Shown: positions 1 through 44,146 of the stretch, one piece after another
Numbering within the stretch: position 1 is the stretch's first letter
Layout: each line of letters starts with the position of its first letter
Origin: a virus
Lineage: Duplodnaviria; Heunggongvirae; Uroviricota; Caudoviricetes
Length of the DNA: 44,146 nucleotides
Virus record (IMG/VR): IMGVR_UViG_2698536573_000002
Strand: one strand, 5' to 3'
Made by a program: the position numbers and the translations under genes
Notes under the pieces: generated by a model
What the model saw: the letters and a program-made list of their open reading frames with translations, nothing else
The model's database searches: none
Told to the model about the DNA's origin: nothing

Positions 1-695
1 GCGTCCTGTGCGGTGTATTTAGCGTTAGCCAGGTCATATGCTGCCTTAACAGCCTTAGGCGTCGCAGCAAGCGTTTCAGACGTGCTATTGGTGGCGCTGC
101 TAAGTTGAACAAAGCCTTTTGAGGTTAAAGTTGCATCAGGATGATTACGTGATTGCTCATGTTTCACAATGGCTTGCTTAAGCCGCTTTGCTGAAACAGC
201 AAGGGAATCATCTGTACCTGCATCAATTTCTTGTTCATTAGCAAATCTTGCAACCCCAACAACAGTTTCGGTCGCGGGAGGATTAATAAACTCAATATCA
301 CCAAATATAATATTTTTAGTATCAAGAGTCTTGATTGCTATGTCACTTGATATTAAAGCAATAGTAGATGATGCTTTATTTATTATTGCTTGTTCTTGCG
401 AGTATACAGCAAACAACGTTCCCTTATTTGTATACAATCCTATTGTATGGACAACATACTCATCTTTACTATCATCCTTCGCCGTTACATGAATTGTATC
501 AGGGGAAACAACTTTGCCACCTATTGTGGTAAGTCGTTTTATTTCGTTTGTTATATTTGTTTGTGAGGTTGACGTGACATAATATCTACCACCTAAACCA
601 ACAGAAACAATCTCAACTTTATTTGTTCCTGTTTTGTTGGCATTAACCAACTCCTGACGCCCGGCGTCAGTCATCGTAAATAATAATTTACTCAC
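1..695 (-). CDS. tail fibre protein, N-terminal constant part (partial; gene runs off window start)
   Basis: Minus-strand frame open from window edge to GTG at 693-695 with AGGA 7 nt upstream; translation ends ...HEQSRNHPDATLTSKGFVQLSSATNSTSETLAATPKAVKAAYDLANAKYTAQDA, which I recognise as the conserved N-terminal domain of P2 gpH-type fibres. Confidence 0.75.
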   Translation of the reverse strand, partial: MSKLLFTMTDAGRQELVNANKTGTNKVEIVSVGLGGRYYVTSTSQTNITNEIKRLTTIGGKVVSPDTIHVTAKDDSKDEYVVHTIGLYTNKGTLFAVYSQEQAIINKASSTIALISSDIAIKTLDTKNIIFGDIEFINPPATETVVGVARFANEQEIDAGTDDSLAVSAKRLKQAIVKHEQSRNHPDATLTSKGFVQLSSATNSTSETLAATPKAVKAAYDLANAKYTAQD

Positions 696-725
696 GCTTA
701 ATTCCTTGAATAAACAAATTGCGAA

Positions 726-1307
726 TTAACACTCGCCAATTAATCGTATATAAGACACAGGCTGACAAGCACCAACAATACCGACACCACCAGAAACATT
801 GGCTGCTTGCGAAAATGTAAATAATGTTCTTGCCGACTTTGCGCTCTTGATACTTCTTAACGTATCTTCCAACATCTCTTTCGAAGGAACGGCACCATCA
901 AAAGAGTTAATCGAAGCAACAATTGAGGCTGTATATGGTTCGCCAGGTGGTGATGTTTCAAACCATTCTATTATGTTTACCTCTCCCCCCAAGCTATTTA
1001 CTACATCTTCAACCGCTGCCCTTGTACCCTTTATTCGCTTTGTTCGTATTATTGATTTGAAAACAGAACGCTTTAACGATACAGGCCAACTATCCCTCCA
1101 TGTATCAGCATTCCATTGCCAAGCTAAATGATCGAGGACAACTGAATCCAGGTTATCAACAACGCTATATATTTCTGTCTTATATATTAAATTGTTAATT
1201 GCTTGTAGTTCATCATCGATAGCTTTCGACATAGCTATCACGTTGGGATCGCTAGCTAAGTTAGGAGGTAAAACATCCAACAAGCTAACATTAAAGATAT
1301 CAGCCAT
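726..1307 (-). CDS. tail/baseplate protein, P2 gpI-like
   Basis: 193 aa ORF directly upstream of fibre and downstream of baseplate J, overlapping J stop; position and size fit gpI. Confidence 0.55.
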   Translation of the reverse strand: MADIFNVSLLDVLPPNLASDPNVIAMSKAIDDELQAINNLIYKTEIYSVVDNLDSVVLDHLAWQWNADTWRDSWPVSLKRSVFKSIIRTKRIKGTRAAVEDVVNSLGGEVNIIEWFETSPPGEPYTASIVASINSFDGAVPSKEMLEDTLRSIKSAKSARTLFTFSQAANVSGGVGIVGACQPVSYIRLIGEC

Positions 1308-2424
1308 CCTCTAACCCCGCATACTGGCAATTTATATTTCTCTCTCTGGCGACCTGTGTCTCTCCAACCACAGTAAAAACAGGACTTGATATTTCTAATC
1401 TTTTAGCCCCAGCATTTTTTAAACGTTGAATAATTTCATCTGGATTTATATCTCTTCCCATAACCGAACGTTGCCATTGTTTATACTCATCAATAGCTTT
1501 CTCAACCTCACTTTGAATTAAAGTTGTTCTGTTTTTGTCCGATGAGTTAATCCAGTATTTAATTATTATATCGTATTCAATGCTCTCTGGTTTCTTAACA
1601 AGAACTTTATCTGTGAATGGTCGAATATTAGTTGCAGAGAGAACGCTATTTATCTGCTCTAATAGTTCATCAGAAGGTATATCTCCGTTCTCTAACAAAG
1701 AACGGATTTCTACAATTCCGGGCGATGGTGTATATACATTCACATCTTTTATATTCTGATTGGCTGTTCTTGTCCAATATTTATAAGAATCCTCCGGCCC
1801 TGCTGTAGACAGTTTTTCCGGCGACAGTTTTATTCTTTCAGCATAATTATCATCTGACTCCGTATCAGCACCAGAATTAGATGTTGTTACATTCCTTACG
1901 CTGGAAACATACGGCAACGGAGTCACCAACTCATTTATTTGCCCTGGTAAAAAGCCATTCCCAGATAAACCAGGTATAACAGCATATCCTGAGACTGTAC
2001 CAACTGTTTTCCCAGCAGGTATTTCCAACAAAATATCTGTTTGGAAAATAACACCATTTCCAGTTGAAACTTGAGTGCCAGCAGGTATTGTATATATCCC
2101 CGATAATTTTGTTGACAGATTAAACTCAAATGTAGTCAAGGCAGATTGAGCTTCCAGCCTAGGCGTATCCGTCAGATAGCCTATATGGTCGAGATATTCA
2201 CCTTCACCATATGTAAGAAGGTTTTGTTTTGCAGAAAAATCGATAGCTTTTCTTTGCTGTATAATAATCTCACACAATGATAAGATGAATAATCTACGTG
2301 GATCAGCAGGTGCTAATGTTTCACCTGTTATACTCTCAAAAGCCCTGATTGAACGAGTTGTTATATCAGTCGGGTTAGAATCTGCGAAAGTAATATCTGG
2401 CAAACCACCACGCGGCAACGTCAT
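1300..2424 (-). CDS. baseplate assembly protein J
   Basis: 374 aa; order W-J-I-fibre typical of P2-like baseplate; overlapping stops/starts indicate operon. Confidence 0.7.
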   Translation of the reverse strand: MTLPRGGLPDITFADSNPTDITTRSIRAFESITGETLAPADPRRLFILSLCEIIIQQRKAIDFSAKQNLLTYGEGEYLDHIGYLTDTPRLEAQSALTTFEFNLSTKLSGIYTIPAGTQVSTGNGVIFQTDILLEIPAGKTVGTVSGYAVIPGLSGNGFLPGQINELVTPLPYVSSVRNVTTSNSGADTESDDNYAERIKLSPEKLSTAGPEDSYKYWTRTANQNIKDVNVYTPSPGIVEIRSLLENGDIPSDELLEQINSVLSATNIRPFTDKVLVKKPESIEYDIIIKYWINSSDKNRTTLIQSEVEKAIDEYKQWQRSVMGRDINPDEIIQRLKNAGAKRLEISSPVFTVVGETQVARERNINCQYAGLEDG

Positions 2425-2741
2425 TCTCTAACTCCTATCACAAGTTTTGGCCTAATAAAACCATCAGAAACGTCCGTTCTTTCAAAAGTAACAGAATGGA
2501 TAATCGCTCTAGGCTCAAACTCACTAATTTTTTGAATTATTTCTCGTGTTGCTGTAGCAATAAAAATTGGACTGGGGCTATCAACAAGACTTGAATTAAC
2601 TCCTAATTTTCTGGCATATGGTACAGTGCCAATCTGAGTGTTAATAATAGTAGAGACATTTTGCAAAACTTCTTCTACAACTGTTTTGGGCGACCAATCA
2701 ATCGAGTAAGAAGGTGATAATATGGTAAACGTATTATTCAT
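2421..2741 (-). CDS. baseplate wedge protein W (gp25-like)
   Basis: 106 aa, position between spike and J. Confidence 0.65.
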   Translation of the reverse strand: MNNTFTILSPSYSIDWSPKTVVEEVLQNVSTIINTQIGTVPYARKLGVNSSLVDSPSPIFIATATREIIQKISEFEPRAIIHSVTFERTDVSDGFIRPKLVIGVRE

Positions 2742-3205
2742 AATAATTTACCTAACGCACTTCTAGTTTTTGACTCTATATTGCCAGCAATATCAACTAA
2801 TGCTTCTTTCAGAGAGGTCTGTCCGACTTCCTGTAATTTAATGCCGACGATAATCACTCGCGGATTCCCAGTTGGACCGAAATAAGTCCATGATTCCTCT
2901 ATATCTGTAATTATAAAATTACCAAAATACTGAATACCAATTACAACAGGATTTACTTCCTGAATTGATTGCATCGTCCTAAGTAATGAAAGCGCAGCCA
3001 ATGGAACAATGCCAAGTGTTGTATCCAACCGCATATTAAAACTAACTTCATCCAGATCTGGACCTATATCCTCCAGAACAGGTTTAAGCCCAATAACATC
3101 ATGGCGCGCTACACGACGCTTTGACGTCCTTTTAAAATTGTTGAACGTATTCACTACTATTGATGAGGCAACAAAAGGCATTGTACCAAGCATACCCACA
3201 ATCAT
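2738..3205 (-). CDS. hypothetical tail/baseplate-associated protein
   Basis: 155 aa ORF coupled between V-like and W-like genes; no family recognised. Confidence 0.3.
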   Translation of the reverse strand: MIVGMLGTMPFVASSIVVNTFNNFKRTSKRRVARHDVIGLKPVLEDIGPDLDEVSFNMRLDTTLGIVPLAALSLLRTMQSIQEVNPVVIGIQYFGNFIITDIEESWTYFGPTGNPRVIIVGIKLQEVGQTSLKEALVDIAGNIESKTRSALGKLL

Positions 3206-3822
3206 GCCTGAGCCTCCGTTGTCGGAGCGTATTCCCCCTGAGCTGTGTGATGGTGGCCTTTAGATTTAATCCCATCAACATCTATATCACCACCAACAAC
3301 CTTAACATTCCCAGAAATTGTAGCTGCAACACCTCCAGCAGAAGATCCTTTCATTCCACCTTTGAAGGTTAGTAATCCTTCAACTGTAGCATTTCCGGTA
3401 ATGATGGTTTCTGGAGCATCAATAGTTACGGTTCCTGTAGCCTTAACGGTTACATCTCCGACAGCATCAACAAGGAGTAAATTAGATTCTCTGTCTATCT
3501 CAATACGAGTTCCGTTATTAAATCTAATTACGCGTTTATTAACAGTATTAGATGGCGGCTTCTGTGTTTCATCATAAAAACTACCAAGAATAAAACCTTG
3601 TTGCGGCCCTGCGGGATGAAAGATACACAAAACTTGCTCACCAATATCTGGCATCCAGTAATCAGCATTCTTATCTGTATTTTTCACAATAACTGATAAC
3701 TTTGCCGAAGTGACGTTATCCTGATCATCGAAAGTAACTCTTGCTGTAACATCACCATCATCAATATCAGAAACAACGCCAACTCTTATAGTCTGACGTA
3801 ATAATGTTTCTAAATCATTCAT
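3202..3822 (-). CDS. baseplate spike/assembly protein V
   Basis: 206 aa; gpV-like layout with C-terminal GNVKVVGGDIDVDG repeat-like segment and His-rich tip (GHHHT). Confidence 0.65.
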   Translation of the reverse strand: MNDLETLLRQTIRVGVVSDIDDGDVTARVTFDDQDNVTSAKLSVIVKNTDKNADYWMPDIGEQVLCIFHPAGPQQGFILGSFYDETQKPPSNTVNKRVIRFNNGTRIEIDRESNLLLVDAVGDVTVKATGTVTIDAPETIITGNATVEGLLTFKGGMKGSSAGGVAATISGNVKVVGGDIDVDGIKSKGHHHTAQGEYAPTTEAQA

Positions 3823-3824
3823 AA

Positions 3825-4826
3825 TTAATACCCATTAATTACTCTTCGGACATCAATCGAGGTGGTATAACCACTAGCCCCAATTGAATGCACAGCTTTC
3901 GATATAAGATATTTTCCAGAAAATGAACCGAATCCGTCCAGATTTATAGTTACACCAGCTACCAATCTGGTGTCTCCAACCAAAACTAAAGATCCGGTAT
4001 TTTGATATCTATTTTTAAGCCGCAAAGCAGCCTTTGCCTTACGTTTTGCTTCATCTAAATTAGCTACCAGTTTTCTTATCTTAAGATTCGCCCCTTCTTC
4101 TACGGATGGATCTACCCAAGTATACGAAAGCGACTTTCTTTTTTTAGGTACGCGATATTTGCACGTGCAACTTTTATACAAATCTGTAGATTGTGTGCTA
4201 AAGCTATATCTGATTATCTCATCAATACCTAACGTAAGCGTAGCGATAGGATCTTTTTGCTCAAACATCTCTTGAGCAAATATTATTAATTGGCTATCAG
4301 TGACCTTTAACGACACCCCTTCATCCTGGCAAAGTCGATGGAGAAATTTTAAATCGCTTTCCTCCATTTGATCTTCACGCGCATAATATGGATTACTATC
4401 ACCATCAATAAGAAACAACAGTTCAAGGTTAGCTAATTTAGCTATAGAAGTCGCTATATCTTTAAGAGTTGTTTTTTCCCATGCATTACTTTTTAAATCA
4501 CGTCTAATGCCTGATGAAACAGGAACAGAAACAGCAGTCACCTCAACAACAGAAGGTGGTCCAGAGCAAGTTATGCCATCCACCTGGAATTTCCCACACT
4601 CAAGGACGATTTGATTTATAGGCTTAAAGCTCAAATCAATAAAATCACCCTTTTTAGGTGTCCAGTCTCCAGACCATTTCCCATCATCATTTTTTAATAT
4701 AATGGAAATATCATCGACCTGACCATCTTCATTATCTGTATAAGACATTGACAAAACATCAGGTGACATATGAGCGGTAATATTTACATTCTGATATACA
4801 ACATCAAAAAGCGTTTTACGTAACAC
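3825..4826 (-). CDS. tail protein D (late control D family)
   Basis: 333 aa ORF immediately downstream of tape measure and X-like gene, as in P2 T-U-D order. Confidence 0.55.
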   Translation of the reverse strand: MLRKTLFDVVYQNVNITAHMSPDVLSMSYTDNEDGQVDDISIILKNDDGKWSGDWTPKKGDFIDLSFKPINQIVLECGKFQVDGITCSGPPSVVEVTAVSVPVSSGIRRDLKSNAWEKTTLKDIATSIAKLANLELLFLIDGDSNPYYAREDQMEESDLKFLHRLCQDEGVSLKVTDSQLIIFAQEMFEQKDPIATLTLGIDEIIRYSFSTQSTDLYKSCTCKYRVPKKRKSLSYTWVDPSVEEGANLKIRKLVANLDEAKRKAKAALRLKNRYQNTGSLVLVGDTRLVAGVTINLDGFGSFSGKYLISKAVHSIGASGYTTSIDVRRVINGY

Positions 4827-5034
4827 TATTGCGTCTCCACGGAGGCAAATTATTTACTGATATTGGCATAACCGGAGCATCAGGAACTTTAAGAATAATT
4901 CCCGCAGAAAAAAGCACCGTAAAGCGGTGCTCAGTATTAGCATCAATAAGAAGATAAGACAGGTACTCATTACCATACAACTTTAACGCGATACTATCCC
5001 ATGAGTCCCCTTGAACCGTTCTATAATCATCCAA
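4816..5034 (-). CDS. tail protein X-like (LysM-like small tail protein)
   Basis: 72 aa, overlaps tape measure stop; small LysM-like tail protein pattern. Confidence 0.45.
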   Translation of the reverse strand: MDDYRTVQGDSWDSIALKLYGNEYLSYLLIDANTEHRFTVLFSAGIILKVPDAPVMPISVNNLPPWRRNSVT

Positions 5035-7819
5035 AACTTAATCTCCGTTGTTGGAACATATGAGCACTCAATTTCTTCTCAAAATCAGAATATCCCGCAT
5101 CTAATGCTCTTTTAGCTGCCGCCTCAGTTTCCTTTGGTGAACCAGCCGGAAGATTGATTACAGGTGAATAGGTTATTCCACCAGTCACAGCGTTAACGTT
5201 CTGGCGAGGTCCAGAAGTCCCGGCGGCAGATATCCCGTGAGGTGATAAATTTGATTGCCCGAACTTGGTTGCTATTGCATTCTGTAAGCTGTTATTCCTG
5301 CTAACACCTGATGCCAGAGTAGTCATTATTGCACCACCTGACTTTGTTAGCTGTGAGAATGGACCTTTTTTCGCGTCAGAGAACGGTAAATACTCACGTA
5401 CAGAAGAAAAAACGCCTTTCACTTCATTAATTAAAGCATTTGCTTTTGATTTTATCCCAGTGATTAACGTCTCAATTATTTTTGCACCTGACTCACTCCA
5501 GTTTATTCCAGATAAATAAGCCGTTACAGATTGGAATGCTCTTATAAAGAGTCCAACTGGTGAAAAACGCATAAAAACAGATACCAGTGTATCTATGATT
5601 TTCTTTCCTGTTTCGCTCCAGTTAACACCAGAAAGATAATTTTTTACATATTTAAACGCTTTAATTAATAACGGAAGCGGAGACATCCATTTAAAAGCAC
5701 TAATTAATGTACTGTAAATCTTTACTCCTGCCGAACTCCAGTTTATATTGGAAAGATAATCCCATGCTTTACCAAACATGGATATAATCCATCCATTGAG
5801 ATCAAAGTTTAAGATAAAGTTTTTTATAGTCTCAAAAGACTTAACAGTGTAATCCTTAATAGCAGGCCAAACTTTTGATGCACATTCTTTTATTTTATCC
5901 CAATTCTGATACAACAATATACCTAACGCCACAATGGCTGATATGGCCATCTGAATCCACCCGAAAGGGGTTAGCTTTGTCGCTACAGATAAAGCCAGCA
6001 TAGCTACCCTACACGCTATAACCACACTTTTCATGGTTAGAAACGCACCTGCCGCCATCACAATCTGAGAAACAAAATTGGGGTTGTTAGCTACAAATTC
6101 ACTGATTTTTGTAATCAGCGGAACCAAAACACTAAGCGCGGCATTTAAAGCAGGTTGCAAGGCCTGACCAAAACTTAATGATGCATTGCTAGCCTGAATA
6201 CGTAATTGTTTCAATCGCTCCGCATTATCTTTCGTTATGTTGGCAAAATCGCGGTCAATAACAGCACTTCCAGCTCCAAGAGATGTTGCTTTGATTCTCT
6301 GGTATTCCTTCCAGTTTTGAATCATCGGACGAACAAAGTTCTGAACCTGCATATCGCCAAATAGCTCACCAAGTAACTTCTGATCTCCGTTCTTAGTCAT
6401 TTTCATGACAGAATGCATTGCAGCTTCGAATGGATTCTTCCCTTTTTTCTGCGCTGTTGTGACAATTTTATATAAATCTACACCGAAATTTTTCTTTGCT
6501 TTTTTTAGTGTTTCAGGGGAAAGTATTTTCGCCAAAAAGTTGTTCATATTATTAGCAGCCTCATCCGAAGTTGCAGCACCTTTGCGAGCTATCTGCAAAG
6601 CTGCCCCCATCGTCGCGGCGGCTTCTTTACCTCCCATTTTTAATGCCTGGAACTGAGCACCAAGCACAGGAAGATTTTTGGCCATATCTTTAAATTCAAA
6701 GTTTCCCTCTTTCCCTGCCTGAACCAGAATCCCCATTGCAGACTTCATTTGAGATGGATCAATCTTCAATGAGTCACTTAATGTAAATGATGCTTTCGAG
6801 ACATCGAGGATATCAGAGCCAGTAGCTGTAGCTGTTCGCCCAATAGTTAGTAGATTCGCCTGAGCCTCTTTATAATCCTGCCCAGCAGCGACAAGAAAAC
6901 CCTGAGCGGCCTGAATATCAGATGCAAACTGGTTGGTGGCCGTTCCGGTAACAAGCATCGCCTGCCCCATCGCCTGAACTTCTTCCGGCTTCATATCTGC
7001 CGTAAGACCAATCATTTTGTTTTCACGATTGAAATTTGCTGCATTGTTAGCAGCAGCAAATGCACCAGCCGCTACAGCACCAGTTTGTAATCCTGACCTT
7101 ACAAGTTGACTCTTTGCCTCACCAAGATGCTCTCGCTTCAATTCACGCTGCCTTTCCAACGCGCGGTTTAACTCCTCCTGAGCACGTTTTACTGCAAGAA
7201 CATTTTTCCGTGCTTCAGCCAACGCATTTTTATAGCTGTTAATTTTATCAATACGTTGTTTTTCTAATGCCCGGTTAAGTTCCTCCTGCTGTTTTTTCAC
7301 TTGCTGAACATTTGCTCTGGCTAAAGCCAAAGCCGTTCTGTAGCGGTTAACCTGCTCAACGCTACGGGCCTGAGCCTCACGATTACGATCAATGCTGGCT
7401 TTAAGCTCTTTCTCTCTTGAGGCCAAAGCTCTGGCAGATGTATCAGCTCCCTGATAGGCAGACTTTAAAGCGGCCAGTTCTTCACGCTGAGAACGTAGTG
7501 ATGCTCGTAAATTCGATGAATGTGTTTTTGCCTTCTCAAAGTCACGAAGCATCGCTCTGGTTGGATTGGCCGTGTTTTTTATTTGCTTCTGTAACTCTTC
7601 AACGCGAGCGGCAGCTTTATGATATTCGAGGGCAGTCTGTCCAACCTTTACTTTTACAGATTGTAGCTTTTGAATTTCCCCATGTTCTTTCGTTAATCCA
7701 GCAAGCTCGGCATTTAATTTAGCAACAGCCTGATTAGCTGTAGTAAAACTTTTGGGGAGAGAGGCGGCAACTTTGCCGCCAATTTCAAAAGCCAGCTTAA
7801 AGTTCTTATTGCTGGCCAT
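5027..7819 (-). CDS. tail tape measure protein
   Basis: 930 aa; long coiled-coil N-terminal half with KAQ/ELNRALE repeats, hydrophobic central segment, located after tail chaperone. Confidence 0.85.
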   Translation of the reverse strand: MASNKNFKLAFEIGGKVAASLPKSFTTANQAVAKLNAELAGLTKEHGEIQKLQSVKVKVGQTALEYHKAAARVEELQKQIKNTANPTRAMLRDFEKAKTHSSNLRASLRSQREELAALKSAYQGADTSARALASREKELKASIDRNREAQARSVEQVNRYRTALALARANVQQVKKQQEELNRALEKQRIDKINSYKNALAEARKNVLAVKRAQEELNRALERQRELKREHLGEAKSQLVRSGLQTGAVAAGAFAAANNAANFNRENKMIGLTADMKPEEVQAMGQAMLVTGTATNQFASDIQAAQGFLVAAGQDYKEAQANLLTIGRTATATGSDILDVSKASFTLSDSLKIDPSQMKSAMGILVQAGKEGNFEFKDMAKNLPVLGAQFQALKMGGKEAAATMGAALQIARKGAATSDEAANNMNNFLAKILSPETLKKAKKNFGVDLYKIVTTAQKKGKNPFEAAMHSVMKMTKNGDQKLLGELFGDMQVQNFVRPMIQNWKEYQRIKATSLGAGSAVIDRDFANITKDNAERLKQLRIQASNASLSFGQALQPALNAALSVLVPLITKISEFVANNPNFVSQIVMAAGAFLTMKSVVIACRVAMLALSVATKLTPFGWIQMAISAIVALGILLYQNWDKIKECASKVWPAIKDYTVKSFETIKNFILNFDLNGWIISMFGKAWDYLSNINWSSAGVKIYSTLISAFKWMSPLPLLIKAFKYVKNYLSGVNWSETGKKIIDTLVSVFMRFSPVGLFIRAFQSVTAYLSGINWSESGAKIIETLITGIKSKANALINEVKGVFSSVREYLPFSDAKKGPFSQLTKSGGAIMTTLASGVSRNNSLQNAIATKFGQSNLSPHGISAAGTSGPRQNVNAVTGGITYSPVINLPAGSPKETEAAAKRALDAGYSDFEKKLSAHMFQQRRLSFG

Positions 7820-7824
7820 TAGTA

Positions 7825-8007
7825 TTAATCCTCATTAAACACGTCAATCCATGCGACGATTCGCCTCAACCGAAGCGAAAGCCAGTAGGATATAGGTGTT
7901 GATTGAGATGATTGAGATAGAGAACTCGCGGCCCTCATTATTTGCTTATCAATAGGTTTTTGCTCATCAAAACCTACGAGAGCAAAAAATTCTGTACCTT
8001 TTGACAA
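7825..8007 (-). other. -1 frame extension of tail chaperone; slippery heptamer T_TTT_TTG at 7989-7983 (minus strand)
   Basis: Zero frame reads ...Q N F L L S stop; -1 frame continues ...E F F A L V G F D E Q... to 7825; heptamer fits X_XXY_YYZ. Confidence 0.5.
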
Positions 8008-8255
8008 ACTTTAACAAAGTCTTTCGCTGGTAATCCATTCAGATACTCTATTGGACGACCAATACAGCGAGCAGCCAAGGCTGCATGGACTTTATTATCA
8101 AGTGATGTTTGAACTGAAACATGCCCTTGAGATTGCAGTAAGTCCGATACCTCTAAAATATCACTGCCTTTTAGGTTGTCTAAATCAAGGTTGAGTTCAG
8201 TCACCGGCTCAAAGTCTTCAAAACGATATTCTTTACTTAATTTAACGGTTTCCAT
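7974..8255 (-). CDS. tail assembly chaperone (short form)
   Basis: 93 aa ORF between tube and tape measure; overlapped by -1 frame ORF 7825-8007. Confidence 0.6.
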   Translation of the reverse strand: METVKLSKEYRFEDFEPVTELNLDLDNLKGSDILEVSDLLQSQGHVSVQTSLDNKVHAALAARCIGRPIEYLNGLPAKDFVKVCQKVQNFLLS

Positions 8256-8264
8256 TTTGTCACC

Positions 8265-8786
8265 TTATAAACCTAAATCATCACGAACGCTTTTTAATAT
8301 ATCTTCACCATCAAAGATACAAATAAAGTTCAACTTATCAATTTCCAGGACTTCTTTCCCATCAATAAATAATTTGATATAGAGAACTTCAAATTCATTC
8401 TCTGAATCAGTAGCCTTTGCCACCTGTAGCGAACCTAAATCCAGTTTTTTAGGATTTAGCTTCATTGAAGCCCGAATAGGAACCGTTTTATATTTTCCTG
8501 TTCCTGCATCATAAACCTGCTGGCTACCGCGAAAATCTACCTGATGCGATGAGGATAGAAATAATTTTGTACCAGCAGAGGTCAGAGTTCGCCATTTAAG
8601 AGAGACAGTCATTGGTTTGAAATGCCCCAGCGTTCCGCTCTCAAGCTCTCCAGCGATACCTGCACCACTAACAGTTTCTGTCATCATCTCAATTGATGGC
8701 AGCTTTGCGTCAGCAACACCGATAATACGGTTTCCCTCACCGTATACTGTAAAGTTAATAAGTCTCTCAGGAATTTGATTGCTCAA
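8265..8786 (-). CDS. tail tube protein
   Basis: 173 aa directly downstream of sheath gene. Confidence 0.7.
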   Translation of the reverse strand: MSNQIPERLINFTVYGEGNRIIGVADAKLPSIEMMTETVSGAGIAGELESGTLGHFKPMTVSLKWRTLTSAGTKLFLSSSHQVDFRGSQQVYDAGTGKYKTVPIRASMKLNPKKLDLGSLQVAKATDSENEFEVLYIKLFIDGKEVLEIDKLNFICIFDGEDILKSVRDDLGL

Positions 8787-8802
8787 AGCAACCTCCTATT
8801 AT

Positions 8803-10266
8803 TTATTCAGAAAACAAGTTCAGCAGATAATCAGGATTATATTCCATGACGAACTCAATATCTCTGGCAGGTGAGAATGGTGTCATTTTTACATGGAATT
8901 TAACAATCCCGTCCATTAATGACGTAATCGTGTTTTCAGACTGATCAAAGGTAACAACACCACCTGCAATATCCTGATTACCTGTGAGGCCGTTAAGCCA
9001 AATATTCGCACTTGTAACAATCGATTCAATTAATCGACGGTTTGCAGGATTGTCTATTTTTGACCAATGCGAAAGAATTAACGTATTACCCACCCAGTTA
9101 AACATACGTCGGCAAACACGAAATGCGTCTTTGGGGTCTGTAGATGTTGGATAAATAGCATTACGGTTTCCCCATGATTTCCAACCATCAAAATTAAGGC
9201 TTGTTACAATCCCCTGTCCATTTAAGTAGTTTGCCTGACTAATGTTAAGCCATACTTCACTGCCATCTTTACGTACAGCACCGTCCATCTGTAGTTTTAT
9301 ATTTGACGGAGAACGTGATGGAATATCACCATACTGACTATCCAGCAAGCATGTTGCGGCCGCTAAATGGGTTGAGTGATGGTAAATATTGTCACCAAGT
9401 TTCACCATCGGCCAGCACACTGTCTGGTTAGCGGCCATGTGATTATTGTTCTGTTTCCATTCAGGAACAGCCGAGTAATCACTGATAGTAGATTTATCGG
9501 TCGGCGCATCCGTTATAGCTTCTGCTTTGAACAATTCACTAATCAGCGCGGCTTTAGCCGCCATTAGCTGACCAACTTCACTATCAGAACTAAATCCAGG
9601 TGCAATCACTTGTCCAGGAACTAACTTGAAGCGGGGATACACATCTGACAGTAACTCAAGCCCTGTATTGGCTTTAGTGTTGGAATCCACACCACCGATA
9701 ATGTCATTTTTAGTTACGGCACCGGGATCAAGATGCGTATAACTAACCTTAAGAGTAGCGTCTTTTTCGGTAATTTTTCCTCCGCTAATAGCTGTAATGA
9801 CCGTATAGCCATTATCATCCAGCGCCAGCACATAATCGGTATCAAGCGTTAACCCAGGCGAATCACCATCTGCTTTTTTCACAACAACAGATTTATATAA
9901 GACACCATCGTTAGAGAGCGTACCTTTCCCGCCAGAAAGTTTTACTAACTCATCAGTAACGTCTTTCTTATGTTTTGCTGGATCAAGCACATTGATAAAT
10001 ACAACTGGCGCAACACCATATATTCCAAATGCGACTTTAATTACTTCGCTTAAAGTATATTTCTCGAAGTTTGTGCTATATCCTATTTTAGATACGGCCT
10101 CTGCGTATGTATAAGCAATGATAGGTTTATTTACCGCTGAGGCTGGATCTTCTAACTGATTAACAGGAGCCGTACCAAATGCGACAATCAACCCAGCACT
10201 AACTTGCACTGGAGGAGTTATAGATGTAGCCAGTTCAGATATATAAGTACCGTGGCGATATCCCAT
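8803..10266 (-). CDS. contractile tail sheath protein
   Basis: 487 aa; size and position (sheath-tube-chaperone-TMP) typical of myovirus tail module. Confidence 0.8.
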   Translation of the reverse strand: MGYRHGTYISELATSITPPVQVSAGLIVAFGTAPVNQLEDPASAVNKPIIAYTYAEAVSKIGYSTNFEKYTLSEVIKVAFGIYGVAPVVFINVLDPAKHKKDVTDELVKLSGGKGTLSNDGVLYKSVVVKKADGDSPGLTLDTDYVLALDDNGYTVITAISGGKITEKDATLKVSYTHLDPGAVTKNDIIGGVDSNTKANTGLELLSDVYPRFKLVPGQVIAPGFSSDSEVGQLMAAKAALISELFKAEAITDAPTDKSTISDYSAVPEWKQNNNHMAANQTVCWPMVKLGDNIYHHSTHLAAATCLLDSQYGDIPSRSPSNIKLQMDGAVRKDGSEVWLNISQANYLNGQGIVTSLNFDGWKSWGNRNAIYPTSTDPKDAFRVCRRMFNWVGNTLILSHWSKIDNPANRRLIESIVTSANIWLNGLTGNQDIAGGVVTFDQSENTITSLMDGIVKFHVKMTPFSPARDIEFVMEYNPDYLLNLFSE

Positions 10267-10556
10267 TATTTAATCTCCATGATAGAAGAAGAAACTCTAG
10301 AGTACATTACATACTCGACACTGGTTTTATCAGAAAGTCTTTTCTCTGCATCTGCAAAATCACTGGTTGCCACAAACAAACACTTTGCACCAGGAATATG
10401 TGATATTAATTTTTTACACTCTGGAGATAAGCCATTCTTAAATAGTTTATGCTTCAAAATTGAGAGTTGAGGGATTGTTGGTCCTATATATACAAATGTT
10501 TGAGCAACATCGTCCTTCTTTTCTATATCTTCTTTACTACTTTTCTTATTAGCCAT
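10266..10556 (-). CDS. hypothetical protein (head-tail region)
   Basis: 96 aa ORF coupled to neighbours. Confidence 0.3.
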   Translation of the reverse strand: MANKKSSKEDIEKKDDVAQTFVYIGPTIPQLSILKHKLFKNGLSPECKKLISHIPGAKCLFVATSDFADAEKRLSDKTSVEYVMYSRVSSSIMEIK

Positions 10557-11042
10557 TTAGATAAACTCCTGAGACTGAATATTCTGAGGCTTTAATACTA
10601 TCCACGTTCCAGTTGCTTCCGTTATCCAATATGGATACGGTTGATCATCAAACATTCGCCATCTGATATCGCCCTGAAAGAGAAATTTCTCTTCAAGTAA
10701 AGGCTTCTCCTGAAAATGAAACATCATCCTTTCAAGAAGAGCCATTACCCATTCATATCCAGTATGGTCCTCACAAAAACCACCTAGAAGAAACTTAACC
10801 TTAACTTCATCCGTTTCAGGCTGCATTCCTCCTTCCGTGGGCCTGATAATCACATGAGGAAATTCTGGCGGTTTATCTGGAGATGGTTGTGATTTAGGAG
10901 GCAAGTACCCTTTAAATATTGTTGGAACAAACAATTTAATATCGCTGTCTGTTTCATCATAAGGAGGTCCCTGCACTAATAAATCATGGAAAACCTCATG
11001 TTCCAACCGATTTTTTATTGCATCTATCAAAAGATTAATCAA
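10557..11042 (-). CDS. hypothetical head-tail joining/tail completion protein
   Basis: 161 aa, position between capsid and sheath. Confidence 0.3.
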   Translation of the reverse strand: MINLLIDAIKNRLEHEVFHDLLVQGPPYDETDSDIKLFVPTIFKGYLPPKSQPSPDKPPEFPHVIIRPTEGGMQPETDEVKVKFLLGGFCEDHTGYEWVMALLERMMFHFQEKPLLEEKFLFQGDIRWRMFDDQPYPYWITEATGTWIVLKPQNIQSQEFI

Positions 11043-11383
11043 ATCGGCATTCCTCTGTTAGTATTAACAGTGAGAGTTATTTCCAATACACCAACATTAT
11101 CTGATACTTCATCAACAATATAATTTTTACCGTTGATTTTCATTGACTGGTCTTTGACAGGGAGAACAGGAAAATCTTTTCTTGAAACAAATAATATTAT
11201 TTGCCCCTGATTTATTCCCTCTGCAAACTCAGCATATGAGCGTTTATTCCGCTCATGAATAAGGTCTGTATCAATAACGGCAAGGATATCCTTGCCGTCT
11301 ATGTTATATGTATCGGCAAACTCTTTTTCATTGAGGAATATTGCAGAAATATCTTGCGCTATAACCTCTTTGAAGGAGTTCAT
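11039..11383 (-). CDS. hypothetical head completion protein
   Basis: 114 aa, overlapping starts/stops with neighbours. Confidence 0.3.
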   Translation of the reverse strand: MNSFKEVIAQDISAIFLNEKEFADTYNIDGKDILAVIDTDLIHERNKRSYAEFAEGINQGQIILFVSRKDFPVLPVKDQSMKINGKNYIVDEVSDNVGVLEITLTVNTNRGMPI

Positions 11384-11775
11384 TACTTCTTATTACCTTT
11401 TTTTTGCGTTGATTTTTTCGCATTACTGGTATCAGAAGTAGCTACAGATTCAGATGAATCATCAGCAACCGTTTCCTCATTGCCGCCATCATCCTCAAAC
11501 TCAACCTCGAATACACAGCTACCCGCCTCCGTTCGCGTAATCAACCCCGCGTCCACAGCATCATTAACAGCAGATGCGTATCCATGCTCAAAAGCTAACT
11601 TAGCAGCATCATAGCCCCCAGCCGATGCCAAATCACCATCCTCTTCGGTGGCAATAGCATGTCCTGACGCAATCAGTTCGGCAATTCTGGAGTTATCCAT
11701 TAGCCCATTAAGCAAACGGCCCGCTTTTAGCGAGCCGTGGCTTATCGTATCAATGTTTTTAATCAGTCTGGCCAT
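11383..11775 (-). CDS. hypothetical acidic protein downstream of major capsid gene
   Basis: 130 aa, acidic middle, Ser/Thr/Lys-rich tail. Confidence 0.3.
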   Translation of the reverse strand: MARLIKNIDTISHGSLKAGRLLNGLMDNSRIAELIASGHAIATEEDGDLASAGGYDAAKLAFEHGYASAVNDAVDAGLITRTEAGSCVFEVEFEDDGGNEETVADDSSESVATSDTSNAKKSTQKKGNKK

Positions 11776-12819
11776 TTAAACCACCTTAGCCACCAGATAG
11801 GCATCAGCCACACCAGGATTAGGCAGTGGAGATGACTTCATGGCAACATAACGGCCAGCCGGCTTACGAGTTACCCAGGTGTCTGGAACTCGTGGTGACT
11901 CAACAATCGTTAGAGTCTTTTCGGCGTCATCTACAAGCTCTACAGCACCATACAGCATCGTTCCTCGACCAGGAGAGCCAAAGAGGATCTTATCTTCCGG
12001 TACTAATGGTTCTGGTTTTCCTGTTTTATCATTGCGAATAAGTTCGTCGTAACCATAAAAATCGACACCTTCAAGATTGCCATAATGAGTTACGCCTTCT
12101 TCTAACTCCTTAGGCTCAATATACCCAAGCTCTTTTCGGCGATTATCAAGATATTTAGTTACTGCTTCATTTTTAACGAAGGCATCAACAACTTTTGCGC
12201 CCATTACGGCAACACGAGGTGTAAAACCTGAAGTTAGTGATACCCGACGTTTCCAGTTGCGAACATTGACTAACGGATCTGAGTTTGCTGCACTCCATAA
12301 ATCATCACCTGTCAGTTCAAGATATGGTTTATCTCCTTCCTCTTCAGGCCAAAAATAAACTGTGTCATCCACTCCTTCACCAACAATATCAACCTGCCCC
12401 GTAAACAAGACTTGTGCACACATCCATTCTTCACGGCGGTTAACCATTTCATCAAGCTCAAGCAAATCTTTACCTAATTGCTCGGCGGCTCGTTCTGCTG
12501 GCGATTTTGCGTTGTAAATATTCTCACCCGGAAGCCTGTTTAAAAGCAGCTCTGCTGTTGTTACCAAATCAGGTGCAACAAGTGGTGGCTCCAGAGTTCT
12601 CGTTACAAAGCCGCGTCGCTCAACGGTTTTTGAGCCAAAACCTTTACCAACAAACGGAGCCATAGTACGGCCACCGCGAACAAAATCCAGATCAACTTTC
12701 TTTGTATTAAAGGTCTGAACACCAGGAAAAAAAGTACGAAGAAGAAAACGACGAGCCTTGAAATTCTGAATAACAGGCTCAAGCATTGTACGTCGTTCAA
12801 AAATATCAATATTCGGCAT
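11776..12819 (-). CDS. major capsid protein, lambda gpE family
   Basis: 347 aa; shares blocks with lambda E as I recall it (LLNRLPGEN vs LRRLPDE region); position after protease and decoration-like gene. Confidence 0.8.
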   Translation of the reverse strand: MPNIDIFERRTMLEPVIQNFKARRFLLRTFFPGVQTFNTKKVDLDFVRGGRTMAPFVGKGFGSKTVERRGFVTRTLEPPLVAPDLVTTAELLLNRLPGENIYNAKSPAERAAEQLGKDLLELDEMVNRREEWMCAQVLFTGQVDIVGEGVDDTVYFWPEEEGDKPYLELTGDDLWSAANSDPLVNVRNWKRRVSLTSGFTPRVAVMGAKVVDAFVKNEAVTKYLDNRRKELGYIEPKELEEGVTHYGNLEGVDFYGYDELIRNDKTGKPEPLVPEDKILFGSPGRGTMLYGAVELVDDAEKTLTIVESPRVPDTWVTRKPAGRYVAMKSSPLPNPGVADAYLVAKVV

Positions 12820-12839
12820 AAAAATACGACCTCTTTATA

Positions 12840-13223
12840 TTATGCAGATGGATTTTGTTGTGCGGTATTAAGGAATATTCCAACCTTCCGGCAAGCCAGA
12901 TATACATCGGCAACCTTTGCTGATTCAGGAAGGATAACCGCACGTGCATTGAACATTCCGGTCAACCATGCTGTTCCTACTTGCGCTGAATCAGTCGCAT
13001 CAATACTGTGTTGAGCAATACAATACGGTTCTTTTGCCACTCCCTCTCCAGAGAGATTTATCGGAGCCACAGTGACAACATTTGTTGTCTGATCAATACT
13101 GACAAAAGCAAGTAACTCACCTCGTTTTACTTTACCGCTGGCAAGTTTAATACTTGTTGGAATTGCTGGCATACCACCAGAAATAATCAGATTATCTGGT
13201 TCAAATGAAAAAGACTCTCGCAT
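12840..13223 (-). CDS. putative head decoration protein (position-based)
   Basis: 127 aa ORF between protease/scaffold and major capsid, the slot of lambda D. Confidence 0.4.
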   Translation of the reverse strand: MRESFSFEPDNLIISGGMPAIPTSIKLASGKVKRGELLAFVSIDQTTNVVTVAPINLSGEGVAKEPYCIAQHSIDATDSAQVGTAWLTGMFNARAVILPESAKVADVYLACRKVGIFLNTAQQNPSA

Positions 13224-13232
13224 AAACTCACC

Positions 13233-14321
13233 TTAATTTTTATCGCGGTTTTTAAATACTGACCCAATAACATTTTTTACTGCTTCAGCCTGTTTGTTGC
13301 CGTTGTTTTCTGGTTGATTAACATCAACTGAATCATTCACCTCACTTGCGTCTTCTTGCCGTTGATTAAGAAAGTTTTTGTTACGCGCTCGCTCTGCATT
13401 CATAATTTCCAAAGCAAGGTCAGCCGCAGAAACTCCTGTTTTGAATTTTGCATTCTTAACCAGGTCGTCATGACCAGGAATCACGCTATTCTCGATTGTT
13501 TCAATGCGCTCGCGTTCTGATTTAACGCCCTCGTCTTTACCAGCATTAAAAACCTGATTGTATAATTCTGGATATTTGTTTTTTAATTCATCAAGAGTCA
13601 CAATATCGTCCTCATTTTGTTCATTTGATTCAGTAGATAACTCATTTTTATTTTGCGGCAACTTTGCGAGTGAATCAGGTAATTTTGAAAACCTTGATGC
13701 TTCAAAAGTTATTCCATTAAGCGAAAGCATCCCTTCCTTTATAGAAGCGGATAAGCGCATAGGTTTTTCAACTTCGTCAGCAAATCCAAGCTCTACAGCC
13801 TCTTCTGCATTTAGCCATGTTTCCTGATCCATTAGTTCAATTAATTTATCCTCAGAAAGCCCTGTTTTCTCCTTATATGCAGATAAAATACTATTTCGTA
13901 TCTTATCCATCATCTCAGCAATATCACGCAATTCATCCGCATCGCCAGCAGCAAATGTCCATGGATTATGGATCATCATCATAGCATTAGATGGGATAAT
14001 AATTTTATCACCCGCCATTGCAATAATGGTTGCAGCCGATGCAGCAATCCCGTCGATATAAACCGTAATATTCGCCTTATGACGCTTTAATGATGAAAGA
14101 ATAGCTTGAGCAGTAAAAACAGAACCACCATAACTATTAATTTTTACGCTGATAGTATTTGATGAAATATCCTTTAATTTATTAACTATGTCAGAAGAAG
14201 AAACCTCATCAAATTCACCAATATACCCGTAAATTAAAAGTTCAGCCGGAGAGTCATCTTCACCCGTGCTATTTTTTATTTCCCACCAATTAGGCATCAT
14301 CAGTCTCCATATTTTGTTCAT
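13233..14321 (-). CDS. head maturation protease (S49/ClpP-like) with C-terminal scaffold-like region
   Basis: 362 aa; N-terminal S49-like core (GGSV, AASAATIIAMAGD), C-terminal acidic coiled region. Confidence 0.8.
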   Translation of the reverse strand: MNKIWRLMMPNWWEIKNSTGEDDSPAELLIYGYIGEFDEVSSSDIVNKLKDISSNTISVKINSYGGSVFTAQAILSSLKRHKANITVYIDGIAASAATIIAMAGDKIIIPSNAMMMIHNPWTFAAGDADELRDIAEMMDKIRNSILSAYKEKTGLSEDKLIELMDQETWLNAEEAVELGFADEVEKPMRLSASIKEGMLSLNGITFEASRFSKLPDSLAKLPQNKNELSTESNEQNEDDIVTLDELKNKYPELYNQVFNAGKDEGVKSERERIETIENSVIPGHDDLVKNAKFKTGVSAADLALEIMNAERARNKNFLNQRQEDASEVNDSVDVNQPENNGNKQAEAVKNVIGSVFKNRDKN

Positions 14322-15864
14322 TTACCTCAGAAACAGGAGGTGTAATAAGCCCCAACTCACGGCGAGCATTCTCTTCTCTGCCACAGATTTGTGCGGTTTC
14401 TTCCCAGTTAAGACCTGACATTTCAGCCGCTTCCTTTTCACGGGTAGAGAATGTTTCCTCAACACGCAGTTTTGCAGCTTTGACTTCTTTAAGGGGATCT
14501 AATTGGCCTTGTGATGGGCCATACCATTGAGCGCCACTCCATGCAGAGCGATATTCAGGCCCATAAAAAAAACCAGGGGCAATAACACGACCTTTAGCAA
14601 CGGCTTCGGCCAACCATTCCTCATAGATCGGTTGGCAAAATGACTGAACCATCCAGTCACGTCGCATACGGAACATTTTCCAGGCTTCAAGTAATGCGGC
14701 CCTGCTTGCGCTATAACTTGCTGTAAAATGCTTTACCAAGAGTTCGTAAGGGAGTTCTAAAGCAGCCCCAATTTGACGGCATATGGCGACAACAAAACCA
14801 TCAAATGCCGTATTTGGTCGCCCGGGATTTGCTGTATCTATCGACTCACCTTCACCCAAACTTACTATGGAGCCATTCCCCATTTCTTGGGTGTTATCAT
14901 CATGGTTATCGATCTGCTCGTACTGAGGGATACCCGATTCACCGACTGGTCCATCAGGAGCGTCTGTTTTAATAAAGACAGTAAACATCCCTGACACAAC
15001 CGCAGCAACCAATTCAGCATCGGTGTATCGTCCTAACTGCTTCAATGCTTCAATTACAGGAGCAAGGACAGGAACGCCACGGCGTTGCCCAGGCCTTTCA
15101 AAATCCTGCATGACATGCAGAATATTTCTTCTTCCTGTTTTACTCCCATATGCGGGAATACGTTCCCACTTGCGGGTTACAAAACCAGAAGTCCCGGCTG
15201 GGTGATGTTTTGCAACCCAGTACGCCACAGGCTCGCTAAATTCACCAACCTCTACGCCACCGTAAAGATTTGGTATAAAACGATCCTCTGGATTGCAAAC
15301 ACGATCACCTTCAATTAAATAGACGCACAAATCATATATAACACCCTTACGCTTAATAACTGGTAGCGCAGCAAATATATCGCCAGATGTTAACGCAGAT
15401 ATTTGAACCAATGATTGCAATTGTCCAAAAGTACACATTCTTGATGCATCACAATTTGGAGAATCAGCCCATAATCTAAACTCACGCTCAACATGTTTTT
15501 CCCATGCTCGCGCTTCTTCCTGCGTCATCCCCAAGAAATCGGCATCAATGTTCGCATTTAGTTTTAAACCGGAACCAACAACGTTTGTCCTGATAGTTTT
15601 TATTGCGCCAACCGATAGCGGGTTTCCCATGAAGAGATCACGAGAACGCTCACGTAATTTATCTATATTTTTAACAATATCCTCATCAGGAGAACCAGCT
15701 TTACTAAACCAACCCCTTAATGATTTTTTATGAGTGCTTGCACCATGACGTGAATATCCAAGGTTATTAATACCTTCAAGTGCTTCTAACCGTTTTCTTG
15801 CCAAAGCTCGATTTAATGCCCTCTGAGGTGAAAACGGTGCAATAACTCGATCAAGAATATTCAT
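14290..15864 (-). CDS. portal protein, lambda gpB family
   Basis: 524 aa between gpW-like gene and protease. Confidence 0.8.
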   Translation of the reverse strand: MNILDRVIAPFSPQRALNRALARKRLEALEGINNLGYSRHGASTHKKSLRGWFSKAGSPDEDIVKNIDKLRERSRDLFMGNPLSVGAIKTIRTNVVGSGLKLNANIDADFLGMTQEEARAWEKHVEREFRLWADSPNCDASRMCTFGQLQSLVQISALTSGDIFAALPVIKRKGVIYDLCVYLIEGDRVCNPEDRFIPNLYGGVEVGEFSEPVAYWVAKHHPAGTSGFVTRKWERIPAYGSKTGRRNILHVMQDFERPGQRRGVPVLAPVIEALKQLGRYTDAELVAAVVSGMFTVFIKTDAPDGPVGESGIPQYEQIDNHDDNTQEMGNGSIVSLGEGESIDTANPGRPNTAFDGFVVAICRQIGAALELPYELLVKHFTASYSASRAALLEAWKMFRMRRDWMVQSFCQPIYEEWLAEAVAKGRVIAPGFFYGPEYRSAWSGAQWYGPSQGQLDPLKEVKAAKLRVEETFSTREKEAAEMSGLNWEETAQICGREENARRELGLITPPVSEVNEQNMETDDA

Positions 15865-16100
15865 AAATCTCTTATCACCACTCGTTTAATTCGTGGGCCT
15901 CGGCGTATACCTGCTGATAATCTTTCTACTTCATTACGCCAGTAATCCATCTCTTTTCTGACTTCTGATAAATCCGCACGAGTTAACTGCCGCGTACCAA
16001 ATTTATATGACTGACCGCCAATAGCAATAGCACGATATGCTTCCCGCCAGACAGATAACATCTCTCTGGCTTCAGTCAGAGAAAATGCTTCATTGTTCAT
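15861..16100 (-). CDS. head-tail joining protein W
   Basis: 79 aa small ORF between terminase large subunit and portal, as lambda W. Confidence 0.65.
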   Translation of the reverse strand: MNNEAFSLTEAREMLSVWREAYRAIAIGGQSYKFGTRQLTRADLSEVRKEMDYWRNEVERLSAGIRRGPRIKRVVIRDL

Positions 16101-16111
16101 TTATATTTCCT

Positions 16112-17968
16112 CTATATGTTTACGCCTTTACTTATAACTCTACGGCGTCTTCTACGTATACCTGACGAGTTCTGCACATACACATTACCTCGCATTTCCT
16201 GTTCGGCAAGCCAGTTAAAATTAGGGTTCAGAATTTCCATCGCGGCAGTTGCATAGTTACGGCAATCAAGAGGCTCGTTACGCTCGTAGACTTTCACCCA
16301 CTTTTCTTTTGTCTGCCCATTTTTATATTCAAATATTTTTTTCTCTGATAATAATCCTTTAAAGTATTCGGTATCATATCCTCTGTCAGAATCTAATGGG
16401 AAATGCATATAACCAGGACCAGGATCATGTAGTTTAATTCTTGCCATGATGGTCCCTTTACCATCATCAACCCCCAAATTAAACAACATAGCACCCACAC
16501 GGTTATTATTACTTGGCTTTCCTATAAATGGTAAACCTACCCCACCACGCCCCCTGATAGAGTATATTCGCCTTGATTCTCTCAGCTTAGTGAAGCGATA
16601 TACCTCTGTCGTAAAATGCCCACCAGAGTCAATACAAACAGAAGAAATCTGTAATTTTCGACCGTCACGGAATGACCAGCTACGGAGTAAGTATTCATCA
16701 AGTTGTTTCCAGACAACATCTTGTGCGGGATCACCTGGGAATATTTTATATTCTATCCCCCATGACTCCTTACCTTTTCCCCAACCGACCAATTCACAAA
16801 CTAAATACGTGTCCTGTACGTCAACACCAGCACTTAACAATAAAACATCATCTGGTAAAAACTCTTCAAACCTTATTCTGCGTTGCAACAAGTATTCAGG
16901 ATCGATATCGTCTTTAGCATCCTCTTTCCATGGCTCACCCAGCTTAAGGTTAATAAACTCCATTAATCCATTTTTATCGCGGTTTCTGGTTGCTTCCGTA
17001 AATTCTTCAACCAGCTCTGACAATGCAACCCACGGGGAGTAAAGACTGTTAATATGAAAACCAACAATACCTTTAACTCCAGTATGTTCAGCTATCCATA
17101 CCCCCTTTGCCAACCAATCAACGTCTGGTTTACCAGATCCGCGCATAATCCCGCCGCACTCACAGCACTCATATCTGGCCGTTTCCGGTAACGCCTCACC
17201 TGAATCGCTCTTATCCCATCTGACTTGCGACCATTTCATCACCTGCATGGTGCCACAACATGGGCAAGGAACATGGTAGTAACGCTGATCGGAGAGCTTA
17301 AACCACTTGTGGATTTTGCTCGTTTCCTCAAAAACAGGAGTAGAAACAAAAACTTTCTTACGATTATGAAAGTTGGTAGTACGCTGAATACCTAGTTTTA
17401 GTGGGTCGCCCTCCTGCGTCACACCGTAACGATCAATCTCATCAGCTAACAGTATTCGAATTGGCCTGGATGCAAGACCTGCTGGGGAATTAGCACCAAC
17501 AAGTGCTATATATCCACCAGCGTAATGCTTCATACGTATAGTCGTGCTGGACTTTTTGGCTGCACCGCGCCCCTCTTTTCCTTCATGCAGCTTGTGTTTC
17601 AAACCAGGGGAATATTTGAACGTCGGATCAATACGCTCCTTTGAAAAAGCCTCAGCCGCCTCTACCGTTGGATAAATCATCAACTGAGGAGATGGCTCCT
17701 GATCTGCAAAGTAACCCATAACATTTAGCTGTAATTCGGATTTACCAATTTGCGAGCTACATTGCATCACTACTGTTTCTGTATCAGCGTCACCAATAAC
17801 ATCCATTGGTTCACGCAAATATGGCACTCGGCTTGTACGCCACGGCCCTGGCTCTGGAGACGTTCCCGGCGCTACATGACGATACTTATCAGCCCATTCG
17901 GAAACAGTTAGCCGTGATTTAGGGCGAAGCGCACGGAAAAAAGCGGTGCTCCATACTGTTTCGCCCAT
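16112..17968 (-). CDS. terminase large subunit, lambda gpA family
   Basis: 618 aa; size and position fit lambda A. Confidence 0.85.
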   Translation of the reverse strand: MGETVWSTAFFRALRPKSRLTVSEWADKYRHVAPGTSPEPGPWRTSRVPYLREPMDVIGDADTETVVMQCSSQIGKSELQLNVMGYFADQEPSPQLMIYPTVEAAEAFSKERIDPTFKYSPGLKHKLHEGKEGRGAAKKSSTTIRMKHYAGGYIALVGANSPAGLASRPIRILLADEIDRYGVTQEGDPLKLGIQRTTNFHNRKKVFVSTPVFEETSKIHKWFKLSDQRYYHVPCPCCGTMQVMKWSQVRWDKSDSGEALPETARYECCECGGIMRGSGKPDVDWLAKGVWIAEHTGVKGIVGFHINSLYSPWVALSELVEEFTEATRNRDKNGLMEFINLKLGEPWKEDAKDDIDPEYLLQRRIRFEEFLPDDVLLLSAGVDVQDTYLVCELVGWGKGKESWGIEYKIFPGDPAQDVVWKQLDEYLLRSWSFRDGRKLQISSVCIDSGGHFTTEVYRFTKLRESRRIYSIRGRGGVGLPFIGKPSNNNRVGAMLFNLGVDDGKGTIMARIKLHDPGPGYMHFPLDSDRGYDTEYFKGLLSEKKIFEYKNGQTKEKWVKVYERNEPLDCRNYATAAMEILNPNFNWLAEQEMRGNVYVQNSSGIRRRRRRVISKGVNI

Positions 17969-17973
17969 GAGGT

Positions 17974-18534
17974 TTATTCTTCCTGCTTAATAAATCGGGA
18001 TTCCTGGAGCGCCTGAAGCGCAAAATTAATCTCGTCTTCAATAATGCGTTCGATCTCCCTGGCTGTTTTGCCTTCACAACGGGGAGCTGCTCTTGGAGCA
18101 ATACTAAATAAGCGGCTACGCAATTCATTAGCTGCCAGAAATGCATCATCCCTGACCGTATCTTTAGCGATGAGAGAGCCTTCCTTTTCTTCAAATTCAA
18201 GGCGTTTCAGCTTTGCCTGATAAATTTTTTCTGCGGTCTTAGCCTTGTTGAATTGCACCGCAACACCGGAAGTACCACCAGCTAATCCGGCATCATCAGC
18301 GGGTAACTCTGGTTGTTCCGAAGATATCCCATGCCCTCTTTTTCCATTTTCAGCAGATACCTCACGACCAACCTGTCGACTCGCTTCATAAGCCGTACTG
18401 GCTTTATCAAAATCCAGCTTGCCGCTTTTCAGCACTGGAATGCGACCGGAACGACAGAGCTTCGTAACCATTGCCGGAGAAATACCTTTCCGGCGGGCAA
18501 ACTCTGACTTACTGACGATGGCCATTACTTGCAA
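17974..18534 (-). CDS. terminase small subunit (putative)
   Basis: 186 aa with N-terminal HTH-like segment immediately upstream of large subunit. Confidence 0.5.
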   Translation of the reverse strand: MQVMAIVSKSEFARRKGISPAMVTKLCRSGRIPVLKSGKLDFDKASTAYEASRQVGREVSAENGKRGHGISSEQPELPADDAGLAGGTSGVAVQFNKAKTAEKIYQAKLKRLEFEEKEGSLIAKDTVRDDAFLAANELRSRLFSIAPRAAPRCEGKTAREIERIIEDEINFALQALQESRFIKQEE

Positions 18535-19115
18535 CCATTAGCAAGATACTGAACAAATCCCTCATGCGTTTCATGCGCATCGTGGTACTGACGATAAACA
18601 TCCAGCAACAATGCAATTTCCATATCCGTCGCGGGAATACGTTCTTTATCAATAGCCAGGTACTTAATTTGAACAACAGGGGAAGAATTATCGTCTTCTT
18701 CCTGCGGCTGTTCATCGCTTAACATTTCGTCAAGCTCTGCATCATTAAACCCAAGCAGATCAATATCAAAATCATCATCCATTAACTCTTTGACTTCTTC
18801 GGCCAGAAGCTGCATATCCCAGCCAGCATTTAAGGCCAGCTTGTTATCTGCAATCCTGTACGCCTTCTTCTGTTTTTCAGAAAGGTTACTCAACCGAATC
18901 GCCGGAACTTTATCCATTTCCAGAATTTCGGCTGCTGCAAGCCGCCCATGCCCCGCAATCAGTTCATTCTTTTCATCGATCAGCACAGGATTAGTGAAAC
19001 CGAACTCACGGATACTGTTCACCAACTGTTCAACTTGCTCATCTGAATGAGTCCGTGAATTTTTGGCATATCTGAGCAGCTTACCGACTGGTAAATATTC
19101 GATTTTTAGAGCCAT
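18525..19115 (-). CDS. ParB-like nuclease domain protein
   Basis: 196 aa; ParB N-domain motif ...ELIAGHGRLAAA...; paralog of 21782-22405. Confidence 0.7.
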   Translation of the reverse strand: MALKIEYLPVGKLLRYAKNSRTHSDEQVEQLVNSIREFGFTNPVLIDEKNELIAGHGRLAAAEILEMDKVPAIRLSNLSEKQKKAYRIADNKLALNAGWDMQLLAEEVKELMDDDFDIDLLGFNDAELDEMLSDEQPQEEDDNSSPVVQIKYLAIDKERIPATDMEIALLLDVYRQYHDAHETHEGFVQYLANGCK

Positions 19116-19672
19116 TTTTTAACCGCCATAACACAACAGGTTAAAGAAAACTGTTTAACTTATTGATACTAAAAGAGAAAAATGACGATCTTTTTACTCA
19201 TAAAAAATCACACAAACCAGCATAATTATCTGATTTTATTAAGTTTTTATAAGTAAAAAGGATCTTGCGATGGTGTTTTGGTTAAAAGATCGGATGTATT
19301 TGCATGATTTATAACGATTTTTATCAGAACAACATCACATTGGTTAAAGATCTGCGCGTATCTTGATGATCTAAAAGAAAATTTCCTACTTTCTTTTTAC
19401 CAGCACAAATACAGCAAAAAATCACGTTTTCCCGATATTTTTCAATGAGATGAGTAAATTTCTTTTACCGCAACTTTTAACCTAACTTTTTTCACGTTTA
19501 GCTAGCCGAACATCGGGGTTCGAATGACCCGCATCCAACGCTTTTGGCCAGAAGGACCCAATTCTGCCGGACGATGAAACGATGCTCGTGCCCACCCACA
19601 GACAGCCAGCGAGCAACGCTACAGAACACAGTGAATACACCCTGCATAACAACACCATCAACCACACGATGA

Positions 19673-20392
19673 TTAACGAGAGAACGTCTTAGAAAGAATG
19701 TCATCAATAGCCTTTGTGACTTCATCAGCAAACGCATTCTCACCAGCACGCAGCGCCACGCCATGCCAATCAAGACGCTGCGAATAGTTAGGTTGCTGGA
19801 TAAACGTAAGGATCAACGTAGGACGCCGCCCAACGCGCTGCCAGACGCCTGGTTGAAGCGGGTTACTTGTACCAGGTCGAACAACAAAAAACTCCGTAGG
19901 CTTGCCCTGACGGCGATTTTGATGCGCATCTCGCTGAACTCTTAGGCCAGATAAGACCTGCTGTAATTGCCCCCGCGAAATATTCCCGTATTTGTCCAGC
20001 TTTGCGCCGGGACCAGGAGCAAGCTGCCAGCCGTTAGGCAAATATCCACCAGCCCTTAGCGCCCCTTCTGAGCGTTTGTACTGTCGTTGGCCACCTTCGA
20101 TTTGCGGAGTCAACGTTACAGGGGCTGGCGTTCCTCCCCATTCACGAGCATACACAATGGCTGTAGGATCACTCTTCTTTGCGGCCAAAACGTAAGTAGA
20201 GTTCTGAATCCACGGCGTGGGCCTGTCAAATACCCGATTAATTTCATTCTTAATCGCAGCCTGAGAAGCCTTTGCCGTTCTGGTTGCCGCAAGCGCCATT
20301 GCGAACGGCAATTCGCGTTCTTCAAGGCGCTGGAGTTGTCGTTGAATATCCTGAGAAGAAAAATCCATCTTTATCTCAATTCTGTCAGCCAC
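19673..20392 (-). CDS. hypothetical protein
   Basis: 239 aa ORF, Gly/Pro/Gln-rich; no family recognised. Confidence 0.3.
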   Translation of the reverse strand: MADRIEIKMDFSSQDIQRQLQRLEERELPFAMALAATRTAKASQAAIKNEINRVFDRPTPWIQNSTYVLAAKKSDPTAIVYAREWGGTPAPVTLTPQIEGGQRQYKRSEGALRAGGYLPNGWQLAPGPGAKLDKYGNISRGQLQQVLSGLRVQRDAHQNRRQGKPTEFFVVRPGTSNPLQPGVWQRVGRRPTLILTFIQQPNYSQRLDWHGVALRAGENAFADEVTKAIDDILSKTFSR

Positions 20393-20408
20393 CAGCGCCT
20401 CCTACACA

Positions 20409-21788
20409 CTACTTAATCAACGGCCGGAAAGCCGTCAGCACATCATCAGATCGTCCGATTGTTGAACCACCAGGCAACGGCAACTCAAACTCAAAACGAA
20501 CAGCTTTCTCCAGACTCTCCCAGCGAAGAGAATCATCGTTAATAACGTGCAAATACCAGCTCTTACAGTTGAATATTGACCGCTTAATCCTGAAACCATG
20601 TACACGACACAACTGCTTCACTTCATCATCAGAGTGGAACTTCTGGTAAAACCAGTGCCCCTTCCGGTACAACGCGGTAAAACCGTTATGATCAATAAAA
20701 TAAAGCCGGCTTTTGGAACTCGCCGCTTGTGTTTGCTTCAGGACTGTTTCCAGCTCTCCACGGCTACGACCAGAAAAGAATATTGACCCACCAGCTTTAC
20801 ACAGGCCTTTCAGAACCGTCAGAACGGACCATTCAGCCTCGACACTATCGACCGAGTTCAAAACGCTATCGCAAATCACGTAGTCGTAACGCCCTCGCGT
20901 TTTTAAGTCGTCCACCAGCGTATCAATCATCCGGTTTGTTGCGGTCCTATCCAGAGTGTTTCCAGCGCCCTTACGGCGGAAAAGCTCGAGATCATGCAGG
21001 TTATATCCCTTTGCCCTGAGCATTCGCGCGTAGTCTCCCTGCCCCGAACCAAAATCAATTCCTCTTGGCGTCTTGGCAATGATCGGGAGGATCAACGACT
21101 CATACAGGTTTGATTTCAGGCTGCCACCATTACGCAACCGCATAAGCTGCGCATACGTCTGGATGTATGTTGTTTTCTCCAGATGAGAATACTCAAATAC
21201 ACCATAAGTTTTATTCAGATAACTTTGGTATTTTTCCTTCTCAACATCAGGGATCACAAACACCGTTAGCGGTGTGCGCGTCATCTTCGCTGCTAATGCA
21301 TACTGAGCACAGTGAATAACCTCGCCAGACTGAGTAGCAACACAACCACCCCACGGACCATACTTGATAACCAGTTCCGCTATGTTCTTTCGAACATATG
21401 CCATTTTCGCGCGCATATTGCCTGAGATCTGGCTTGCCGATACCTGAACAAAACCATGCTTATCTTCCAGACCGGACACCCTGCAACGCTCATCTCCGCT
21501 ATCAAAATCCGTTCCGTTATGCAGTTGGTTAAACCGTACTTCGTCGTATACCGTCGTTTCACAGGGCAACACATACACCGCAGCACGCGTTATTCCCAAC
21601 TTACGTAGCGCCTTCGTCCTTTGGTGTCCCGCCACCAGCAAATCGCCGCGCACTATCAATGGCTTCACAAGCCCCAGCTCCCTGACGCTTTCCGCTAGCC
21701 TCGCAAGATCATCCTCACCGATAAAACGCGGGTTATATTCCGCGCCGCGTAGGTGCGTTATGTCGTAATTGAGGTGAAGCATCAGCAC
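20409..21788 (-). CDS. ParB-like nuclease domain fused to SAM-dependent methyltransferase domain
   Basis: 459 aa; N-terminal ParB motif (LVAGHQRTKA), C-terminal class I MTase motif I (IDFGSGQGDYARML) and DYVICDSVL; no DPPY-type motif. Confidence 0.6.
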   Translation of the reverse strand: MLMLHLNYDITHLRGAEYNPRFIGEDDLARLAESVRELGLVKPLIVRGDLLVAGHQRTKALRKLGITRAAVYVLPCETTVYDEVRFNQLHNGTDFDSGDERCRVSGLEDKHGFVQVSASQISGNMRAKMAYVRKNIAELVIKYGPWGGCVATQSGEVIHCAQYALAAKMTRTPLTVFVIPDVEKEKYQSYLNKTYGVFEYSHLEKTTYIQTYAQLMRLRNGGSLKSNLYESLILPIIAKTPRGIDFGSGQGDYARMLRAKGYNLHDLELFRRKGAGNTLDRTATNRMIDTLVDDLKTRGRYDYVICDSVLNSVDSVEAEWSVLTVLKGLCKAGGSIFFSGRSRGELETVLKQTQAASSKSRLYFIDHNGFTALYRKGHWFYQKFHSDDEVKQLCRVHGFRIKRSIFNCKSWYLHVINDDSLRWESLEKAVRFEFELPLPGGSTIGRSDDVLTAFRPLIK

Positions 21789-22405
21789 ACCTCCCCAGCC
21801 AGCAATGCGGATACAAATCCGATATAGCTGCCATTATCATCAACATAACGAGACACCGCGCAGTCAAAACGATCCGCTTCCTCATCCGTTGCCGGGATTT
21901 TATGACCTCCAAATGACAGGTACTGAACTTTTACGCCTGATTTGGCCTCATCCTTCTCAAATGGGATATCCATACCCTCTGTGTCATCGTAGACCGCCGC
22001 ACTCAATAAGTTATCCAGTTCGCGCTGAGTAAAACCAATTGAGTCCAGAGCAAAATCATCGGCCGCAAGATCTGCAAGCTCCGCGCTTAACAACTCTTCA
22101 TCCCAACCAGCATTCAGCGGAATACGGTTGTCGGCCAGACGATATGCCTTCTTCTGATTCTCCGTTAGCCCAGCCAGAACAATGCAGGGAACATCATCCA
22201 TCCCCAACTGAGTGGCCGCAGCAATTCGACCATGACCAGCAATTACAACGTTGTTCTCGTCTATCAGGATCGGATTAGTCCATCCGTACTCCTGTATGCT
22301 GGCAATAATCTGATCTACCTGCTCCACGGAGTGTGTGCGAGCGTTCTTTTCATAACCAATCAACACAGAAAGTGGTAAAGAAACCACATTAAGATGTTTT
22401 GTCAT
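21782..22405 (-). CDS. ParB-like nuclease domain protein
   Basis: 207 aa; ...VIAGHGRIAAA... and QKKAYRLADN shared with 18525-19115. Confidence 0.7.
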   Translation of the reverse strand: MTKHLNVVSLPLSVLIGYEKNARTHSVEQVDQIIASIQEYGWTNPILIDENNVVIAGHGRIAAATQLGMDDVPCIVLAGLTENQKKAYRLADNRIPLNAGWDEELLSAELADLAADDFALDSIGFTQRELDNLLSAAVYDDTEGMDIPFEKDEAKSGVKVQYLSFGGHKIPATDEEADRFDCAVSRYVDDNGSYIGFVSALLAGEVC

Positions 22406-22875
22406 GCCGTTTATCCGCTAAAATCCCCTCGCTTGTGCAAGCAAGTGGGCCTCGGTTTGTATCCACGGCACCCTGTGGGTATGAATGACTGTCGTCAGGT
22501 CGCAACTGACGGCGGTCGCCCACCTTCCAGTAATAAAAAAGCCACCAGCATTAACTCCACAGCGAGCTGGAGTTAATGAGGCAGCTTTGGTTTGCGCATT
22601 ATCGCAGCCCCTGGTAAGCACAAGAGCTGCTGTAATGCGTTACGCAGGGATCAAACGGATGCGGCCGTTATTTACCTCAATACGAGAGTATTCCGGCTTA
22701 CCATCAACGATTCCAGTAATGACAAGTTCGCCATCAGACGAGCATTCTTCTTTGTCGTCTTCATATAGCTAAGACAAACCTCAAAGATAACGAGGTATCT
22801 TTCGCTTTTCTCCAGACGTAAGCGCCAGCCAGAAATACCAACAAATCTCTTATTGGAAGCGGAAACCAGAACAAA

Positions 22876-23175
22876 TCACTCGGCATAAGCACGATCATCT
22901 TCCGCTGCTGATTTACACGCCGCAGTTACTGATATATTGATAACCGGTGCGCTAATCGTGATGGACGACTCTGTCGGTTGACGCGATATAACTGAACGAT
23001 GGTTATCAATGAAGTCCACAATCTCATTCAGGCATTCTTTAGCTGCCTCATCGTGACTTTTTCCGTATGCTTCACGGAGGACTTTCATCCTCATCATTGC
23101 TCCGTCACATATAGTCGAAAGCGCGTAAAGCACATCACTAACCGCCATTTCTTTTTTGGTGCTTGTCGAAGGCAT
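22876..23175 (-). CDS. hypothetical protein
   Basis: 99 aa ORF in operon downstream of repeat copy 1. Confidence 0.3.
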   Translation of the reverse strand: MPSTSTKKEMAVSDVLYALSTICDGAMMRMKVLREAYGKSHDEAAKECLNEIVDFIDNHRSVISRQPTESSITISAPVINISVTAACKSAAEDDRAYAE

Positions 23176-23249
23176 CCCATGTTCTCCTTTGTCTGGATGT
23201 AAAAAAGCCCCGGCAATTGCCGAGGCTCGTTGTTCGTTATCGTTACGGT

Positions 23250-23450
23250 TTAATGCTCGCGTCGTCCGGCGACAACTTCGGATTTGTATTTCAGGTCGCC
23301 CAGCAAGAATTGCAGTTTAAGCATCTTTGCCGCCGTGTAGTTCCCTGATTCCACAACCTCTTTCATGAGGTCATAAACGGCCGCTACATCATCAGCCAGG
23401 AACTCTTTGCGTTGCTGCTCAGTCGCACGTTTGAAGGAAATACGCATCAC
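23250..23450 (-). CDS. hypothetical protein
   Basis: 66 aa ORF overlapping upstream gene stop. Confidence 0.3.
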   Translation of the reverse strand: MMRISFKRATEQQRKEFLADDVAAVYDLMKEVVESGNYTAAKMLKLQFLLGDLKYKSEVVAGRREH

Positions 23451-23716
23451 TCATCATCTCCTGCCGCACATACAACCTCACAAAAAAAATCAGCAGAATG
23501 TTTCTCCTTGAACGAATGACGCTCAAAACCGCACTCAATATCAGGCGCAAAAACATCCACCACATACGGTCTTTCAGAATGTTTGTTTTCCCAACGATAA
23601 ACCGTAGTGACGTTGAAATGTTTTAACGCTTCACGGAACTCAACGCTGCCCGTCAGGTTTTTTGAGGTCAGGTATTGCAGGAGGTTTTTTACTACTTCAC
23701 GGTCTTGTACTTTCAT
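23447..23716 (-). CDS. hypothetical protein, first gene after repeat copy 1
   Basis: 89 aa; ATG at 23716 is the last triplet of the conserved repeat, RBS GGAGA inside repeat. Confidence 0.4.
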   Translation of the reverse strand: MKVQDREVVKNLLQYLTSKNLTGSVEFREALKHFNVTTVYRWENKHSERPYVVDVFAPDIECGFERHSFKEKHSADFFCEVVCAAGDDE

Positions 23717-23825
23717 CAGATTTCTCCGGTTTAACCAGGGCGGGTATCGCTCGGTTTCGGGTATAACCTTAGGAAATTTTTTCCCACCTGTAAAGCACTT
23801 TTTATATAAATCTATAATTATATAA
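23717..23825 (-). repeat. ~109-bp promoter-bearing repeat, copy 1
   Basis: Near-identical to 29974-30082 and 40078-40187; contains TTTACA-17bp-TAAGGT, 5' leader and RBS. Confidence 0.85.
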
Positions 23826-23827
23826 TT

Positions 23828-24415
23828 TTATGCCACTTGCCAGAGAGCATCATGCAACTGGATACCTCCATTGCACTGGTTGCCCCAGCCATGCCAACCA
23901 TCAGGTAAATCACCGCGAGCAAACAGCTCAATACGAGGAACATCACCTAACAGCCTTACCAGCTTGTCACGAACCACATCAGGCTTCCGAGAATGCTCCA
24001 GACGAGGCGATGTAAACGACTGAATGATCCCCGCATCAAGGCGGGTCGGCAATTTGCCTTTTACCGCAAACAAGCAATCTTCACTGTTTGCACGAGTCAT
24101 ATGCCCCATCCCCATCACCAGCTTATCTGGTTGTCGGCTACCACATTTGTTCCATGTGAAGCCCTTCATGGTCATAAGCCTGAATCCCCATGCTTTCACC
24201 ACCAGCAACGCTTCTTCTGGCTGAGTCGGAACCCACCACATGGCCAACAAACACGATTCAGGATTAGCAAGCTGCCAGACAGGAATACGAGCAATATCCT
24301 CAGCTTTCATCGTTGGATACTTAAAACCAGCTCCACGATTCCCATCCTTACACTTATCTTTGTATTCCCAGGGGGGATCTGCATAAATCAGATTAAACAA
24401 TGCAATTGCCTCCAT
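23828..24415 (-). CDS. MT-A70 family DNA N6-adenine methyltransferase
   Basis: 195 aa starting ...LIYADPPWEY (DPPW catalytic motif near N-terminus). Confidence 0.75.
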   Translation of the reverse strand: MEAIALFNLIYADPPWEYKDKCKDGNRGAGFKYPTMKAEDIARIPVWQLANPESCLLAMWWVPTQPEEALLVVKAWGFRLMTMKGFTWNKCGSRQPDKLVMGMGHMTRANSEDCLFAVKGKLPTRLDAGIIQSFTSPRLEHSRKPDVVRDKLVRLLGDVPRIELFARGDLPDGWHGWGNQCNGGIQLHDALWQVA

Positions 24416-24723
24416 GTTAGTTGTGCCTCCGGCGCTTATCTCCGGCAGTCATAACGCTGGCCAGCTCTACAGCAGACACAACGAAAAGGGCACTAACCAG
24501 ACTGATTAATGCCCTTGCCTGTTGTGTGCCGGATATCGCCCGACAACGCTGTTTTGGTAACACGGCTACAGTTCCGTGCCGCTCCAGCTTTTACCCCTTT
24601 GCGGATAACAGGCCCTGCCTGTACTCACTAACCAACGGCTTCCCGAAATGTGCACCAGGCACGCATAAAGATGAGCACGAAGAAGTAACTCCACCGCGCT
24701 TATCTTTATGTGTGAGGGTGAAT

Positions 24724-24799
24724 TGGTGGCCCCTACCGGATTTGAACCGATGACCGTGCGATTATGAGTCGCCTGCTCTAACCACTAAGCTAAGGGGCC
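24724..24799 (-). tRNA. tRNA with anticodon CAT, ileX/ileY-like (tRNA-Ile2 type; Met not excluded)
   Basis: 76-nt cloverleaf: acceptor GGCCCCT/AGGGGCC, D-arm GCTTAGTGGTTAGAGC, anticodon loop CTCATAA, T-arm GGTTCAAATCC, encoded CCA. Confidence 0.8.
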
Positions 24800-24968
24800 A
24801 TATTTGATTTGTTTGTCTGGTGTGGCGCCGCGCACGAAAATCCCAGCCAATAAATTCAGGATTTTTGGGCGCGGCGGCATATCAGACAAACATGGTTGAT
24901 GCGTGCGCCCATGAGAAAAGCGCATAGAATGTTGTAACTATATATTTATATAATTATAGAAATATATA

Positions 24969-25178
24969 TTACTTTCGGCAGTTGATTTCCCATGCCCTGT
25001 TATGAGCCAGAATATCTTTCTTTGTCTGGCGGTCCATAACATCGATGTCGTGATCAGTCAGGTAGATGGGCTTTACCCAATCACAGGCGGTATCAACCAC
25101 CACCGGGACGCTTCCACGACTCCCGCAGCTCGCGATCAACATCGTCATCAGCCATATGGTTAACACTCTGCTGTACAT
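24969..25178 (-). CDS. o-spanin (Rz1-like lipoprotein)
   Basis: 69 aa with lipobox-like LIASC after hydrophobic N-terminus; overlaps 3' end of i-spanin gene in another frame. Confidence 0.5.
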   Translation of the reverse strand: MYSRVLTIWLMTMLIASCGSRGSVPVVVDTACDWVKPIYLTDHDIDVMDRQTKKDILAHNRAWEINCRK

Positions 25179-25371
25179 TCCCCACCTCTTTTGTCACTTC
25201 TATACGCCGCTCCGCAGTGGCTTTTACGGCGGCTGCATTCTCATTAATGCGCTGCTTTTCAGCTTCATCTTCGGCCTTTTCTCGCCCCTTCATACGACCA
25301 AAACCAAACGCACCGAATGCAACCAATATAACGGTGCCGATAAATGACAAAACGGCTTTCAAACCAGTCAT
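25093..25371 (-). CDS. i-spanin (Rz-like)
   Basis: 92 aa, N-terminal TM helix then charged coiled region; directly after endolysin. Confidence 0.5.
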   Translation of the reverse strand: MTGLKAVLSFIGTVILVAFGAFGFGRMKGREKAEDEAEKQRINENAAAVKATAERRIEVTKEVGNVQQSVNHMADDDVDRELRESWKRPGGG

Positions 25372-25910
25372 ACCACCACTCGCTCTTTCATCCAGCCGTA
25401 GACAAACGACTCATTAGCCTCGCGCTTCTCCGCCAGCTCCAGATAGCGTTCGCCCTGCGTACAGTTCAGCGACGTCAGCATCACCCGTTCGCCGTCTTTT
25501 CCCCGATTCCCAAGATAAGCACGTAGCGCATTAATGGTACGTGGACCGATTCGTCCGTCTGCATCCAAATCGGGATACAGCTTCCCGCGCAGGTTGAACA
25601 CATTCAGCCAGCGTTGAAGCATTTTTGACGCCACTGTTGGCCCCATGTTCACCCCCGTGTCACACAGCTCTGCGGCAATATCAGAGGATAATGCGGCCAC
25701 CTGATCAAAGCGTGGTCCGTACCAGTAATCAGCCTCAAGGATTTCCAGTGCCTGTTCGCGGGTTAAATCGCGCATATCGCCACGGTATCCATGAGCACGG
25801 GCAGTGTTCTGAGTAATGCCCCACTTTGTTGGGCCTCCCTTGTCGTCAGGGTGATCCACATAGCCGCCCTCTTTTCCAAGAACGCTGTTAAAAATCTCAT
25901 CTTTGGTCAT
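25368..25910 (-). CDS. endolysin, GH108-type lysozyme with C-terminal peptidoglycan-binding domain
   Basis: 180 aa; N-terminal LGKEGGYVDHPDDKGGPTKWGIT motif. Confidence 0.75.
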   Translation of the reverse strand: MTKDEIFNSVLGKEGGYVDHPDDKGGPTKWGITQNTARAHGYRGDMRDLTREQALEILEADYWYGPRFDQVAALSSDIAAELCDTGVNMGPTVASKMLQRWLNVFNLRGKLYPDLDADGRIGPRTINALRAYLGNRGKDGERVMLTSLNCTQGERYLELAEKREANESFVYGWMKERVVV

Positions 25911-26229
25911 GATTAAACCCTAATGCGTCAACTATCCGCGCCAGATTGCCCCTGAAATACAGAACAACGATGCAGATAATCAGATTTCCAATAACCACCA
26001 GCCAGTGGGATTCTTGATAAAGACCGAACACATAACGGAAGGGAACATTGGCGTATACAATGACGTAGATATAAGCCAGAAAGGAAACAAATGGACGATG
26101 CCTGGAGTCTTTCCGTCGATAAAGCATCAGCGCCATTACTATTACTGTGCAAAGCACCGCATTAATCAGTGCTGACGGGTCACTGCTTACCATTTGAACC
26201 CCCTCCACGTAAGCGGGAAAGCATTCCAA
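25897..26229 (-). CDS. putative holin/antiholin-like membrane protein
   Basis: 110 aa with multiple hydrophobic helices between holin and endolysin. Confidence 0.45.
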   Translation of the reverse strand: MECFPAYVEGVQMVSSDPSALINAVLCTVIVMALMLYRRKDSRHRPFVSFLAYIYVIVYANVPFRYVFGLYQESHWLVVIGNLIICIVVLYFRGNLARIVDALGFNHDQR

Positions 26230-26575
26230 AGATGCTACCGAGATCCTGGCTGTTTACGAACGTGAGGATTTTAATTGTCAATGCAGCCACAATAACCGCA
26301 CCAAGCGCATCAAGAGGACGATCGTTGTAGCTGGTCCATTTGGCAAGAAATGAGCCAACTAACGGCGCTCCAATCACTCCAACAATGAACGATGTAAAGA
26401 AATAGCCAATCAGCTTGAGACGGCTAATATTCACCGCTGTAGCAACATAGAAAACAGCGCCAGCAAATGCCCCGAATACAACGCCGTAATCAATACCAGT
26501 TGCAATACCAAAAACGCTGGCACCCATCAGGCCACCAGCAGCAACGGCCGTACCGGAAATTGGTTCTGCTGACAT
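26180..26575 (-). CDS. putative holin
   Basis: 131 aa, highly hydrophobic, first gene of lysis cassette; RBS GAGGA 7 nt upstream. Confidence 0.5.
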   Translation of the reverse strand: MSAEPISGTAVAAGGLMGASVFGIATGIDYGVVFGAFAGAVFYVATAVNISRLKLIGYFFTSFIVGVIGAPLVGSFLAKWTSYNDRPLDALGAVIVAALTIKILTFVNSQDLGSIFGMLSRLRGGGSNGKQ

Positions 26576-26588
26576 TGAAATCCTCGTT

Positions 26589-26620
26589 AAAAAAAAAGCC
26601 CCGCCGAAAAAGGCAGGGCT
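26589..26620 (-). terminator. intrinsic terminator immediately upstream of holin
   Basis: Minus-strand hairpin (agccctgcc/ggcggggct) followed by 9 U; ends ~14 nt before holin start. Confidence 0.55.
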
Positions 26621-26905
26621 TCATAAAGCAACAAATTACGCGGTAATCGCTTAACGCAGTTTTACTACGTTAAATGAAACACTACACCCAGTTACCACCT
26701 AAAACAAGGTTTCCCCATAAAAAAACCTTCACAATGTGGTTAATCGATCGATAAAAAAACAATACTTAACTTTTGACCAACCGAACATCCCGACCAGGAC
26801 TTCCATAATATTCGCCGATATGCCACTGCTTAAGTTGAGTAATCTTCTCCAACTTAACTCCCATAGAGTCCAGTTTCTGCCATGTTTTCGGTTGTATGTG
26901 CTTCA

Positions 26906-27265
26906 TTACCCGCTCTGAATATCTGAATACTGCTCGTAAGCGCATGGATTCTCACTACAGCTTATCCAACCACCCGGAGTTACCGAAACTGGCGGCGCGG
27001 CATATAGCTTACGGGTCTGAACACCTGCCCCCTGACATTTCTCTTCCTCAACAAACCATTCGAAAGCACATTCCCCGCAATCTTCCCATTCTCCCCATTC
27101 ATCATATTCTGCATCCCACTGGCGATACTGATATGCCACCGGTTCTGCTTCCAGCAAGGCTAACGCTATTTCATAAGCCCGGCGCTCAATATTGTCTCGC
27201 ACATCCAAGCGGCCTATGCGCTCTTTGATTTCTTTAATCAGTTCTTTGTCGGTAAAAGTGGTCAT
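26906..27265 (-). CDS. hypothetical Cys-containing acidic protein
   Basis: 119 aa ORF; CGEC...C motif. Confidence 0.3.
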   Translation of the reverse strand: MTTFTDKELIKEIKERIGRLDVRDNIERRAYEIALALLEAEPVAYQYRQWDAEYDEWGEWEDCGECAFEWFVEEEKCQGAGVQTRKLYAAPPVSVTPGGWISCSENPCAYEQYSDIQSG

Positions 27266-27471
27266 TTGTTAATCCTCAAAACTTTATGCCCGGGCGCAAA
27301 AGCACGCGTTTTGTCTTTGCTTATTCGCCAGCCATCCTTGCGCGCCTCTTTTGCACAGCCAGCCCATGACGTACCGATATACTCACCGAAGTCTGGCACT
27401 GGATATACACCTTCCGTACACTGGCGGCAGTCACAATAGAGATGCATGGTGTAACTTGCGGCAATAGCCAT
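27262..27471 (-). CDS. hypothetical small Cys-rich protein
   Basis: 69 aa, CDCRQC motif. Confidence 0.3.
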   Translation of the reverse strand: MAIAASYTMHLYCDCRQCTEGVYPVPDFGEYIGTSWAGCAKEARKDGWRISKDKTRAFAPGHKVLRINK

Positions 27472-27472
27472 A

Positions 27473-28036
27473 TCATTCTCCTTTGATGCGAATACCAGCA
27501 GCGCGGATTGCAGCGATGACTTCAGAAACTTTGTATGCCATTACCGTTTGGTAATCCTCGTGAAAATCTGTTCGATGAAGCATGCTGCTACGTTCTGGGA
27601 GCGATATTTCCCGTGCTTCCAGTTCTGCAATGCGCTTCTCTGCGGATTCCAACGCCGCAACCAATTCGTCTACAGTTCCGGCAGCTTGCAGTGCGTAATC
27701 GGTAATAGCCATCTCATGATCAATTTCAGTACCGTTCTCATTCGTTGAGGTGATAGCAAAATAATCAGAGTCGATTTCGTTATCAGCTAAGTGGCGTAGC
27801 GTATCGGCAACAAGCCGGCCGTTTTCGATTAGCAGCTTCCCTACCGTAAGCGCAATATCCTCGTTCTCCTGGTCGCGGCGTTTGATGTATTGCTGGTTTC
27901 TTTCCCGTTCATCCAGTAGTGCCAGCATAACCTGAGGTGTGACTTTCATACGAAATGCCAGCAATTTTTGAGGCGTTGCTACTGTTTCAATTGCTACTGC
28001 TGCCTCACGCAGTGCCTGATAGTTAATCTCACTCAC
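27473..28036 (-). CDS. hypothetical protein
   Basis: 187 aa ORF, coupled to neighbours. Confidence 0.3.
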   Translation of the reverse strand: MSEINYQALREAAVAIETVATPQKLLAFRMKVTPQVMLALLDERERNQQYIKRRDQENEDIALTVGKLLIENGRLVADTLRHLADNEIDSDYFAITSTNENGTEIDHEMAITDYALQAAGTVDELVAALESAEKRIAELEAREISLPERSSMLHRTDFHEDYQTVMAYKVSEVIAAIRAAGIRIKGE

Positions 28037-28550
28037 TGATTGCTCCCCCGCAAACCAATCCTGAACGGATTACCGTTTTTACAATATGCGCCCGTAATTG
28101 TTGCGTTCCGTGGTACTTGATTGCCACATCGCGTAACTTATTAACCAGTTCCCTGACCTGATGTTCCTTTGCTTCCTGTGTCACAGGAATAATTCCAGCT
28201 CTCCGCCGTTCCTGAAGTTCCAGCATTGCGGCCCGGAAATCCTGCCACCATTCCTCATCGGCTACTGGGGTGTTCCGCTCCAGCACCTTGTCCGCATCGG
28301 CGATCAGGTTTGACAGACTCTTGTCTGAAATCTTCGTTACCGGAGTCGTTGGTTGCTCAACCTGCCCGATAGGTTTTATCGTGCTCAAAAGGAGGCGACG
28401 GCGGGAAAGTGGTGCCCCACAACGACGGCCATCTTCCTTGCGATATGTTTCTTTCGGACCAACACACCAGGTTGTCGGCGTTTCGCGTAACTTCACTCTT
28501 TTCTCACCATCATTGGTAATGATTATTCCGGTATGGGTTTTGATGCTCAT
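28029..28550 (-). CDS. hypothetical protein
   Basis: 173 aa ORF. Confidence 0.3.
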   Translation of the reverse strand: MSIKTHTGIIITNDGEKRVKLRETPTTWCVGPKETYRKEDGRRCGAPLSRRRLLLSTIKPIGQVEQPTTPVTKISDKSLSNLIADADKVLERNTPVADEEWWQDFRAAMLELQERRRAGIIPVTQEAKEHQVRELVNKLRDVAIKYHGTQQLRAHIVKTVIRSGLVCGGAISE

Positions 28551-28828
28551 GCCACAGCCCCTCTCAACGGCTTTACTTTGGCTAATAAGGTGTTAAACAA
28601 CATGGAGTTAGGATTCATGCCAAATGGCAATTCCGGTTTAGCGGAGTAGTACAGGCAACCATTTATTTTCCTGGTTGTTATCTGTCCTTCGGCAACCATG
28701 CTTCTCAGTCTGCAACGCATAGAGTTCTGCGACACACCAATGTGTTCCGCGATTACGTCCACTTTTGAACATGGGTGATCGGTCAGGAAATTAATCACAT
28801 CTTGGGGGTTAATAATTTTGCGTTTCAT
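28547..28828 (-). CDS. putative winged-helix DNA-binding protein
   Basis: ORF 28547-28849; start at 28828 (MKRKI) preferred, AAGGA 11 nt upstream; AT-rich motif just upstream. Confidence 0.4.
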   Translation of the reverse strand: MKRKIINPQDVINFLTDHPCSKVDVIAEHIGVSQNSMRCRLRSMVAEGQITTRKINGCLYYSAKPELPFGMNPNSMLFNTLLAKVKPLRGAVA

Positions 28829-28905
28829 TGTCGAGGCGTCCTTATACATTTATATAAATATATAATTCTATATACGGCGGGAGACATCCCGCCGTAGGCT
28901 TACTG

Positions 28906-29973
28906 TCAGGCTTTCAATAGCGATTCTTTCAGATATCGGGCATCAGCCAGGGCGTTTGGAGTAATCTTGCGAACCCATGCATTACGGGTTGGACTCCACT
29001 TAAAGGCGCGTGATTTAAGCAGCGAACGAATGTTTGCCTCTGGTTTGCCAGGGAAATAAAACAGGATGCGGTTATCCTCTGGATCTATCTCCATAGAAAA
29101 GCCGTCGTATTCTTCGCGCTGTGCTCCTGTTACAGACTTGACCGATTCAAGCTCCTTAATACGGCTCTGTAGTCGTTTGATTTCGGCATTATTGTTACTC
29201 AGTGAGTATGAAGGGAAGCCAATGTGCCCACAGAAATCTCCGGCGAGTAACCCTTTGGCTTCGCTTTCAGTAAACTCAAGGTCAATTAATGCGGAAAGCT
29301 GCTGTAATTGGTCTTTTTTGTATTTGCGAATAGCCTTATTTGCGGCCTTCATTTTGATGTGTGACTTCATGCAGCCTTGCAGCTTACGAAGCAACTTAAA
29401 TAGCGCATCAGGATCATCAGACGAAACTCCATTACGGCCGACACCTGCGGCTTTGCTTTCGTAGTACGATGCTCTGCTTTCACACTCAACAAACGATTTT
29501 CTGAATAACGCATCAGCTTTAGACAAACGGCGGCGATGGCCTTTCGCGCTATAATGGTCAACTAAAATCGGCTGGCCTAACGGGATCACATCCAACAGTT
29601 CATGCGCTCGCTTATGCGCCACCGCACCTTCTTTTCTGGCTTTTTCTGCACGAGCAATATATCGGGCAAGACGCGCGTTCTGGCGTTCCTGATAGGTATT
29701 TACGTAATCATCTCCGCGCTGCTGCTGTTCAAGCCATGCTTTGCGCAGCTTTTCTGTTACGTCTACCAACTCTGCAGGGATACAACCTGTTTGGGATTCA
29801 TAAGAGTGACCATCCTCATAAAGACGTCCATCGTCTTCAACAACGAAAAAGGTTTCGTGCTCATCGCTTTTGACCATACGGCCATTAACATGACGTAATC
29901 TATAGCCAGTATCAGTGCTCAACAGGCTGTTAGGGTTGTTGATCCAGTCAGAAATAATTACTTGTTTATTCAT
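28906..29973 (-). CDS. hypothetical protein (355 aa), first gene after repeat copy 2
   Basis: ORF 28906-30123; start at 29973 (MNKQV) preferred because it is the ATG closing the conserved repeat. Confidence 0.45.
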   Translation of the reverse strand: MNKQVIISDWINNPNSLLSTDTGYRLRHVNGRMVKSDEHETFFVVEDDGRLYEDGHSYESQTGCIPAELVDVTEKLRKAWLEQQQRGDDYVNTYQERQNARLARYIARAEKARKEGAVAHKRAHELLDVIPLGQPILVDHYSAKGHRRRLSKADALFRKSFVECESRASYYESKAAGVGRNGVSSDDPDALFKLLRKLQGCMKSHIKMKAANKAIRKYKKDQLQQLSALIDLEFTESEAKGLLAGDFCGHIGFPSYSLSNNNAEIKRLQSRIKELESVKSVTGAQREEYDGFSMEIDPEDNRILFYFPGKPEANIRSLLKSRAFKWSPTRNAWVRKITPNALADARYLKESLLKA

Positions 29974-30082
29974 CAGATTTCTCCGGTTTAACCAGGGCGG
30001 GTATCGCTCGGTTTTGGGTATAACCTTAGGAAATTTTTTCCCACCTGTAAAGCACTTTTTATATAAATCTATAATTATATAT
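29974..30082 (-). repeat. ~109-bp promoter-bearing repeat, copy 2
   Basis: One mismatch vs copy 1 over ~105 bp; -35 tgtaaa at 30046-30051, -10 acctta at 30023-30028 (plus-strand coordinates). Confidence 0.85.
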
Positions 30083-30143
30083 TTATAGATTTTCCGATAT
30101 TCCCGGTGCCTACAAATCACCAAAACAGCTCAAAATGACACTT

Positions 30144-30521
30144 TCATTCTCTTCTCTTTTTCAAGTAGTCGACAACATACGCCCTGGCTTTTGCCAGCTT
30201 CCGGCGATACTGTCTGAGACTAAGAGAAAGGGCGTGGGCTTTATCAATATGCGGTGCATTTATGTCGAGGCCCCGAATCTCCCACGCCCCGTATTCAATT
30301 CGGACAACCAGCGCCGCAGTCTCATCAACTACCGTGAGGGCCGTCACCGCTCCCTCGATACTGGTTTCCAGTGAGTCATTTGGTGCGCCGCCCCCTCCGG
30401 TAAACTGGCAACGCGTAACCATCATCATTTCTAACATCGACGCGAAACCGCTACGGGCGTTGCAGCCATTGCGCACCCACAGCGCCCATAGCTCAAACAA
30501 GCTATCCAGATCGCGTCTCAC
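30144..30521 (-). CDS. putative Q-like antitermination protein
   Basis: 125 aa, GTG start overlapping upstream stop (GTGA); N-terminal LFELWALWVRNG resembles Q of 82/21 type as I recall it; last gene of early operon, followed by a promoter repeat. Confidence 0.4.
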   Translation of the reverse strand: MRRDLDSLFELWALWVRNGCNARSGFASMLEMMMVTRCQFTGGGGAPNDSLETSIEGAVTALTVVDETAALVVRIEYGAWEIRGLDINAPHIDKAHALSLSLRQYRRKLAKARAYVVDYLKKRRE

Positions 30522-30524
30522 TGT

Positions 30525-30857
30525 TCAGATCTCCCGTATCGTGACGGGATAAAGCGCCTCTACCTGCTTTTTCTTCATGATGTAGACGTCTGTTCGCACA
30601 CCTTTAGTGTCGACACAATCAATCGTCCCATCGTCATAAAACACCATGAAATCAAGTTTATAAACGACACCACCTGGCAGATGAAAAGGCACCTGCATAA
30701 GAAACGTCACAACGCGGCCAGCTTTTCTCAGTAGCTTCAGTTCGCAGTAGTAATCAGCCTCTTTTTTGCTATCAAAAGCGATATCATCGACAACCGTTTT
30801 TTTATTGCCGTATTTGCTTTTTCTGGTCGCTGGTTTGCGAAAGCCGGTATATCTCAT
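30525..30857 (-). CDS. DUF1064-family phage protein
   Basis: 110 aa with YGNKKTVVDDIAFDSKKEADYYCELKLL motif. Confidence 0.55.
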   Translation of the reverse strand: MRYTGFRKPATRKSKYGNKKTVVDDIAFDSKKEADYYCELKLLRKAGRVVTFLMQVPFHLPGGVVYKLDFMVFYDDGTIDCVDTKGVRTDVYIMKKKQVEALYPVTIREI

Positions 30858-31261
30858 TTGGTATCCCCTGGTACTTCACCAAGACTAAGATCAAACCCAA
30901 TTTCGTCTTTAACTGACTGCGGCAACAGCTCCCACGTCTGCGCACACAAAAATTCATCGGTGCCATAACGCTCAACAAAGCGAGCACAATTACTCAGGGG
31001 AGGGTGACGAACGGCAATATGCGGAGGCACACGCCCACCACCAGGCACAACACCGCGATGATGTGGTGCGCACAACCCAAAGCTATGGAAGTGGCAATTC
31101 TCATCAACGCTGCCGTAATCAGGATCGTGATGCAGCTCCGTCCACAGCTCTGGATTATCAATTTCACGGCCATCAATAATGCAAGCTATGCAACCCACGT
31201 GAGTGAGCACCGCTTGTATATAAAGTTTCTCTTTCTTCGTTGGTGTACGTCCGTTCATCAA
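30854..31261 (-). CDS. Cys/His-rich putative zinc-binding protein (possible HNH-like nuclease)
   Basis: 135 aa; GCIACII ... ELHHDPDYG ... NCHFHSFGLCAPHHRG. Confidence 0.3.
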   Translation of the reverse strand: MMNGRTPTKKEKLYIQAVLTHVGCIACIIDGREIDNPELWTELHHDPDYGSVDENCHFHSFGLCAPHHRGVVPGGGRVPPHIAVRHPPLSNCARFVERYGTDEFLCAQTWELLPQSVKDEIGFDLSLGEVPGDTK

Positions 31262-31491
31262 CGCCCCTTACCATTGATAAAGAGGTTGAACTCGTTAATT
31301 AACTGGACATACATGCTTCTGGCCGCGTAGTTCTTTGCCAGCTCTTTACGGGATGAGATCCCGCAAAACTCACGCAGAATCACAGAGGCCTCAGAACTGT
31401 TTGAAATGTTCTTCCCTGTTTTACTGGTCAGAAAGCGCCAGAATTGGGGATTCTGGCAATGCATCGCAGCACCGCGAACATAACCACTCAT
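31258..31491 (-). CDS. hypothetical protein
   Basis: 77 aa ORF in early operon. Confidence 0.25.
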   Translation of the reverse strand: MSGYVRGAAMHCQNPQFWRFLTSKTGKNISNSSEASVILREFCGISSRKELAKNYAARSMYVQLINEFNLFINGKGR

Positions 31492-32003
31492 TGATGGCCC
31501 CCGTCATTCCAGGTGCTTTTCACCGTGCGGCTGCTTAAAAACCTGCCATCACGAGAAACAGACACATCTCGTTTACCCAACCTCATTTCACGGCGGTAAC
31601 ATTCAGAAAATGCCTCGTCCGGCAGCATATAAATGCGACGCTTCGCCTCCGAATCCAGAAGGGAACGGCTTGGAGTTACATATAAAAACGACTCATCAAT
31701 AGGGACAAAACCACGAGCAAGAATTGCTGGCAGAATGCCAGGAAGAACGCAGAAAACAGCTCCACGATGCAGCAACATCTGGTACTCCATGACCTCCGTT
31801 ATCCCCGTGACGACTGTTACGGTGTCACGTCTGTTACGGCTGGCAACCAGTCGCTGCACACGTCCAATTTTCTGCTCTACAGATAGACGTTTACTATCGT
31901 TATCAATATGATCGATAACAAATCCTTTAATCGTTTGATCAAGGTAGTGCACCACCTGCGATTGAATCTGGTGATTATCACCAAAGAAGGCCAGAATCAT
32001 CAT
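31488..32003 (-). CDS. hypothetical protein
   Basis: 171 aa ORF in early operon. Confidence 0.3.
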   Translation of the reverse strand: MMILAFFGDNHQIQSQVVHYLDQTIKGFVIDHIDNDSKRLSVEQKIGRVQRLVASRNRRDTVTVVTGITEVMEYQMLLHRGAVFCVLPGILPAILARGFVPIDESFLYVTPSRSLLDSEAKRRIYMLPDEAFSECYRREMRLGKRDVSVSRDGRFLSSRTVKSTWNDGGHQ

Positions 32004-32494
32004 TCCTCAAGCCTCCCAAGTGCTGAACGCCGGGCGTTGCTAATCTCCTTATGAATCAGCTCGATATCGCTGGAATCTTTATTCTTAAACTCCAGCACGG
32101 CAATCGCATCACGAACCTCTGAAACGGTTACGTGTGAGTGTTTCCAGCGAGCAATGAATCGCGGACCGCGTAGATTGCAACGCTCCGCAGGTATCCCCAG
32201 CTCAGAGAAAACCGCTTTCAGCCTTGATAAGCAGTTAACAGGGAGATTCCCTTTGATCTTGTTCTGCCGAACCGATGTGCCATCGCTACGCTGGCGCTGA
32301 CGTTCGGCAAAATCTGCCGCCCATTGCTGGACATTAATCCGGCCTTCCGAATACGCCACCAGCAGCGTCAGGTTATCCGCACGAGGGAATCTCTCGAAGC
32401 GATACCAGGCACCAATCAGTGATGACGTAAAGCCAAACTTTCTGGCAACACCAATTTGGCCTCCATTTTCATCAACCCACTCCTGAAAGGTCAT
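32000..32494 (-). CDS. HTH DNA-binding protein, first gene of leftward-reading early operon (Cro/CII-like role)
   Basis: 164 aa; N-terminal HTH-like GQIGVARKFGFTSSLIGAWYRF; divergent from CI-like repressor across operator region. Confidence 0.4.
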   Translation of the reverse strand: MTFQEWVDENGGQIGVARKFGFTSSLIGAWYRFERFPRADNLTLLVAYSEGRINVQQWAADFAERQRQRSDGTSVRQNKIKGNLPVNCLSRLKAVFSELGIPAERCNLRGPRFIARWKHSHVTVSEVRDAIAVLEFKNKDSSDIELIHKEISNARRSALGRLEE

Positions 32495-32512
32495 TTAACT
32501 AACTCCAGTTAA

Positions 32513-32629
32513 ACCACGATATGTGGTATTAAAACCACAAATCGTGAGTTTTTCAATGGGAAAACAAAAAATAACCTTCTATTTGTGGTCTACCTCTCGT
32601 CTTGCCGTGTGAAAACCACTAAATGTGGT
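32513..32629. promoter_or_regulatory. immunity-region operators, consensus ACCAC-N5-GTGGT
   Basis: accacgatatgtggt 32513-32527, accacaaatcgtgag 32534-32548 (imperfect), half-site gtggt 32585-32589, accactaaatgtggt 32615-32629, between divergent regulator genes. Confidence 0.6.
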
Positions 32630-32666
32630 AATGTATAAATAACCCCCCATTCACGATTGATGAGAA

Positions 32667-33329
32667 ATGAAAAGCAACGACGAGAACATCAAGAAAGAAA
32701 TAGGTCTGCGCATTCAGACTCTACGGAAACAATCCGGCATGACTGCCGGAGATCTCCAGCAAGTCACTGGAATAGGCTTAAGCACCTTGCAGAACTATGA
32801 GGCCGGATTAAGACAACCATCTATACCTGCCATCAAGAAAATCGCGCACGCCCTGAAAGCATCAGCGCCTTATATCGCGTGCTTAACAGATAACCCGTTC
32901 CCACCCCAGAATACTAACGCTCCTGTTATTCCTGGGCTTGTAGCTATAAAAAATGACATAGCATCGCACGCCGGAGAAAAGCCAGTGCTGGCGATAGAAC
33001 AGGAGATTCTACGAAGCAAGAACATCAACCCATCGTCTCTGTCTGTTCTCCAGAGCAACGATGAGCTAAAGCTAATGTCACCAACAATATCCCCTGGCTC
33101 CCAAGTCCTGATTAATACAGACGATACAGAGATTCATGAGGGGATCTATGCCCTTGAAGACAGAAATGGCCTGGTTGTTTTGAGGCACTGTAGAGTCATA
33201 CCGGGTGACAATGCTGTTATGCTGTCAACCGAAAGGGATGCTGAAATGAACACTAAGCATCTGAATAACGAGGAATTTAAGCGTTATAAAGTTCTTGGCC
33301 GCGTAGTTAGTGTTGTCAACTGGTTATGA
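32667..33329 (+). CDS. CI-like prophage repressor (XRE-type HTH with LexA/S24-like C-terminal domain)
   Basis: 220 aa; N-terminal HTH (LRKQSGMTAGDLQQVTGIGLSTLQNYEAG), C-terminal domain with Ser/Lys candidates (LMSPT ... KVLGRVV). Confidence 0.65.
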   Translation: MKSNDENIKKEIGLRIQTLRKQSGMTAGDLQQVTGIGLSTLQNYEAGLRQPSIPAIKKIAHALKASAPYIACLTDNPFPPQNTNAPVIPGLVAIKNDIASHAGEKPVLAIEQEILRSKNINPSSLSVLQSNDELKLMSPTISPGSQVLINTDDTEIHEGIYALEDRNGLVVLRHCRVIPGDNAVMLSTERDAEMNTKHLNNEEFKRYKVLGRVVSVVNWL

Positions 33330-33371
33330 TACACAGCACGGCGAAAGCCGTGCATTTCTACGCTCAAAAAA

Positions 33372-33386
33372 ACCACGCTTTGTGGT
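33372..33386. promoter_or_regulatory. additional ACCAC-N5-GTGGT operator downstream of repressor gene
   Basis: accacgctttgtggt, perfect half-sites. Confidence 0.5.
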
Positions 33387-33421
33387 TTTGACAACATGAA
33401 AAAGTATAAAAGAGGCTACGC

Positions 33422-33796
33422 ATGGAATTACATACAGCCAATAAAAACGAAACTCTGATCACTGCTGGAATCGAAATCCAAGCGTTGAACATAGCGATTG
33501 AGTGTATGTTATGCCAACTCATTGATAATGAGAAAGATATCGACTGGATAGAATCTATCCTTCATCTGGCATCAGAACAAAAAGTCTGCCTCAAAACGGC
33601 CTTACAATACGATGTGCCAGCGATATCGAAGCTGTGCCAGCCATTGATGGCATATAACAGGGCTATTATTTCTGTATGCCTCATGATTCTCGATGAAAAC
33701 ACCCCTCTTAGCGACCGCTCAGAAGCTGCTCTAACCCTCTCACGTAAACAGCGACAGCTAGCAAATCAACTGATATCAACGATAGCTGACCTCTGA
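33422..33796 (+). CDS. hypothetical protein adjacent to repressor gene
   Basis: 124 aa, RBS AAGAGG 7 nt upstream; followed by hairpin at ~33802-33819. Confidence 0.4.
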   Translation: MELHTANKNETLITAGIEIQALNIAIECMLCQLIDNEKDIDWIESILHLASEQKVCLKTALQYDVPAISKLCQPLMAYNRAIISVCLMILDENTPLSDRSEAALTLSRKQRQLANQLISTIADL

Positions 33797-33820
33797 CTGC
33801 AAGCGGGCTAACGCCCGCTT

Positions 33821-33930
33821 ATATGATTATAGATTTATATAATTATATAAAACACTTTTCATCCGCCAAAAAGTTGGTTATGCTTACCTCATTCTATAAA
33901 TATAGATTTATAGAATTATATAATCAAACA
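33821..33930. repeat. clustered AT-rich palindromic motifs upstream of parA (candidate centromere/operator)
   Basis: tatgattatagatttatataattatataa and tataaatatagatttatagaattatataa; same core as in the three promoter repeats. Confidence 0.5.
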
Positions 33931-33946
33931 CATGGAGTCTCGACAA

Positions 33947-34600
33947 ATGACTATATCTGTAGGTATTTTCAACGGAAAAGGCGGCGTAACCAAATCAACC
34001 ATTGCTCGTGCTTTAGCAGTTGCTTATGCAAAGGCTGGCTGGAATGTATGCCTGATCGATATGGATGTGCTTAACGGAACGGTAACGCGTTGGGTACAAC
34101 GCAGAATGGCCAACAATATCGAACCTGCAATCGCGGCGCAGCCGTGCGGCACGCCATCACAAGTCCAGAAAATCATCGAATCAGAAGTATACGACCTGGT
34201 TATCGTTGATGGCGGTGCCTACGCATCTGAATCAGTACCGAAGCTCTCTGAATTTCTGGATATGGTTATTTTGCCAACCAGATTCTCTACCGATGACCTG
34301 GAAACCACCGTTAACACAGCTCACGGCATCGTTAAAAAGGGTGTACCAATCAAGAAAATTTGCATGGTGTTTTCCGGCGCGGCTGAAAACGAAGCTGACT
34401 ATATTGAAGCCCAAGAGTACCTGGCTAATACGCCATACTTTGTTGTCGATAAGTACATTCCCCACAAGCCAGCTCTGAGCAAAGCTCAGGATAAAGGCTT
34501 AAGCCTCATTGAGTGCTCATACGTTGCGCCACGCAAAAAAGCAGACGACGTTATTCAGGGGATTATCAACCAGCTTGAGGCTCTGACTACTGCCGCGTAA
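33947..34600 (+). CDS. ParA/ParF-type partition ATPase
   Basis: Deviant Walker A GIFNGKGGVTKST; start at second ATG (GGAG 9 nt upstream); ORF from 33932. Confidence 0.8.
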   Translation: MTISVGIFNGKGGVTKSTIARALAVAYAKAGWNVCLIDMDVLNGTVTRWVQRRMANNIEPAIAAQPCGTPSQVQKIIESEVYDLVIVDGGAYASESVPKLSEFLDMVILPTRFSTDDLETTVNTAHGIVKKGVPIKKICMVFSGAAENEADYIEAQEYLANTPYFVVDKYIPHKPALSKAQDKGLSLIECSYVAPRKKADDVIQGIINQLEALTTAA

Positions 34601-34643
34601 TATATAATTATAGTTTTATAGATTTATATAAGAGAGGATACAC

Positions 34644-34892
34644 ATGGCCGCACCATCAAAACCACCAAAGAAGAACAGCAAAGGCGTACCGCCATCGATC
34701 GAACAACCGCAGGTTTTCGACCCGACTGAAACGCCAGCCAGAACCAAATCAGGTGGGGCACAAATGGCGTTTAACGTCGACCCTGAATTTAAACGCGAGT
34801 ACAAAACGTTCGCCAGCTCAATGGATATGTCATTGAAAGAAGTGCTAACAAAATCTTTTGAGTTACTCAAGGCTCAATACAACCAGAAGTAA
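34644..34892 (+). CDS. ParG-like ribbon-helix-helix partition protein
   Basis: 82 aa, unstructured basic N-terminus then RHH-like MAFNVDPEFKREYKTFASSMDMSLKEVL; RBS GAGAGGA. Confidence 0.55.
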   Translation: MAAPSKPPKKNSKGVPPSIEQPQVFDPTETPARTKSGGAQMAFNVDPEFKREYKTFASSMDMSLKEVLTKSFELLKAQYNQK

Positions 34893-34954
34893 GAGAAGGT
34901 GACGGCCTCCAGCGCCAACTGTTGGCCGTAGCGACACAACAAGGGGAATTTGTT

Positions 34955-35104
34955 ATGTCCGAGCAACAATATACACGGTTACTGAAAACTCGTCTAACCG
35001 ACCTCAAACGGCTGCAAGCTGGTCGCTTATTTGCCCTGCTATCCACCAGGCCAGCATGGGTACGTGAAGCAGTTCTGAAAGGCTTAATGCGCTCCAGCGT
35101 TTAA
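34955..35104 (+). CDS. hypothetical small protein downstream of par genes
   Basis: 49 aa from internal ATG with AGGGGA RBS. Confidence 0.25.
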   Translation: MSEQQYTRLLKTRLTDLKRLQAGRLFALLSTRPAWVREAVLKGLMRSSV

Positions 35105-35112
35105 ATTCAACC

Positions 35113-35136
35113 ATAAAAAAGGCCCCCGAAGGGGCC
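35113..35136 (-). terminator. intrinsic terminator (minus-strand orientation)
   Basis: ggcccc-cgaa-ggggcc hairpin followed by U6 on minus strand, directly after small ORF 35143-35265. Confidence 0.5.
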
Positions 35137-35142
35137 TAATCG

Positions 35143-35265
35143 CTACTTGCTGCTAATGTTTATCGTCACATTCAGAGCGTTATCAGTAATCTTCCAACCC
35201 TCTCCATGTGGCGTAAACAAAGCCCCAGTAACAACGATAAAAATACACATGTAGTATTTTTTCAT
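35143..35265 (-). CDS. small hydrophobic peptide (40 aa)
   Basis: MKKYYMCIFIVVTGALFTPHGEGWKITDNALNVTINISSK; RBS AAGGG; own terminator. Confidence 0.35.
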   Translation of the reverse strand: MKKYYMCIFIVVTGALFTPHGEGWKITDNALNVTINISSK

Positions 35266-35655
35266 TGTGTGGCCCTTACAGGCCGTTTCACGGCATCCCC
35301 ACCGACGAAAATGACGCGAGAGCAAGCACGCTGTTTGTGCCTGCGTGGTACGGCAAGTGGATAATCCTTTCCTGAAAGTCAGTGCCCGGGTGCGAATCGG
35401 CGGAAAGGCCCCAAGCCATATTACACGTCATACCCTTCATAATGAAGGAATAAAAAACGCTTTTATTACATGAGATTACACGTAAATAAGTTAAAAACCT
35501 TCATTTTGCATGAGCTAATGAGCTAAATTTTTTTATATGAATAGTGGACTATTCACCTCAGTTAGGTAAGAATGTAGTTGCTGTTTGTGCTTGCGTGGTT
35601 GTATTAGTACAACGACGTTATGCTGAAAGGACCGCGAATCCGATCAGCACGAAAG

Positions 35656-35685
35656 AACCGTCCTCAATAGGGCGGTTTTTTTGTT
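35656..35685 (+). terminator. intrinsic terminator (plus-strand orientation)
   Basis: aaccgtcc-tcaata-gggcggtt followed by T8. Confidence 0.45.
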
Positions 35686-35695
35686 TCTTCACTCA

Positions 35696-36235
35696 TTAAA
35701 ACAGTCCAAGACCTGTTAATGGCTTCTGATAATCTCGATTATTCATATCAGCGCCGTTATCGACCCAATTTCTATATGCTTCATCGCAACAATACATTAC
35801 AGCAGTTGGAGTATCTGGGATGCCGCCCCCAAATGAGAATCCCATTGAGCTAATGCTAACTCTTTCTAATGGCCTATTTCTCAATGCTTCAAACCCCTTG
35901 CTATTAAAGTAACGCAGCATCAGAGGTAAAAGGTTATCCTCGTCCTGACTGATTGTTCCAGGGAAAAAGTAGTAACCATAACGGTTAAATTCGGGAATAA
36001 GATTTTCTACCAATGACATGAAATTCACTGGAGTAATATTAAGGGCTGTGAAAGCACCAAAAAGGGCGTCAACTGTTAATACAGACTGCCCGTTCTCTAT
36101 CTTTGTCCATGCGTTTGGTGTTTTTCCAGCAGCTTGAGCCAGTACTCCTTGATGCACACCTCTTTCTAGCCTAAGTTCTTTTATGATCATTAGGTGAATT
36201 GTTGAAAAACATGAGTTTTTTGACTGTTCAATCAT
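35696..36235 (-). CDS. XRE-type HTH protein with uncharacterised C-terminal domain
   Basis: 179 aa; HTH IKELRLERGVHQGVLAQAAGKTPNAWTKIENGQ; RBS GGGGA. Confidence 0.45.
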   Translation of the reverse strand: MIEQSKNSCFSTIHLMIIKELRLERGVHQGVLAQAAGKTPNAWTKIENGQSVLTVDALFGAFTALNITPVNFMSLVENLIPEFNRYGYYFFPGTISQDEDNLLPLMLRYFNSKGFEALRNRPLERVSISSMGFSFGGGIPDTPTAVMYCCDEAYRNWVDNGADMNNRDYQKPLTGLGLF

Positions 36236-36372
36236 TTTTTATCCCCATATTGAATTTTTTCTTTGTTCCCAACTTTAACAAAACACCACAACTTAGGAAT
36301 ATATAGTTCCTTAAATGAATCATACATTCCCACCTTCGGTATATCAAGAAAATTAAAAGCTCGGCATTCAAA

Positions 36373-36387
36373 CCCACACTATGTGGT
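36373..36387. promoter_or_regulatory. ACCAC-N5-GTGGT-like operator upstream of antirepressor operon
   Basis: cccacactatgtggt (9/10 half-site match). Confidence 0.45.
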
Positions 36388-36419
36388 TGTCTCTGTTAAA
36401 ATCCCGCCGTATTGACATA

Positions 36420-36521
36420 AATGCGCCATTGGTGGACACTTTCCGAGCCGTAGCAAAATCTACGGTCGGGATTGGAACCCCGATAATCATCATGGCGCAT
36501 ACCGCGTTAGCGGTTTTTTTA
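36420..36521 (+). ncRNA. candidate small regulatory RNA (c4-like) upstream of antirepressor operon
   Basis: TTGACA at 36412-36417; terminator accgc-gtta-gcggt + T7 at 36501-36520; short elements complementary to leader near 36603-36634. Confidence 0.3.
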
Positions 36522-36685
36522 TGCGTAAAGCACTGCTACACCCAAATTATGGTGGGGCGTGCGGGGGAGTCGTAAGACTCGCCGGATTCCATGGTGACCG
36601 GTAGTTCCAACCCTGTACGTCTCACCACCCAATGATTGGAACCAGACGGTGGTGAGTATCCTTAACCTTTAAGGGAACTATCACC

Positions 36686-36877
36686 ATGACAAACCTACCC
36701 CATGACTATTACGTCAACCTCGTAAAGATCCTTCTCAAGAAAGCCTCATACGCCGATAAATTCCGCCTGGCTGAAATCATCGAGCGCGAAGCTATGCGCA
36801 TCGCCAGCAACGATAACGCTGTTTCTGTCGCAAAAATCTCCCTCGTAACCAAAGTAGTTATGGGAGGTGCAAAATGA
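36686..36877 (+). CDS. small leader protein translationally coupled to antirepressor (icd-like position)
   Basis: 63 aa; stop TGA overlaps ant ATG (ATGA); RBS AAGGGA. Confidence 0.45.
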   Translation: MTNLPHDYYVNLVKILLKKASYADKFRLAEIIEREAMRIASNDNAVSVAKISLVTKVVMGGAK

Positions 36878-38055
36878 AAACGCTTCCGACCGTTAACACC
36901 CTACAGCCTATCCTGCATAACCAGCTCCCCGTTATCACTACTGAACTACTGGCGCAATTGTATGGAACCGAGCGCCAACGTCTGACAAACAATTTCAATA
37001 GAAACAAGGAACGTTTTATAGAAGGTAAACACTTTTTTAGGATAGAAGGTAAAGAGTTACGAGAGTTGAAGAACAAAAACTCTTTAAGAGTTCCTGTGAG
37101 AGTAGTTAACGAACCATCTTTAAGAGGGTTACAAATTCCCCCGAAAGTTCGCTCCCTCATCCTCTGGACAGAACGCGGGGCTGCACGTCACGCCAAAATG
37201 CTTGAAACTAACCAAGCGTGGGATGTGTTCGAACGGCTGGAAGACAGCTACTTCAACCAGAACGCACAAACGGCCGCGACCGTAACCGTCTCACCAAACA
37301 ATGCTCGTGAGGTTGTCGATACGCTCAACGCCAAACCAATGTATTACGTTAAGGTGTGCAACAACGAGCCACTCACAACCTCAGCCGATGTAGCCCAGGC
37401 ATTCAGCACCACAAACAATTCCATCGTTATGGCCATCGATGCATTACGCATTCCTCGCACAGCTGCGGCACGTCATTTCTTTAAAGAGCAACGACCGCTG
37501 GAAGGAAGCGACCGCGAAATAACAATCTATCGCATGACAAAAGACGGATTTACCTTGCTCATGGAAAGTATCGACGGTCCAGGCGTGAAGGATATCAAGC
37601 TGGCCTACATTGAAGCCTTTAACGCTATCAGCAGCGTGTTAAAGGCAGAATACGAGCGAATGCTATACAACCGACTGTATCAGGAAACAAAGATTATCCG
37701 AACGGCAACAGAACATCATCGGCTATTAACGGAACCAAACTACCGCAAGACACTAATCAAAGAGTTTGACAAGGCGACGGAGAAAACTAAAGCGGCACTA
37801 AATCTACCAACAATGACTAAAGATGATGTGATATCAGCCTTACTTCTTGATCTGCTCAGAAACGTCAGAGCACTTATCAGTTTTGACGAAAACCTGAATC
37901 CTCAGCTCAAGCTACTACCACCGACAGGCAAAGTAGTCGACCAAGCAGATCACAACAGCATACTCAGCGTACTGGATGCAAACCTGCCAGCCAGGACACT
38001 ACAGGAGCTGATAAAAATATCTGCGGATAAACTGGCCGCAGGTGCAAAACCATAA
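36874..38055 (+). CDS. antirepressor (ORF6N/KilA-N-like N-terminal domain plus Rha-like domain)
   Basis: 393 aa; N-terminal LPVITTELLAQLYGTERQRLTNNFNRNKERF and central MYYVKV...TIYRMTKDGFTLLM blocks. Confidence 0.6.
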   Translation: MKTLPTVNTLQPILHNQLPVITTELLAQLYGTERQRLTNNFNRNKERFIEGKHFFRIEGKELRELKNKNSLRVPVRVVNEPSLRGLQIPPKVRSLILWTERGAARHAKMLETNQAWDVFERLEDSYFNQNAQTAATVTVSPNNAREVVDTLNAKPMYYVKVCNNEPLTTSADVAQAFSTTNNSIVMAIDALRIPRTAAARHFFKEQRPLEGSDREITIYRMTKDGFTLLMESIDGPGVKDIKLAYIEAFNAISSVLKAEYERMLYNRLYQETKIIRTATEHHRLLTEPNYRKTLIKEFDKATEKTKAALNLPTMTKDDVISALLLDLLRNVRALISFDENLNPQLKLLPPTGKVVDQADHNSILSVLDANLPARTLQELIKISADKLAAGAKP

Positions 38056-38057
38056 AA

Positions 38058-38090
38058 CAAAGCGCCCGATTTGGGCGCTTCTTCAATTCT
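38058..38090. terminator. bidirectional intrinsic terminator between convergent genes
   Basis: agcgccc-gattt-gggcgct flanked by T-rich tracts on both strands. Confidence 0.5.
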
Positions 38091-38725
38091 TAATATTTCG
38101 GTGTAATCAGTAGCGATACATGCCCTGATTTGTCACGAGAAACGTAATACTCGCCTCTCTTAGTCTTGAACTCAGCTTTCTGCATATCTGATTTAACAAT
38201 CTGCTCTAACTGCGCAATCACGGTGTCTCTTTCACTTGACGCATCCAAGACTTCAACTGCTACGGCCATAGAAAGCAAGGAATCAGAGTTAGGCTTGGAT
38301 ACTCGCCATAATAACTCAGAAATCTTCCCATCCTTATCAACTCTAGCCCGACCGTTAACAGATGAGTTGATGGCAAATTCAACGGTGTTATTACCTTGTT
38401 TAACAGACTTAATTCTTATAGTGGAGGTGGCTTTTCCTGATGTAGCGATGCCTTCAAGGTCATCATTATATAACTGCTTAAACTTATCTACGGTCACACC
38501 ATCAAAAGCAGCTCCGGTAGTAGCCGCAGTGTTGGAGTCTTCTGGGATCAAGGTCACAGCCGCAAGAGTATTAACAACTACAAAAGTAGCAATCCCGAGA
38601 AAGCCACTCACTAAAACAGCTTTGAACTTACCACCAGAAGACGAGGCACATTGTTTCCGATATGCGCCACGAACTACGAAGAAACACAAAATCAGGCTAA
38701 TAATAAACGCCACCAGCATCCCCAT
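38090..38725 (-). CDS. membrane protein with two N-terminal TM helices
   Basis: 211 aa; hydrophobic segments then soluble domain; RBS AAGGAG. Confidence 0.45.
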   Translation of the reverse strand: MGMLVAFIISLILCFFVVRGAYRKQCASSSGGKFKAVLVSGFLGIATFVVVNTLAAVTLIPEDSNTAATTGAAFDGVTVDKFKQLYNDDLEGIATSGKATSTIRIKSVKQGNNTVEFAINSSVNGRARVDKDGKISELLWRVSKPNSDSLLSMAVAVEVLDASSERDTVIAQLEQIVKSDMQKAEFKTKRGEYYVSRDKSGHVSLLITPKY

Positions 38726-39290
38726 AGAAATCTCCTTTTAGATATAAGGGTAAAGCAATATCGTATTAGATCTTCCTTAAGACACAACCCCCCCTCCCCC
38801 CATACAGGGTGCCCTTTACCGGAGTTCCGGCCCCTTCTCAAAAGCATCAAAAAAAGCTCGAGATCGAGTACCGGAACTCATGCCACCAGATAGCTCCACA
38901 TCGTTTCCAATGCTTCGCCGCCGTGTGCGCCCTGTGGCCCACAATCATGCCATTGGTCGTCTGATATACCTTCTTCTGCTCATTGAGCACAGGCGAGTTG
39001 TCGCACTCCTGCCTTTCTCAGACTCGACTTAGTTTAGATCGCTGTTCCTGGCTTGCGTCAGCACACTTTCCCCTTGTACGCATACCCGCGCGCCACTTCG
39101 CCCAAAAACACCGAACCCAACGAAGTAGCAAAGACAACGACGCGAGCGTGAGTCTGAAACGTGCACCAGTAAAAAAGGGGTTGCAGGCGCAAAAAGATTT
39201 GATTATCTTTAGACGCAAGAAAGCCGCCCCAATCAAGAGGTGTCTTTTTAAATCCAGCCTACCAAGCAAGATTTAAATTTCAGACTGAAA

Positions 39291-39320
39291 ACCGCCCGGC
39301 AAGGCGGTTTTTGTCTTTCT
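39291..39320 (+). terminator. intrinsic terminator (plus strand)
   Basis: aaccgcc-cggcaa-ggcggtt followed by TTTTTGTCTTTC. Confidence 0.5.
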
Positions 39321-39360
39321 GGCGCTTACATTACACCACCATAAAACGATCCGTAAAGGA

Positions 39361-39633
39361 TCATTTGATCTCTTGTTCCAATTCTGACGACACTTTAACC
39401 TTTTCCCATACAAGGGTTTGCAGCCTTAACAGAATCGCATCTTTATCAAGGTGTGAAAGATCCTTAACCATATCGTCAAATGACAGAACGCGAATGGCCA
39501 TCTCAATGACCCTCGGCGGCTCCCCCTTCTCATATCGCTTATATGTAGCCAACGATATCCCAAATTCTTCGGCGGCTCGCTCCTGCGTCCAGTTCATCCC
39601 ACGACGCCATAATTTCAATTCATAACCCGTCAT
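39361..39633 (-). CDS. XRE-family HTH protein
   Basis: Start at MTGYEL (GGAGG 5 nt upstream); LKLWRRGMNWTQERAAEEFGISLATYKRYEKGE. Confidence 0.55.
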   Translation of the reverse strand: MTGYELKLWRRGMNWTQERAAEEFGISLATYKRYEKGEPPRVIEMAIRVLSFDDMVKDLSHLDKDAILLRLQTLVWEKVKVSSELEQEIK

Positions 39634-39696
39634 AGCATCCTCCTCGCACAATATTAACACTCGCAAAGTGTCAAAATGACACTTTGCGTATTGTGT

Positions 39697-40077
39697 TTAC
39701 TTAACGAGGAATAAAAATGGTTTATTGTTCGGCGGTGTAATCGGAGCTGGCTCGCTTTTGCTCATGCGATCAGTGTACCAGGCCAGCTCCTTGTCAAAGT
39801 AAGCCTGATTAAAATAGGCAATGAATGTAGTTTCAAATCCATAACGACCGCTAATACGCAGCATCTGATTGCCGTTCTCTGTTTCCAGATATACCTGGGC
39901 ACGTTCCTGATTCTCCTTCAGCCAGGTTAAAGCCTCATCGCACGAGGACACACGATACTCATCATCGTAGCCGTCATCGATGCGGCTTGAAGAAGAACGG
40001 CAAATCACGCCAACAGAACCAGCCAGGATAGTTTGAATTTTAAGGAAAGCGTTTTTGCGGATTTTAATCATGCTCAT
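39697..40077 (-). CDS. hypothetical protein, first gene after repeat copy 3
   Basis: 126 aa; ATG at 40077 closes the conserved repeat. Confidence 0.4.
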   Translation of the reverse strand: MSMIKIRKNAFLKIQTILAGSVGVICRSSSSRIDDGYDDEYRVSSCDEALTWLKENQERAQVYLETENGNQMLRISGRYGFETTFIAYFNQAYFDKELAWYTDRMSKSEPAPITPPNNKPFLFLVK

Positions 40078-40187
40078 CGGGTTATCTCCGGTTTAACCAG
40101 GGCGGGTATCGCTCGGTTTCGGGTATAACACTAGGAAATATTTTCCCACCTGTAAAGCACTTTTTATATAAATCTATAATTATATAA
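40078..40187 (-). repeat. ~109-bp promoter-bearing repeat, copy 3
   Basis: About 95 percent identical to copies 1 and 2; same -35/-10 spacing. Confidence 0.85.
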
Positions 40188-40240
40188 TTCCATGAGCACA
40201 AAAAAGCCCCTTTGCAACAGGGGCTTATCATTCGTTCTGA

Positions 40241-40540
40241 TCAGATGTTAAACGCTATTCGTTTTCCTGTGGGAAGCTCAACATCCAGGCTTAATTTGCC
40301 TCCCATAGCTTCAACGTAACGCTTTAATGTCGCCAGCTTTAAATCATTTCCGCGCTGCTCCAGCTTTGTTACTGCTGGCTGGCTTATACCCATCGCCTCA
40401 GCAACCTGCTTTTGTGATAACTGGAGTTCTTCACGCATCATCTGCAAGCCGACCTCAAGAATCATCTCATCTGCCATTTCTTTAATTCGCGCCTGGCTTT
40501 CCGGTGAACGGCTGGCAATCACCTCATCTAATGTTCTCAT
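40241..40540 (-). CDS. HTH antitoxin (HigA-like)
   Basis: 99 aa; LQLSQKQVAEAMGISQPAVTKLEQ and C-terminal LATLKRYVEAMGGKLSLDV. Confidence 0.55.
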   Translation of the reverse strand: MRTLDEVIASRSPESQARIKEMADEMILEVGLQMMREELQLSQKQVAEAMGISQPAVTKLEQRGNDLKLATLKRYVEAMGGKLSLDVELPTGKRIAFNI

Positions 40541-40893
40541 TACTTGCTCTCCAGTGTGTTCAGATGTGCTGCAAACTCATCCTCAGCTATACGCACCAGT
40601 TTTTTATAAAACCGCTTATCGTTACTTTTGTCTCCTGCACAAAGAACGATAGCCCGGCGAATCGGATCGAACGCATAAAAGGCTCTTATCGGACGGCCAG
40701 AAAACTGAACGCGAAGCTCTTTCATATTTTTGTACCGAGAACCTTTTACGGTATCGGCATATGGCCTGGGTAACTCAGGTCCGTAAACCTGTAGCTTTTT
40801 CAAATCAGCCAAAACCTTTTCCTGAAGAGCGTCTTCTTGCTCATTTAGCCAGTCGTCAAATCGCTGGCTAAAAAGTACCGTCCACATGCTCAA
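40540..40893 (-). CDS. RelE/HigB-family toxin (Gp49-like)
   Basis: 117 aa; toxin-first order with overlapping stop/start; TVKGSRYKNMKELRVQFSGRPIRAFYAFDPIRRAIVL. Confidence 0.55.
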   Translation of the reverse strand: MSMWTVLFSQRFDDWLNEQEDALQEKVLADLKKLQVYGPELPRPYADTVKGSRYKNMKELRVQFSGRPIRAFYAFDPIRRAIVLCAGDKSNDKRFYKKLVRIAEDEFAAHLNTLESK

Positions 40894-41131
40894 TCCTATA
40901 ACCTGTAGTTTATATCACTAACTATATAACCTGTGGGTTATAATTTCAAGAAAAACGGGGCCATTTAACATAATGGACGTTATCGGCACCACCGGATCAC
41001 CGTTCATTGTCGGATCTAAAAAATCCGCTCAAAAGATCATGTTTTCCTGGGCGTTTTCCACTGTTTTTTATGTTGCTTATTTGTTAATGAAATCTCGTTT
41101 TCAGTTTCGCCTCATTTTCGACACGAAAGCC

Positions 41132-41422
41132 CTATTTTTGTGACTTTACTCCTGGCATATGGACTTCCCAGCGACGAATCCCCATAGCTGCGCAAAAATC
41201 AGCCACATAATTCAATCCCGCCCATTCGCGGATACCACCACGGGCTTTTTCAATGAAAACGGCAATCCCTTTTTTATTGAGAGCAAAAAGCCGCCAGCTT
41301 TTTGTCACTTCGTCCTGGGTAGCCACAACACAAGTGAAAGCTCCCATGCGATACAGGTCCAAGAACTCTTTGCGTGTTTTGCGTACAAGTTCCATAACAA
41401 ACCTCATATTTGCATGTTTCAA
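41132..41422 (-). CDS. hypothetical protein (second gene of two-gene module beside ori)
   Basis: 96 aa; start overlaps upstream gene stop. Confidence 0.35.
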   Translation of the reverse strand: MKHANMRFVMELVRKTRKEFLDLYRMGAFTCVVATQDEVTKSWRLFALNKKGIAVFIEKARGGIREWAGLNYVADFCAAMGIRRWEVHMPGVKSQK

Positions 41423-41706
41423 ACATCTGTTTTGTTATCAATGAAGATTAACCCTAACCCAGCGAAGTAACACAGCAGCGCCCAGGCTGCATACGGAATG
41501 CTGGATCTGGATGTGGACTCCTTTAACATCTGCCAGTTGCGAACATTGCGACTATCTTTTAAGCCTAGTTTTTTGGCCAACTGCGAGCCGCTCATTCCGG
41601 TCAGGCCAATGACTGCCCGAACTTCTCCACATGTAGGAGATTCCCATTCATCCGCTTTTTTTAAACAAGCCGGATTCAACATTTTTAAAACAGTATCTTT
41701 ATCCAT
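41419..41706 (-). CDS. small HTH-like protein with C-terminal TM helix
   Basis: Start at third ATG (GGAG 6 nt upstream); LTGMSGSQLAKKLGL then IPYAAWALLCYFAGLGLIFI. Confidence 0.35.
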   Translation of the reverse strand: MDKDTVLKMLNPACLKKADEWESPTCGEVRAVIGLTGMSGSQLAKKLGLKDSRNVRNWQMLKESTSRSSIPYAAWALLCYFAGLGLIFIDNKTDV

Positions 41707-41759
41707 AACCATCTCCATTTATTATATCTACGATGGTAGGAAATCTTTTCCTATGTGGC

Positions 41760-42349
41760 AATAGAAATTTACTACATTGCGTATAAGACAAGTTTTCTAT
41801 GTCTAATAGAAAAGGATGTTTCTTACGTTTTGTCGCGTTCTGATTGCTACTGTGTGCGTATTTATCGACGTTTATTGATAAGGTCCGTCCCTTCCTCCTG
41901 CAAAGCCCGGCCGTAGGCCTTATTTCGGCCTTATATAAATTGATTTTGTATAGTTCGAAACGCGCCGTTTCGAAAAGGATGATCAGGCTGCTCCATGCCT
42001 CCGGCAAGTGCCGGAGGAGGTATATTTGAGCGTAGCGACTCGAACCGGCGCGAGCTTTAGCTCGCTGCAAGGGCGAACATATTCACAGGCAAAGCCTGCG
42101 TAAGTTAAATAAAGAAAGTCTTAATAAAAGAAAGTGATTTTGCATTTATTTGTTTAGTGCATCTATTATAAAAAACCATTTGCATATACATATCAAAACT
42201 GTGGATAACTTTATTATCCGATGCCTGTAAAGGCGATATTTTTGCTGTGTTCAGGTTTAGAGAAAATTAATTTAGACTATTTTTTGAACAGATATTTTAT
42301 TGCGACGTAGATAATCCTCCGGTAAAACCGGATTCATCATTCAGGTGGG
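41760..42349. other. putative plasmid replication origin region downstream of repA
   Basis: AT-rich; DnaA box TTATCCACA (revcomp of 42200-42208); palindromes ttcgaaacg-cgc-cgtttcgaa and cctccggca-ag-tgccggagg near 41950-42015. Confidence 0.45.
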
Positions 42350-43198
42350 TTAATGTTGGAGTGATTTCCAGGTCTTTCTTAGCCTGTTATAACGCTGCTC
42401 AACGAGGGATCGTAAATATGCAAGGTCAGCACCTGGATACATGCCATCAGCAAATTCCTGGCTAACCTCTCTAGTGATTTGATGACGAAGTTCGGCCTCT
42501 CCCTTTTCCCGGACAAGACGCGCAGCTCTCTCCGCTGCTTTCTGTTTTGCCTTTATCTCTCTGGCCGTCTTCCTCTGGCGCCATACATTCTCCATCTGCT
42601 CCTGAATAACAATACGCTTATAATCAGCCTCCGTTATCGCTTTTTTAAGCCGTTCGCTATTCTTCGCATTGAAGTAATTAAGTTTCTGGCTAACCGCACG
42701 TCTCCATGCTTGTTCAGTAATACCAACGGTTTCCAGCAGTTGATCACGAATCTCTATTTTCGCTGGCCAATACTGTTTATTCACCCGATCCCAGCGACGT
42801 TCATAATCAATAAAACCTAACGCTTTCAGTTGCGACAACGCCCTTGTACAGCGCGTTATAGACTTGTTCCCAGCTTCGGATACGGTAGACAGGCCGCAAA
42901 AATCAGCCAACGCCTCAGCACTAGCCAGAACCCGCTTAGAAATGATGTTTACATGGTGCAAAATCGCAGCGATCACAGCATTAATCGCCCGACGACGATG
43001 CTCGTTTATCCGGCGCTTCCGCTCTGACGGTTGATTAACGTAGAACGCAACCTCACACGTAAGATCACGCCCATTAATGCGCTGTAAAGCATCAGATAAC
43101 ACCAGCGGCAGCTTGTGCGTATGGTGCTTTGGAGGCTGGAACTCCGGCGACAAATTACAAACGTAAGCTGAACGTAGAGACGGCATTGGTCTATCCAT
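42350..43198 (-). CDS. repA: replication initiation protein, IncFII RepA1 family
   Basis: Contains KSITRCTRALSQLKALGFIDY block resembling R100/R1 RepA1 as I recall it; ORF open to 43327, internal ATG at 43198 gives ~283 aa; upstream part is leader targeted by antisense RNA. Confidence 0.7.
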   Translation of the reverse strand: MDRPMPSLRSAYVCNLSPEFQPPKHHTHKLPLVLSDALQRINGRDLTCEVAFYVNQPSERKRRINEHRRRAINAVIAAILHHVNIISKRVLASAEALADFCGLSTVSEAGNKSITRCTRALSQLKALGFIDYERRWDRVNKQYWPAKIEIRDQLLETVGITEQAWRRAVSQKLNYFNAKNSERLKKAITEADYKRIVIQEQMENVWRQRKTAREIKAKQKAAERAARLVREKGEAELRHQITREVSQEFADGMYPGADLAYLRSLVEQRYNRLRKTWKSLQH

Positions 43199-43242
43199 AT
43201 GTTCGCTCTTGCGTCCACGGAAAACCAACGTATAATGGGAGT

Positions 43243-43320
43243 TGTCGAGGCGCCCATGGTTAGTTGTTGGTTTTCCGTGGATGTCGCAAGAAGCCCGCAG
43301 ATTTATCTGCGGGCTTTTTG
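43243..43320 (+). ncRNA. antisense RNA to repA leader (CopA/RNAI-like)
   Basis: Plus-strand promoter TTGCGT-16bp-TATAAT (43209-43236); terminator gcccgcag-atttat-ctgcgggc + T-run at 43293-43323; fully within repA leader. Confidence 0.55.
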
Positions 43321-43362
43321 TTTCCATATCTGGTCACTTTCCAACCAGACACCCACAATCAT

Positions 43363-43379
43363 AACCACGTTACGTGGTT
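43363..43379. promoter_or_regulatory. ACCAC-N5-GTGGT palindrome in repA promoter region
   Basis: aaccacgttacgtggtt, perfect, ~36 bp upstream of repA leader ORF start. Confidence 0.5.
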
Positions 43380-43508
43380 TTGAGAGAACTCTACCACAAC
43401 ACTTTCGGTCATGCACGAAGTCTCTCACTGATCGAACGATAATCCACCAGTAAAAGGATCTAAATTGGATCTCGTTTTGCGAGCATCATACTACTGGCCT
43501 AACTCCAG

Positions 43509-44063
43509 TCAATGATTCCCAGCCGGAAACCTGCGGTAAAGCGTGGATAAAGTAACATCGAAGATAATCGCTATCCGCTTACGTGAAACACCATTCGCAA
43601 TAAGCCTTCCGATCTGTTCCCATTGCTCTGGTGACAGCTTTGAGCGGCGTCCTCCGATCCTGCCGTTAGCCCTTGCCACCGCCAATCCTGCACGCGTTCT
43701 TTCAATCATATTTTCCCGCTCCATCTCTGCGACTGCACTCAGCATCGTGTAGGCAAAGCGGCCAATTGAAGTGCTAATTTTTATCCCTTCCGTAATCGAA
43801 ATAAACTCAATGTTGTTTGATAAAAAATGGTTAAGTAAATCAACAAGATGAATCAGGGAACGCCCCATTCGGTCCAGCTTCCAGACAATAACCGTATCGC
43901 CCGGCCGTAACACCTTAAGTAGCTTATCAAGTCCTGGTCGTTTTGATTTAGCACCGGATATTTTATCTTCAAAAATCCGGTCACATCCTAAACTCCTGAG
44001 CGCCTCCAGTTGTAATTCCAAATTCTGGTCAAAAGTTGACACCCTCGCATAACCATATTGCAT
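43509..44063 (-). CDS. serine recombinase, DNA invertase (Gin/Cin/Pin/Hin family)
   Basis: 184 aa; GYARVSTFDQ catalytic Ser, VWKLDRMGRS, AEMERE, GRIGGR, C-terminal HTH LSTLYRR. Confidence 0.8.
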   Translation of the reverse strand: MQYGYARVSTFDQNLELQLEALRSLGCDRIFEDKISGAKSKRPGLDKLLKVLRPGDTVIVWKLDRMGRSLIHLVDLLNHFLSNNIEFISITEGIKISTSIGRFAYTMLSAVAEMERENMIERTRAGLAVARANGRIGGRRSKLSPEQWEQIGRLIANGVSRKRIAIIFDVTLSTLYRRFPAGNH

Positions 44064-44131
44064 ACTTTCTAAACCGCGATTGTTGCTAAAAGCGGGAAAA
44101 AATATCGTTCAGACGACACAGAGGCAATTCG

Positions 44132-44146
44132 CAAAAACCTCGGTTT
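44132..44146. other. gix/cix-like invertase crossover half-site at window edge
   Basis: caaaaacctcggttt; reverse complement AAACCGAGGTTTTT matches gix core as I recall it. Confidence 0.5.

Follow-up and report, generated by a model that had tools for sequence, protein, structure and literature searches.

Introduction

Among the systems that most closely resemble the element studied here are the plasmid prophages P1 and P7, which are classical phage-plasmids, and the IncFII plasmids R1 and R100. In P1 and P7, replication is of the RepA type and is accompanied by partition and addiction systems; they also have an immI region, in which a C4 RNA, a small ORF and an antirepressor work together, and a Cin-type invertase that flips the tail-fibre ends. 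In R1 and R100 (repA-copA-oriR), a PF02387 RepA is accompanied by a countertranscript opposite the repA leader, and the origin, which contains a DnaA box and AT-rich DNA, lies downstream of repA. Other curated phage-plasmid types include D6, N15, the SSU5 supergroup (including pSLy3, pKpn, pMT1 and pCAV), AB and cp32.

Here we analysed a stretch of 44,146 nucleotides (the window, that is, the whole stretch), which very probably represents about 92% of the genome of a temperate phage, circular and ~48 kb long, that persists as a low-copy plasmid. It is thus a probable phage-plasmid, of a lineage widespread in E. coli. The element shares with P1 and P7 all the features named above, but is half their size, joins a lambda-type head to a P2-type tail, and carries an IncFII/L-M family RepA in place of the P1 RepA with iterons and a small (type Ib) ParA in place of P1 ParA/ParB. 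Cre/lox and repL were not detected in the element, unlike in P1 and P7, and DNA similarity to these phages was limited to short pieces making up 2-3% of the query. An arrangement like that of R1/R100 is likewise seen, with a candidate countertranscript and an oriR-like region, but a CopA family match is absent and neither CopB nor tap could be identified. With the curated phage-plasmids the element has the lifestyle category in common; its lineage lies outside the ten tyPPing types and the four groups named for Enterobacteriaceae, and in a phage collection the matches to P7, SJ46 and RCS47 were only short. No paper naming this lineage was found in the literature searched.

Results

Virion, packaging and lysis genes

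The features of the window are listed in Table 1, and each of those already listed in an earlier note on this DNA was found where that note had placed it.

Table 1 Features of the window with their coordinates, strand and supporting evidence
Feature	Position	Strand	Evidence
Tail-fibre gene, N-terminal part, 231 aa, open to left edge	1..695	-	Pfam Phage_tail_fib, Phage_fiber_2
P2-type contractile tail and baseplate	726..10266	-	Pfam; PHROG for sheath
Four small head-tail connector/virion genes	10266..11775	-	PHROG virion structural and minor tail families
Lambda-type head and packaging module	11776..18534	-	Pfam and PHROG
Three ParB-N/Srx-domain genes (one fused to methyltransferase) and 239-aa gene	18525..22405	-	Pfam ParB_N, Methyltransf_23; PADLOC MTase_II
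MT-A70 orphan DNA methyltransferase	23828..24415	-	Pfam MT-A70 E 3.4e-23; PADLOC MTase_II
tRNA gene, anticodon CAT	24724..24799	-	ARAGORN; Rfam tRNA 65.8 bits
Lysis cassette: two holins, GH108 endolysin, 92-aa ORF	25093..26575	-	Pfam
Early operon	26906..32494	-	Pfam RecA_dep_nuc, DUF1064, DUF3560, Ead_Ea22; PHROGs
CI-like repressor, 220 aa, divergent from early operon	32667..33329	+	HTH_3; PHROG
Partition locus	33819..34892	+	Iterons, ParA, 82-aa protein
AT-rich iterons	33819-33931 and 34600-34639		Repeat family D1
ParA	33947-34600	+	Pfam CbiA/ParA/MipZ
82-aa putative centromere-binding protein	34644-34892	+	
ryfA-like RNA locus and small hydrophobic ORF	35115..35413	-	Rfam ryfA 134.7 bits (gathering score 80)
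179-aa HTH regulator, divergent from antirepressor operon	35696..36235	-	Pfam HTH_31, HTH_3
P1 immI-like module	36447..38055	+	Rfam; Pfam
isrK-like RNA	36447-36520	+	Rfam isrK 70.2 bits, above gathering
C4 antisense RNA	36545-36632	+	Rfam C4 84.3 bits, above gathering
63-aa ORF of immI-like module	36686-36877	+	
Antirepressor (Ant)	36874-38055	+	Pfam ORF6N, Phage_pRha
HigBA-like pair, toxin gene first	40241..40887	-	Pfam
oriR-like region	42090..42260	-	DnaA box and AT-rich stretch
repA, IncFII/L-M family, 325-aa ORF	42350..43327	-	Pfam IncFII_repA E 1.3e-43; NCBIfam RepA_IncFII_LM 231 bits
Candidate countertranscript to repA leader: 20-bp hairpin, then terminator hairpin with U tract	43211..43325	+	
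Gin/Cin/Hin-type serine DNA invertase, 184 aa	43509..44063	-	Pfam Resolvase E 9.8e-45, HTH_7
Right crossover site (gix/hix-like), partial, 19/26 bp, at contig end	44128..44146	+	

The tail genes encode counterparts of P2 gpI, J, W-like, U, V, D and X, a tape measure, a chaperone, tube FII and a sheath, with Pfam matches to Tail_P2_I, Baseplate_J, GPW_gp25, Phage_P2_GpU, Phage_base_V, Phage_GPD, Phage_tail_X, PhageMin_Tail, Phage_TAC_7 and Phage_tube, and the sheath protein matched phrog_23. In the head module, capsid E, a ClpP-type protease, a lambda-family portal, a DUF6148 protein and a gpA-type large terminase were recognised by Pfam (Phage_cap_E, CLP_protease, Phage_portal_2, DUF6148, GpA_ATPase, GpA_nuclease), and the decoration protein and small terminase were assigned by PHROG. 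The lysis cassette gave Phage_holin_8, Phage_holin_3_7, Glyco_hydro_108 and PG_binding_3. These matches confirmed the lambda-type head, P2/Mu-type tail and lysis set that had been read from the letters alone. The intergenic region 19116-19672, which the ParB-N/Srx-domain and 239-aa genes flank, is the probable cos/packaging site, and the records of the Yersinia phages described below begin inside it, at window position ~19529/19530.

Early operon and two immunity regions

The early operon holds two unknown genes, a Ref nuclease, a DUF1064 gene, a PA0613-like gene, a DUF3560 protein, and Ea22-like and small variable genes. The structure model of the DUF3560 protein (pLDDT 91) showed no primase-like fold. 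We scanned all window ORFs of at least 250 aa and found no tyrosine integrase, O/P protein, helicase or primase among them, in agreement with the absences noted earlier; the recombinase present is the Gin/Hin-type invertase. A dedicated lytic replication function was not identified among the window genes.

The CI-like immunity region proposed previously was supported by the repressor, which matched the repressor family phrog_4 along its whole length and whose C-terminal half matched phrog_6201 ("CI-like repressor"). In the immI-like module, segments of the C4 RNA are complementary to 36674-36688, a stretch that includes the beginning of the 63-aa ORF, to which ant is coupled. This P1-type C4 RNA/antirepressor module, the ryfA-like locus, which is possibly a type I toxin, and the oriR-like DnaA box are additions to the earlier note.

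Replicon, partition and toxin-antitoxin genes

RepA scored well above the NCBIfam RepA_IncFII_LM cutoff of 70 bits and did not pass the strict incFII_RepA model (78.6 bits vs 446.9). The proposed IncFII-like repA stands at the level of the family, but identity to classical IncFII RepA is only ~31-40% over part of the protein. The 325-aa ORF is probably over-called; its relatives begin at the position equivalent to M48 (window 43186), which would give a protein of 277-278 aa and make the upstream part a leader. Opposite this leader, the candidate countertranscript region had an MFE of -69.5 kcal/mol (z -9.4), and in a Salmonella relative, ~76% identical in the region, it is near-invariant with its hairpins kept and its flanks diverging. 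The antisense RNA suggested for repA is plausible as a structured, conserved candidate, but it does not match the CopA family; Rfam CopA found no match in the window even at E<=10. A perfect DnaA box occurs just once in the window, at 42200-42208, where it adjoins a 22% G+C stretch, ~145 bp downstream of repA.

The partition locus had been described as ParA/ParG-like, and Pfam supported the ParA part; the ParG identity of the 82-aa protein is unproven, as it was not recovered by Pfam, PDB sequence search or fold search. Its model consists of a disordered basic tail and two helices. The HigBA-like pair was upheld by a Gp49/PF05973 toxin (40540-40887, minus strand, E 2.4e-23; PGAP name RelE/ParE family) followed by an HTH_3 antitoxin (40241-40540, minus strand).

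Contig ends and the invertible fibre segment

The tail-fibre gene does run off the left edge, its translation being stop-free up to that point. The ~119 nt next to the edge belong to the first copy of a tandem repeat (132 bp, 3.5 copies) within the constant region of this gene, and the left inverted repeat lies ~760 bp downstream; in the relative L001, window position 1 corresponds to 8433, within the TRF array 8324-8789. At the right edge, the terminal bases ...TTCGCAAAAACCTCGGTTT cover 19 positions of a 26-base crossover site, whose full sequence in the ATCC 25922 plasmid is TTCGCAAAAACCTCGGTTTACAGGAA. In that plasmid, the invertible segment is bounded by 83-nt inverted repeats that are 93% complementary. 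The adjoining invertase region is 89.7% identical in nucleotides to the pin region of phage SJ46. The earlier idea of a circular genome cut in its invertible fibre segment was thus right for the right end, but the left end lies in the tandem repeat, before the segment.

In closed circular relatives the two ends join, as had been anticipated, through a tail-fibre segment of 3,816-3,824 bp (window 1/44146 corresponding to 8433/12250 in L001 and 33702/37527 in pE500002_49). The missing ~3.8 kb encodes the distal part of the tail fibre, two chaperones and the alternative fibre end, and the assembly probably broke and lost it because of the invertible repeat and the 132-bp tandem repeat.

Relatives deposited as plasmids and as phages

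The same element is found as the ATCC 25922 plasmid NZ_CP009073.1 (48,488 bp), pE500002_49, pECO-b75, pO145_122715_2 and pESBL3215. These E. coli plasmids are circular, ~47-50 kb long, encode the same RepA and have 98-99.96% identity over ~95% of the window in the same gene order; the window differs from them by lacking the 3.8-kb fibre segment and by small mosaic differences at 23235-23707, 26939-28206, 36958-37155 and 38037-38774. PLSDB contained 62 matching records, all typed non-mobilizable, of which 45 cover at least 80% of window 1-22000, with 98.5-99.5% identity among the matches listed; RepA had at least 99% protein identity in 55 PLSDB records.

The Yersinia phages vB_YpM_39/41/44 (OR545053-55; recorded host Y. 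pestis EV76-CN) cover 41,862 of the 44,146 window bases (~95%), mostly at 96-99% identity, with one 890-bp piece at 91.6%. These phages and the E. coli prophage contigs vB_EcoM-613R2/473R2 are mostly 96-99% identical to the window over ~42 kb, including repA, parA, the higBA-like pair and the invertase. All of them were deposited as phages, and almost all their genes are annotated hypothetical. We found no publication on any of them in the literature searched, so that the term "infectious virion" rests on GenBank record metadata.

Discussion

At the sequence level, the element combines complete virion, packaging and lysis sets with genes for plasmid replication, partition and a toxin-antitoxin pair, it lacks an integrase, and its relatives are circular and extrachromosomal. 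It is very probably maintained as a plasmid, without chromosomal insertion, and its host is E. coli; copy number, circularity and virion production for this isolate are read from its relatives. The element could instead be a phage-derived cryptic plasmid, whose replicon and maintenance genes work and which no longer makes infectious particles. Most records are indeed filed simply as plasmids, and the family has degraded members, including one whose terminase gene carries IS1203 as well as deletion derivatives of 31-39 kb. However, the structural, packaging and lysis ORFs of the window are all full length and match intact relatives, and the phage deposits, 97-99% identical over ~95% of the window, name a propagation host. 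We therefore consider this reading unlikely for the present copy.

An integrated prophage, with an integrase and att sites in the missing flanks or inserted by some other route, is highly improbable. The junction lies outside the window, so that the physical state in the sample is not seen directly, but both ends are internal, being linked by fibre genes in integrase-free circular relatives. Moreover, chromosomal copies did not appear: the replicon occurred in 71 of 5,426 complete E. coli genomes, at 82 places, all of them plasmid and none chromosomal. Misassembly of a prophage with a separate small plasmid, also raised by that note, is hardly credible. G+C is indeed ~0.39 at the tail end and rises to ~0.48-0.50 across the half with the early and plasmid genes, which shows a mosaic origin; yet dozens of circular records, each closed independently, have this gene order, as do relatives from Salmonella, Klebsiella and Citrobacter, and the head module (72 complete E. 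coli genomes; 80 plasmid places and one chromosomal) and the replicon co-occur one to one, together on single records of ~48 kb. The joined ends, the extrachromosomal replicon, this co-occurrence and the phage deposits bear out the phage-plasmid reading of the earlier note.

As a phage-plasmid, the element would hold lysogeny by the CI-like repressor facing the early operon, backed by the P1-type second immunity region, in which C4 RNA may pair with the 63-aa ORF, over its ribosome-binding site and start codon, and so control the ORF6N-Rha antirepressor translationally coupled to this ORF. RepA would fire the oriR-like origin immediately downstream of its gene, and the ~110-nt countertranscript across the leader may limit RepA synthesis and set the copy number. 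Copies would be segregated by the small ParA, its 82-aa DNA-binding partner and the AT-rich iterons, which are the presumed binding site, and HigB/HigA, perhaps with the ryfA/TimP-like type I toxin, would kill cells losing the plasmid. In lytic growth, packaging is predicted to begin at a site in the intergenic region at 19.1-19.7 kb, from which the lambda-type terminase would fill lambda-type heads; these would be joined to P2-type contractile tails. The invertase may flip a ~3-kb segment with alternative fibre tips and chaperones, and thereby alter host range.

The degraded family members suggest that plasmid life can outlast phage function. Since near-identical copies stand in public databases both as plasmids and as phages, we regard this as a common element, sequenced many times before, rather than a discovery.

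Phage and plasmid modules share one extrachromosomal circle

Almost all genes of the 44,146-bp window were carried on the minus strand, and GC skew was negative throughout. Read from the right end to the left, a serine invertase came first, then repA, preceded by its leader and adjoined by an origin-like region, and the toxin-antitoxin pair. A variable accessory stretch followed, and after it the antirepressor operon (which includes two small RNAs), another HTH regulator, the ryfA-like locus and the partition locus. Beyond these, a CI-like repressor faced the long early operon. The lysis cassette and tRNA, methyltransferases, the packaging and head module, and the contractile tail and baseplate came next, and last the first 231 codons of the tail-fibre gene, which ran off the left edge as the earlier note had stated. 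Profile searches showed head and packaging genes of lambda type (gpA terminase with ATPase and nuclease domains, lambda-family portal, ClpP-type protease, capsid E and decoration protein), a tail of P2 type (gpI, J, W/gp25-like, U, V, D, X, tube FII and sheath), and a lysis set of two holins and a GH108 endolysin. The virion, packaging and lysis gene set was complete except for the distal fibre and chaperones, which relatives carry.

The plasmid replication initiator RepA and ParA lay on the same molecule, and records that carried them carried the head genes too. Among all scanned window ORFs of at least 250 aa, we found no tyrosine integrase, O/P-type initiator, helicase or primase. Three ParB-N/Srx-domain proteins, which are not the partition system, were matched in PADLOC by a type II methyltransferase model only, and the region between their genes is the probable location of the packaging site. 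PADLOC returned only orphan methyltransferases among the accessory ORFs. The coordinates of these and other features are collected in the table.

Features of the window and its relatives
Feature	Sequence	Position (strand)	Remark
Window base 1	ATCC 25922 plasmid; pE500002_49	8433; 33702	
Window base 44146	ATCC 25922 plasmid; pE500002_49	12250; 37527	
Inverted-repeat arms	ATCC 25922 plasmid	9189-9271 and 12180-12262	Enclose two chaperone genes and a second fibre C-terminal ORF
ParB-N/Srx-domain genes	Window	18525-22405 (-)	Three proteins, one fused to methyltransferase
tRNA, anticodon CAT	Window	24724-24799 (-)	Met per ARAGORN and Yersinia phage record; Ile per PGAP in pE500002_49
DUF3560 gene	Window	28906-30123 (-)	True protein 355 aa
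Iterons, upstream of parA	Window	33819-33931	AT-rich; six copies with next row
Iterons, between parA and next gene	Window	34600-34639	
ryfA-like locus	Window	35115-35413 (-)	Rfam 134.7 bits; contains small hydrophobic ORF MKKYYMCIFIVVTGALFTPHGEGW...
isrK-like and C4 RNAs	Window	within 36447-36632 (+)	Rfam 70.2 bits and 84.3 bits (C4 gathering 45)
C4 single-stranded parts	Window	36590-36597 and 36602-36608	8 nt and 7 nt
Complement of C4 parts	Window	36674-36688	Covers ribosome-binding region and ATG of 63-aa ORF
Accessory slots	Window	23235-23707, 26939-28206, 36958-37155, 38037-38774	Absent from closest relatives compared; mosaic
211-aa ORF	Window	38090-38725	phrog_23465, function not assigned; in last accessory slot
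DnaA box	Window	42200-42208	TTATCCACA; perfect
Candidate countertranscript	Window	43211-43325	Opposite strand to repA leader
DGQHR-domain gene	Salmonella pAR-0407-1	5876-6934	Beside DUF3560; no window counterpart
P2-type tail, fibre and chaperone	K. aerogenes contig DAGIYJ010000036.1	7077-10834	Directly beside repA
Backbone with Mu-type baseplate	C. freundii UFWO01000003.1	2952-20834	

The structural half of the window matched 62 plasmids in PLSDB, all typed non-mobilizable, 45 of which covered at least 80%. The matches listed were 98.5-99.5% identical and mostly ~47-50 kb long, and the E. coli ATCC 25922 plasmid of 48,488 bp was among them. Three phages of Yersinia, vB_YpM_39, 41 and 44 (~49 kb, with Y. 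pestis EV76-CN entered as host), covered 41,862 of the 44,146 bases, mostly at 96-99% identity. Both repA and parA lay in the covered part, as did the toxin-antitoxin pair and the invertase; such phage deposits with a named host are only an indirect sign that infectious particles may be produced. Complete E. coli genomes (n = 5,426) were then screened with the repA region and the head module as queries. The repA region was found in 71 genomes (a lineage frequency of ~1.3%) at 82 places, none of them chromosomal, and the head module in 72 genomes, at 80 plasmid places and one chromosomal place, the latter outside the matches listed.

All 82 replicon places were thus on plasmids, and the records were circular, so that a circular, extrachromosomal state was established at the level of the family. 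Because one such circle inherits the phage and plasmid modules together, misassembly is excluded and an integrated state is very unlikely. Every item listed in the earlier note was present by profile search (head, tail, lysis, RepA, ParA, toxin-antitoxin, repressor and recombinase), and its reading of the window as a phage-plasmid was supported by the co-occurrence of modules on plasmids, the circular relatives and the lack, among the scanned ORFs, of an integrase, which it had also claimed.

Some records departed from the 48.5-kb circle. The ATCC 25922 record NZ_CP032086.1 (94,204 bp) held the element at two to three matching places and represents either a dimer or an assembly duplication. 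In NZ_CP173475.1, NZ_CP035831.1, NZ_CP024829.1 and NZ_CP172156.1, the terminase gene was interrupted by IS1203 or only 31-39 kb was left; these are decaying E. coli copies persisting as plasmids.

The contig ends fall in the fibre region

The window ends mapped 3,816-3,824 bp apart in both closed circular plasmids, that of ATCC 25922 and pE500002_49, so the window is the whole circle minus that stretch, and the two ends do join, across the fibre region of the relatives. The missing stretch held what remains of the fibre gene, together with two oppositely oriented genes for fibre assembly and an ORF for an alternative fibre C-terminus. In the ATCC 25922 plasmid the invertible region was bounded by 83-nt inverted repeats (93% complementary), within which lay the crossover sites TTATCGAATACCTCGGTTTGCAGGAA and TTCGCAAAAACCTCGGTTTACAGGAA, which we take to resemble the gix/hix sites of Mu and Salmonella. 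The recombinase, described in the earlier note as a 184-aa invertase, was a serine invertase of that length with Resolvase and HTH_7 domains, as in the Gin/Cin/Hin/Pin class, whose members are ~185 aa long; the likeness to those fibre systems extends to the inverted sites around alternative fibre ends and chaperones in the relatives.

The proposal that the circle had been cut in the invertible segment held for one end only. Relatives carried two 26-bp crossover sites in inverted orientation, and the window ended on the right 19 bases into the right one, keeping 19 bp of it. The left end lay elsewhere, ~760 bp before the left inverted repeat, where the constant part of the fibre gene contains 3.5 copies of a 132-bp tandem repeat (the Phage_fiber_2 motif). 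The breaks at both ends are of the ordinary kind that repeats induce in assemblies.

A RepA replicon with a candidate countertranscript

RepA matched Pfam IncFII_repA (PF02387, E 1.3e-43) and NCBIfam RepA_IncFII_LM (231.5 bits against a cutoff of 70), but it scored below the strict incFII_RepA equivalog TIGR03474 (78.6 bits against 446.9). By tblastn, 62 plasmids, which are members of this element's own family, had a RepA at least 80% identical, and classical IncFII RepA was ~31-40% identical over partial length only. RepA relatives in Salmonella, Klebsiella and Citrobacter (85-60% identity) were all 277 aa long, with a start that corresponds to M48 in every case; codons 1-47 of the 325-aa repA ORF are therefore probably leader.

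Opposite this leader, a 20-bp hairpin was followed by a terminator hairpin and U tract, and the region folded with an MFE of -69.5 kcal/mol (z -9.4). It was near-invariant in Salmonella plasmid pAR-0407-1 (~76% identity in the region) while the flanks diverged; the few changes there affected both arms of the long hairpin, whose folding was kept (z -5.5). A weak promoter-like pair ahead of it, TAGAGA-17 nt-TATGTT, was picked by eye and lay below the promoter-scan threshold. The window gave no Rfam match to the CopA family, either at the gathering score or at E<=10, so that by Rfam the RNA is not a member of that family. Its fold and conservation are good circumstantial evidence for a copy-number countertranscript candidate, analogous to CopA of IncFII plasmids R1/R100 in its two hairpins. 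The IncFII-like repA with antisense RNA proposed earlier therefore stands at the level of the RepA family and of this candidate, and falls for the strict IncFII model and CopA. The sole perfect DnaA box in the window lay ~145 bp downstream of repA beside a stretch of 22% G+C, an arrangement like that of the R1 origin, and marks a candidate origin.

The early operon encoded a Ref-type nuclease, a DUF1064 protein, a DUF3560 protein and unknowns; PDB sequence searches with its first two proteins were empty. The DUF3560 protein matched a PHROG labelled 'primase'. Its homologues were often fused to ArdC_N, those in conjugative elements included, Pfam and NCBIfam gave no primase domain, and the AlphaFold model (pLDDT 91, mostly long helices with small beta domains) had no PDB fold match at E<=0.001, and on these grounds the label was rejected. 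The statement that no phage-type replication genes are visible consequently stands.

Partition and addiction loci

ParA was a small Walker-type ATPase of 217-222 aa (CbiA, ParA and MipZ matches) without an N-terminal DNA-binding domain, and parA was flanked by six copies of an AT-rich iteron, a putative centromere. The next gene encoded an 82-aa protein with close homologues only; no Pfam, NCBIfam or PDB sequence match was obtained, and a fold search was empty. Its N-terminal 40 residues were basic and proline-rich, and the AF2 monomer combined a disordered tail with a C-terminal extended segment and two helices (pLDDT 71-87 there), which is how a ribbon-helix-helix monomer would look in such a model. 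Of the ParA/ParG-like locus noted earlier, ParA was matched by Pfam, but ParG found no support from sequence or fold search. Small ParA and adjoining iterated repeats resemble the type Ib ParF/ParG systems, and we call the locus type Ib-like with an unclassified candidate centromere-binding protein.

The toxin belonged to Gp49/PF05973 (RelE/ParE superfamily) and was encoded ahead of an HTH_3 antitoxin; with PGAP naming also considered, this toxin-first order is that of HigBA and agreed with the pair reported before. The ryfA-like locus is possibly a TimP-like type I toxin, and hence a second addiction module.

Immunity and induction

The 220-aa repressor aligned from end to end with a large repressor family of PHROG, and its C-terminal half also matched a PHROG named 'CI-like repressor', in keeping with the CI-like immunity region already described. 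A second immunity region had not been reported. Here, isrK-like and C4 antisense RNAs lay directly upstream of a 63-aa ORF, whose stop overlapped by 4 nt the start of a 393-aa antirepressor with ORF6N and Phage_pRha domains (Pfam); a 179-aa HTH protein was encoded divergently from this operon. Two single-stranded parts of C4 were complementary to the start region of the 63-aa ORF, and more 7-nt complements lay on either side of C4. The arrangement c4-icd-ant is the logic of P1/P7 immI, and C4 RNA, coupled small ORF and antirepressor, and start-region complementarity are all shared with it. By sequence, we read the C4 module as a predicted P1-type immI on a non-P1 phage.

LexA boxes occurred in the window at chance-level frequency and in none of its regulatory regions, and SOS control was rejected on that ground; the CI-like C-terminal domain, judged by eye as a weak inference, was without a Ser/Lys dyad. 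From these two observations we think that it is the antirepressor, and not cleavage of the repressor, that brings about induction.

Relatives and place among phage-plasmids

The 46-kb Klebsiella aerogenes contig carried no invertase and no invertible segment. In the Citrobacter freundii relative, RepA was 60% identical and the backbone toxin-antitoxin, Rha, ParA, CI and early operon were kept, while a Mu-type baseplate (Gp45, Gp46, Gp48) and a Tn3 fragment lay beside them; the tail module appears to have been swapped.

Phage-plasmids as such are a familiar category. The lineage was none of the P1, D6, N15 or SSU5-like groups, and matches to P7, SJ46 and RCS47 lay in the invertase and Ea22 genes and amounted to only 2-3% of the query. 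The pSLy3 group, which belongs to the unrelated ~100-kb SSU5 supergroup, and vB_YpM_HQ103, a 'pseudolysogenic' Yersinia phage with a 32-kb genome from another family, were rejected as identities. Neither the ten curated types of tyPPing nor the four Enterobacteriaceae groups listed and screened in a 2025 surveillance survey include it. In describing vB_EcoM-613R2, its authors mentioned a ParB gene only and did not identify the phage as a plasmid prophage. Within the literature searched, papers and supplements, we found no published name. The lineage thus seems undescribed in print, yet its sequence is abundant in databases.

A joint reading of these results can be offered only tentatively, and we consider it rather doubtful. 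It would make the element a distinct, unnamed Enterobacterales phage-plasmid group with relatives in Salmonella, Klebsiella and Citrobacter, whose sole recognisable replication system is one RepA/antisense-RNA plasmid replicon. That replicon would serve plasmid maintenance and, unless unknown early proteins take over this step, lytic amplification as well. The backbone (RepA, toxin-antitoxin, antirepressor, ParA, CI and early operon) would be conserved and the tail exchangeable, P2-type here and Mu-type in the Citrobacter relative. If true, this would reverse the usual pattern of conserved phage genes and variable plasmid genes.

Significance

The contig should be labelled a phage-plasmid, not a "cryptic plasmid" or an "incomplete prophage", and its broken ends ascribed to the effect that the invertible fibre segment and a tandem repeat had on assembly. 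Since the lineage is common in E. coli and absent from the tyPPing types and the four survey groups, phage-plasmid surveys of this species may undercount it. The element is, moreover, a compact system in which to study how a phage amplifies its DNA without recognisable lytic replication genes, and how a C4/antirepressor switch of P1 type operates when combined with a lambda/P2-type virion chassis.

What the first reader, a model, noticed from the sequence alone, without database searches (positions are those of the whole stretch)
18525..22405. Three ParB-nuclease-domain proteins next to the terminase, one fused to a non-DPPY methyltransferase
Two paralogous ~200-aa ParB-N-domain proteins bracket a 459-aa ParB-N plus class I SAM-MTase fusion and a 239-aa unknown protein, directly upstream of the terminase genes in the late operon. 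The MTase domain has motif I (FGSGQG) but no DPPY/DPPW, so its substrate is unclear. The cluster may act in DNA modification, packaging-site processing or anti-restriction.
Basis: partly seen in the sequence, partly recalled or inferred. Interest (0 to 1): 0.6.

Follow-up and report, generated by a model that had tools for sequence, protein, structure and literature searches.

The report
Phage ParB-plus-methyltransferase cassette beside cos
A plasmid-borne E. coli phage carries, just before its DNA-packaging genes, a widely conserved but uncharacterised gene pair (a small ParB-like protein plus a ParB-like protein fused to a methyltransferase that lacks the motifs of DNA methylases); the other two genes of the reported cluster are a probable virion neck protein and a duplicated ParB gene joined to the small terminase gene.

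Summary
All four ORFs exist at the stated coordinates on the minus strand, and the domain calls hold: three ParB/Srx-fold domains, and one class I SAM methyltransferase (Methyltransf_23) with motif I and no DPPY. The cluster is not one unit.

1. ParB207 plus the 459-aa fusion form a conserved cassette. A ~200-aa ParB gene lies directly upstream of the fusion in 60 of 61 viral loci and at least 62 of 73 bacterial loci across several phyla. The cassette sits upstream of at least four terminase families.
3. The 557-bp gap holds the cos site. The inferred 12-nt cohesive end, GGTCATTCGAAC, is at 19518-19529, so the cluster spans the virion genome ends.
4. ParB196 is a lineage-specific paralogue of ParB207 (47% identity) whose stop overlaps the TerS start (TAATG).

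The ParB–Methyltransf_23 architecture was catalogued as phage-enriched in 2025, but its function is unknown. The best guess is an NTP-gated, ParB-assisted late modification enzyme acting on phage DNA. The methyltransferase resembles small-molecule and tRNA enzymes, so the substrate is unresolved.

The parts
21782..22405 (-). ParB207: a stand-alone ParB/Srx-fold protein (207 aa) and the conserved partner gene of the fusion. Its TGA stop (21784-21782) overlaps the fusion's ATG (21782-21780).
   Evidence: phrog_620 E 1.2e-73. ParB_N 22.9 bits. It matches the N-terminal ~150 aa of ParB-N6 methyltransferase profiles: phrog_498 E 2.1e-50 and PADLOC MTase_II E 3.7e-37. An orthologue lies directly upstream of the fusion in 60/61 viral and at least 62/73 bacterial loci. 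Overlap shown.
21495..21788 (-). Fusion protein, N-terminal ParB/Srx-fold domain (residues 1-98). Box II is AGHQR (53-57) and the Box III-like motif is FNQLHNGTDxD (86-96).
   Evidence: ParB_N 24.3 bits. phrog_620 E 2.3e-14. Spo0J/ParB PDB hits. Invariant residues in 41 homologues. Strand-helix-strand-strand-helix-strand-helix pattern in the AF2 model.
21174..21494 (-). Fusion protein, middle domain (residues 99-205), strongly conserved and with no family assignment. Invariant residues are N124, R133, G144, W146, G147, V150, G155, H159, Q162, Y163, L191, Y195, G196, F198 and Y200.
   Evidence: Alignment A1. The model is confident here and repeats the secondary-structure order of the ParB domain, but hhalign finds no similarity (probability 0.2%). 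This region is found almost only behind a ~100-aa N-terminal domain.
20412..21173 (-). Fusion protein, class I SAM-dependent methyltransferase domain (residues ~206-459). Motif I is DFGSGQGD, motif II is E268, and the motif IV position reads CDSVLNSVD rather than DPPY.
   Evidence: Methyltransf_23 32.6 bits against a cut-off of 27. The Foldseek PDB top 50 are generic, small-molecule or tRNA class I methyltransferases, with no DNA methyltransferase. No DPPY-type or PC[QK] motif in 41 members.
19673..20392 (-). orf239: a probable virion neck or tail-completion protein with an HK97 gp10-like fold. It is the last gene before cos and is not part of the ParB/methyltransferase cassette.
19518..19529 (-). 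Inferred cosN 12-nt cohesive end, GGTCATTCGAAC on the gene strand.
   Evidence: The records of Yersinia phages vB_YpM_39 and 41 start with these 12 nt. The record of vB_YpM_44 ends with them and starts just after them. The core GGGTCATTCG(A/T)ACCCCG is the best-conserved block of the gap in relatives whose fusion is 90% and 69% identical. The terminase is GpA (lambda) type.
19116..19517 (.). AT-rich non-coding stretch between cosN and ParB196, a candidate cosB. It holds five TTTAACC repeats (19118, 19139, 19280, 19342, 19476) and five GATC sites (19187-19371).
   Evidence: 5 of the 14 TTTAACC matches in the window lie here. The relative L016 carries about seven copies of TTGTTAACC in the same place. 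No Rfam family matches. No sigma-70-like promoter was found in the gap.
18525..19115 (-). ParB196: a second stand-alone ParB-fold protein, a lineage-specific paralogue of ParB207 and the first gene after cos. Its TAA stop (18527-18525) overlaps the TerS ATG (18525-18523).
   Evidence: 47% identical to ParB207. phrog_620 E 4.6e-75. ParB_N 33.7 bits. A second copy in this position occurs only in the closest clade, L011-L016. Overlap shown.
17974..18525 (-). Small terminase subunit.
   Evidence: phrog_57, E 2.4e-41.
16112..17968 (-). Large terminase subunit, lambda gpA type.
   Evidence: GpA_ATPase E 4.7e-76 and GpA_nuclease E 5.2e-84.

Best explanation
The window is a ~48.5-kb cos-type myovirus that lives as a plasmid (a phage-plasmid). 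The reported cluster is a mosaic of three things that meet at the genome junction.

(1) A conserved cassette. A stand-alone ParB-fold protein (ParB207) is translationally coupled to a three-domain enzyme: a ParB-fold NTP-binding domain, a conserved middle domain and a class I SAM methyltransferase.

Inferred mechanism. The cassette is made with the late genes. The two ParB-fold domains engage each other, or DNA, in an NTP-dependent way, as ParB N-domains do. This activates or positions the methyltransferase on replicated phage DNA shortly before packaging. The mark it leaves is not the usual m6A, m4C or m5C and would protect or label the DNA.

(2) orf239 is a gp10-like neck protein gene, followed by the cos site.

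(3) ParB196 is a lineage-specific duplicate of the stand-alone ParB gene, now coupled to TerS. It may give the terminase the same kind of ParB accessory.

Shown here: the gene anatomy, the folds, the conservation of the pair, its position, and the cos site. Inferred only: heterodimerisation, NTP gating, DNA as the target, and late timing.
For: Anatomy and folds.

The pair is a unit:
- A ~200-aa ParB gene sits directly upstream of the fusion in 60/61 IMG/VR loci, mostly overlapping it.
- The same holds in at least 62/73 genome loci from Proteobacteria, Bacillota, Actinobacteria, Bacteroidota, Planctomycetota and Chloroflexota. Six of the eleven apparent exceptions are over-extended ORF starts in high-GC genomes.
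- In the window the two genes overlap as TGATG.
- The middle-plus-methyltransferase part occurs almost only behind a ~100-aa N-terminal domain (421 cluster representatives).

Position next to packaging genes:
- A GpA TerL lies within 5 kb in 18/56 loci. Terminase_6, Terminase_3 and TerL_ATPase families occur among the rest.
- The same order is seen in a Streptomyces venezuelae prophage whose fusion is ~30% identical.

NTP pocket: the Box II arginine (R57) and the Box III asparagine (N87) are invariant in the fusion family.

Literature:
- PMC12704722 lists ParB-CTPase + Methyltransf_23 as a phage-enriched fusion and reports ATP binding by a ParB-SAM-methyltransferase fusion.
- PMC13229309 shows that a stand-alone phage ParB lacking a DNA-binding domain is required to activate a neighbouring DNA-modifying enzyme.

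Link to DNA methylases: the small ParBs are most similar to the ParB domain fused to phage adenine DNA methylases.

cos site. orf239.
Against: - Nothing shows that DNA is the substrate. The methyltransferase domain lacks both DNA methyltransferase signatures.
- Its 50 best structural neighbours are small-molecule, natural-product, glycine and tRNA methyltransferases.
- The phage already has a canonical DPPW MT-A70 adenine methylase 1.4 kb upstream.
- The ATCC 25922 lysogen, which carries a 99.4% identical copy, shows only methylation motifs already assigned to other enzymes (PMC12679398). Late-only expression, or a mark those base-callers do not detect, would also give this result.
- In the 5mYOX system, mutations in the ParB NTP pocket did not abolish activation (PMC13229309), so NTP gating is not assured.
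- About 57% of dereplicated loci have a third conserved gene that the window lacks. The two-gene form here may therefore be incomplete.
- Late co-transcription is inferred only from shared strand, gene order and the absence of promoter hits.
Confidence: 0.45

Rival explanations
1. The methyltransferase acts on something other than DNA. Candidates are a protein of the packaging or virion machinery, an RNA or tRNA, or a nucleotide or small molecule such as a host defence signal. The ParB fold would then serve as an NTP-binding regulatory or substrate-binding module.
For: - The structural neighbours are all non-DNA methyltransferases, including Trm9, METTL6, GNMT and natural-product C-, N- and O-methyltransferases.
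- There is no DPPY or PC[QK] motif.
- ParB/Srx folds also act as ATP-using enzymes on non-DNA substrates, such as sulfiredoxin and SerK (cited in PMC12704722).
- The lysogen has no orphan DNA methylation motif (PMC12679398).
- A third conserved Cys/His-rich small protein often follows the fusion and could be a protein substrate or partner.
Against: - The stand-alone partner is the ParB type found fused to DNA adenine methylases.
- Every experimentally studied phage ParB-fold accessory seen in the papers read here acts with DNA-modifying enzymes (PMC13229309, PMC5512222).
- The fixed position next to the terminase fits a DNA-directed role.
Confidence: 0.3
2. The ParB-fold proteins are packaging accessories, ParB196 above all. 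They would be NTP-dependent DNA-binding or nicking factors that help the terminase recognise or cut cos or pac, much as HNH endonucleases do in HK97-like phages. The methyltransferase would mark or regulate the packaging site.
For: - The cassette sits directly upstream of terminases of at least four families across phyla.
- ParB196 is the first gene after cos, and its stop overlaps the TerS start.
- A repeat-rich, GATC-rich region lies between cosN and ParB196.
- HNH endonucleases occupy the same position next to cos and the terminase (PMC3592412).
- A ParB domain fused to a methylase was reported to nick DNA (cited in PMC5512222).
Against: - Lambda-type GpA terminases are not known to need an accessory nuclease (my own knowledge).
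- The second ParB next to TerS is confined to one small clade, so it is not a general requirement.
- The small ParBs have no recognisable DNA-binding domain.
- Genes at this position are often accessory cargo.
Confidence: 0.15
3. The ParB-like proteins are the partition (centromere-binding) proteins of the phage-plasmid.
For: - The element is a plasmid in 78 of 81 E. coli occurrences.
- Database names call these proteins partition proteins.
Against: - There is no HTH_ParB domain. TIGR00180 scores 16-40 bits against a cut-off of 58.
- The ParA-like gene is 11.5 kb away on the other strand and has its own 82-aa downstream ORF.
- The same cassette occurs in integrated prophages and in phages of many phyla, next to terminase genes.
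Confidence: 0.03

Closest known systems
ParB-CTPase-fold + Methyltransf_23 fusions of phages, catalogued in PMC12704722 (PNAS 2025); PHROG phrog_5475
   Same: Same Pfam architecture. The window protein matches phrog_5475 end to end (E 1.2e-264). These fusions are enriched in phages and prophages. An NTP (ATP)-binding ParB pocket was reported for a ParB-SAM-methyltransferase fusion.
   Different: That survey gives only the architecture and nucleotide binding. It reports no substrate, no partner gene and no genomic position. I could not check whether the tested constructs (uvig_65837_18 and a UBA3002 protein) belong to this exact family.
ParB-N6_N4 adenine DNA methyltransferase fusions of phages and prophages (phrog_498; B. 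cereus Bce_0392 type, cited in PMC5512222)
   Same: A ParB fold is joined to a SAM methyltransferase, often near the terminase or a genome end. ParB196 and ParB207 match the first ~150 residues of these proteins at E 1e-37 to 1e-52.
   Different: The catalytic domain here is Methyltransf_23 without DPPY, not N6_N4_Mtase. The methylase-type ParB is a separate polypeptide. The fusion's own ParB domain is a divergent type (28% identity to ParB207 over 74 residues). An extra conserved middle domain is present.
ParB-dependent phage thymine dioxygenases (5mYOX + ParB; PMC13229309)
   Same: A stand-alone phage ParB-fold protein with no evident DNA-binding domain is encoded next to a DNA-modifying enzyme and is needed to activate it, with cognate-pair specificity. 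This is the best functional analogue for ParB207 plus the fusion.
   Different: The enzyme there is an Fe/2OG dioxygenase with no ParB domain of its own. Here the enzyme is a methyltransferase that carries its own ParB domain. Activation has not been tested here.
HNH endonucleases encoded next to cos and the terminase (PMC3592412; HK97 gp74 from my own knowledge)
   Same: A small accessory nucleic-acid enzyme gene at the cos/terminase junction. This is the positional analogue for ParB196.
   Different: The fold is unrelated. A role for a ParB-fold protein in cos cleavage has not been shown anywhere I could find.
HK97 gp10 family neck (head-tail joining) proteins
   Different: orf239 is more than twice as long. 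It has no Pfam match and is encoded before cos, apart from the other head-tail genes.

Membership tests
ParB/Srx (ParB-CTPase fold) superfamily | Profile match to the ParB N-terminal domain, with the Box II GxxR arginine and the Box III asparagine. | tested here: met
   ParB_N and PHROG ParB profiles match all three proteins. PDB hits are Spo0J, ParB and Noc. Box II reads AGHGR in the small proteins and AGHQR in the fusion; the N of ADN or FNQ is present. The Glu of the canonical GERR is replaced by His in all three.
Canonical partition ParB (ParABS) | HTH_ParB DNA-binding domain, C-terminal dimerisation domain, an adjacent parA gene, and a score above the TIGR00180 cut-off. | tested here: not met
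   No HTH_ParB hit. TIGR00180 scores 40.1, 30.5 and 16.4 bits against a cut-off of 58.45. The ParA-like gene is at 33932-34600 on the other strand, with its own 82-aa partner ORF.
Class I SAM-dependent methyltransferase (Methyltransf_23) | Rossmann-like fold, motif I GxGxG, an acidic motif II residue, and a Pfam score above the cut-off. | tested here: met
   32.6 bits against 27. DFGSGQGD and E268 are invariant or nearly so. The AF2 model and the Foldseek hits are class I methyltransferases, E down to 2.6e-9.
Amino-DNA methyltransferases (N6A/N4C: N6_N4_Mtase, MT-A70, Dam) | (D/N/S)PP(Y/F/W) catalytic motif after strand 4. | tested here: not met
   No such motif in the window protein or in 40 homologues. 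The motif IV position reads CDSVLNSVD. No N6_N4_Mtase or MT-A70 Pfam hit.
C5-cytosine DNA methyltransferases | PC(Q/K) catalytic cysteine motif together with ENV. | tested here: not met
   No PC[QK] motif in any of the 41 sequences. ENV occurs at unrelated positions in 3 of them. No DNA_methylase Pfam hit.
ParB-activated DNA-modifying enzyme pair (as 5mYOX/ParB) | A stand-alone ParB lacking a DNA-binding domain, encoded next to the enzyme. | tested here: met
   60/61 viral and at least 62/73 genomic loci. No DNA-binding domain was detected in ParB207.
ParB-activated DNA-modifying enzyme pair (as 5mYOX/ParB) | Enzyme activity on DNA depends on co-expression of the cognate ParB. | not testable with these tools
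   This needs co-expression followed by nucleoside analysis.
Lambda-like cos packaging | GpA-type terminase and defined cohesive ends at a conserved cosN upstream of the small terminase gene. | tested here: met
   GpA domains. A 12-nt segment sits at opposite ends of independent phage records. The core is conserved in relatives. The strand polarity of the overhang was not determined.
HK97 gp10 family (for orf239) | Structural match to a gp10-family neck protein, or a sequence-profile match. | tested here: inconclusive

The most novel reading that the evidence does not exclude
The small ParB, the ParB-methyltransferase fusion and, in most lineages, a third Cys/His-rich protein form a new kind of phage DNA-marking system. 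An NTP-gated ParB heterodimer would deliver a small-molecule-type methyltransferase to DNA, possibly at or near the packaging site. The mark would be outside the m6A/m4C/m5C repertoire, for example another base position or the backbone. In this phage-plasmid lineage, a duplicated ParB (ParB196) would link that machinery to the small terminase at cos.
Probability: 0.12. Interest if true: 0.8.

Novelty: new variant of a known kind. Interest (0 to 1): 0.45.

Why it matters
ParB-fold proteins are now being recognised as nucleotide-gated accessories of DNA-modifying enzymes in phages. This cassette is widespread: about 420 clusters at 50% identity, across several bacterial phyla. It is held tightly next to the packaging genes, yet it has no known substrate.

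This element offers a tractable E. coli model. The standard strain ATCC 25922 carries a 99.4% identical copy, and infective Yersinia/E. coli phages carrying it are available. Finding the substrate could reveal a new phage DNA modification or a new layer of packaging control. It would also explain why a ParB domain is so often attached to phage methyltransferases.

The practical corrections matter for annotation:
- These genes are not plasmid partition genes.
- orf239 is probably a structural protein.
- The cos site of this phage-plasmid family can be placed at 19518-19529.

Tried and rejected
- Second ParB fold in the fusion's middle domain. The AF2 secondary-structure order repeats, but hhalign between residues 1-98 and 99-205 gives a probability of 0.2%. 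No model coordinates were available for a domain-level fold search, so this stays an unverified lead.
- Known defence or anti-defence role. PADLOC matches only the ParB part of a type II methyltransferase model.
- Sequence search of the PDB with the fusion gave only weak ParB and generic methyltransferase hits.
- Non-coding RNA in the region. No Rfam match at E <= 0.1.
- Independent promoter or terminator structure in the gap. The scans were at or below chance.
- Partition role. Rejected; see the membership test.
- Third conserved gene of the cassette. Searched for in the window and in the ATCC 25922 plasmid with an HMM at E <= 10 and found absent. It has no Pfam, PHROG or PDB match.
- ATCC 25922 methylome literature. 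No orphan motif, which does not discriminate between the hypotheses.
- GATC clustering in the gap. The enrichment is only modest once the number of possible windows is considered.

Full report
**What is in the sequence**

All genes in this part of the window run on the minus strand. They are followed by a small terminase (17974-18525/18534) and a lambda gpA-type large terminase (16112-17968). A 557-bp stretch with no convincing ORF (19116-19672) separates orf239 from ParB196.

**What element this is**

The region is 99.2-99.8% identical to ~48.5-kb circular plasmids of E. coli, including a plasmid of strain ATCC 25922. It was found in 74 of 5,426 complete genomes, and 78 of the 81 places are on plasmids. 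It also matches Yersinia phages vB_YpM_39, 41 and 44 and an Escherichia phage. The ATCC 25922 record carries RepA, a ParA gene, a toxin-antitoxin pair, a lysis cassette and a full myovirus head and tail gene set. The element is therefore a phage-plasmid.

**Domain checks**

- **ParB fold.** Pfam ParB_N passes its cut-off only for ParB196 (33.7 bits). ParB207 (22.9) and the fusion (24.3) fall just below 26.3.
  - The PHROG ParB family phrog_620 matches the two small proteins end to end (E 4.6e-75 and 1.2e-73) and residues 7-74 of the fusion (E 2.3e-14).
  - PDB sequence hits are Spo0J, ParB and Noc.
  - Most homologues of the fusion carry a precomputed PF02195 hit.
- **Paralogy.** ParB196 and ParB207 are 47% identical over their full length (E 8e-62). 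ParB207 and the fusion's N-domain are only 28% identical over 74 residues.
- **Type of small ParB.** The two small proteins match the first ~150 positions of profiles for ParB-N6-adenine methylase fusions (phrog_498, E about 1e-50; PADLOC MTase_II, E about 1e-37 to 1e-40). In GenBank phages their relatives are mostly the N-terminal part of annotated adenine methylases.
- **Methyltransferase.** Methyltransf_23 passes its cut-off (32.6 against 27 bits, residues 233-400). The AF2 model built on 41 homologues is confident (pLDDT 92.4, pTM 0.89).
  - Its 50 best PDB neighbours are all generic class I SAM methyltransferases: uncharacterised structural-genomics enzymes, Trm9, METTL6, glycine N-methyltransferase and natural-product C-, N- and O-methyltransferases. 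None is a DNA methylase.
  - Motif I (DFGSGQGD) and the motif II glutamate (E268) are conserved.
  - No member of the alignment has a (D/N/S)PP(Y/F/W/H) or PC(Q/K) motif.

The word 'nuclease' is only the old name of the Pfam domain.

**The conserved unit is a gene pair**

The fusion belongs to a family of fixed ~460-aa architecture. At least 716 homologues were found among the candidates scored. It matches PHROG phrog_5475 (function unknown) end to end (E 1.2e-264).

An exhaustive search with residues 100-459 alone found 421 cluster representatives. In nearly all full-length hits the match starts at residue ~100-135. The middle-plus-methyltransferase part therefore exists essentially only behind an N-terminal ~100-aa domain.

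I collected 77 viral loci and 78 genomic loci.

- **Viral loci.** 60 of the 61 with enough upstream sequence have a ~200-aa ParB gene directly upstream on the same strand, usually overlapping the fusion's start.
- **Genomic loci.** At least 62 of 73 show the same. Six of the eleven apparent exceptions are Streptomyces or Kitasatospora loci where my crude ORF caller over-extended the fusion's start. The hosts span Proteobacteria, Bacillota, Actinobacteria, Bacteroidota, Planctomycetota and Chloroflexota.

In the window the ParB207 stop and the fusion's ATG overlap as TGATG. This points to a 457-aa fusion, as RefSeq annotates it, and to translational coupling.

By contrast, orf239 and a second ParB downstream occur only in the closest clade (fusion identity 69% or more; loci L009-L016).

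**Position**

A gpA-type TerL lies within 5 kb downstream in 18 of the 56 viral loci with enough sequence. Among the first large downstream ORFs of 29 other loci, 15 match Terminase_6C, 10 Terminase_6N, 5 Terminase_3 and 3 TerL_ATPase/TerL_nuclease. In a Streptomyces venezuelae prophage whose fusion is ~30% identical, the pair again sits 1.8 kb before a Terminase_6 gene. The cassette therefore keeps its place just before the packaging genes whatever the terminase family or packaging mode.

**A third gene elsewhere**

I clustered all neighbours of the fusion in 79 dereplicated loci. In 45 of them a ~145-aa gene directly follows the fusion, and its start often overlaps the fusion's stop by 4-23 nt. 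It is a real family: W19, H31-C32, Y65, C67, N78, H80 and C130-R131-N132 are invariant. It has 242 homologues, all hypothetical, and no Pfam, PHROG or PDB sequence match. It is absent from the window and from the ATCC 25922 plasmid. The window therefore carries a two-gene version of what is often a three-gene cassette.

**orf239**

- It has no Pfam or NCBIfam hit but matches phrog_1924, labelled 'minor tail protein' (E 4e-97).
- Its 105 homologues are all unannotated.
- In three distant phages the gene lies immediately before TerS and gpA TerL, or at the very end of a ~41-kb contig, with no ParB or Methyltransf_23 gene nearby.
- The AF2 model (pLDDT 86) gave nothing significant with Foldseek.

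orf239 is therefore most likely a virion neck or tail-completion protein and not part of the ParB/methyltransferase system. This rests on one structural match and a database label.

**The gap holds cos**

The records of Yersinia phages 39 and 41 begin with GGTCATTCGAAC and end just before it. The record of phage 44 ends with the same 12 nt and begins just after it. That is what a 12-nt cohesive end looks like when it is assigned to either end of a linear assembly. It places cosN at window 19518-19529.

The block GGGTCATTCG(A/T)ACCCCG is the best-conserved part of the gap in relatives whose fusion is 90% and 69% identical.

Between cosN and ParB196 lie 5 of the window's 14 TTTAACC matches and five GATC sites within 185 bp. 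The relative L016 has about seven TTGTTAACC copies in the same place. These are candidate protein-binding (cosB-like) sites. I could not tell whether TerS or ParB196 binds them.

In the virion, ParB207, the fusion and orf239 therefore sit at the right end and ParB196, TerS and TerL at the left end. They are neighbours only in the circular or concatemeric form. As in lambda, late transcription could still run across cos. Nothing here tests that beyond the shared strand and the lack of promoter or terminator signals above chance.

**ParB196**

It is the first gene after cos, and its TAA stop overlaps the TerS ATG as TAATG. This is the same one-base overlap that links ParB207 to the fusion. Both paralogues were already present in the common ancestor with L016. 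The arrangement suggests, without showing, that the duplicate was recruited to work with the small terminase.

**Not partition**

- None of the three proteins has an HTH_ParB domain.
- TIGR00180 scores are far below its cut-off.
- The window's ParA-like gene (33932-34600, plus strand) has its own 82-aa downstream ORF.
- The cassette is common in integrated prophages.

**Comparison with the literature**

- PMC12704722 surveyed the ParB-CTPase fold. It lists Methyltransf_23 among the domains fused to it preferentially in phages and calls it a predicted DNA methyltransferase. It reports ATP binding by a ParB-SAM-methyltransferase fusion, and its supplementary tables list a phage Methyltransferase23 construct with an R-to-A pocket mutant. 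I could not check whether those proteins belong to this family.
- PMC13229309 shows that a stand-alone phage ParB lacking a DNA-binding domain is needed to activate a neighbouring thymine dioxygenase on DNA, with cognate specificity.
- PMC5512222 summarises reports of nicking and NTPase activities of ParB domains, including one fused to an adenine methylase.
- Only 7 of 50,697 GenBank phage records encode the fusion, and none is characterised.
- The ATCC 25922 lysogen shows only GATC, CCWGG, RTACNNNNGTG and GGTCTC/GAGACC methylation, all assigned to other enzymes (PMC12679398). This fits late-only expression, an undetected kind of mark, or a non-DNA substrate equally well.

**Most likely mechanism**

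Shown: the anatomy, the folds, the conservation of the pair and its position, and the cos site.

Inferred: ParB207 and the fusion act together, probably through their ParB-fold domains and a bound NTP. The Box II arginine and the Box III asparagine are invariant in the fusion family, although the hydrolytic Glu of GERR is replaced by His. The methyltransferase would then be activated or positioned on replicated phage DNA late in infection, leaving a non-canonical methyl mark before packaging.

I put about 0.45 on this reading. I put 0.3 on a non-DNA substrate, because the catalytic domain looks like small-molecule and tRNA enzymes and the phage already has a canonical DPPW MT-A70 methylase at 23828-24415. 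I put 0.15 on a direct packaging role, which is strongest for ParB196.

**Verdict**

The architecture is already catalogued, so this is not a new kind of system. It differs from the characterised ParB-methylase and ParB-activator systems in its catalytic domain, its split partner and its fixed place next to the terminase. Its substrate is an open and testable question in an easy E. coli model. Interest: 0.45.

Noticed in passing
Related loci, e.g. L021:1610-2041, L007:2210-2644, L005:8419-8883, L143:7441-7953 (not in the window): A third conserved gene (~145 aa) directly follows the ParB-methyltransferase fusion in 45 of 79 dereplicated loci across several phyla. Invariant residues are W19, H31-C32, Y65, C67, N78, H80 and C130-R131-N132, and the consensus ends in TCRNxQF. 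It has no Pfam, PHROG or PDB match, and its 242 homologues are all hypothetical. It is absent from the window's element.
   Followed up: partly
window 19518-19529 and 19116-19517: The cos site can be placed from the ends of three Yersinia phage records (12-nt GGTCATTCGAAC). The stretch between it and ParB196 holds 5 of the window's 14 TTTAACC matches. A relative (L016) has about seven TTGTTAACC copies in the same place. These are candidate terminase-binding or ParB-binding sites.
   Followed up: partly
window 19187-19371: Five GATC sites lie within 185 bp of the cos-proximal region, against a window average of one per 356 bp. This recalls Dam-regulated packaging sites such as P1 pac (my own knowledge). 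The enrichment is only modest once the number of possible windows is considered.
   Followed up: no
window 23828-24415 (minus strand): A canonical MT-A70 family DNA adenine methyltransferase (E 3.4e-23; DPPW present in LIYADPPWEY) lies 1.4 kb upstream of ParB207. The phage therefore already has a conventional DNA methylase besides the non-DPPY fusion.
   Followed up: partly
window 21174-21494 (fusion residues 99-205): The highly conserved middle domain of the fusion repeats the strand-helix-strand-strand-helix-strand-helix order of the ParB domain in the AF2 model, with VIHCAQYA where the first domain has VAGHQRTKA. It may be a degenerate second ParB/Srx fold. hhalign does not support this (probability 0.2%).
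   Followed up: partly
window 33932-34892 (plus strand): A separate partition-type locus: a ParA-like ATPase (CbiA/ParA/MipZ hits) followed by an 82-aa ORF with no family match, 11.5 kb from the ParB-like genes.
   Followed up: partly
window 19302-19391: Yersinia phage vB_YpM_44 lacks this 90-nt segment of the cos-to-ParB196 spacer. Part of the spacer, including one TTTAACC copy (19342-19348) and two GATC sites (19349 and 19368), is therefore dispensable for a viable phage.
   Followed up: no
window 24724-24799 (minus strand): One tRNA gene with a CAU anticodon lies between the lysis genes and the MT-A70 gene. It is called Met by ARAGORN and in the Yersinia phage record, and Ile in the ATCC 25922 RefSeq record.
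   Followed up: no
L134, L136 (Bacteroidaceae, Prevotella) and L112 (Kouleothrix): Some genomes carry two or three tandem paralogues of the ParB-methyltransferase fusion behind a single small ParB gene.
   Followed up: no

Follow-up and report, generated by a model that had tools for sequence, protein, structure and literature searches.

The ORF-poor gap at positions 19116-19672 is the cos (DNA-packaging) region of a ~48-kb circular Escherichia coli phage-plasmid, in which a lambda-style cut site is followed by an array of short repeats. It lies in the window analysed here, i.e., the whole 44,146-nucleotide stretch of IMG/VR record IMGVR_UViG_2698536573_000002. With a probability of roughly 0.72, the gap comprises a cosQ, a cosN that is nicked by a gpA-type large terminase (TerL), and a ~400-bp repeat array that serves as an extended cosB and is bound by the small terminase (TerS) and IHF. 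The phage-plasmid is identical to a plasmid of E. coli ATCC 25922 and is present in 72 of 5,426 complete E. coli genomes, this reference strain among them; it is a plasmid prophage of a Dam-positive host, and close relatives are known as virions, namely the Yersinia phages vB_YpM_39, vB_YpM_41, and vB_YpM_44. The scarcity of open reading frames emphasized in the preliminary description was borne out: the gap is bordered by a ParB_N-like gene (18525-19115, minus strand) and a gene for a 239-aa protein (19673-20392, minus strand) that had no match in Pfam, NCBIfam, or PDB, and its G+C content is 28-30% within 19100-19500. An exact 16-mer scan of IMG/VR returned mostly loci already known, and eight additional matches are probably chance hits, as related proteins were lacking there. 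The plasmid pSLy3 was considered as a member of the same group and rejected, since it belongs to the SSU5 supergroup and has roughly 100 kb; the paper on vB_EcoM-613R2 does not mention cos.

The position of the ends can be read from deposited sequences. The records of vB_YpM_39 and vB_YpM_41 begin with GGTCATTCGAAC, and the record of vB_YpM_44 ends with this sequence and begins just past it, so that each of the three virion-derived records is broken either at 19529/19530 or at 19517/19518, two points with a distance of exactly 12 nt. As the records are labelled circular, these break points could in principle be depositors' choices. The Logan metagenome contig L078, which encodes a TerS of only 39% identity, ends exactly at the homologous first cohesive-end base. 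Record and contig ends thus provide indirect evidence of unique virion DNA ends and nicks that are staggered by 12 nt. The overhang is probably 5'-protruding, and retention of the 12 nt in assemblies is the outcome expected from end-repair of 5' overhangs. No lineage with the GGTC...AC core differs at any of the 12 cosN positions. Upstream of cosN lies the heptamer GGGTCCT, which we take to be the lambda cosQ; its offset is identical in the window and in lambda (J02459), and it is kept in lineages whose gaps are ~59% identical; L069 and L071 have it displaced by 1 nt. Conservation in the gap peaks in the block formed by the two elements, with 85-95% three-way identity vs ~40% elsewhere, and cosQ has been described as a highly conserved element of 7 bp (PMC4669245). 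A literature search for the cohesive-end sequence returned only an unrelated yeast paper, and a search for cosQ together with GGGTCCT nothing useful. Between cosN and the first repeat, the spacer TTCGGCTAGCT is kept in all relatives, even in the Methyloprofundus MAG L074 and in L078 (TTTCGTCTAGCT), and may be a TerL contact.

Table 1. Features of the cos region and of the adjacent genes. Copies are lettered a to i; bp and + offsets are counted from the left end of the virion chromosome, and relatives in the repeat rows are the distant relatives.
Feature	Position	Strand	Remarks
cosQ-like heptamer GGGTCCT	19553-19559	-	right end of virion chromosome; -30 to -24 from first cohesive-end base
cosN, 12-nt cohesive-end sequence GGTCATTCGAAC	19518-19529	-	nicks predicted after 19530 and after 19518 (minus-strand reading)
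Spacer TTCGGCTAGCT	19500-19510	-	kept in all relatives
Repeat i, GGTTAAAAGT	19473-19482	-	bp 48, lambda R3 position; 8/8 conserved across three lineages; GGTTAACAA in L069, L071, L072; GGTTACCA in L078
Repeat h, GGTAAAAGAA	19460-19469	-	bp 61; 7/8 conserved; AGTTAACAAA at +61 in relatives
Repeat g, GGTAAAAAGA	19392-19401	-	bp 129; GGTTAACAAAA at +128 to +130 in relatives
IHF-consensus-like site, degenerate	19359-19371	-	2 mismatches; contains GATC 19368; relatives at +157 to +159 with 0-1 mismatch to WATCAANNNNTTR
Repeat f, GGTTAAAGATC	19342-19352	+	inverted; bp 181; contains GATC 19349; second repeat of preliminary description; TTGTTAACC at +180 to +182 in relatives
Natural deletion (90 bp) in plaque-forming vB_YpM_44	19302-19391	.	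alignment of first 330 bp of OR545055 with window
Repeat e, GGTTAAAAGATC	19280-19291	+	inverted; bp 242; contains GATC 19288; first repeat of preliminary description; TTTGTTAACC at +241 to +244 in relatives
Repeat d, AAGTAAAAAGGATC	19251-19264	+	inverted; bp 270; contains GATC 19261; inverted repeat with c
IHF-consensus-like site AATCAGATAATTA	19223-19235	-	1 mismatch; between inverted repeats d and c; 0-1 mismatch matches at +290 to +294 in 5/6 lineages
Repeat c, GAGTAAAAAGA(TC)	19189-19199	-	bp 333; abuts GATC 19187; GTAAAAAGA invariant in 20 gap sequences
IHF-consensus site TATCAATAAGTTA	19156-19168	-	perfect match; 0-1 mismatch matches at +354 to +362 in 5/6 lineages
Repeat b, GGTTAAAGAA	19139-19148	+	inverted; bp 384; 7/8 conserved; TTTGTTAACC at +377 to +385 in relatives
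Repeat a, GGTTAAAAAA	19115-19124	-	bp 406; weakest copy; 5/8 conserved; overlaps RBS region and start of ParB-like gene
ParB_N-only protein, 196 aa	18525-19115	-	candidate rival repeat binder; PF02195 E = 4e-8; phrog_620; between cos and terS
TerS, proposed repeat reader	17974-18534	-	likely start ATG 18525; phrog_57 E = 2e-41
TerL, lambda gpA type, predicted to nick cosN	16112-17968	-	PF05876 GpA_ATPase E = 5e-76; PF20454 GpA_nuclease E = 5e-84
ParB_N-methyltransferase fusion	20409-21788		ParB_N family, flanking cos
ParB_N-family protein, 207 aa	21782-22405		flanking cos

The array consists of nine GGTWAAA(A)G copies that extend over ~400 bp up to the ParB-like gene, with three IHF-like sites interspersed (Table 1), which reappear in other lineages at +159, +294, and +360. 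Two of the nine copies of this cosB-like motif are the direct repeats that had originally been connected with a candidate packaging site, a connection that we can confirm; both repeats are real, but their coordinates needed a correction by 1-2 nt (TGGTTAAAAGATC at 19279-19291 and TGGTTAAAGATC at 19341-19352). The repeat core GGTWAAA is a stronger signal than GATC, as it occurs seven times in 402 bp vs 0.30 expected, a number reached by none of 2000 shuffles, and the gap contains five of the six GTWAAAAG copies of the window. Counted from the left end, the copies at bp 48, 61, and 129 are forward, and those at bp 181, 242, 270, 333, 384, and 406 are mostly inverted. Repeat positions are 83% conserved over three lineages vs 41% of the other positions (Fisher P = 4e-10). 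The outermost copy a may simply be a ribosome-binding region. The natural deletion in vB_YpM_44 removes repeat f, two GATCs, and the IHF-like site at 19359-19371, and since this phage forms plaques, these elements are dispensable for growth.

Conservation and position suggest that the array most likely binds TerS, and IHF would bind at the interspersed sites. The N-terminus of TerS gave weak helix-turn-helix matches to Cox and HTH_17, and its AlphaFold2 model shows an N-terminal domain with a MerR/Xis-like beta-helix-helix-beta-helix layout, for which the Foldseek neighbours were consistently MerR/Xis-like, all of them at non-significant E values above 0.3. The repeat sequence covaries with the packaging module. 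In the loci L069, L071, and L072, whose TerS and TerL are 51-55% and ~75% identical to those of the window, cosN is kept, and the repeat is replaced by GGTTAACAA / TTGTTAACC, with copies at the same offsets (+48, +61, +129, +181, +243, ~+316, and ~+383); these copies are concentrated in the gap, which holds 7/7, 10/11, and 8/10 of the GTTAAC copies in the respective 7.5-kb loci. The helix-turn-helix of TerS differs between the two repeat-type groups in the recognition-helix region (ISPAMVTKLCRSG vs LSRAAITKLCHSG), and the Methyloprofundus relative combines a third helix-turn-helix type with a GTTAACAC repeat. Locus L030, with a divergent TerS (49%) and the same gap sequence, was considered as a natural TerS swap and rejected, as its terS is a frameshifted pseudogene. 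A profile search of genome contigs with the TerS alignment added only two distant loci, too few for finding TerS/ParB recombinants.

The ParB_N protein encoded beside the array has diverged together with TerS (62-67% identity), and the covariation therefore cannot separate the two binder candidates. Instead of TerS, the ParB_N-family proteins flanking cos could use the array for loading or as a kind of centromere, and their binding could link the packaging site to DNA modification or a further ParB function, an explanation that we consider unlikely. It would agree with the ParB_N gene that is always found directly downstream of the array in the window's phage family and also in the Methyloprofundus relative, with the divergence of its product between the two repeat types, and with the DNA-modification genes that occupy the cos-terS slot in relatives. 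The layout also resembles that of the classical P1 parS, which likewise combines short repeats with an IHF site. However, ParB_N (residues 15-86) was the only domain detected in the 196-aa protein, with neither a helix-turn-helix nor any other domain for sequence-specific DNA binding; L080 has a C5 methylase before TerS and lacks ParB_N; the first repeat is at the lambda R3 position beside cosN, which fits a terminase; and the plasmid has its own ParA locus at 33.9 kb. Less likely still is that the array is, beyond a terminase anchor, a shared platform at which ParB_N proteins would be loaded onto cos and packaging would be linked to DNA modification or a different anti-restriction function. 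If true, such a platform would account for the DNA-modification slot that distant phages have in common at a fixed place between cosB and terS. ParB_N domains are CTPase/Srx-like domains that are found here free-standing or fused to a methyltransferase, and relatives have Mom or C5-methylase genes instead.

For the distal half of the array (19139-19371), a function in transcription has to be weighed as well: the repeats could be operator or activator sites that control the packaging/head operon, and the GATCs 19187 and 19261 could confer Dam sensitivity. In line with this, copies d and c form an inverted repeat around an IHF-like site, with 31-nt arms that are 77% complementary, and the GATCs at the outer ends of d and c are the only ones kept in relatives with ~59% gap identity. 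The RNA fold z-score is -3.5, which results from the inverted motif copies. Moreover, the distal part is missing in the distant relative L078, whose cosB comprises only ~110 bp; the distal copies are therefore not needed for cos function as such, and could serve another purpose. On the other hand, a scan of 18900-19900 revealed neither a sigma-70-like promoter nor a terminator, and Rfam gave no match. The upstream genes are co-directional, so that transcription can read through cos as in lambda. Distal and proximal copies share the motif and switch to GTTAAC together, and the two GATCs in question are both lost in L029, and one of them is lost in L015, L023, and L030. A transcriptional role of the distal half thus appears improbable, and we prefer to regard it as part of the extended cosB.

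The GATC cluster, from which a cos/pac candidate or regulatory region had been deduced, was re-examined. All five sites were confirmed (19187, 19261, 19288, 19349, and 19368), and their number is indeed far above expectation at the local level, with 5 vs 0.84 expected in the gap (P ~0.0005, dinucleotide shuffles of the 402-bp stretch), but not at the level of the window, as five GATCs within 185 bp occurred somewhere in the window in 17% of random placements of its 124 GATCs (P = 0.17). The window as a whole is GATC-poor (124 vs 154 expected). Three of the five have been lost, some by deletion, among relatives of at least 96% identity, plaque-forming Yersinia phages included; the viable phages in which they vary or are missing are at least 97% identical across the gap. 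GATC 19288 is GATT in 10 of 13 close relatives and occurs among the 14 close sequences only in the window, ATCC 25922, and vB_YpM_39; GATC 19349 is kept only in L019/L020 and the close clade, and is altered in vB_YpM_39; GATC 19368 is altered in vB_YpM_41; and the deletion of vB_YpM_44 has removed both. In relatives with an identity of ~59% in the gap and ~72% in the 2.1-kb region, only GATC 19187 and GATC 19261 persist; the former is lost (GATT or GAAC) in 4 of 20 distinct gap sequences, and the latter is kept in 19 of them. Relatives with a TerS of 51-55% identity have 0-1 GATC in the gap and retain the whole cos architecture. Comparison of the 14 close sequences showed variation at 3 of the 20 positions within GATCs and at 43 of 402 positions overall, and hence there is no extra constraint on the GATCs. 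Four of the five simply result from the sequence at the 3' side of repeat copies (AAAG-ATC or AAAGG-ATC), and the fifth lies inside the degenerate IHF-like site. The cluster thus appears to be a mostly unconserved by-product of the repeats, with no conserved function and no control element. A GATC follows AAAGA at three of six copies, above the prediction from base composition, which leaves room for a lineage-specific role of methylation, and at most, Dam methylation might modulate binding in the window's sublineage.

Control by Dam or SeqA as in a P1 pac site or a replication origin, with methylation of the clustered GATCs gating cleavage or initiation, is therefore very unlikely and close to refuted, despite the local GATC excess, the AT-rich region, and a plasmid prophage in a Dam-positive host. 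The preliminary idea of a cos/pac candidate was right insofar as the interval holds the packaging site, with cosN and the cosQ-like heptamer, but this is not a P1-type pac: TGATC(A/G) does not occur at any of the five GATCs (cGATCt, gGATCt, aGATCg, aGATCt, and tGATCt), all five are at one side of the cut, and the terminase is of the gpA/Nu1-like cos type with fixed ends, not a PacAB headful enzyme. Nor does the GATC logic itself hold, as the cut site contains no GATC and is at least 150 bp away from the cluster, most sites of which vary among near-identical viable phages. The analogy to a replication origin likewise had to be abandoned. No DnaA box with up to one mismatch is present in 19116-19672, and the only perfect DnaA box of the window (42200-42208) is located beside the IncFII-type repA (42350-43327); both lie at 42.2-43.3 kb, and an AT-rich stretch is also present in this part of the window (within 42.1-43.3 kb). 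As a caution for similar scans, a local GATC cluster in AT-rich DNA here gave no evidence of Dam control.

Our preferred model of a cos region with an extended cosB can be described as follows. In minus-strand order, the cosQ-like GGGTCCT would be followed 23 bp on by cosN and then by the ~400-bp cosB-like region. TerS would bind to the repeats of the array, assisted by IHF bending, and the complex would set the gpA-type TerL on cosN, where nicks 12 nt apart would generate the GGTCATTCGAAC cohesive ends. The complex would then anchor the cosB-bearing end, and packaging would proceed toward the ParB-like, terS, and terL genes. The genome ends and the packaging signal of the phage-plasmid are thereby fixed, which aids annotation, genome orientation, cos-based vectors, and transduction assays, and the lambda cosQ heptamer and its spacing extend well beyond phages with lambda-like cohesive ends. 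Furthermore, GGTWAAAAG and the Yersinia proxima type GGTTAACAA, each with its own TerS, represent a natural specificity pair, analogous to lambda and 21, for studies of DNA reading by TerS.

The comparison with known packaging sites places the region closest to lambda cos, which has the layout cosQ-cosN-cosB with R3-I1-R2-R1 and is cut by the gpNu1/gpA terminase. Common to both are a gpA-type TerL, a 12-nt stagger at a fixed site, GGGTCCT at the identical -30 to -24 offset, a first repeat at a similar position (bp 48 here, R3 core at bp 53 in lambda), and the location of cos immediately before the terminase genes, where a co-directional operon is transcribed across it. At the level of sequence, the two also resemble each other in having repeats that point in either direction and IHF-like sites interspersed among them. 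In lambda, R2 is inverted and an IHF site lies between R3 and R2, and the recognition helix covaries with the R sites between lambda and phage 21 (PMC4669245); the arrangement d/IHF-like site/c resembles R3-I1-R2, and the covariation of repeat sequence and TerS helix-turn-helix resembles the lambda/21 case (PMC4669245). In contrast to lambda, the TerS has no significant sequence similarity to Nu1 (BLASTP E = 1.3), nine copies over ~400 bp are found instead of three over ~120 bp (~3x longer), cosB and terS are separated by a ParB_N gene, and the element that carries the site is not an integrating siphovirus but a circular plasmid prophage of the IncFII-RepA type that bears a myovirus-type name. 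The cohesive ends (GGTCATTCGAAC here, GGGCGGCGACCT in lambda) share 3 of 12 bases, and the site is therefore lambda-like in its working but outside the narrow cohesive-end group of "lambda-like phages" defined by Feiss.

Variation in cosB layout among relatives with shared cosQ and cosN is known from the "simple" and "complex" types of N15 and Monarch described by Feiss and colleagues, in which distal inverted accessory sites can be non-essential and rR2 is ~200 bp away from R3 (PMC4669245). The dispensable segment 19302-19391 and the short cosB of L078 correspond to this, whereas the putative cosB array of our region exceeds both described types in length and copy number. P1 pac shares with our region a GATC cluster near the packaging site of an E. 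coli plasmid prophage. There, however, seven Dam-methylated TGATCA/G hexamers flank the PacAB cut of a headful system, and the GATCs described here are 150-340 bp away from the cut, on one side only, not conserved, and lack the TGATC(A/G) context, with a cos-type terminase and fixed ends. With SPP1 pacL/pacR, the array shares multiple short TerS-type boxes across a few hundred bp at a spacing of 50-70 bp (PMC4669245), an arrangement that points to wrapping of the DNA on a TerS oligomer, as in nucleosome-like models (PMC4669245). SPP1 uses headful packaging with boxes at both sides of its cut, whereas all copies of the window are on the cosB side of a cos cut.

The gap between the ParB_N-like gene and the 239-aa gene (19116-19672), which the preliminary description had flagged as a cos/pac or regulatory candidate, is best explained as a lambda-type cos site, as seen from the position of the ends, conservation and covariation. 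The records of the Yersinia phages vB_YpM_39 and vB_YpM_41 open with GGTCATTCGAAC, which is 19529-19518 in reverse complement, and have 19530 as their last position, while the vB_YpM_44 record starts at 19517 and has GGTCATTCGAAC as its last 12 nt. Break points exactly 12 nt apart would be expected for assembled cos phages with 12-nt cohesive ends. An independent Logan contig (L078), whose small terminase subunit TerS is only 39% identical, stops exactly at the homologous base (GGTCGCGCCGCC/CCCGCCTTTCGTCTAGCT, break at the slash). In an alignment of 20 distinct IMG/VR gap sequences (gap identity to the window about 59%), the best-conserved block was TTGGGTCCTTCTGG..AGCGTTG.ATGCGGGTCATTCGAACCCC, with a three-way identity of 85–95% vs about 40% in the rest of the gap. 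The end sequences of the window (...TTGGGTCCTTCTGGCCAAAAGCGTTGGATGCG/GGTCATTCGAAC) and of lambda J02459 (...ACGGGTCCTTTCCGGTGATCCGACAGGTTACG/GGGCGGCGACCT) alike carry GGGTCCT at −30 to −24, and we take this lambda heptamer to be cosQ. The 7-bp cosQ is highly conserved among lambda-like phages (PMC4669245). Between the putative nicking site cosN and the first repeat lies a TTCGGCTAGCT element (19500-19510), which is similar to lambda bp 20-28 (TTTCGCTAT) and is kept even in L078 and a Methyloprofundus MAG (L074).

From cosN to the start of the ParB-like gene, nine copies (a–i, with i nearest cosN) of a GGTWAAA(A)G repeat are found, which include the two direct repeats noted before, now placed 1–2 nt differently (TGGTTAAAAGATC at 19279-19291, TGGTTAAAGATC at 19341-19352). 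Their core GGTWAAA occurs seven times in these 402 bp, with 0.30 expected in shuffles of the stretch and none of 2000 shuffles reaching seven, and five of the six GTWAAAAG copies of the window lie here. Over three lineages, repeat positions were conserved at 83% vs 41% for other positions (Fisher P = 4e-10). As lambda has its R3 core at bp 53, followed by R2 (inverted) at 114 and R1 at 155, the first copy (bp 48) occupies the R3 position. Five or six lineages have recurrent sites at +159, +294 and +360 that match the IHF consensus WATCAANNNNTTR, and the +294 site lies between inverted copies d and c, an arrangement similar to lambda R3-I1-R2. The plaque-forming vB_YpM_44 (OR545055) has a natural 90-bp deletion (19302-19391) inside the cosB-like array that takes out two GATCs, repeat f and one IHF-like site. 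The distal half of the array could alternatively be a transcriptional control region; no sigma-70-like promoter and no terminator were found in the gap, nor did it match Rfam.

In three relatives, L069 (Yersinia proxima type), L071 and L072, with TerS 51–55%, the ParB-like protein 62–67% and the large subunit TerL about 75% identical to the window, synteny, the cosQ-like element and cosN are all retained, and each repeat copy is swapped for GGTTAACAA / TTGTTAACC at unchanged offsets. Of the GTTAAC hexamers in these 7.5-kb loci, 7/7, 10/11 and 8/10, respectively, lie within the gap. The N-terminal helix-turn-helix of TerS reads SKSEFARRKGISPAMVTKLCRSG in the window group vs SKAAFARLVGLSRAAITKLCHSG in this group, and L074 (TerS 41% identical) combines a third helix-turn-helix type with a GTTAACAC repeat and has the same CCCCG..TTCGGCTAGCT spacer as the window. 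Lambda and phage 21 differ jointly in recognition helix and R sites (PMC4669245), a pattern also found between the window and its relatives. TerS gave profile matches to P2 Cox and HTH_17, and its AF2 model has a confident beta-helix-helix-beta-helix N-terminal domain, with MerR, Xis, BldC and RacA domains and a phage TerS/Rpp entry as nearest structures, all at non-significant E-values. Binding of the array by the adjacent ParB_N proteins would also be compatible with this covariation, but a search of these proteins gave no DNA-reading domain. In the lambda-type cos model, TerS oligomers would recognise the repeat copies, probably with IHF bending, and place the gpA-type TerL to nick cosN 12 nt apart, presumably leaving 5' overhangs; they would hold the end with cosB, from which packaging would proceed towards terS and terL, and the cosQ-like heptamer would serve termination.

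The five GATC sites that drew attention to the gap are present as described (19187, 19261, 19288, 19349, 19368). Their excess holds inside the gap (5 vs 0.84 from dinucleotide shuffles of the 402-bp stretch, P about 0.0005) and not across the window, as random placement of its 124 GATCs yields five within 185 bp somewhere in 17% of cases; statistically, the cluster is weak. GATC is scarce in the whole window (124 vs 154 ± 12 in dinucleotide shuffles, 100/100 with at least 124). Four of the five form the 3' flank of repeats (AAAG-ATC in c, e and f, AAAGG-ATC in d), and 19368 lies within the degenerate +159 IHF-like site. Among 13 close relatives, 19288 is GATT in ten, 19349 is altered in vB_YpM_39 and 19368 in vB_YpM_41, and GATC positions are not less variable (3/20) than the gap (43/402). 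Relatives about 59% identical in the gap retain only 19187 and 19261, their invariant stretch being GTAAAAAGA without the TC that completes GATC, and the GTTAAC-type relatives have 0–1 GATC in the gap. None of the five has the P1 pac context TGATC(A/G), and the gap holds no DnaA box. A Dam-gated pac or origin is nearly refuted by the conservation data. The cos half of the original proposal is supported by break points and conservation; the GATC cluster itself is incidental. Three tight GATC triplets (39348-39370, 40995-41038, 43430-43471) have three sites per 23–44 bp, and Dam-sensitive replication control would be plausible at the last, between repA and the resolvase gene.

Features of the window and of related loci (repeats in bp from the left virion-chromosome end)
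Feature	Position	Strand/orientation	Remark
TerL, lambda gpA-type	16112-17968		downstream of gap; PF05876 + PF20454
TerS	17974-18534		downstream of gap; phrog_57, E = 2e-41
ParB_N-like gene	18525-19115	-	border of gap; ParB_N alone in cos–terS slot
cosN	19518-19529	-	
Repeats	48, 61, 129	forward	
Repeats	181, 242, 270	inverted	
Repeat	333	forward	
Repeat	384	inverted	
Repeat	406	forward	ninth of nine
Swapped repeats (L069, L071, L072)	+48, +61, +128 to +130, +180 to +182, +241 to +244, +313 to +318, +377 to +385		
239-aa gene	19673-20392	-	other border of gap, upstream
Further upstream genes	20409-24415		other side of cos; ParB_N-Methyltransf_23 fusion, second ParB_N protein, MT-A70 methylase
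ParA	33932-34600		plasmid function, away from gap
Perfect DnaA box	42200-42208		sole one in window; in 25%-G+C stretch next to repA
repA, IncFII-type	42350-43327	-	plasmid function, away from gap
Resolvase	43509-44063		plasmid function, away from gap
Slot, L078	124-1428		ParB_N-N6_N4 methylase fusion
Slot, L074	1839-2988		ParB_N + Mom-family protein
Slot, L080 (relative)	340-1383		C5 methylase

The window is a phage-plasmid, circular and about 48 kb in size. Matches to the gap were found in 72 complete E. coli genomes, in 71 of them on plasmids of 47–50 kb, with 100% identity in the ATCC 25922 plasmid NZ_CP009073. The type also exists as free phages, namely vB_YpM_39, 41 and 44 and the E. coli phage vB_EcoM-613R2. 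The plasmid origin likely lies at 42100-43327, with repA and the stretch bearing the DnaA box. Around the gap, G+C is 28–30% (19100-19500), neighbouring genes are all on the minus strand like both flanking genes, and lambda-like portal and protease genes also lie downstream. The 239-aa protein (phrog_1924) is labelled 'minor tail protein', which looks doubtful given its position beside cos; searches of Pfam, NCBIfam and PDB gave no match. In every relative its gene adjoins cos, at the right end of the genome, also where the upstream context has changed to a toxin-antitoxin pair or lysis genes. In an IMG/VR relative, an IS200/IS605-type element (L009:1166-2817; TnpB of 389 aa, TnpA-like ORF of 141 aa) lies between this gene and the cosQ-like heptamer. 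Other relatives have a terS pseudogene with multiple frameshifts (L030:4001-4540), a 1014-aa TerL with a LAGLIDADG-domain insertion (L073:1366-4410), and a 966-aa ORF with fused TerL, portal and protease matches, which may be an assembly artefact (L071:4062-6962). The slot between cos and terS is always filled by a ParB_N or DNA-modification gene in the window, L074, L078 and L080, which suggests a link between DNA modification and the packaging site.

In conclusion, this type of cos site is already known, and we found no published description of the present one in the literature. Of some interest are the slot for ParB_N or DNA-modification genes fixed between cos and terS, a cosB-like array about three times as long as that of lambda, and the pairing of cosQ heptamer and spacing as in lambda with a cohesive end that differs from that of lambda, matching it at 3 of 12 bases only.

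Follow-up and report, generated by a model that had tools for sequence, protein, structure and literature searches.

Three near-identical cassettes in the 44,146-nucleotide stretch of DNA analysed here (the window), which is a ~48-kb E. coli phage-plasmid, i.e. a virus also living as a plasmid, very probably represent the plasmid promoter-leader-ribosome-binding-site module of the klcA/kleA/kleC ('kil') promoter family and not phage late promoters. The same high probability is given jointly to the whole of this reading, including repression by KorC, a burst of expression on entry and an array of TATA boxes as a further layer of control. The module is already known from broad-host-range conjugative plasmids, where KorC silences 'entry' genes until a new cell is reached, and is described here on a phage-plasmid.

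The three direct repeats (23704-23830, 29961-30087 and 40066-40192) are genuine: over the core from the -35 to the ATG, identity is 99% between copies 1 and 2 and 92-93% between copy 3 and either of them, and the flanking sequences on either side are mutually unrelated. The cassettes, of ~112-120 bp and on the minus strand, each occupy a whole intergenic gap, running from directly behind the preceding gene's stop codon or terminator precisely to the ATG (23716, 29973 and 40077) of a minus-strand gene, which encodes an 89-aa protein, a DUF3560 protein and a 126-aa protein, respectively. Their layout is, in order, an 8-bp TATA-box repeat array, a sigma-70-type promoter, a ~45-nt leader with a hairpin, GGAGA and the ATG (Table 1). 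The TTTACA, the 17-bp spacer, the TA(A/G)(G/T)GT, the leader and the GGAGA are thereby all present as the original prediction described them, and each repeat is, as it held, a promoter, leader and ribosome-binding-site module ending at the ATG of an unrelated gene or operon. The spacer of the promoter (TTTACA-17-TAAGGT) holds a 17-bp palindrome, T(A/G)GGAAA-N3-TTTCCTA. The -10 hexamers TAAGGT and TAGTGT are weak (match 3/6) and a consensus promoter scan of the window did not list the cassettes among its promoters; the cassette promoters may be weak or in need of help.

Table 1. Coordinates of the cassettes and of related features in the window.
Feature	Position	Strand	Remarks
Cassette 1	23714..23825	-	whole module
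Cassette 1, TATA-box array	23802-23825	-	3 units
Cassette 1, -35 and -10	23789-23794; 23766-23771	-	TTTACA; TAAGGT
Cassette 1, KorC-type operator	23770-23786	-	TGGGAAAAAATTTCCTA
Cassette 1, leader hairpin; SD; ATG	23733-23756; 23723-23727; 23714-23716	-	SD GGAGA
Cassette 2	29971..30090	-	coordinates = cassette 1 + 6257
Cassette 2, TATA-box array	30059-30090	-	4 units
Cassette 2, -35; operator; -10	30046-30051; 30027-30043; 30023-30028	-
Cassette 2, hairpin; SD; ATG	29990-30013; 29980-29984; 29971-29973	-
Cassette 3	40075..40187	-
Cassette 3, TATA-box array	40164-40187	-
Cassette 3, -35 and -10	40151-40156; 40128-40133	-	-10 TAGTGT
Cassette 3, operator	40132-40148	-	TGGGAAAATATTTCCTA
Cassette 3, hairpin; SD; ATG	40095-40118; 40085-40089; 40075-40077	-
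Intrinsic terminator	40204-40226		just upstream of cassette 3
Fourth promoter	41733..41761	-	same design without array or long leader; presumed autoregulated korC promoter
Fourth promoter, -35 and -10	41756-41761; 41733-41738	-	TTGCCA, 17 bp, TACCAT
Fourth promoter, operator	41737-41753	-	perfect, TAGGAAAAGATTTCCTA
korC homologue (95 aa)	41419..41706	-	presumed repressor of the four palindromes
89-aa gene, phrog_6143	23447..23716	-	first behind cassette 1; function unknown
66-aa gene			after the 89-aa gene
Terminator	23205-23228		after the 66-aa gene
DUF3560 protein gene (355 aa)	28906..29973	-	first behind cassette 2
126-aa gene, phrog_8090	39697..40077	-	first behind cassette 3; function unknown
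Xre/RstR-like HTH gene (~90 aa)	39361-39633		after the 126-aa gene
Two TATA-box arrays	33820-33847; 33893-33923 (span 33820..33923)	.	presumed centromere/operator
ParA-type ATPase gene	33932..34600	+	type Ib, distantly ParF-like
TATA-box array (4 units)	34601..34631	.	directly before SD of small RHH-type gene
82-aa protein gene	34644..34892	+	candidate TATA-array binder (ParG/omega-like role)
TATA-box array	28843..28872	.	past hairpin, directly before SD of 100-aa gene
100-aa gene, FaeA-like	28547-28849	-
TATA-box array (4 units)	24939..24966	.	~140 bp upstream of tRNA-Met
tRNA-Met	24724-24799	-

The cassettes are homologous to plasmid promoters. The window cassette and the kleA cassette of R772 share 61/87 nucleotides (z = 12.6 against 2000 shuffles), and a profile search retrieves the window group and the klcAp/kleAp group of cassettes, both at E <= 1e-16. 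In R772 the klcA and kleA promoter regions are near-identical to each other and each ends at its own ATG; they carry TAGGACATTTTGCCCTA and TAGGGCATTTTGCCCTA between -35 and -10, with TAGGGCA-TTT-TGCCCTA in the same position as the window palindrome. The same design is found in another IncP lineage (three cassettes), in IncL plasmids of the pOXA-48 type, in an RA3-like IncU plasmid and in a Neisseria plasmid. Neither the KorA operator OA (GTTTAGCTAAAC) nor a KorA homologue was found in the window, where a TATA-box array occupies the position of OA. As OA is also absent from the IncL cassette and from two RA3-like IncU cassettes, KorA co-regulation defines the IncP-1 subgroup and not the whole KorC promoter family.

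The window also encodes a homologue of the repressor, a 95-aa protein with 51% identity over 80 aa to KorC of the IncP-1beta plasmid R772 (E 4e-23). The palindrome occurs in the window four times and no more, once in each cassette and once in the korC promoter, and each time it forms a 17-bp TAGGnnn-N3-nnnCCTA inverted repeat between -35 and -10, and the operator lies likewise in R772, in plasmid L136 and in the IncL, IncU and Neisseria plasmids. The E. coli cassette operator has one mismatch in the left arm (TGGGAAA, not TAGGAAA); a Salmonella relative has a KorC orthologue (72% identical) and the same four operators with all arms perfect. From these comparisons of sequence we infer that the cassettes are under repression by the KorC homologue of the window. 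In RP4, KorA and KorC together repress klcA, which is induced ~120-220-fold in new transconjugants, kleA-F being induced 20-50-fold (PMC7314908). In pOXA-48 the KorC site is located between -35 and -10 and maintenance requires korC (PMC12365149), and RA3 has KorC as its global regulator (PMC7414963).

The TATA-box arrays are not confined to the cassettes, as eight are present in the window against 0.02 expected. The unit of 8 bp is composed of a 4-bp TATA box and a 4-bp AT-rich spacer, like the 4-bp boxes with 4-bp AT spacers of ParG/OF/parH (PMC3130281). Two arrays bracket a promoter-like TTTTCA-17-TATGCT upstream of parA. The product of the small gene following parA, in an AF2 model with mean pLDDT 65, has residues 1-45 disordered and then two helices; 14 of 44 relatives give a weak Pfam RHH_10 match and the alignment with ParG (1p94) is in register but, with E 0.8, not significant, so that the model and these matches point to a probable flexible N-terminal tail followed by a ribbon-helix-helix. 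The same arrangement of arrays is found on a conjugative plasmid of unrelated backbone (L003), with a homologous ParA (45%) and small protein (40%). Beyond the Par pair the two backbones have only a toxin-antitoxin module in common; on L003 the cassette is a fragment, its copy being cut by IS26, and KorC is absent. It is from this co-occurrence and the weak fold assignment that we infer the 82-aa protein to be connected with the arrays. It is possible, if less probable, that the arrays are instead UP elements, targets of H-NS-type silencing or sites of another element-encoded protein, for example a 124-aa protein encoded upstream of parA or the 100-aa FaeA-like protein. The extreme AT-richness of the arrays, which abut the -35 where UP elements act, the weakness of the fold assignment and the array directly before the 100-aa gene are consistent with this, but the strict 8-bp register, with the TATA box conserved in direct as well as inverted units, is unlike generic AT tracts, and on two unrelated backbones arrays lie on both sides of the parA promoter and ahead of the small gene, matching the ParG/OF/parH design.

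The leader hairpin, an independent RNAalifold prediction situated 2-3 nt from the predicted 5' end, has 94-95% of cells paired, against <=50% when slid, and as far as sequence goes it is conserved between this element and the IncP-1, IncU and IncL plasmids, showing compensatory switches (G-C<->A-U and C-G<->U-A). This covariation comprises only about two or three independent between-lineage events, the stem being invariant in the phage-plasmid family. Such conservation close to the 5' end, together with a leader and SD that are identical within one plasmid and different between plasmids, would suit a cis-acting RNA which, as the functional core of the cassettes, gives the three operons a common post-transcriptional control, be it a translational operator, a site for protein or sRNA binding or a processive antitermination signal. 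We regard this as rather doubtful, since the leader matches no Rfam family, shows no complementarity to the resident C4, isrK and ryfA RNAs and has a fold z-score of only -2.4. As the KorC promoter of the Neisseria plasmid is without the hairpin, KorC control does not need it, and a leader RNA would supplement repression by KorC as the main explanation, not replace it.

Of 74 matching complete E. coli genomes, 72 have the same three copies (median 3 per genome), with 214 of 217 repeat places on plasmids, and so have 65 PLSDB plasmids and three Yersinia phage records; given this recurrence, an assembly artefact was rejected. The three copies of the Salmonella relative are mutually 100% identical and only 86-89% identical to the E. 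coli copies, the downstream genes of the two being 54-74% identical. The copies thus evolve in concert, homogenised within each genome and presumably kept alike by gene conversion, and such homogenisation requires recombination between copies. To this extent the earlier view of the repeats as recombination hotspots for cassette exchange holds, but exchange within the phage-plasmid family does not: all relatives have the same three orthologous genes behind the repeat. Exchange is seen only over deep time, because in IncP, IncU and IncL plasmids homologous cassettes precede different genes; across plasmid groups these include klcA, kleA, DUF905, DUF2688, orf02 and a JAB-domain gene. It is accordingly improbable that the repeats are mainly recombination substrates, whether portable promoter cassettes for gene swaps or sites of deletion and rearrangement, in spite of the homogenised copies and the variety of genes between groups: the orthologues behind the repeat are constant in the family, the conservation of promoter, operator, hairpin and SD points to selection on expression, and no site-specific recombinase is associated with the repeats. 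The relatives of the DUF3560 protein are mostly on conjugative plasmids, some being labelled ArdC-like by depositors.

Late promoters dependent on Q had been proposed on the basis of a Q-like gene upstream of copy 2 and of packaging genes behind copy 1. The 125-aa protein in question has no detectable similarity to Q and gave no Pfam or PDB signal; it falls in a PHROG of unknown function and matches only hypothetical proteins in Vibrio phages, plus, weakly, the PA0613 family. Copy 1 is separated from the packaging genes by two small genes, a strong terminator and ~5 kb occupied by further genes, and the lysis genes have no cassette but their own 330-bp control gap (26576-26905) ending in a strong terminator. 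As in lambda pR'/Q, a promoter is followed by a leader and, further downstream on the same strand, by terminators; unlike there, no terminator lies within the leader and the cassettes run straight into accessory genes, not into lysis or head genes. Activation by a Q-like antiterminator, or by a late activator recognising the spacer palindrome or the leader, is therefore highly improbable, even if the cassettes are co-directional with lysis and morphogenesis genes, several intrinsic terminators downstream would suit antitermination and an activator could in principle occupy a palindrome with its centre near -19, since the module shares homology with the klcA/kleA promoters repressed by KorC and a KorC homologue is encoded behind a fourth promoter with the same operator.

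The mechanism proposed for a KorC-repressed plasmid module builds on the anatomy, the IncP-1 homology, the KorC homologue and the operator position, established at the level of the sequence. Host RNA polymerase would start ~7 nt past the -10 hexamer. A dimer of the KorC homologue on the palindrome would fill the -35/-10 spacer, overlap the first two bases of the -10 and so block the polymerase, and as the korC promoter carries the same palindrome KorC would limit its own level. In the established plasmid state the three operons (the 89-aa gene; DUF3560 and downstream genes; the 126-aa and HTH genes) would be held off by KorC, and entry of the DNA into a KorC-free cell, by phage infection or transformation, would set off a burst of their expression, paralleling the zygotic induction of klcA and the kle genes in RP4. 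A second layer may be provided by the array abutting the -35, which stands where IncP-1 has its KorA operator. The small ribbon-helix-helix protein encoded with parA probably coats this array and would thereby tie the cassette promoters to the partition system. The hairpin probably affects mRNA stability or translation. A wider version can be put forward only tentatively: the phage-plasmid would have taken over the 'kil-kor' logic of conjugative plasmids, with a burst at infection and then silencing by KorC and the partition-linked protein, the arrays would be both centromere and global operators, and KorC regulons would share, in the hairpin-SD leader, an undescribed element of post-transcriptional control.

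Promoters that recur along a phage genome are not necessarily late ones; here they are most likely plasmid-style repressible promoters. The KorC global-repressor circuit of IncP-1, IncU and IncL resistance plasmids presumably also operates on a widespread 48-kb phage-plasmid of E. coli and Salmonella, of which the reference strain ATCC 25922 carries a close relative. The predicted burst in a naive cell makes the cassette genes candidates for anti-restriction or establishment functions. The conserved leader hairpin and the homogenisation of promoters within a replicon may hold for KorC regulons generally, and the place of KorA as second repressor may be taken by a small protein linked to partition.

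Among known systems, the small protein resembles ParG of TP228 (parH-OF) and omega of pSM19035 in its place after a ParA-type ATPase and may resemble them in its tail and fold. Boxes and spacers in direct and inverted orientation at the small protein's own promoter are shared with ParG, and further arrays at other promoters around the replicon with omega, but the box is TATA here, ACTC in ParG and a 7-bp heptad in omega. RA3 (IncU) and pOXA-48 (IncL) likewise have a KorC homologue whose palindromic site sits between -35 and -10, and the leader hairpins of the window are homologous to those of the RA3-like and IncL cassettes. RA3 KorC acts at multiple promoters across backbone modules and pOXA-48 KorC at an autoregulated operon; in distinction to the present case, the operator cores are TAGGCCA... 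and TAGGACA... and the regulons govern modules for replication, stability and transfer on conjugative plasmids. The closest likeness is to the IncP-1 kil promoters (klcAp, kleAp and kleCp of RK2/RP4; klcAp and kleAp of R772), which are homologous over a stretch beginning a little before the -35 and reaching the ATG. Common to both are a TAGG...CCTA palindrome of 17 bp with three central bases, which takes up the spacer and reaches into the -10, a second operator (presumed in the window) directly next to the -35, the leader hairpin, a CCGGAGA ribosome-binding site, several near-identical copies per replicon each leading to the ATG of a different gene, and a homologous repressor. The inner operator bases are GAAA/TTTC here and GGCA/TGCC there, the KorA operator GTTTAGCTAAAC is replaced by the 8-bp TATA-box array with no KorA or KorB homologue in the window, and korC has its own promoter here whereas it lies within the klcA operon there. 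Finally, the replicon is a tailed phage-plasmid and not a conjugative plasmid, and the genes driven (89-aa, DUF3560 and 126-aa) are not klc or kle genes.

The three near-identical promoter-leader-RBS cassettes of the window are genuine direct copies, recovered by both repeat finding and alignment, and are to be read on the minus strand because the surrounding genes lie on that strand. On its upstream side each copy directly follows the preceding gene's stop codon or terminator; on the other it reaches exactly to an ATG, that of a different gene in each case, as had been described. The flanking sequences of the three copies are unrelated to each other. Over the core from the -35 to the ATG, identity is 99% between copies 1 and 2 and 92-93% between copy 3 and the other two. 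An assembly artefact can be dismissed, the same three copies being present in 72 of 74 matching complete E. coli genomes, in 65 PLSDB plasmids (Escherichia, Salmonella, Klebsiella) and in three Yersinia phage records. In the E. coli genomes 214 of 217 cassette places are plasmid-borne, with a median of three per genome, and strain ATCC 25922 carries a 48.5-kb relative of the element. The window covers the greater part of a phage-plasmid of about 48 kb and encodes RepA, a ParA-type partition ATPase, a RelE/HTH toxin-antitoxin pair and a CI-like repressor, together with a P1-like immI region (isrK, C4 antisense RNA, antirepressor), lysis genes and a P2-like contractile tail. The pSLy3 phage-plasmid group was rejected as its identity; pSLy3 belongs to the SSU5 supergroup.

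Features of the window and their positions
Feature	Position	Strand	Remarks
Cassette 1	23704-23830	minus	first gene ATG 23716, 89-aa protein, phrog_6143
Leader hairpin, copy 1	23733-23756	minus	
Cassette 2	29961-30087	minus	first gene ATG 29973, DUF3560 protein, 355 aa
Cassette 3	40066-40192	minus	first gene ATG 40077, 126-aa protein, phrog_8090
Fourth inner palindrome	41739-41751		in promoter of korC homologue
korC homologue	41419-41706		95 aa
"Q-like" gene	30144-30521	minus	125 aa
Non-coding gap, 330 bp	26576-26905	minus	terminator 26595-26622
Non-coding gap, 557 bp	19116-19672		upstream of ParB/Srx-like and terminase genes
TATA-box arrays			one per cassette, three in all
TATA-box arrays			two, either side of promoter-like TTTTCA-17-TATGCT upstream of parA
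TATA-box array			directly before 82-aa gene after parA
TATA-box array			before 100-aa gene
TATA-box array			about 140 bp upstream of tRNA-Met
tRNA-Met (CAT anticodon)	24724-24799	minus	between lysis genes and MT-A70 methyltransferase gene; terminator downstream, 24486-24516; annotated in relatives as tRNA-Met or tRNA-Ile
ACCAC-N5-GTGGT sites	32513-32527, 32615-32629, 33372-33386, 36373-36387, 43364-43378		
P1-type immI module	36447-38055	plus	isrK-like RNA 36447-36520, C4 antisense RNA 36545-36632
immI module, coding part		plus	63-aa icd-like ORF; 393-aa ORF6N/Rha antirepressor
ryfA RNA match	35115-35413	minus	full-length, high-scoring (134.7 bits); between partition genes and 179-aa HTH gene
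Tape-measure gene	5027-7819		
Tape-measure repeats	5478-5762	minus	three of 45 nt, exact 120-bp spacing, 67-71% identical; a 40-codon period in the protein

The 5' part of the cassette is composed of three or four 8-bp units (TTATATAA, TTATAGAT), followed after 7 bp by the promoter, TTTACA and TAAGGT with a 17-bp spacer. The -10 hexamer is TAGTGT in copy 3 and TATGGT in many relatives, all variants retaining T-A-n-n-n-T. A leader of about 45 nt, GGAGA and 6-8 nt lead to the ATG. The spacer contains a palindrome, TGGGAAA-AAA-TTTCCTA in the window and TAGGAAA-ATA-TTTCCTA, with perfect 7-bp arms, in all three cassettes of the Salmonella relative. Its inner part, GGAAA-N3-TTTCC, occurs at exactly four sites of the window, the three cassettes and one within a promoter built in the same way (TTGCCA, 17 bp, TACCAT), where the palindrome TAGGAAAAGATTTCCTA has the same register. 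The arms differ between lineages (GGGCA, GGACA, GGCCA and GGATA, for GGAAA in the window); invariant are the operator length, the TAGG...CCTA ends, the 3-bp centre and the overlap with the first two bases of the -10.

The gene behind this fourth promoter has thousands of plasmid relatives, the closest being annotated as KorC, a repressor of IncP-1, IncU and IncL plasmids. Over 80 residues its product shares 51% identity (E 4e-23) with the KorC protein of R772, an IncP-1beta plasmid. In R772, klcA and kleA are preceded by 17-bp palindromes, TAGGACATTTTGCCCTA and TAGGGCATTTTGCCCTA, placed between TTGAC(G/A) and TATAGC. These two R772 regions are themselves mutually near-identical promoter-leader-RBS cassettes ending at the ATGs of different genes. 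The window cassette matches them at 61 of 87 nt (z = 12.6, 2000 shuffles), the common blocks being AAAGTGCTT(G/T)ACAGG, CCTAA, GCCC(A/T)GGT and ACCGGAGAAA..C.GATG. Scans with the 14-mer AGTGCTTTACAGGT (viral contigs) and with a gapped pattern (genome contigs) gave mostly chance matches, so that profile filtering was needed. A profile built from the window and R772 groups found cassettes at E <= 1e-16 in several IncP-1 lineages and, with weaker E-values (6.5e-7 to 1.6e-4), three cassettes of a more distant IncP plasmid, where the genes behind them are DUF905, klcA and DUF2688. An RA3-like IncU plasmid has the module ahead of orf02 and of klcA, and a pOXA-48-type IncL plasmid has it ahead of a JAB-domain gene, behind which the plasmid's korC lies. 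In a conjugative plasmid of Neisseria the promoter and operator are present but the leader is short.

In RP4, KorA and KorC keep basal klcA expression very low; upon entry into a new cell klcA is induced about 120-220-fold and kleA-F 20-50-fold (PMC7314908, citing Thomas 1988; Kornacki 1990, 1993). The orf24-korC promoter of pOXA-48 has a predicted KorC site in its -35/-10 spacer, and the plasmid depends on korC for its maintenance (PMC12365149). KorC is also the main global regulator of RA3 (PMC7414963). Because the window cassettes are homologous to these known KorC-controlled cassettes, we read them as putative KorC-repressed sigma-70 promoters; the korC homologue, by the same homology, would be autoregulated through the fourth promoter.

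Two other regulators were considered for the cassettes. ACCAC-N5-GTGGT palindromes, of which the window has 8 matches (up to one mismatch) against 0.6 expected, look like operators of the CI-like repressor. They lie in the divergent cI/early region, with one ahead of the immI-like locus and one just upstream of repA; given these predicted sites, the lysogeny repressor may also control the antirepressor locus and plasmid replication. No cassette contains such an operator, and since they lie elsewhere CI-like control of the cassettes is unlikely. As binder of the operator, the KorC homologue was preferred to an HTH protein of about 90 aa from the cassette-3 operon, because the relatives of the latter are generic Xre regulators with no link to KorC.

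In IncP-1 plasmids the KorA operator GTTTAGCTAAAC adjoins the -35, a position taken in the window by the 8-bp units, and homology between the two starts just downstream of that operator, at AAAGTGC. The window has eight arrays of three or more TATA boxes spaced at an 8-bp period, where 0.02 would be expected. L003 (NZ_CP037908.1), an unrelated 28.5-kb conjugative plasmid, has a homologous ParA (45%) and a homologue (40%) of the 82-aa protein encoded after parA, and its parA and small gene are each preceded by such arrays as well; no KorC was found in it. The 82-aa protein is modelled with a disordered N-terminal half followed by two helices. Pfam RHH_10 is matched by 14 and Antitox_RHH by 10 of its 44 relatives, and the family profile aligns in register with ParG (1p94), though without significance (E 0.8). 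The ParG protein of TP228, which has an RHH fold and flexible tails, coats arrays of 4-bp boxes with 4-bp AT-rich spacers that function as centromere and operator alike (PMC3130281). The ParG-type box arrays, their co-occurrence with Par and the features of the small protein therefore lead us to propose, with moderate confidence, that the 82-aa protein may bind the arrays as a second repressor in KorA's place. The arrays, which in the cassettes precede the -35, may instead be UP elements or sites for nucleoid proteins, a less likely but credible reading. A further L003 array (11987-12014) lies between virB10 and virB9, within the type IV secretion operon, which hints that the Par-linked small protein might also regulate transfer genes there. 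L003, which carries cfr, also contains at 1444-1491 an array and first cassette half 100% identical to the window, interrupted within the KorC operator by an IS26 terminal repeat (GGCACTGTTGCAAA).

A hairpin begins 2-3 nt past the predicted start site (z = -2.4, single-sequence folding). RNAalifold independently predicts it from 17 non-redundant leaders of the phage-plasmid, IncP-1 and distant IncP groups, with 95% of cells paired against at most 50% with slid partners and two both-sided switches, G-C to A-U and C-G to U-A; adding IncU and IncL leaders gave the same picture. With just two or three independent changes, the support from covariation is real but modest. The hairpin may act on the stability or the translation of the mRNA. 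No Rfam family matched the leader at gathering or permissive thresholds, and antisense control by the resident C4, isrK or ryfA RNAs was rejected, their pairing with the leader not exceeding that with shuffled versions of it (z = +0.4, -1.1 and +0.5).

The three Salmonella copies are 100% identical to one another and only 86-89% identical to any E. coli copy, with common substitutions in array, operator, start-site region and hairpin loop; some copies of the E. coli family likewise have the TATGGT -10. Between the two elements, the genes behind the cassettes share 54-74% identity. R772, L136 and the RA3-like plasmid show similar likeness within a replicon, of which gene conversion between copies is the simplest explanation. 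Cassette exchange had been suggested, to be checked by looking in related genomes for different genes behind the same repeat. Within the phage-plasmid family the same three genes always follow, so there is no sign of recent exchange, but on an evolutionary timescale the module has clearly come to stand before different genes. PDB sequence searches with the 82-aa, 126-aa and DUF3560 proteins gave no matches; DUF3560 relatives are mostly on conjugative plasmids (234 of 438 records), some labelled ArdC-like.

While the repeats themselves were correctly observed, their original interpretation as late promoters dependent on a Q-like gene is unsupported. The genes behind the cassettes are accessory genes, and between copy 1, said to precede the packaging genes, and the terminase gene lie two small genes, a strong terminator and about 5 kb. 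The "Q-like" protein has no Pfam hit and belongs to a PHROG without assigned function. Apart from a weak NCBIfam PA0613 match (E 2.5e-4), far below cut-off, its relatives are all hypothetical proteins, from phages of Vibrio, Aliivibrio and Pseudomonas. The more likely site of late, antitermination-type control is the 330-bp gap, which has a pR'-tR'-like layout where a lambda-like late control region is expected: it ends in a strong terminator only about 20 nt before the first holin ATG, with the lysis genes directly behind, and the genes just upstream differ among relatives. The 557-bp gap, in which no cassette, KorC operator or TATA array was found, may contain the site of packaging or a further late control region.

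Our literature search found no paper on a KorC regulon of a phage-plasmid. The main value of the analysis lies in the corrected reading and its predictions, namely a burst of expression as the DNA enters a cell, a co-repressor linked to partition and a leader hairpin that is conserved. The element is a putatively KorC-controlled kil-type promoter cassette of a kind already known from broad-host-range plasmids, carried here by a phage-plasmid, and it differs from that of IncP-1 in having a ParG-style array where IncP-1 has the KorA operator.

Follow-up and report, generated by a model that had tools for sequence, protein, structure and literature searches.

In the ParF-ParG partition system of plasmid TP228, one ParG dimer binds each of a series of tetramer boxes separated by 4-bp AT-rich spacers, and the operator doubles as the centromere (PMC3130281). 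A second arrangement is found in pSM19035, where the ribbon-helix-helix (RHH) protein omega binds short tandem repeats at several separate sites (parS1-3), each overlapping the promoter of a maintenance gene; one site lies before the ATPase gene and another before omega's own gene, and omega combines the roles of segregation factor and global repressor (PMC5016525). The plasmid prophage N15 has four separate, dispersed inverted-repeat centromere sites for SopB (PMC7205306). Here we describe dispersed repeat arrays in a 44,146-nucleotide stretch of DNA (hereafter the window) that is part of an E. coli phage-plasmid of about 48.5 kb. The literature search turned up no account of the partition system of this element, nor of type Ib systems in phage-plasmids, and a paper on the Y. 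pestis phage HQ103 does not mention partition.

TP228 is a close likeness. In it, too, a small ParA-type ATPase precedes a small protein whose N-terminal tail is flexible and whose C-terminal part is an RHH (predicted here), and its parH/OF sites likewise combine a 4-bp box with a 4-bp AT-rich spacer at an 8-bp period and in mixed orientation (PMC3130281; PMC5016525). An array beside genes overlaps a promoter in TP228 and, by prediction, here, and could thus serve as operator and centromere together. However, the box is ACTC there and TATA here; in TP228 the 20 boxes form one contiguous block (a locus of ~100 bp), whereas the window has eight separate arrays, one of them in the parA-parG gap; and sequence similarity between TP228 ParG and the 82-aa protein encoded here is barely detectable. 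With delta/omega of pSM19035 the locus shares an RHH-type candidate centromere protein and several separate short arrays, one of them before the ATPase gene at a predicted promoter and another before the putative binder gene. It differs in having 8-bp units in arrays of 3-4 instead of 7-bp heptads (WATCACW) in arrays of 7-10, in residing on a phage rather than a plasmid of a Gram-positive host, and in its putative targets, among them phage early-region, lysis-proximal and unknown genes; no relationship in sequence was detected. The first-pass annotation had compared the motif with the dispersed centromere or regulator sites of N15. The idea of such sites is supported by the position of the arrays, which is that of type Ib operators and centromeres, by their linkage to par and by their co-variation with the ParG-like orthologue, but the likeness to N15 SopA/SopB is one of layout only, a plasmid prophage with scattered rather than clustered (here candidate) sites: N15 has a type Ia system, in which the large HTH protein SopB/ParB binds 16-bp-type palindromes and spreads, and the present one appears to be type Ib, with an RHH-like protein and tandem 8-bp units. 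In the IncC/KorB system of the IncP plasmids RK2/RP4, 12 dispersed OB sites, several at promoters including those of transfer operons, make KorB a global regulator. Sites are dispersed here too, and the conjugative-plasmid relatives have arrays inside a type IV secretion operon, but KorB is a large HTH ParB protein that acts at a distance from single palindromes, and there is no homology.

Census and placement of the arrays

Exactly eight arrays of 3-4 tandem 8-bp units were found in the window, spanning about 16 kb and all confined to gaps between genes (Table 1); a search of the complete 48.5-kb element returned none beyond these eight. The pattern TATA-N4-TATA has 24 matches in the window, compared with shuffled sequences, which have 0.59 on average and never more than 3, and all 24 lie inside the eight arrays, no other region of the window having one. 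A 21-mer core, for which 100 dinucleotide shuffles provided the chance baseline, matched 12 times at <=3 mismatches in the window and never in the shuffles. The motif is far more frequent than chance predicts, and it was recovered at all five intervals listed in the first-pass annotation and at the upstream end of every copy of a long repeat. Its description as a palindrome is apt for the TATA box within each unit, but the whole is a tandem 8-bp repeat, not one palindrome. Over the eight arrays, the 27 in-phase units have the consensus TATA[T/G]A[A/T]T, in which TATA is invariant, the remaining 4 bp form a spacer and the 8-bp phasing is strict.

Table 1. Repeat arrays, promoter cassettes and partition genes in the window (promoters are predicted).
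Feature	Position	Strand	Description
Array A	23801..23824	-	3 in-phase units, TATATAAT TATAGATT TATATAAA
Array B	24935..24966	-	4 units; upstream of the tRNA; lysis genes on one side, long hairpin plus tRNA-Met on the other
Array C	28849..28872	-	3 units plus degenerate TGTATAAG
Array D	30058..30081	-	3 units plus reversed TCTATAAA; heads cassette copy 2, upstream of DUF3560 gene
Array E	33820..33851	+	4 units; directly upstream of predicted par promoter -35
Array F	33901..33924	+	3 units plus reversed TCTATAAA; between predicted -10/start and parA ribosome-binding site
Array G	34601..34632	+	4 units; fills parA-parG intergenic gap, ends at parG ribosome-binding site
Array H	40163..40186	-	3 units; heads cassette copy 3
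Cassette copy 1	23704..23830	-	predicted promoter TTTACA-17-TAAGGT at 23766-23794
Cassette copy 2	29961..30087	-	predicted promoter 30023-30051
Cassette copy 3	40066..40192	-	predicted promoter 40128-40156, -10 TAGTGT
par promoter, predicted	33856..33884	+	TTTTCA-17-TATGCT; bracketed by arrays E and F
parA	33947..34600	+	217-aa ParA/MinD-type ATPase
parG-like gene	34644..34892	+	82 aa; downstream of parA; proposed array binder

The long repeat proved to be about 127 bp in length, not the 109 bp first given, and each of its three copies consists of an array, a predicted promoter, a conserved leader, a ribosome-binding site and an ATG. Array A, at the head of copy 1, touches the stop codon of an MT-A70 methylase gene and lies upstream of an 89-aa gene; array H is downstream of a RelE/HTH toxin-antitoxin pair and upstream of a 126-aa gene. 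Array C has the DUF3560 gene's terminator on one side and, on the other, the ribosome-binding site belonging to a 93-aa winged-helix gene; it is followed by AAGGACGCCTCGACAATG, a junction identical to that at parA. Array E lies just past the hairpin ending the upstream 124-aa gene. The motif had also been said to lie at many promoters and to flank parA/parG. Half of the arrays (four of eight) do sit 3-5 bp upstream of a -35-like hexamer, the promoters being sequence predictions, and the predicted promoters carrying arrays are that of par and those of the three cassettes; arrays F, G and C each adjoin a ribosome-binding site and not a -35 element, with G in front of parG, and prediction found no recognisable promoter after array B. 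Two arrays lie upstream of parA and one between parA and parG, but none downstream of parG.

The partition genes

ParA is a small Walker-type ATPase of type Ib size, without the N-terminal DNA-binding domain of type Ia proteins; its residues 5-186 match Pfam CbiA/ParA/MipZ and there is a weak match to TP228 ParF structures. No ParB/SopB partition gene lies next to parA, whose partner is instead the gene for the 82-aa RHH-like protein, and, as type Ib systems have direct or inverted short repeats upstream of the operon at its promoter, so arrays E and F bracket the predicted par promoter here. Judged by its predicted products and repeats, the system is type Ib, that is, a small ParA and an RHH protein on short tandem units, and not a type Ia system of SopB and inverted repeats.

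The 82-aa protein comprises a disordered, lysine/proline-rich tail (residues 1-40) and a strand-helix-helix region with the beta-strand QMAFNVD; an AF2 model places helices at residues 47-59 and 62-80 and leaves residues 1-40 disordered. An ordinary homologue search recovered only relatives of at least 80% identity, whereas an exhaustive representative search revealed a family of 75-90-aa proteins, 13 of 41 members of which match Pfam RHH_10. By hhalign this family falls in register with the RHH of TP228 ParG (P 2e-4), and its profile matches ParG 1p94 weakly in the PDB (E 0.82). The window's own protein has no match in Pfam, the Pfam ParG model matches neither it nor any of the 41 relatives, and phmmer found no match to it among PDB sequences. 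Foldseek of the monomer model against the PDB returned meaningless matches only and is uninformative; half of the model is low-confidence disorder and the RHH strand forms only in the dimer. With a disordered tail ahead of a ribbon-helix-helix, the protein looks like a type Ib centromere-binding protein, on signals that are individually weak.

Repeat units across related replicons

The decisive evidence is comparative, in that the sequence of the unit co-varies with the ParG-like orthologue. Among relatives drawn from tblastn searches of plasmid and phage collections, arrays recur at the par positions in every replicon with a ParG-like orthologue, including conjugative plasmids that otherwise share almost nothing with the element; where the orthologue has diverged, dispersed arrays occupy the same par positions with a different 8-bp unit. 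A Salmonella phage-plasmid has the TATA unit of the E. coli element, with 8 arrays each, and keeps all eight positions although neighbouring proteins are only 60-92% identical. Two Serratia phage-plasmids have TAAA/TTAA-type units in about 9 and 6 arrays; a strict TAAA-N4 pattern missed the arrays of one of them (L006), which were seen by eye, so that the Serratia unit is only loosely defined. A Vibrio phage-plasmid has 7-8 arrays of GCACGAAA units, which contain G and C, at the same par positions and in short intergenic gaps. In two conjugative plasmids a related 28-bp palindrome, CTATAAAAATATAATTATATTTTTATAG, occurs both at par and within the type IV secretion operon. The order array, predicted promoter, array, ribosome-binding site, parA is common to the Salmonella phage-plasmid, the two Serratia phage-plasmids and a Pantoea plasmid.

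The phased unit patterns do not cross between replicons, the exception being one TATA match in the Pantoea plasmid, and the predicted DNA-facing residues of the beta-strand shift in step with the unit (Q-A/S-N, A/P-N-N, P-N-K, Q-N-Y). In tblastn, the window's ORFs gave matches to both conjugative plasmids for ParA and a ~74-aa RepA-like segment only; ParG is too diverged for a match there and was assigned by synteny and family alignment. A distant ParG homologue is also present in plasmid pTP33 of Y. pestis, in which no repeat unit could be defined.

Candidate roles of the arrays and competing readings

We put at about 70% the probability that the arrays are sites for the ParG-like protein, those at par forming centromere and operator and the others extra loading or regulatory sites. 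The sequences show the arrays with their phasing and positions, the RHH-like character of the protein and the co-variation between unit and protein; binding, centromere activity and the direction of regulation are what we infer, and the component claims differ in strength. Recognition of the arrays by the ParG-like protein has the odds well in its favour; one dimer would sit on each 8-bp unit (TATA box plus 4-bp spacer), so that each array would be coated by 3-4 dimers. The par-proximal arrays E, F and G are likely to act as a type Ib centromere and operator, where the bound protein would bring in the ParA ATPase to segregate the plasmid and would also silence the par promoter that E and F bracket, an autoregulation. 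Arrays A, B, C, D and H would be additional loading sites that place nearby genes under ParG control, most likely repression through occlusion of an AT-rich upstream element or the -35, or through cover of the leader; from about -40 to -65 an array could instead be activating, and we give regulation of adjacent genes an even chance. That the dispersed arrays also add to the partition complex is conceivable at somewhat less than even odds. Three of these five could have spread passively within a duplicated promoter cassette. For a type Ib centromere, an array of 3-4 units is small; with four boxes TP228 reached about half activity, and ParF recruitment in vitro was not visible (PMC3130281).

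It is improbable that the arrays are operators of another regulator encoded by the element (the 93-aa winged-helix protein, the 124-aa protein, a CI-like repressor or the HTH antitoxin), with the par position reflecting co-regulation only. In its favour, the winged-helix gene has array C directly upstream of it and the antitoxin gene has array H directly downstream, synteny of the 124-aa gene extends to the phage-plasmid relatives, and one conjugative plasmid (L004) has a closely related RelE/HTH pair. Yet tblastn found no match for the winged-helix, 124-aa or DUF3560 proteins in the array-bearing Serratia, Vibrio or conjugative-plasmid replicons, and the winged-helix protein, suggested in the first-pass annotation as a possible binder, is absent from Serratia relatives that still have arrays. 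The repressor's own operators, adjoining its gene, are a different motif (ACCAC-N4/5-GTGGT), the toxin-antitoxin promoter region (about 40894-40972) has no array, and the array-bearing Pantoea plasmid has no toxin-antitoxin pair beyond a distant one located elsewhere.

AT-rich promoter modules, such as UP elements or -10-like TATAAT strings, or targets of H-NS, Fis or IHF would require no dedicated plasmid protein. H-NS is drawn to AT-rich tracts in enterobacteria, TATAAT is contained in the array units, and the spacing of four arrays from their -35-like hexamers is exactly that of a UP element. We nevertheless hold such an origin to be very improbable, given the strict phasing and invariant TATA, the abutment of F, G and C on ribosome-binding sites, the presence of G and C in Vibrio arrays (GCACGAAA) that keep the par positions and short gaps, and the fact that the units of the E. 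coli phage-plasmid and an E. coli conjugative plasmid differ within one host genus. An AT-only motif in non-coding DNA might arise by chance or low complexity in AT-rich intergenic spacers, but this has next to no probability and is already refuted by the counts given above, by the absence of the motif outside the arrays and by the retention of all eight positions in the Salmonella relative. RepA iterons or an origin were rejected on distance, repA being about 2 kb from its nearest array, packaging sites because conjugative plasmids have arrays too, and AU-rich translational enhancers in RNA because the Vibrio arrays contain G/C and the unit tracks the DNA-binding protein.

With the ParG-like protein as binder, a broader and more tentative proposal is an undescribed type Ib family whose centromere would be 4-9 scattered mini-arrays of 8-bp units and whose RHH protein would be segregation adaptor and global regulator in one, hosted by phage-plasmids of E. 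coli, Salmonella, Serratia and Vibrio and by small conjugative plasmids. Portable cassettes ('array + promoter + leader' and 'array + ribosome-binding site') would bring new genes into the regulon, and the unit sequence would follow from a simple beta-strand code of three residues (Q-A-N, A/P-N-N, P-N-K, Q-N-Y), in which case specificity could be re-programmed and directly tested. Phage-plasmids must combine stable low-copy inheritance with a silent lytic programme, and were a single 82-aa partition protein to occupy eight genomic sites, segregation and the expression of several phage and accessory genes would be wired to one factor, a phage case of what omega does for pSM19035 and KorB for RK2. 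The comparative series would be a ready-made specificity experiment, with one architecture, four or five 8-bp units and matching beta-strand changes, and offers a route to annotating an uncharacterised protein family without a Pfam model, together with its sites, in many plasmids. The element is common in E. coli, occurring in 61 PLSDB plasmids, including that of the E. coli reference strain ATCC 25922, and has also been isolated as infectious Yersinia phages, so that experiments should be easy to set up.

Eight arrays of a tandem 8-bp unit

The first-pass annotation described a dispersed AT-rich palindromic motif, which is present in all five of the intervals it listed and is well above chance frequency. 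Its 21-mer core has 12 matches with up to 3 mismatches against 0 in 100 shuffles, and TATA-N4-TATA, a composition-free way of describing it, occurs 24 times where 0.59 are expected (shuffle maximum 3), always within eight short AT-only stretches. The motif is nevertheless not a single palindrome but a tandem 8-bp repeat: a repeat finder places the copies in register at 8-bp spacing, and in-phase splitting yields 27 units in which TATA never varies (consensus TATA[T/G]A[A/T]T), three or four to an array, with a degenerate or reversed edge unit in some arrays. Each of the eight arrays (A–H) has at least one TATAG aimed at the downstream gene, and a search of the full ~48.5-kb element returned none beyond these eight.

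Every promoter named here is a sequence prediction. Read in gene orientation, each of arrays A, D and H is separated by 5 bp from the predicted promoter TTTACA-17-TAAGGT (TAGTGT in H), downstream of which come a conserved leader of ~45 nt, the ribosome-binding site GGAG and ATG; these three cassettes head unrelated genes, the products being, for A, D and H respectively, a protein of 89 aa, a DUF3560 protein and one of 126 aa. Arrays E and F lie before and after the predicted par promoter, which is thus bracketed. The array C region and the parA start have a junction in common, (A)GGA..CTCGACAA(A)TG, and no promoter was seen by sequence inspection downstream of array B.

An inverted repeat lies within the 17-bp spacer of the cassette promoters, with TAGGAAAAAAAGTCCTA at the equivalent position in homologous Serratia cassettes, and may be bound by a second regulator of the same promoters. 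A second portable module, comprising array, ribosome-binding site and CTCGACAA(A)TG, is common to the parA start and to unrelated genes: in the window the winged-helix gene, and in the Serratia elements one of 293 aa and one of the Lar family. The stretch containing the hairpin beside array B has a folding energy of -49.2 kcal/mol (z = -5.3 against shuffles), and the hairpin may act in termination or processing or form a small RNA.

Positions of the arrays and of other sequence features in the window and in related replicons
Feature	Replicon	Coordinates (strand)	Context
Arrays A, D, H	window		identical 24-mer TATATAATTATAGATTTATATAAA; upstream end of three-copy ~127-bp repeat
Array B	window		between lysis genes and strong hairpin that precedes tRNA-Met
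Array C	window		between terminator and ribosome-binding site of 93-aa winged-helix-like gene
Array E	window		predicted promoter TTTTCA-17-TATGCT starts 3 bp after array
Array F	window		between predicted par promoter and parA ribosome-binding site
Array G	window		fills 43-bp parA-parG gap
Inverted repeat GGGAAAAAATTTCC (n = 3)	window	23766-23794, 30023-30051, 40128-40156 (-)	cassette promoter spacers
Array–ribosome-binding site module	window	28826-28848, 33925-33949	
Array–ribosome-binding site module	L006 (Serratia)	~38090-38107	
Array–ribosome-binding site module	L007 (Serratia)	~27715-27729	
Long imperfect hairpin	window	24810-24893 (-)	between array B and tRNA-Met
131-nt stretch containing hairpin	window	24800-24930	
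28-bp palindromes, type IV secretion operon	L004 (E. coli conjugative plasmid)	15095-15142, 16871-16912	
28-bp palindromes, type IV secretion operon	L005 (Pantoea conjugative plasmid)	19261-19301, 21031-21068	
ACCAC-N4/5-GTGGT palindromes (repeated)	window	32500-32640	between CI-like repressor gene and divergent early operon
ACCAC-N4/5-GTGGT palindromes	window	33370-33395	upstream of 124-aa gene
Strong intrinsic terminator	window	26595-26622 (-)	directly upstream of holin ribosome-binding site
49-aa unannotated ORF, MSEQQYTRLLKTRLTDLKRLQ...	window	34955-35104 (+)	just 3' of parG
ryfA RNA	window	35115-35413 (-)	Rfam match above gathering score
isrK and C4 antisense RNA	window	36447-36520 (+), 36545-36632 (+)	Rfam matches above gathering score
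ORF6N/antirepressor-like gene	window	36874-38055	downstream of ryfA, isrK and C4 matches

The ParA partner and arrays in related replicons

ParA comprises 217 aa with ParA/MinD-type domains, lacks an extra N-terminal domain and has TP228 ParF among its weak PDB matches. The gene that follows encodes an 82-aa protein (MAAPSKPPKKNSKGVPP...GGAQMAFNVDPEFKREYKTFASSMDMSLKEVLTKSFELLKAQYNQK; ParG hereafter), which alone has no Pfam match and no PDB sequence match. An exhaustive homologue search recovered 55 clusters, mostly of 75-90-aa proteins, together with a few long proteins whose similarity is limited to the N-terminal tail. The family conserves this tail (KPPKK..KG.PP) and a C-terminal block (LNFKV..EF.REFK.FA...DMSM.ELL), and its members match RHH_10 (13 of 41) and Antitox_RHH (8 of 41) in Pfam. 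The family profile is in register with the ribbon-helix-helix (RHH) of TP228 ParG at residues 30-71 (P 2e-4), and TP228 ParG (1p94) and ArtA are among its top, albeit weak, matches in PDB. In an AF2 monomer model residues 1-40 are disordered and an extended segment precedes helices at 47-59 and 62-80, the appearance that would be expected of an RHH monomer without its partner. Hence, we conclude that the 82-aa protein is, by predicted architecture, a type Ib centromere-binding protein, but that its sequence does not place it in the TP228 ParG family.

We compared every replicon found to carry a diverged orthologue of this protein. A Salmonella Weltevreden plasmid has eight TATA arrays at all eight syntenic positions; its ParA and ParG are 95% and 90% identical to those in the window, whereas neighbouring proteins reach only 60-92% (flanking repressor 64%, 124-aa protein 60%), which fits either a constraint imposed by the need to match eight arrays or recent exchange of the module. 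In two Serratia phage-plasmids ParG is 40-46% identical and the virion modules differ, and both retain the order terminator, array, promoter, array, ribosome-binding site, parA, with a parA-parG array in one of the two. Dispersed arrays included, they have about 9 and 6, of which three in each head a homologous promoter-leader cassette and one heads a 'CTCGACAATG' junction. The Serratia units are of TAAA/TTAA type (for example AATTAAAG and AAATATTT), and TATA-N4-TATA does not occur in either element. A Vibrio phage-plasmid (ParG about 36-43%) has two arrays ahead of parA and another five or six in short gaps within the early and virion operons; its 8-bp units are GCACGAAA/GTAAGAAA/GGCAGAAA, and a phased GAAA pattern forms 7 clusters there against none in the other replicons.

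Two small conjugative plasmids, from E. coli (NZ_CP122934) and Pantoea (NZ_CP045219), encode ParA at 45-46% and ParG at 36% identity, the latter too diverged for tblastn and assigned by synteny and family alignment. Both carry the 28-bp palindrome CTATAAAAATATAATTATATTTTTATAG, or variants of it, ahead of parA, in the parA-parG gap and at two gaps within the type IV secretion operon. In tblastn with the ORFs of the window, ParA and a RepA-like segment of ~74 aa are the only matches to both plasmids, and a related toxin-antitoxin pair is found in one; so the arrays travel with parA-parG rather than with the phage. The secretion-operon gaps are equivalent in the two plasmids, one ahead of the gene for a small lipoprotein and the other separating virB9 from virB10, which suggests that ParG may also act on transfer-gene expression.

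Differences in the unit are mirrored in the protein. The aligned beta-strands are QMAFNVD in E. coli, QMSFNVD in Salmonella, AMNFNVD and PMNFNMD in Serratia, QLNLYVD and QLNLYID in the conjugative plasmids and PLNFKVD in Vibrio. In RHH proteins such as Arc, MetJ and omega, it is every other residue of the beta-strand that faces the major groove (PMC5016525). The positions predicted to do so read Q-A/S-N in E. coli and Salmonella, A/P-N-N in Serratia, Q-N-Y in the conjugative plasmids and P-N-K in Vibrio; they differ exactly where the unit differs, with lysine where it gains G and C. Such a pattern would be expected were the 82-aa protein to read the arrays, although it is correlation and not proof.

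ALTERNATIVES

The arrays might instead be operators of another regulator encoded by the element (the winged-helix protein, the 124-aa protein, the CI-like repressor or the HTH antitoxin), which we consider unlikely. No homologue of the winged-helix, 124-aa or DUF3560 proteins was detected in the Serratia, Vibrio or conjugative replicons, the toxin-antitoxin promoter region is without an array, and the CI-like repressor has beside its gene the ACCAC-N4/5-GTGGT palindromes, which are probably its own operators and distinct from the TATA arrays. That the arrays are generic AT-rich promoter modules or H-NS targets seems slightly less probable still, since such a reading accounts neither for the strict 8-bp phase nor for the arrays that adjoin ribosome-binding sites, and leaves unexplained the different units of the two E. 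coli replicons and the G+C within the Vibrio arrays.

Proposed role of the arrays and features of the element

In TP228, where 4-bp boxes alternate with AT-rich spacers of 4 bp, each box takes one ParG dimer, and the array nearest the promoter is operator and centromere at once (PMC3130281). By analogy, one dimer of the present ParG would bind each 8-bp unit, giving a cooperative coat of 3-4 dimers per array, and arrays E, F and G (11 units) would be the obvious centromere and operator. The dispersed arrays resemble the separate parS sites of pSM19035 omega at several promoters (PMC5016525), the dispersed operators of KorB and the four scattered SopB sites of N15 (PMC7205306), and on this likeness we favour a dual role in partition and regulation. 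The regulatory role is the somewhat better supported of the two, because the dispersed arrays are packaged with promoter and ribosome-binding site modules copied to unrelated genes, and because four-box arrays alone were poor recruiters of ParF in TP228 (PMC3130281). Either repression or activation of the cassette promoters by ParG would be compatible with the sequence.

A search of the literature library found no description of this par system, of the 82-aa protein family or of dispersed-site type Ib systems in phage-plasmids. The component parts are all of known kinds; their combination appears to be new, joining an RHH type Ib system with 8-bp units, many mini-arrays across a phage genome and conjugative plasmids, portable cassettes and a readable specificity series.

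The window corresponds, in reverse complement, to the greater part of a circular phage-plasmid of ~48.5 kb. Across the par region its identity to plasmid NZ_CP009073.1 of E. coli ATCC 25922 is 99.8%, and it matches 61 PLSDB plasmids, every one typed as non-mobilizable. It also shares 98-99% identity with three Yersinia myophages that have been isolated, vB_YpM_39, 41 and 44. Besides a P2-like tail and head module and a lysis module, the annotated record includes a RepA replicon, a CI-like repressor, a RelE/HTH toxin-antitoxin pair, and a ParA gene with a small hypothetical one after it. The arrangement of terminator and holin is the layout of a putative antitermination-controlled late/lysis operon. 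The ryfA, isrK and C4 matches, the last of the kind found in P1/P7-type immI regions, suggest a second, RNA-based immunity circuit. The 49-aa ORF downstream of parG is kept in the Salmonella, Serratia and Vibrio phage-plasmids and absent from the conjugative plasmids. The exact 21-mer core also occurs in 19 stretches of IMG/VR viral contigs (L011-L029), including 68- and 82-kb contigs with at most 3 copies.

Follow-up and report, generated by a model that had tools for sequence, protein, structure and literature searches.

How are phage lysis genes transcribed when a strong transcription terminator stands directly before the first of them? The holin gene in the window studied here, by which we mean the whole stretch of 44,146 nt taken from a Caudoviricetes virus (IMG/VR record IMGVR_UViG_2698536573_000002), raises this question. 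A sequence-only reading of this DNA had pointed to a strong minus-strand hairpin followed by U9 between the upstream genes and the lysis cassette, and had proposed that lysis gene expression requires read-through of this signal, consistent with a Q-like gene at 30144-30521. We confirmed the hairpin, and its placement at 26576-26625 was accurate. The best reading of the locus, which we consider probable from the sequence comparisons described here, is a gate of the tR' type that would be opened by an antiterminator of the Q21 family.

The element carrying this site is a plasmid-prophage (phage-plasmid). The window region was 100% identical to the 51-kb circular E. coli plasmid pE300082_50, and its relatives at 95-99% identity comprised numerous 47-57-kb plasmids of E. 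coli, among them one from strain ATCC 25922, as well as the Yersinia phages vB_YpM_39, 41, and 44. The plasmid-prophage encodes RepA, ParA, and a CI-like repressor, carries an immI-like region with isrK, C4 RNA, and an ORF6N/Rha antirepressor, and has one long minus-strand gene array in which the early genes are followed by the lysis genes and then by those for packaging, head, and tail. Membership of the pSLy3 group was considered and rejected for this element, that group being SSU5-like. Among the Rfam matches in the window were ryfA, isrK, and C4 antisense RNA, at 35115-35413 (minus strand), 36447-36520 (plus strand), and 36545-36632 (plus strand). The isrK and C4 RNA matches lie directly upstream of the gene of the ORF6N/Rha antirepressor type (36874-38055, plus strand), and the set resembles the immI antirepressor control module of P1/P7 (with an isrK like that of Gifsy-1), here on a 50-kb phage-plasmid.

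Read on the minus strand, the stem-loop (26595..26622) consists of the 5' arm GAAGCCCTGCC (26622-26612), the loop TTTTTC (26611-26606), and the 3' arm GGCGGGGCTTT (26605-26595). Its 11 base pairs (7 G-C, 2 A-U, and 2 G-U) enclose a 6-nt loop, and the hairpin alone has a predicted folding energy of -20.0 kcal/mol. A U9 tract (26589..26597, minus strand), three U of which lie inside the stem, follows directly, and the corresponding tract in relatives is T7-T9. These values agree with those of intrinsic (Rho-independent) terminators, in which a GC-rich stem of roughly 5-14 bp encloses 3-8 loop nucleotides and leads straight into a U-tract of at least 6-8. In its 71-nt context the structure reached -24.7 kcal/mol (z = -4.2), and none of 200 shuffled sequences was equally stable. 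A consensus scan of 22-32 kb ranked the holin-proximal terminator first of 18 terminator-like sites. A strict scan was limited to stems of 9 bp or longer that contain 6 or more G-C pairs and lead into a T-rich tail, defined as either 7 or more T among the 9 nt that follow the stem or 9 or more T within a 12-nt window whose start lies inside the stem end. It returned two sites in the 44-kb window, this one and another at 43292-43315 on the plus strand, and none in 30 first-order Markov random sequences. Given that no T-run follows the hairpin when it is read on the plus strand, it is a one-way, minus-strand signal. We infer from these features that the hairpin and U9 together act as a working intrinsic terminator.

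Only 13 nt, AACGAGGATTTCA, separate the U-tract from the holin ATG at 26575-26573 (spacer and start codon together 26573..26588, minus strand), and they hold the Shine-Dalgarno sequence GAGGA (26585-26581), 5 nt ahead of the start codon, in agreement with the earlier remark that the holin ribosome-binding site comes right after the U-tract. The start codon is credible because the Pfam Phage_holin_8 match (E 1.7e-37) of the 131-aa product begins at residue 3; the gene (26180..26575, minus strand) is annotated as "phage holin" in the identical E. coli plasmid. Given that no promoter fits between the U-tract and this ATG, holin mRNA must cross the hairpin, and the geometry of the locus thus supports the proposal that lysis expression needs read-through. 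The genes that follow on the minus strand encode a second holin or antiholin with a Phage_holin_3_7 match (25897..26229, the real start probably lying near 26193), an endolysin with Glyco_hydro_108 and PG_binding_3 domains (25368..25910), and a pair of Rz-like and Rz1-like spanins (24969..25371, with the two genes at 25093-25371 and 24969-25178; phrog_1026 and phrog_1275).

The same architecture recurs further along the late gene array. A second strong terminator, composed of GAGCCTCGGC, the loop AATT, and GCCGGGGCTT followed by T6 (23205..23228, minus strand), stands before the next late gene and ends about 10 nt before its Shine-Dalgarno sequence and about 23 nt before its ATG at 23175. Upstream of it are two small ORFs and the second of three copies of a repeated promoter block, hereafter P_rep. 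This position, before the next late block and downstream of a P_rep copy, fits processive antitermination, and the location of essential late genes behind at least two strong co-directional terminators is a signature of such a regime.

The sequence-only reading had also placed the terminator about 14 nt before the holin start. This holds for the window, with its 13 nt, and not as a conserved trait, the distance being about 55 nt in Salmonella and about 48 nt in lineage L036. Because it varies in this way across three lineages, the closeness of the terminator to the holin ATG appears incidental, and the conserved feature would be a terminator that ends a cassette ahead of lysis genes. This cassette is a non-coding stretch of 176 nt (26589..26764, minus strand) that is both conserved and portable. 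Among close relatives, upstream genes vary and similarity resumes about 360 nt before the holin gene. Two Salmonella plasmids retained a 290-nt stretch of the region at 71% identity next to different holin and endolysin genes, and in lineage L011 the cassette follows a different upstream gene. We also found it in the IMG/VR lineage L009/L025, in the remote L033/L036 lineage, whose Q-like protein is 50% identical, and in 61 PLSDB plasmids, while an nhmmer search of the cassette against distant Q-like loci found L033 only. Since the same cassette occurs between different upstream genes and different lysis cassettes, the terminator appears to belong to this portable unit and not to the holin gene.

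Conservation within the cassette was uneven. A core of 46 nt, GTGGTAACTGnGTGTAGTGTTTCATTTAACGTAGTAAAACTGCGTT (26653..26698, minus strand), was invariant in three lineages except for one G/A position (written n), and its flanks were about 70% identical in the same lineages. Partly within this core lies a hairpin, SL2, formed by TTAACGTAG, the loop TAAAA, and CTGCGTTAA (26651..26673, minus strand), with 96% of cells paired; L036 kept its stem and had the loop changed from TAAAA to TTTTT. A variable linker connects SL2 to the terminator. Searches of genome contigs with a degenerate SL2 pattern gave 103 matches in unrelated bacteria, all of which proved to be chance matches by nhmmer. An alternative pairing of UUUGUUG with UAACGAG, which would sequester the Shine-Dalgarno sequence, was rejected, since relatives have a different downstream sequence and the pairing is therefore not conserved.

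Just upstream of the cassette is a small ORF of 59 aa (26766..26945, minus strand; phrog_9594), which is conserved as a protein in three lineages (FRYSERVMK...QLKQWHxGxYYG) and absent in some relatives such as L011. It evolves as coding sequence, with 25 changes at third codon positions against 9-12 at the other positions. This ORF and the end of the upstream gene share 40 nt, and the ORF carries no PGAP annotation in the identical plasmid.

The terminator stem was paired in 100% of cells across nine sequences from four lineages, a small sampled diversity. Two pairs had changed on both sides (C-G to U-A in three sequences and C-G to G-C in one), as is typical of a selected hairpin, and two others had changed on one side only in a wobble-compatible manner, while loops varied freely and differed in every lineage. 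A search of viral and metagenome contigs with the specific pattern of SL2 plus terminator returned only the four known lineages, so the covariation statistics stay thin. Conservation of the arrangement reached beyond the cassette itself: seven of the eight related lineages examined had a terminator before the lysis cassette, and the distant relatives L027, L028, L029, and L031, which do not have the cassette, carried a different terminator directly before the holin Shine-Dalgarno sequence. The sole lineage with no terminator before its holin was L030, which does have the Q-like gene.

The presumed gate-opening factor is a protein of 125 aa (30144..30521, minus strand), whose Q-like nature had been a guess from the sequence and is now backed by profile and fold comparisons. 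The protein itself had no Pfam match at E 0.01 and no named PHROG match, and it falls below the curated PF06530 threshold. Its close family showed only traces of Sigma70_r4 and PF06530, with one of 24 relatives matching PF06530 at E 0.074. An exhaustive profile search recovered about 130 clusters of relatives at 50% identity. When a profile of 113 family representatives was compared with the PDB, only the phage 21 Q protein was matched (6jnx/6p18, E 3.7e-5), with query positions 4-89 aligned to positions 11-93 of Q21 and a common LELWxxW motif. PF06530 was matched by 10 of these 113 distant relatives at E 0.01 or better (best 1e-4), and Sigma70_ECF by 6 of the 113. With hhalign, the 113-member profile matched K-12 QuuD, a bona fide PF06530 protein, at E 5e-4 over 110 columns; an hhalign comparison of the close-family profile with QuuD as a single sequence had not been significant, and the wider family profile was needed. 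The best Foldseek matches of an AlphaFold model were likewise Q21, at marginal E-values of 0.3 to 0.9. Homology to Q21 was thus detected both by profile and by fold, and the helix-turn-helix of the protein is well conserved across all these lineages. The gene order of Ref nuclease, DUF1064, and Q-like gene places the last of these at the end of the early operon, where Q is usually encoded. We conclude from these profile and model comparisons that the 125-aa protein is probably a divergent member of the Q21 lineage, with predicted antitermination activity. About 8 ORFs, spanning 3.5 kb, lie between its gene and the terminator.

Two sites are candidates for where such a protein could load onto RNA polymerase. 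The cassette contains a weak candidate sigma-70 promoter, TTGTTT and TAGTGT with a 17-nt spacer (26679..26707, minus strand), which ranked 545th of 44114 minus-strand positions with a position weight matrix (PWM) and whose hexamers were invariant in three lineages. Its predicted start near 26671 would yield an RNA of about 80 nt extending from SL2 to the terminator. Lambdoid Q cassettes have a Q-binding element between -35 and -10 and a -10-like pause element in the initially transcribed region. The spacer of the weak cassette promoter includes a direct repeat, GTGGTA/GTGTAG, and TAACGT / TAGTAA lie after this promoter, but neither feature is compelling or conserved in L036. A consensus promoter scan (at least 9 of 12 matches) of the minus strand between 22 and 32 kb gave no candidates, we detected neither a convincing -10-like pause element nor a Q-binding element of the TGAGCA type, and we could identify no DNA motif common to the lineages that might serve to bind Q.

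P_rep offers another possible loading site. This block of about 115 nt is present in three near-identical copies that head three different operons, all on the minus strand: copy 1 (29972..30090) directly after the Q-like gene, in the position of PR', copy 2 (23715..23825) between the MT-A70 gene and the morphogenesis genes, and copy 3 at 40078-40190. In copy 1, the palindrome TCTATAA-N8-TTATAGA is followed by the promoter TTTACA-17-TAAGGT, for which the PWM gave a rank of about 51 among the 44114 minus-strand positions, and next come a leader, a Shine-Dalgarno sequence, and an ATG; the -10 variants of P_rep are TAAGGT, TATGGT, and TAGTGT. The Salmonella lineage L024 has P_rep at the same three positions, and the fetched stretch of L025 has two copies. 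The first strong terminator after copy 1 is the holin-proximal hairpin, 3.4 kb downstream. Copies of P_rep were far more alike within a genome than between genomes, a pattern of concerted evolution.

The AT-rich palindrome TCTATAA-N8-TTATAGA was found at no fewer than eight intergenic sites (11 matches where 0 were expected), at operon starts and flanking parA: 23803-23824, 24939-24960, 28851-28872, 30060-30089, 33829-33848, 33893-33914, 34601-34628, and 40165-40186. By analogy to the C1 operators of P1, these sites may be dispersed operators at which a global repressor or a ParB-like protein acts. Related phages carried either this motif itself or a lineage-specific equivalent. In L027, L028, and L031, the AT-rich motif that follows the Q-like gene recurs right before the holin terminator. 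L036 has two copies of a palindrome of its own right upstream of the cassette, and this palindrome is also present in the presumed control region of that phage. That L027, L028, L029, L031, and L036 each have an operator-like motif of their own just before the terminator or cassette argues for a local promoter. In L033, the most distant relative that carries the cassette, the 12-bp palindrome GTGACGCGTCAC is found two times immediately upstream of the holin cassette (20181-20215). A further copy, accompanied by a degenerate one, lies at 5485-5520, about 4.5 kb upstream of the Q-like gene, and the palindrome probably serves as an operator connecting the late cassette with the phage repressor. 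A GC-rich hairpin without a U-tract, ACGGCGGGATGTCTCCCGCCGT (28878-28900, minus strand), was observed right after the DUF3560 gene and is immediately followed by the AT-rich motif and then by the next gene.

In the mechanism that we propose, the terminator would close the 176-nt regulatory cassette and shield the lysis operon (two holins, endolysin, and spanins) from all upstream transcription, as a functional equivalent of lambda tR'. Holin mRNA would then come only from polymerases reading through the terminator, and the factor permitting this would most likely be the 125-aa protein of the Q21 family encoded at 30144-30521. Like Q21, it would load on sigma-70 RNA polymerase at a promoter-proximal site and render it resistant to terminator hairpins. 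As the loading site, we tentatively favor the weak cassette promoter TTGTTT-17-TAGTGT, from which, when Q is absent, a terminated RNA of about 80 nt would arise, similar to lambda 6S RNA. Loading at P_rep copy 1, directly behind the Q-like gene, from where the modified polymerase would have to cover 3.4 kb to reach the gate, seems unlikely. We also regard as improbable a broader version of this model, in which the portable late-gate module is additionally the source of a short regulatory RNA whose GU-rich seed lies between two hairpins, and the Q21-like protein runs a distributed regulon. That regulon would include the three P_rep copies as identical promoters, together with two or more distant terminators, each standing just ahead of a block of late genes, and Q would act kilobases from its own gene and not on an adjacent PR'-tR'.

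The hairpin could instead be a plain operon-end or insulating terminator that closes an early or accessory operon and has no dedicated antiterminator. A fixed leak fraction would then provide a low and delayed dose of holin, and the 125-aa protein would be a DNA-binding regulator resembling sigma region 4. The placement of essential genes for lysis and morphogenesis after two such signals, one of them a strong stem of 11 bp and -20 kcal/mol with U9, speaks against this explanation, even though L030 copes without a terminator; it also leaves the invariant 46-nt core upstream unexplained. While the Sigma70_ECF matches among the Q-like relatives would suit such a regulator, the only significant PDB sequence match is to Q21 and covers the N-terminal part (residues 4-89), outside the helix-turn-helix. 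The distance of 3.5 kb between the Q-like gene and the terminator, and the fact that no qut-like site was identified, are easier to understand under a plain terminator, to which on balance we give little credence. We give similarly little to the view that the cassette is mainly an sRNA gene or the source of a 3'-UTR-derived sRNA of about 80-160 nt, in which the hairpin serves as a Rho-independent terminator of the Hfq type, the GU-rich region between the hairpins is single-stranded, and the position before the holin is secondary. The pattern of conservation is typical of an sRNA, with an invariant unpaired stretch, kept stems with variable loops, and a terminator with a long U-tract. The Rfam family GcvB (RF00022) matched the whole cassette (26590-26749), aligning to the hairpin, the GU-rich linker, the second hairpin, and the terminator. 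However, this match, at 31.8 bits (E 2e-5 for the region), was below the gathering score of 42, dropped to 21.7 bits in the Salmonella copy, and was absent in L036; at gathering thresholds, Rfam gave nothing at the terminator site. The many other sRNA and leader matches at permissive thresholds were driven by the terminator and were set aside, GcvB, the sole notable one, failing in relatives. A TATATT -10-like element is present in L036 just downstream of the operator palindromes and upstream of the first hairpin, but the window lineage has no convincing promoter upstream of 26750, and a conserved -35 element would not fit within the cassette, whose 5' boundary is at 26764. An sRNA function would also be compatible with the gate, in that short PR'-tR' transcripts can act as sRNAs. 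The 6S RNA of lambda and the PR'-tR' transcript of Stx phages (the StxS sRNA) are both short RNAs that end at the terminator just upstream of the late genes, and a short PR'-tR' transcript may have a function of its own.

Antitermination could also be directed by an RNA element in the nascent transcript, with SL2 and a boxA-like UUGCU(N)UUU acting with or without an N-like protein. Models for this are the lambda N/nut system, with boxA and boxB, and HK022 put. The SL2 stem was kept in L036 with a changed loop and a wobble-compatible change, but neither loop sequence (UAAAA or UUUUU) resembles boxB; similarly, three lineages have a UGCU(N)UUU motif ahead of the terminator, but the boxA match covers only 6-7 of 9 positions and is absent in L036. 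A put element is made up of two adjacent stem-loops, and the cassette hairpins are not adjacent. Given moreover that no N-like protein was identified, that Rfam detected no known cis-antitermination element, and that a credible Q21-like protein antiterminator is present, an RNA element of this type is the explanation that we find hardest to accept, with only a slim chance of being correct.

A gate opened by a Q21-family protein looks like a variant of the textbook late-gene switch of the lambda type, not a system that is new in kind. The locus resembles the Q21/PR'21/tR'21 system of phage 21 in having an intrinsic terminator ahead of lysis and late genes (10.1101/651190, PMC6606751) and in having a small protein, homologous to Q21 by profile and fold, at the end of the early operon. 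The window protein differs from Q21 in size (125 aa against 162 aa) and in lying below PF06530 thresholds. With lambdoid Q cassettes, the locus shares a conserved non-coding module upstream of the terminator and further terminators inside the late gene array. In the canonical Q cassette, the Q gene is directly followed by PR', a pause element, and the terminator (10.1101/651190). Here, in contrast, a good promoter (P_rep) comes after the Q-like gene, which is separated from the terminator instead of adjoining it, the first strong one lying 3.4 kb downstream. Further differences from lambdoid Q cassettes are that neither a TGAGCA-type direct-repeat Q-binding element nor a clear -10-like pause element was found here, that the candidate local promoter is weak, and that the host element is a RepA/ParA plasmid-prophage and not an integrated phage. 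In Stx phages, accessory genes (stx) follow tR', whereas here they precede the terminator and the short transcript is predicted from sequence. Pseudomonas aeruginosa AlpA, encoded in a chromosomal programmed-lysis locus (PMC9371919), showed a weaker likeness to the window protein than Q21 did.

These results provide a testable model for how lysis genes may be silenced and switched on in the 47-57-kb phage-plasmids of E. coli, Salmonella, and Yersinia, which are widespread and little studied. The Q21 antiterminator family would gain a divergent branch that is mostly invisible to Pfam. The locus also presents an arrangement in which accessory genes separate the Q gene from the terminator that it would gate. 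If confirmed, the cassette and the 125-aa protein would constitute a compact, orthogonal antitermination switch. Beyond the lysis cassette, a tRNA gene (24727-24799, minus strand) lies between it and the MT-A70 methyltransferase gene; the E. coli record labels it tRNA-Ile, the Yersinia phage annotation gives tRNA-Met, and a long hairpin follows the gene at 24516-24486.
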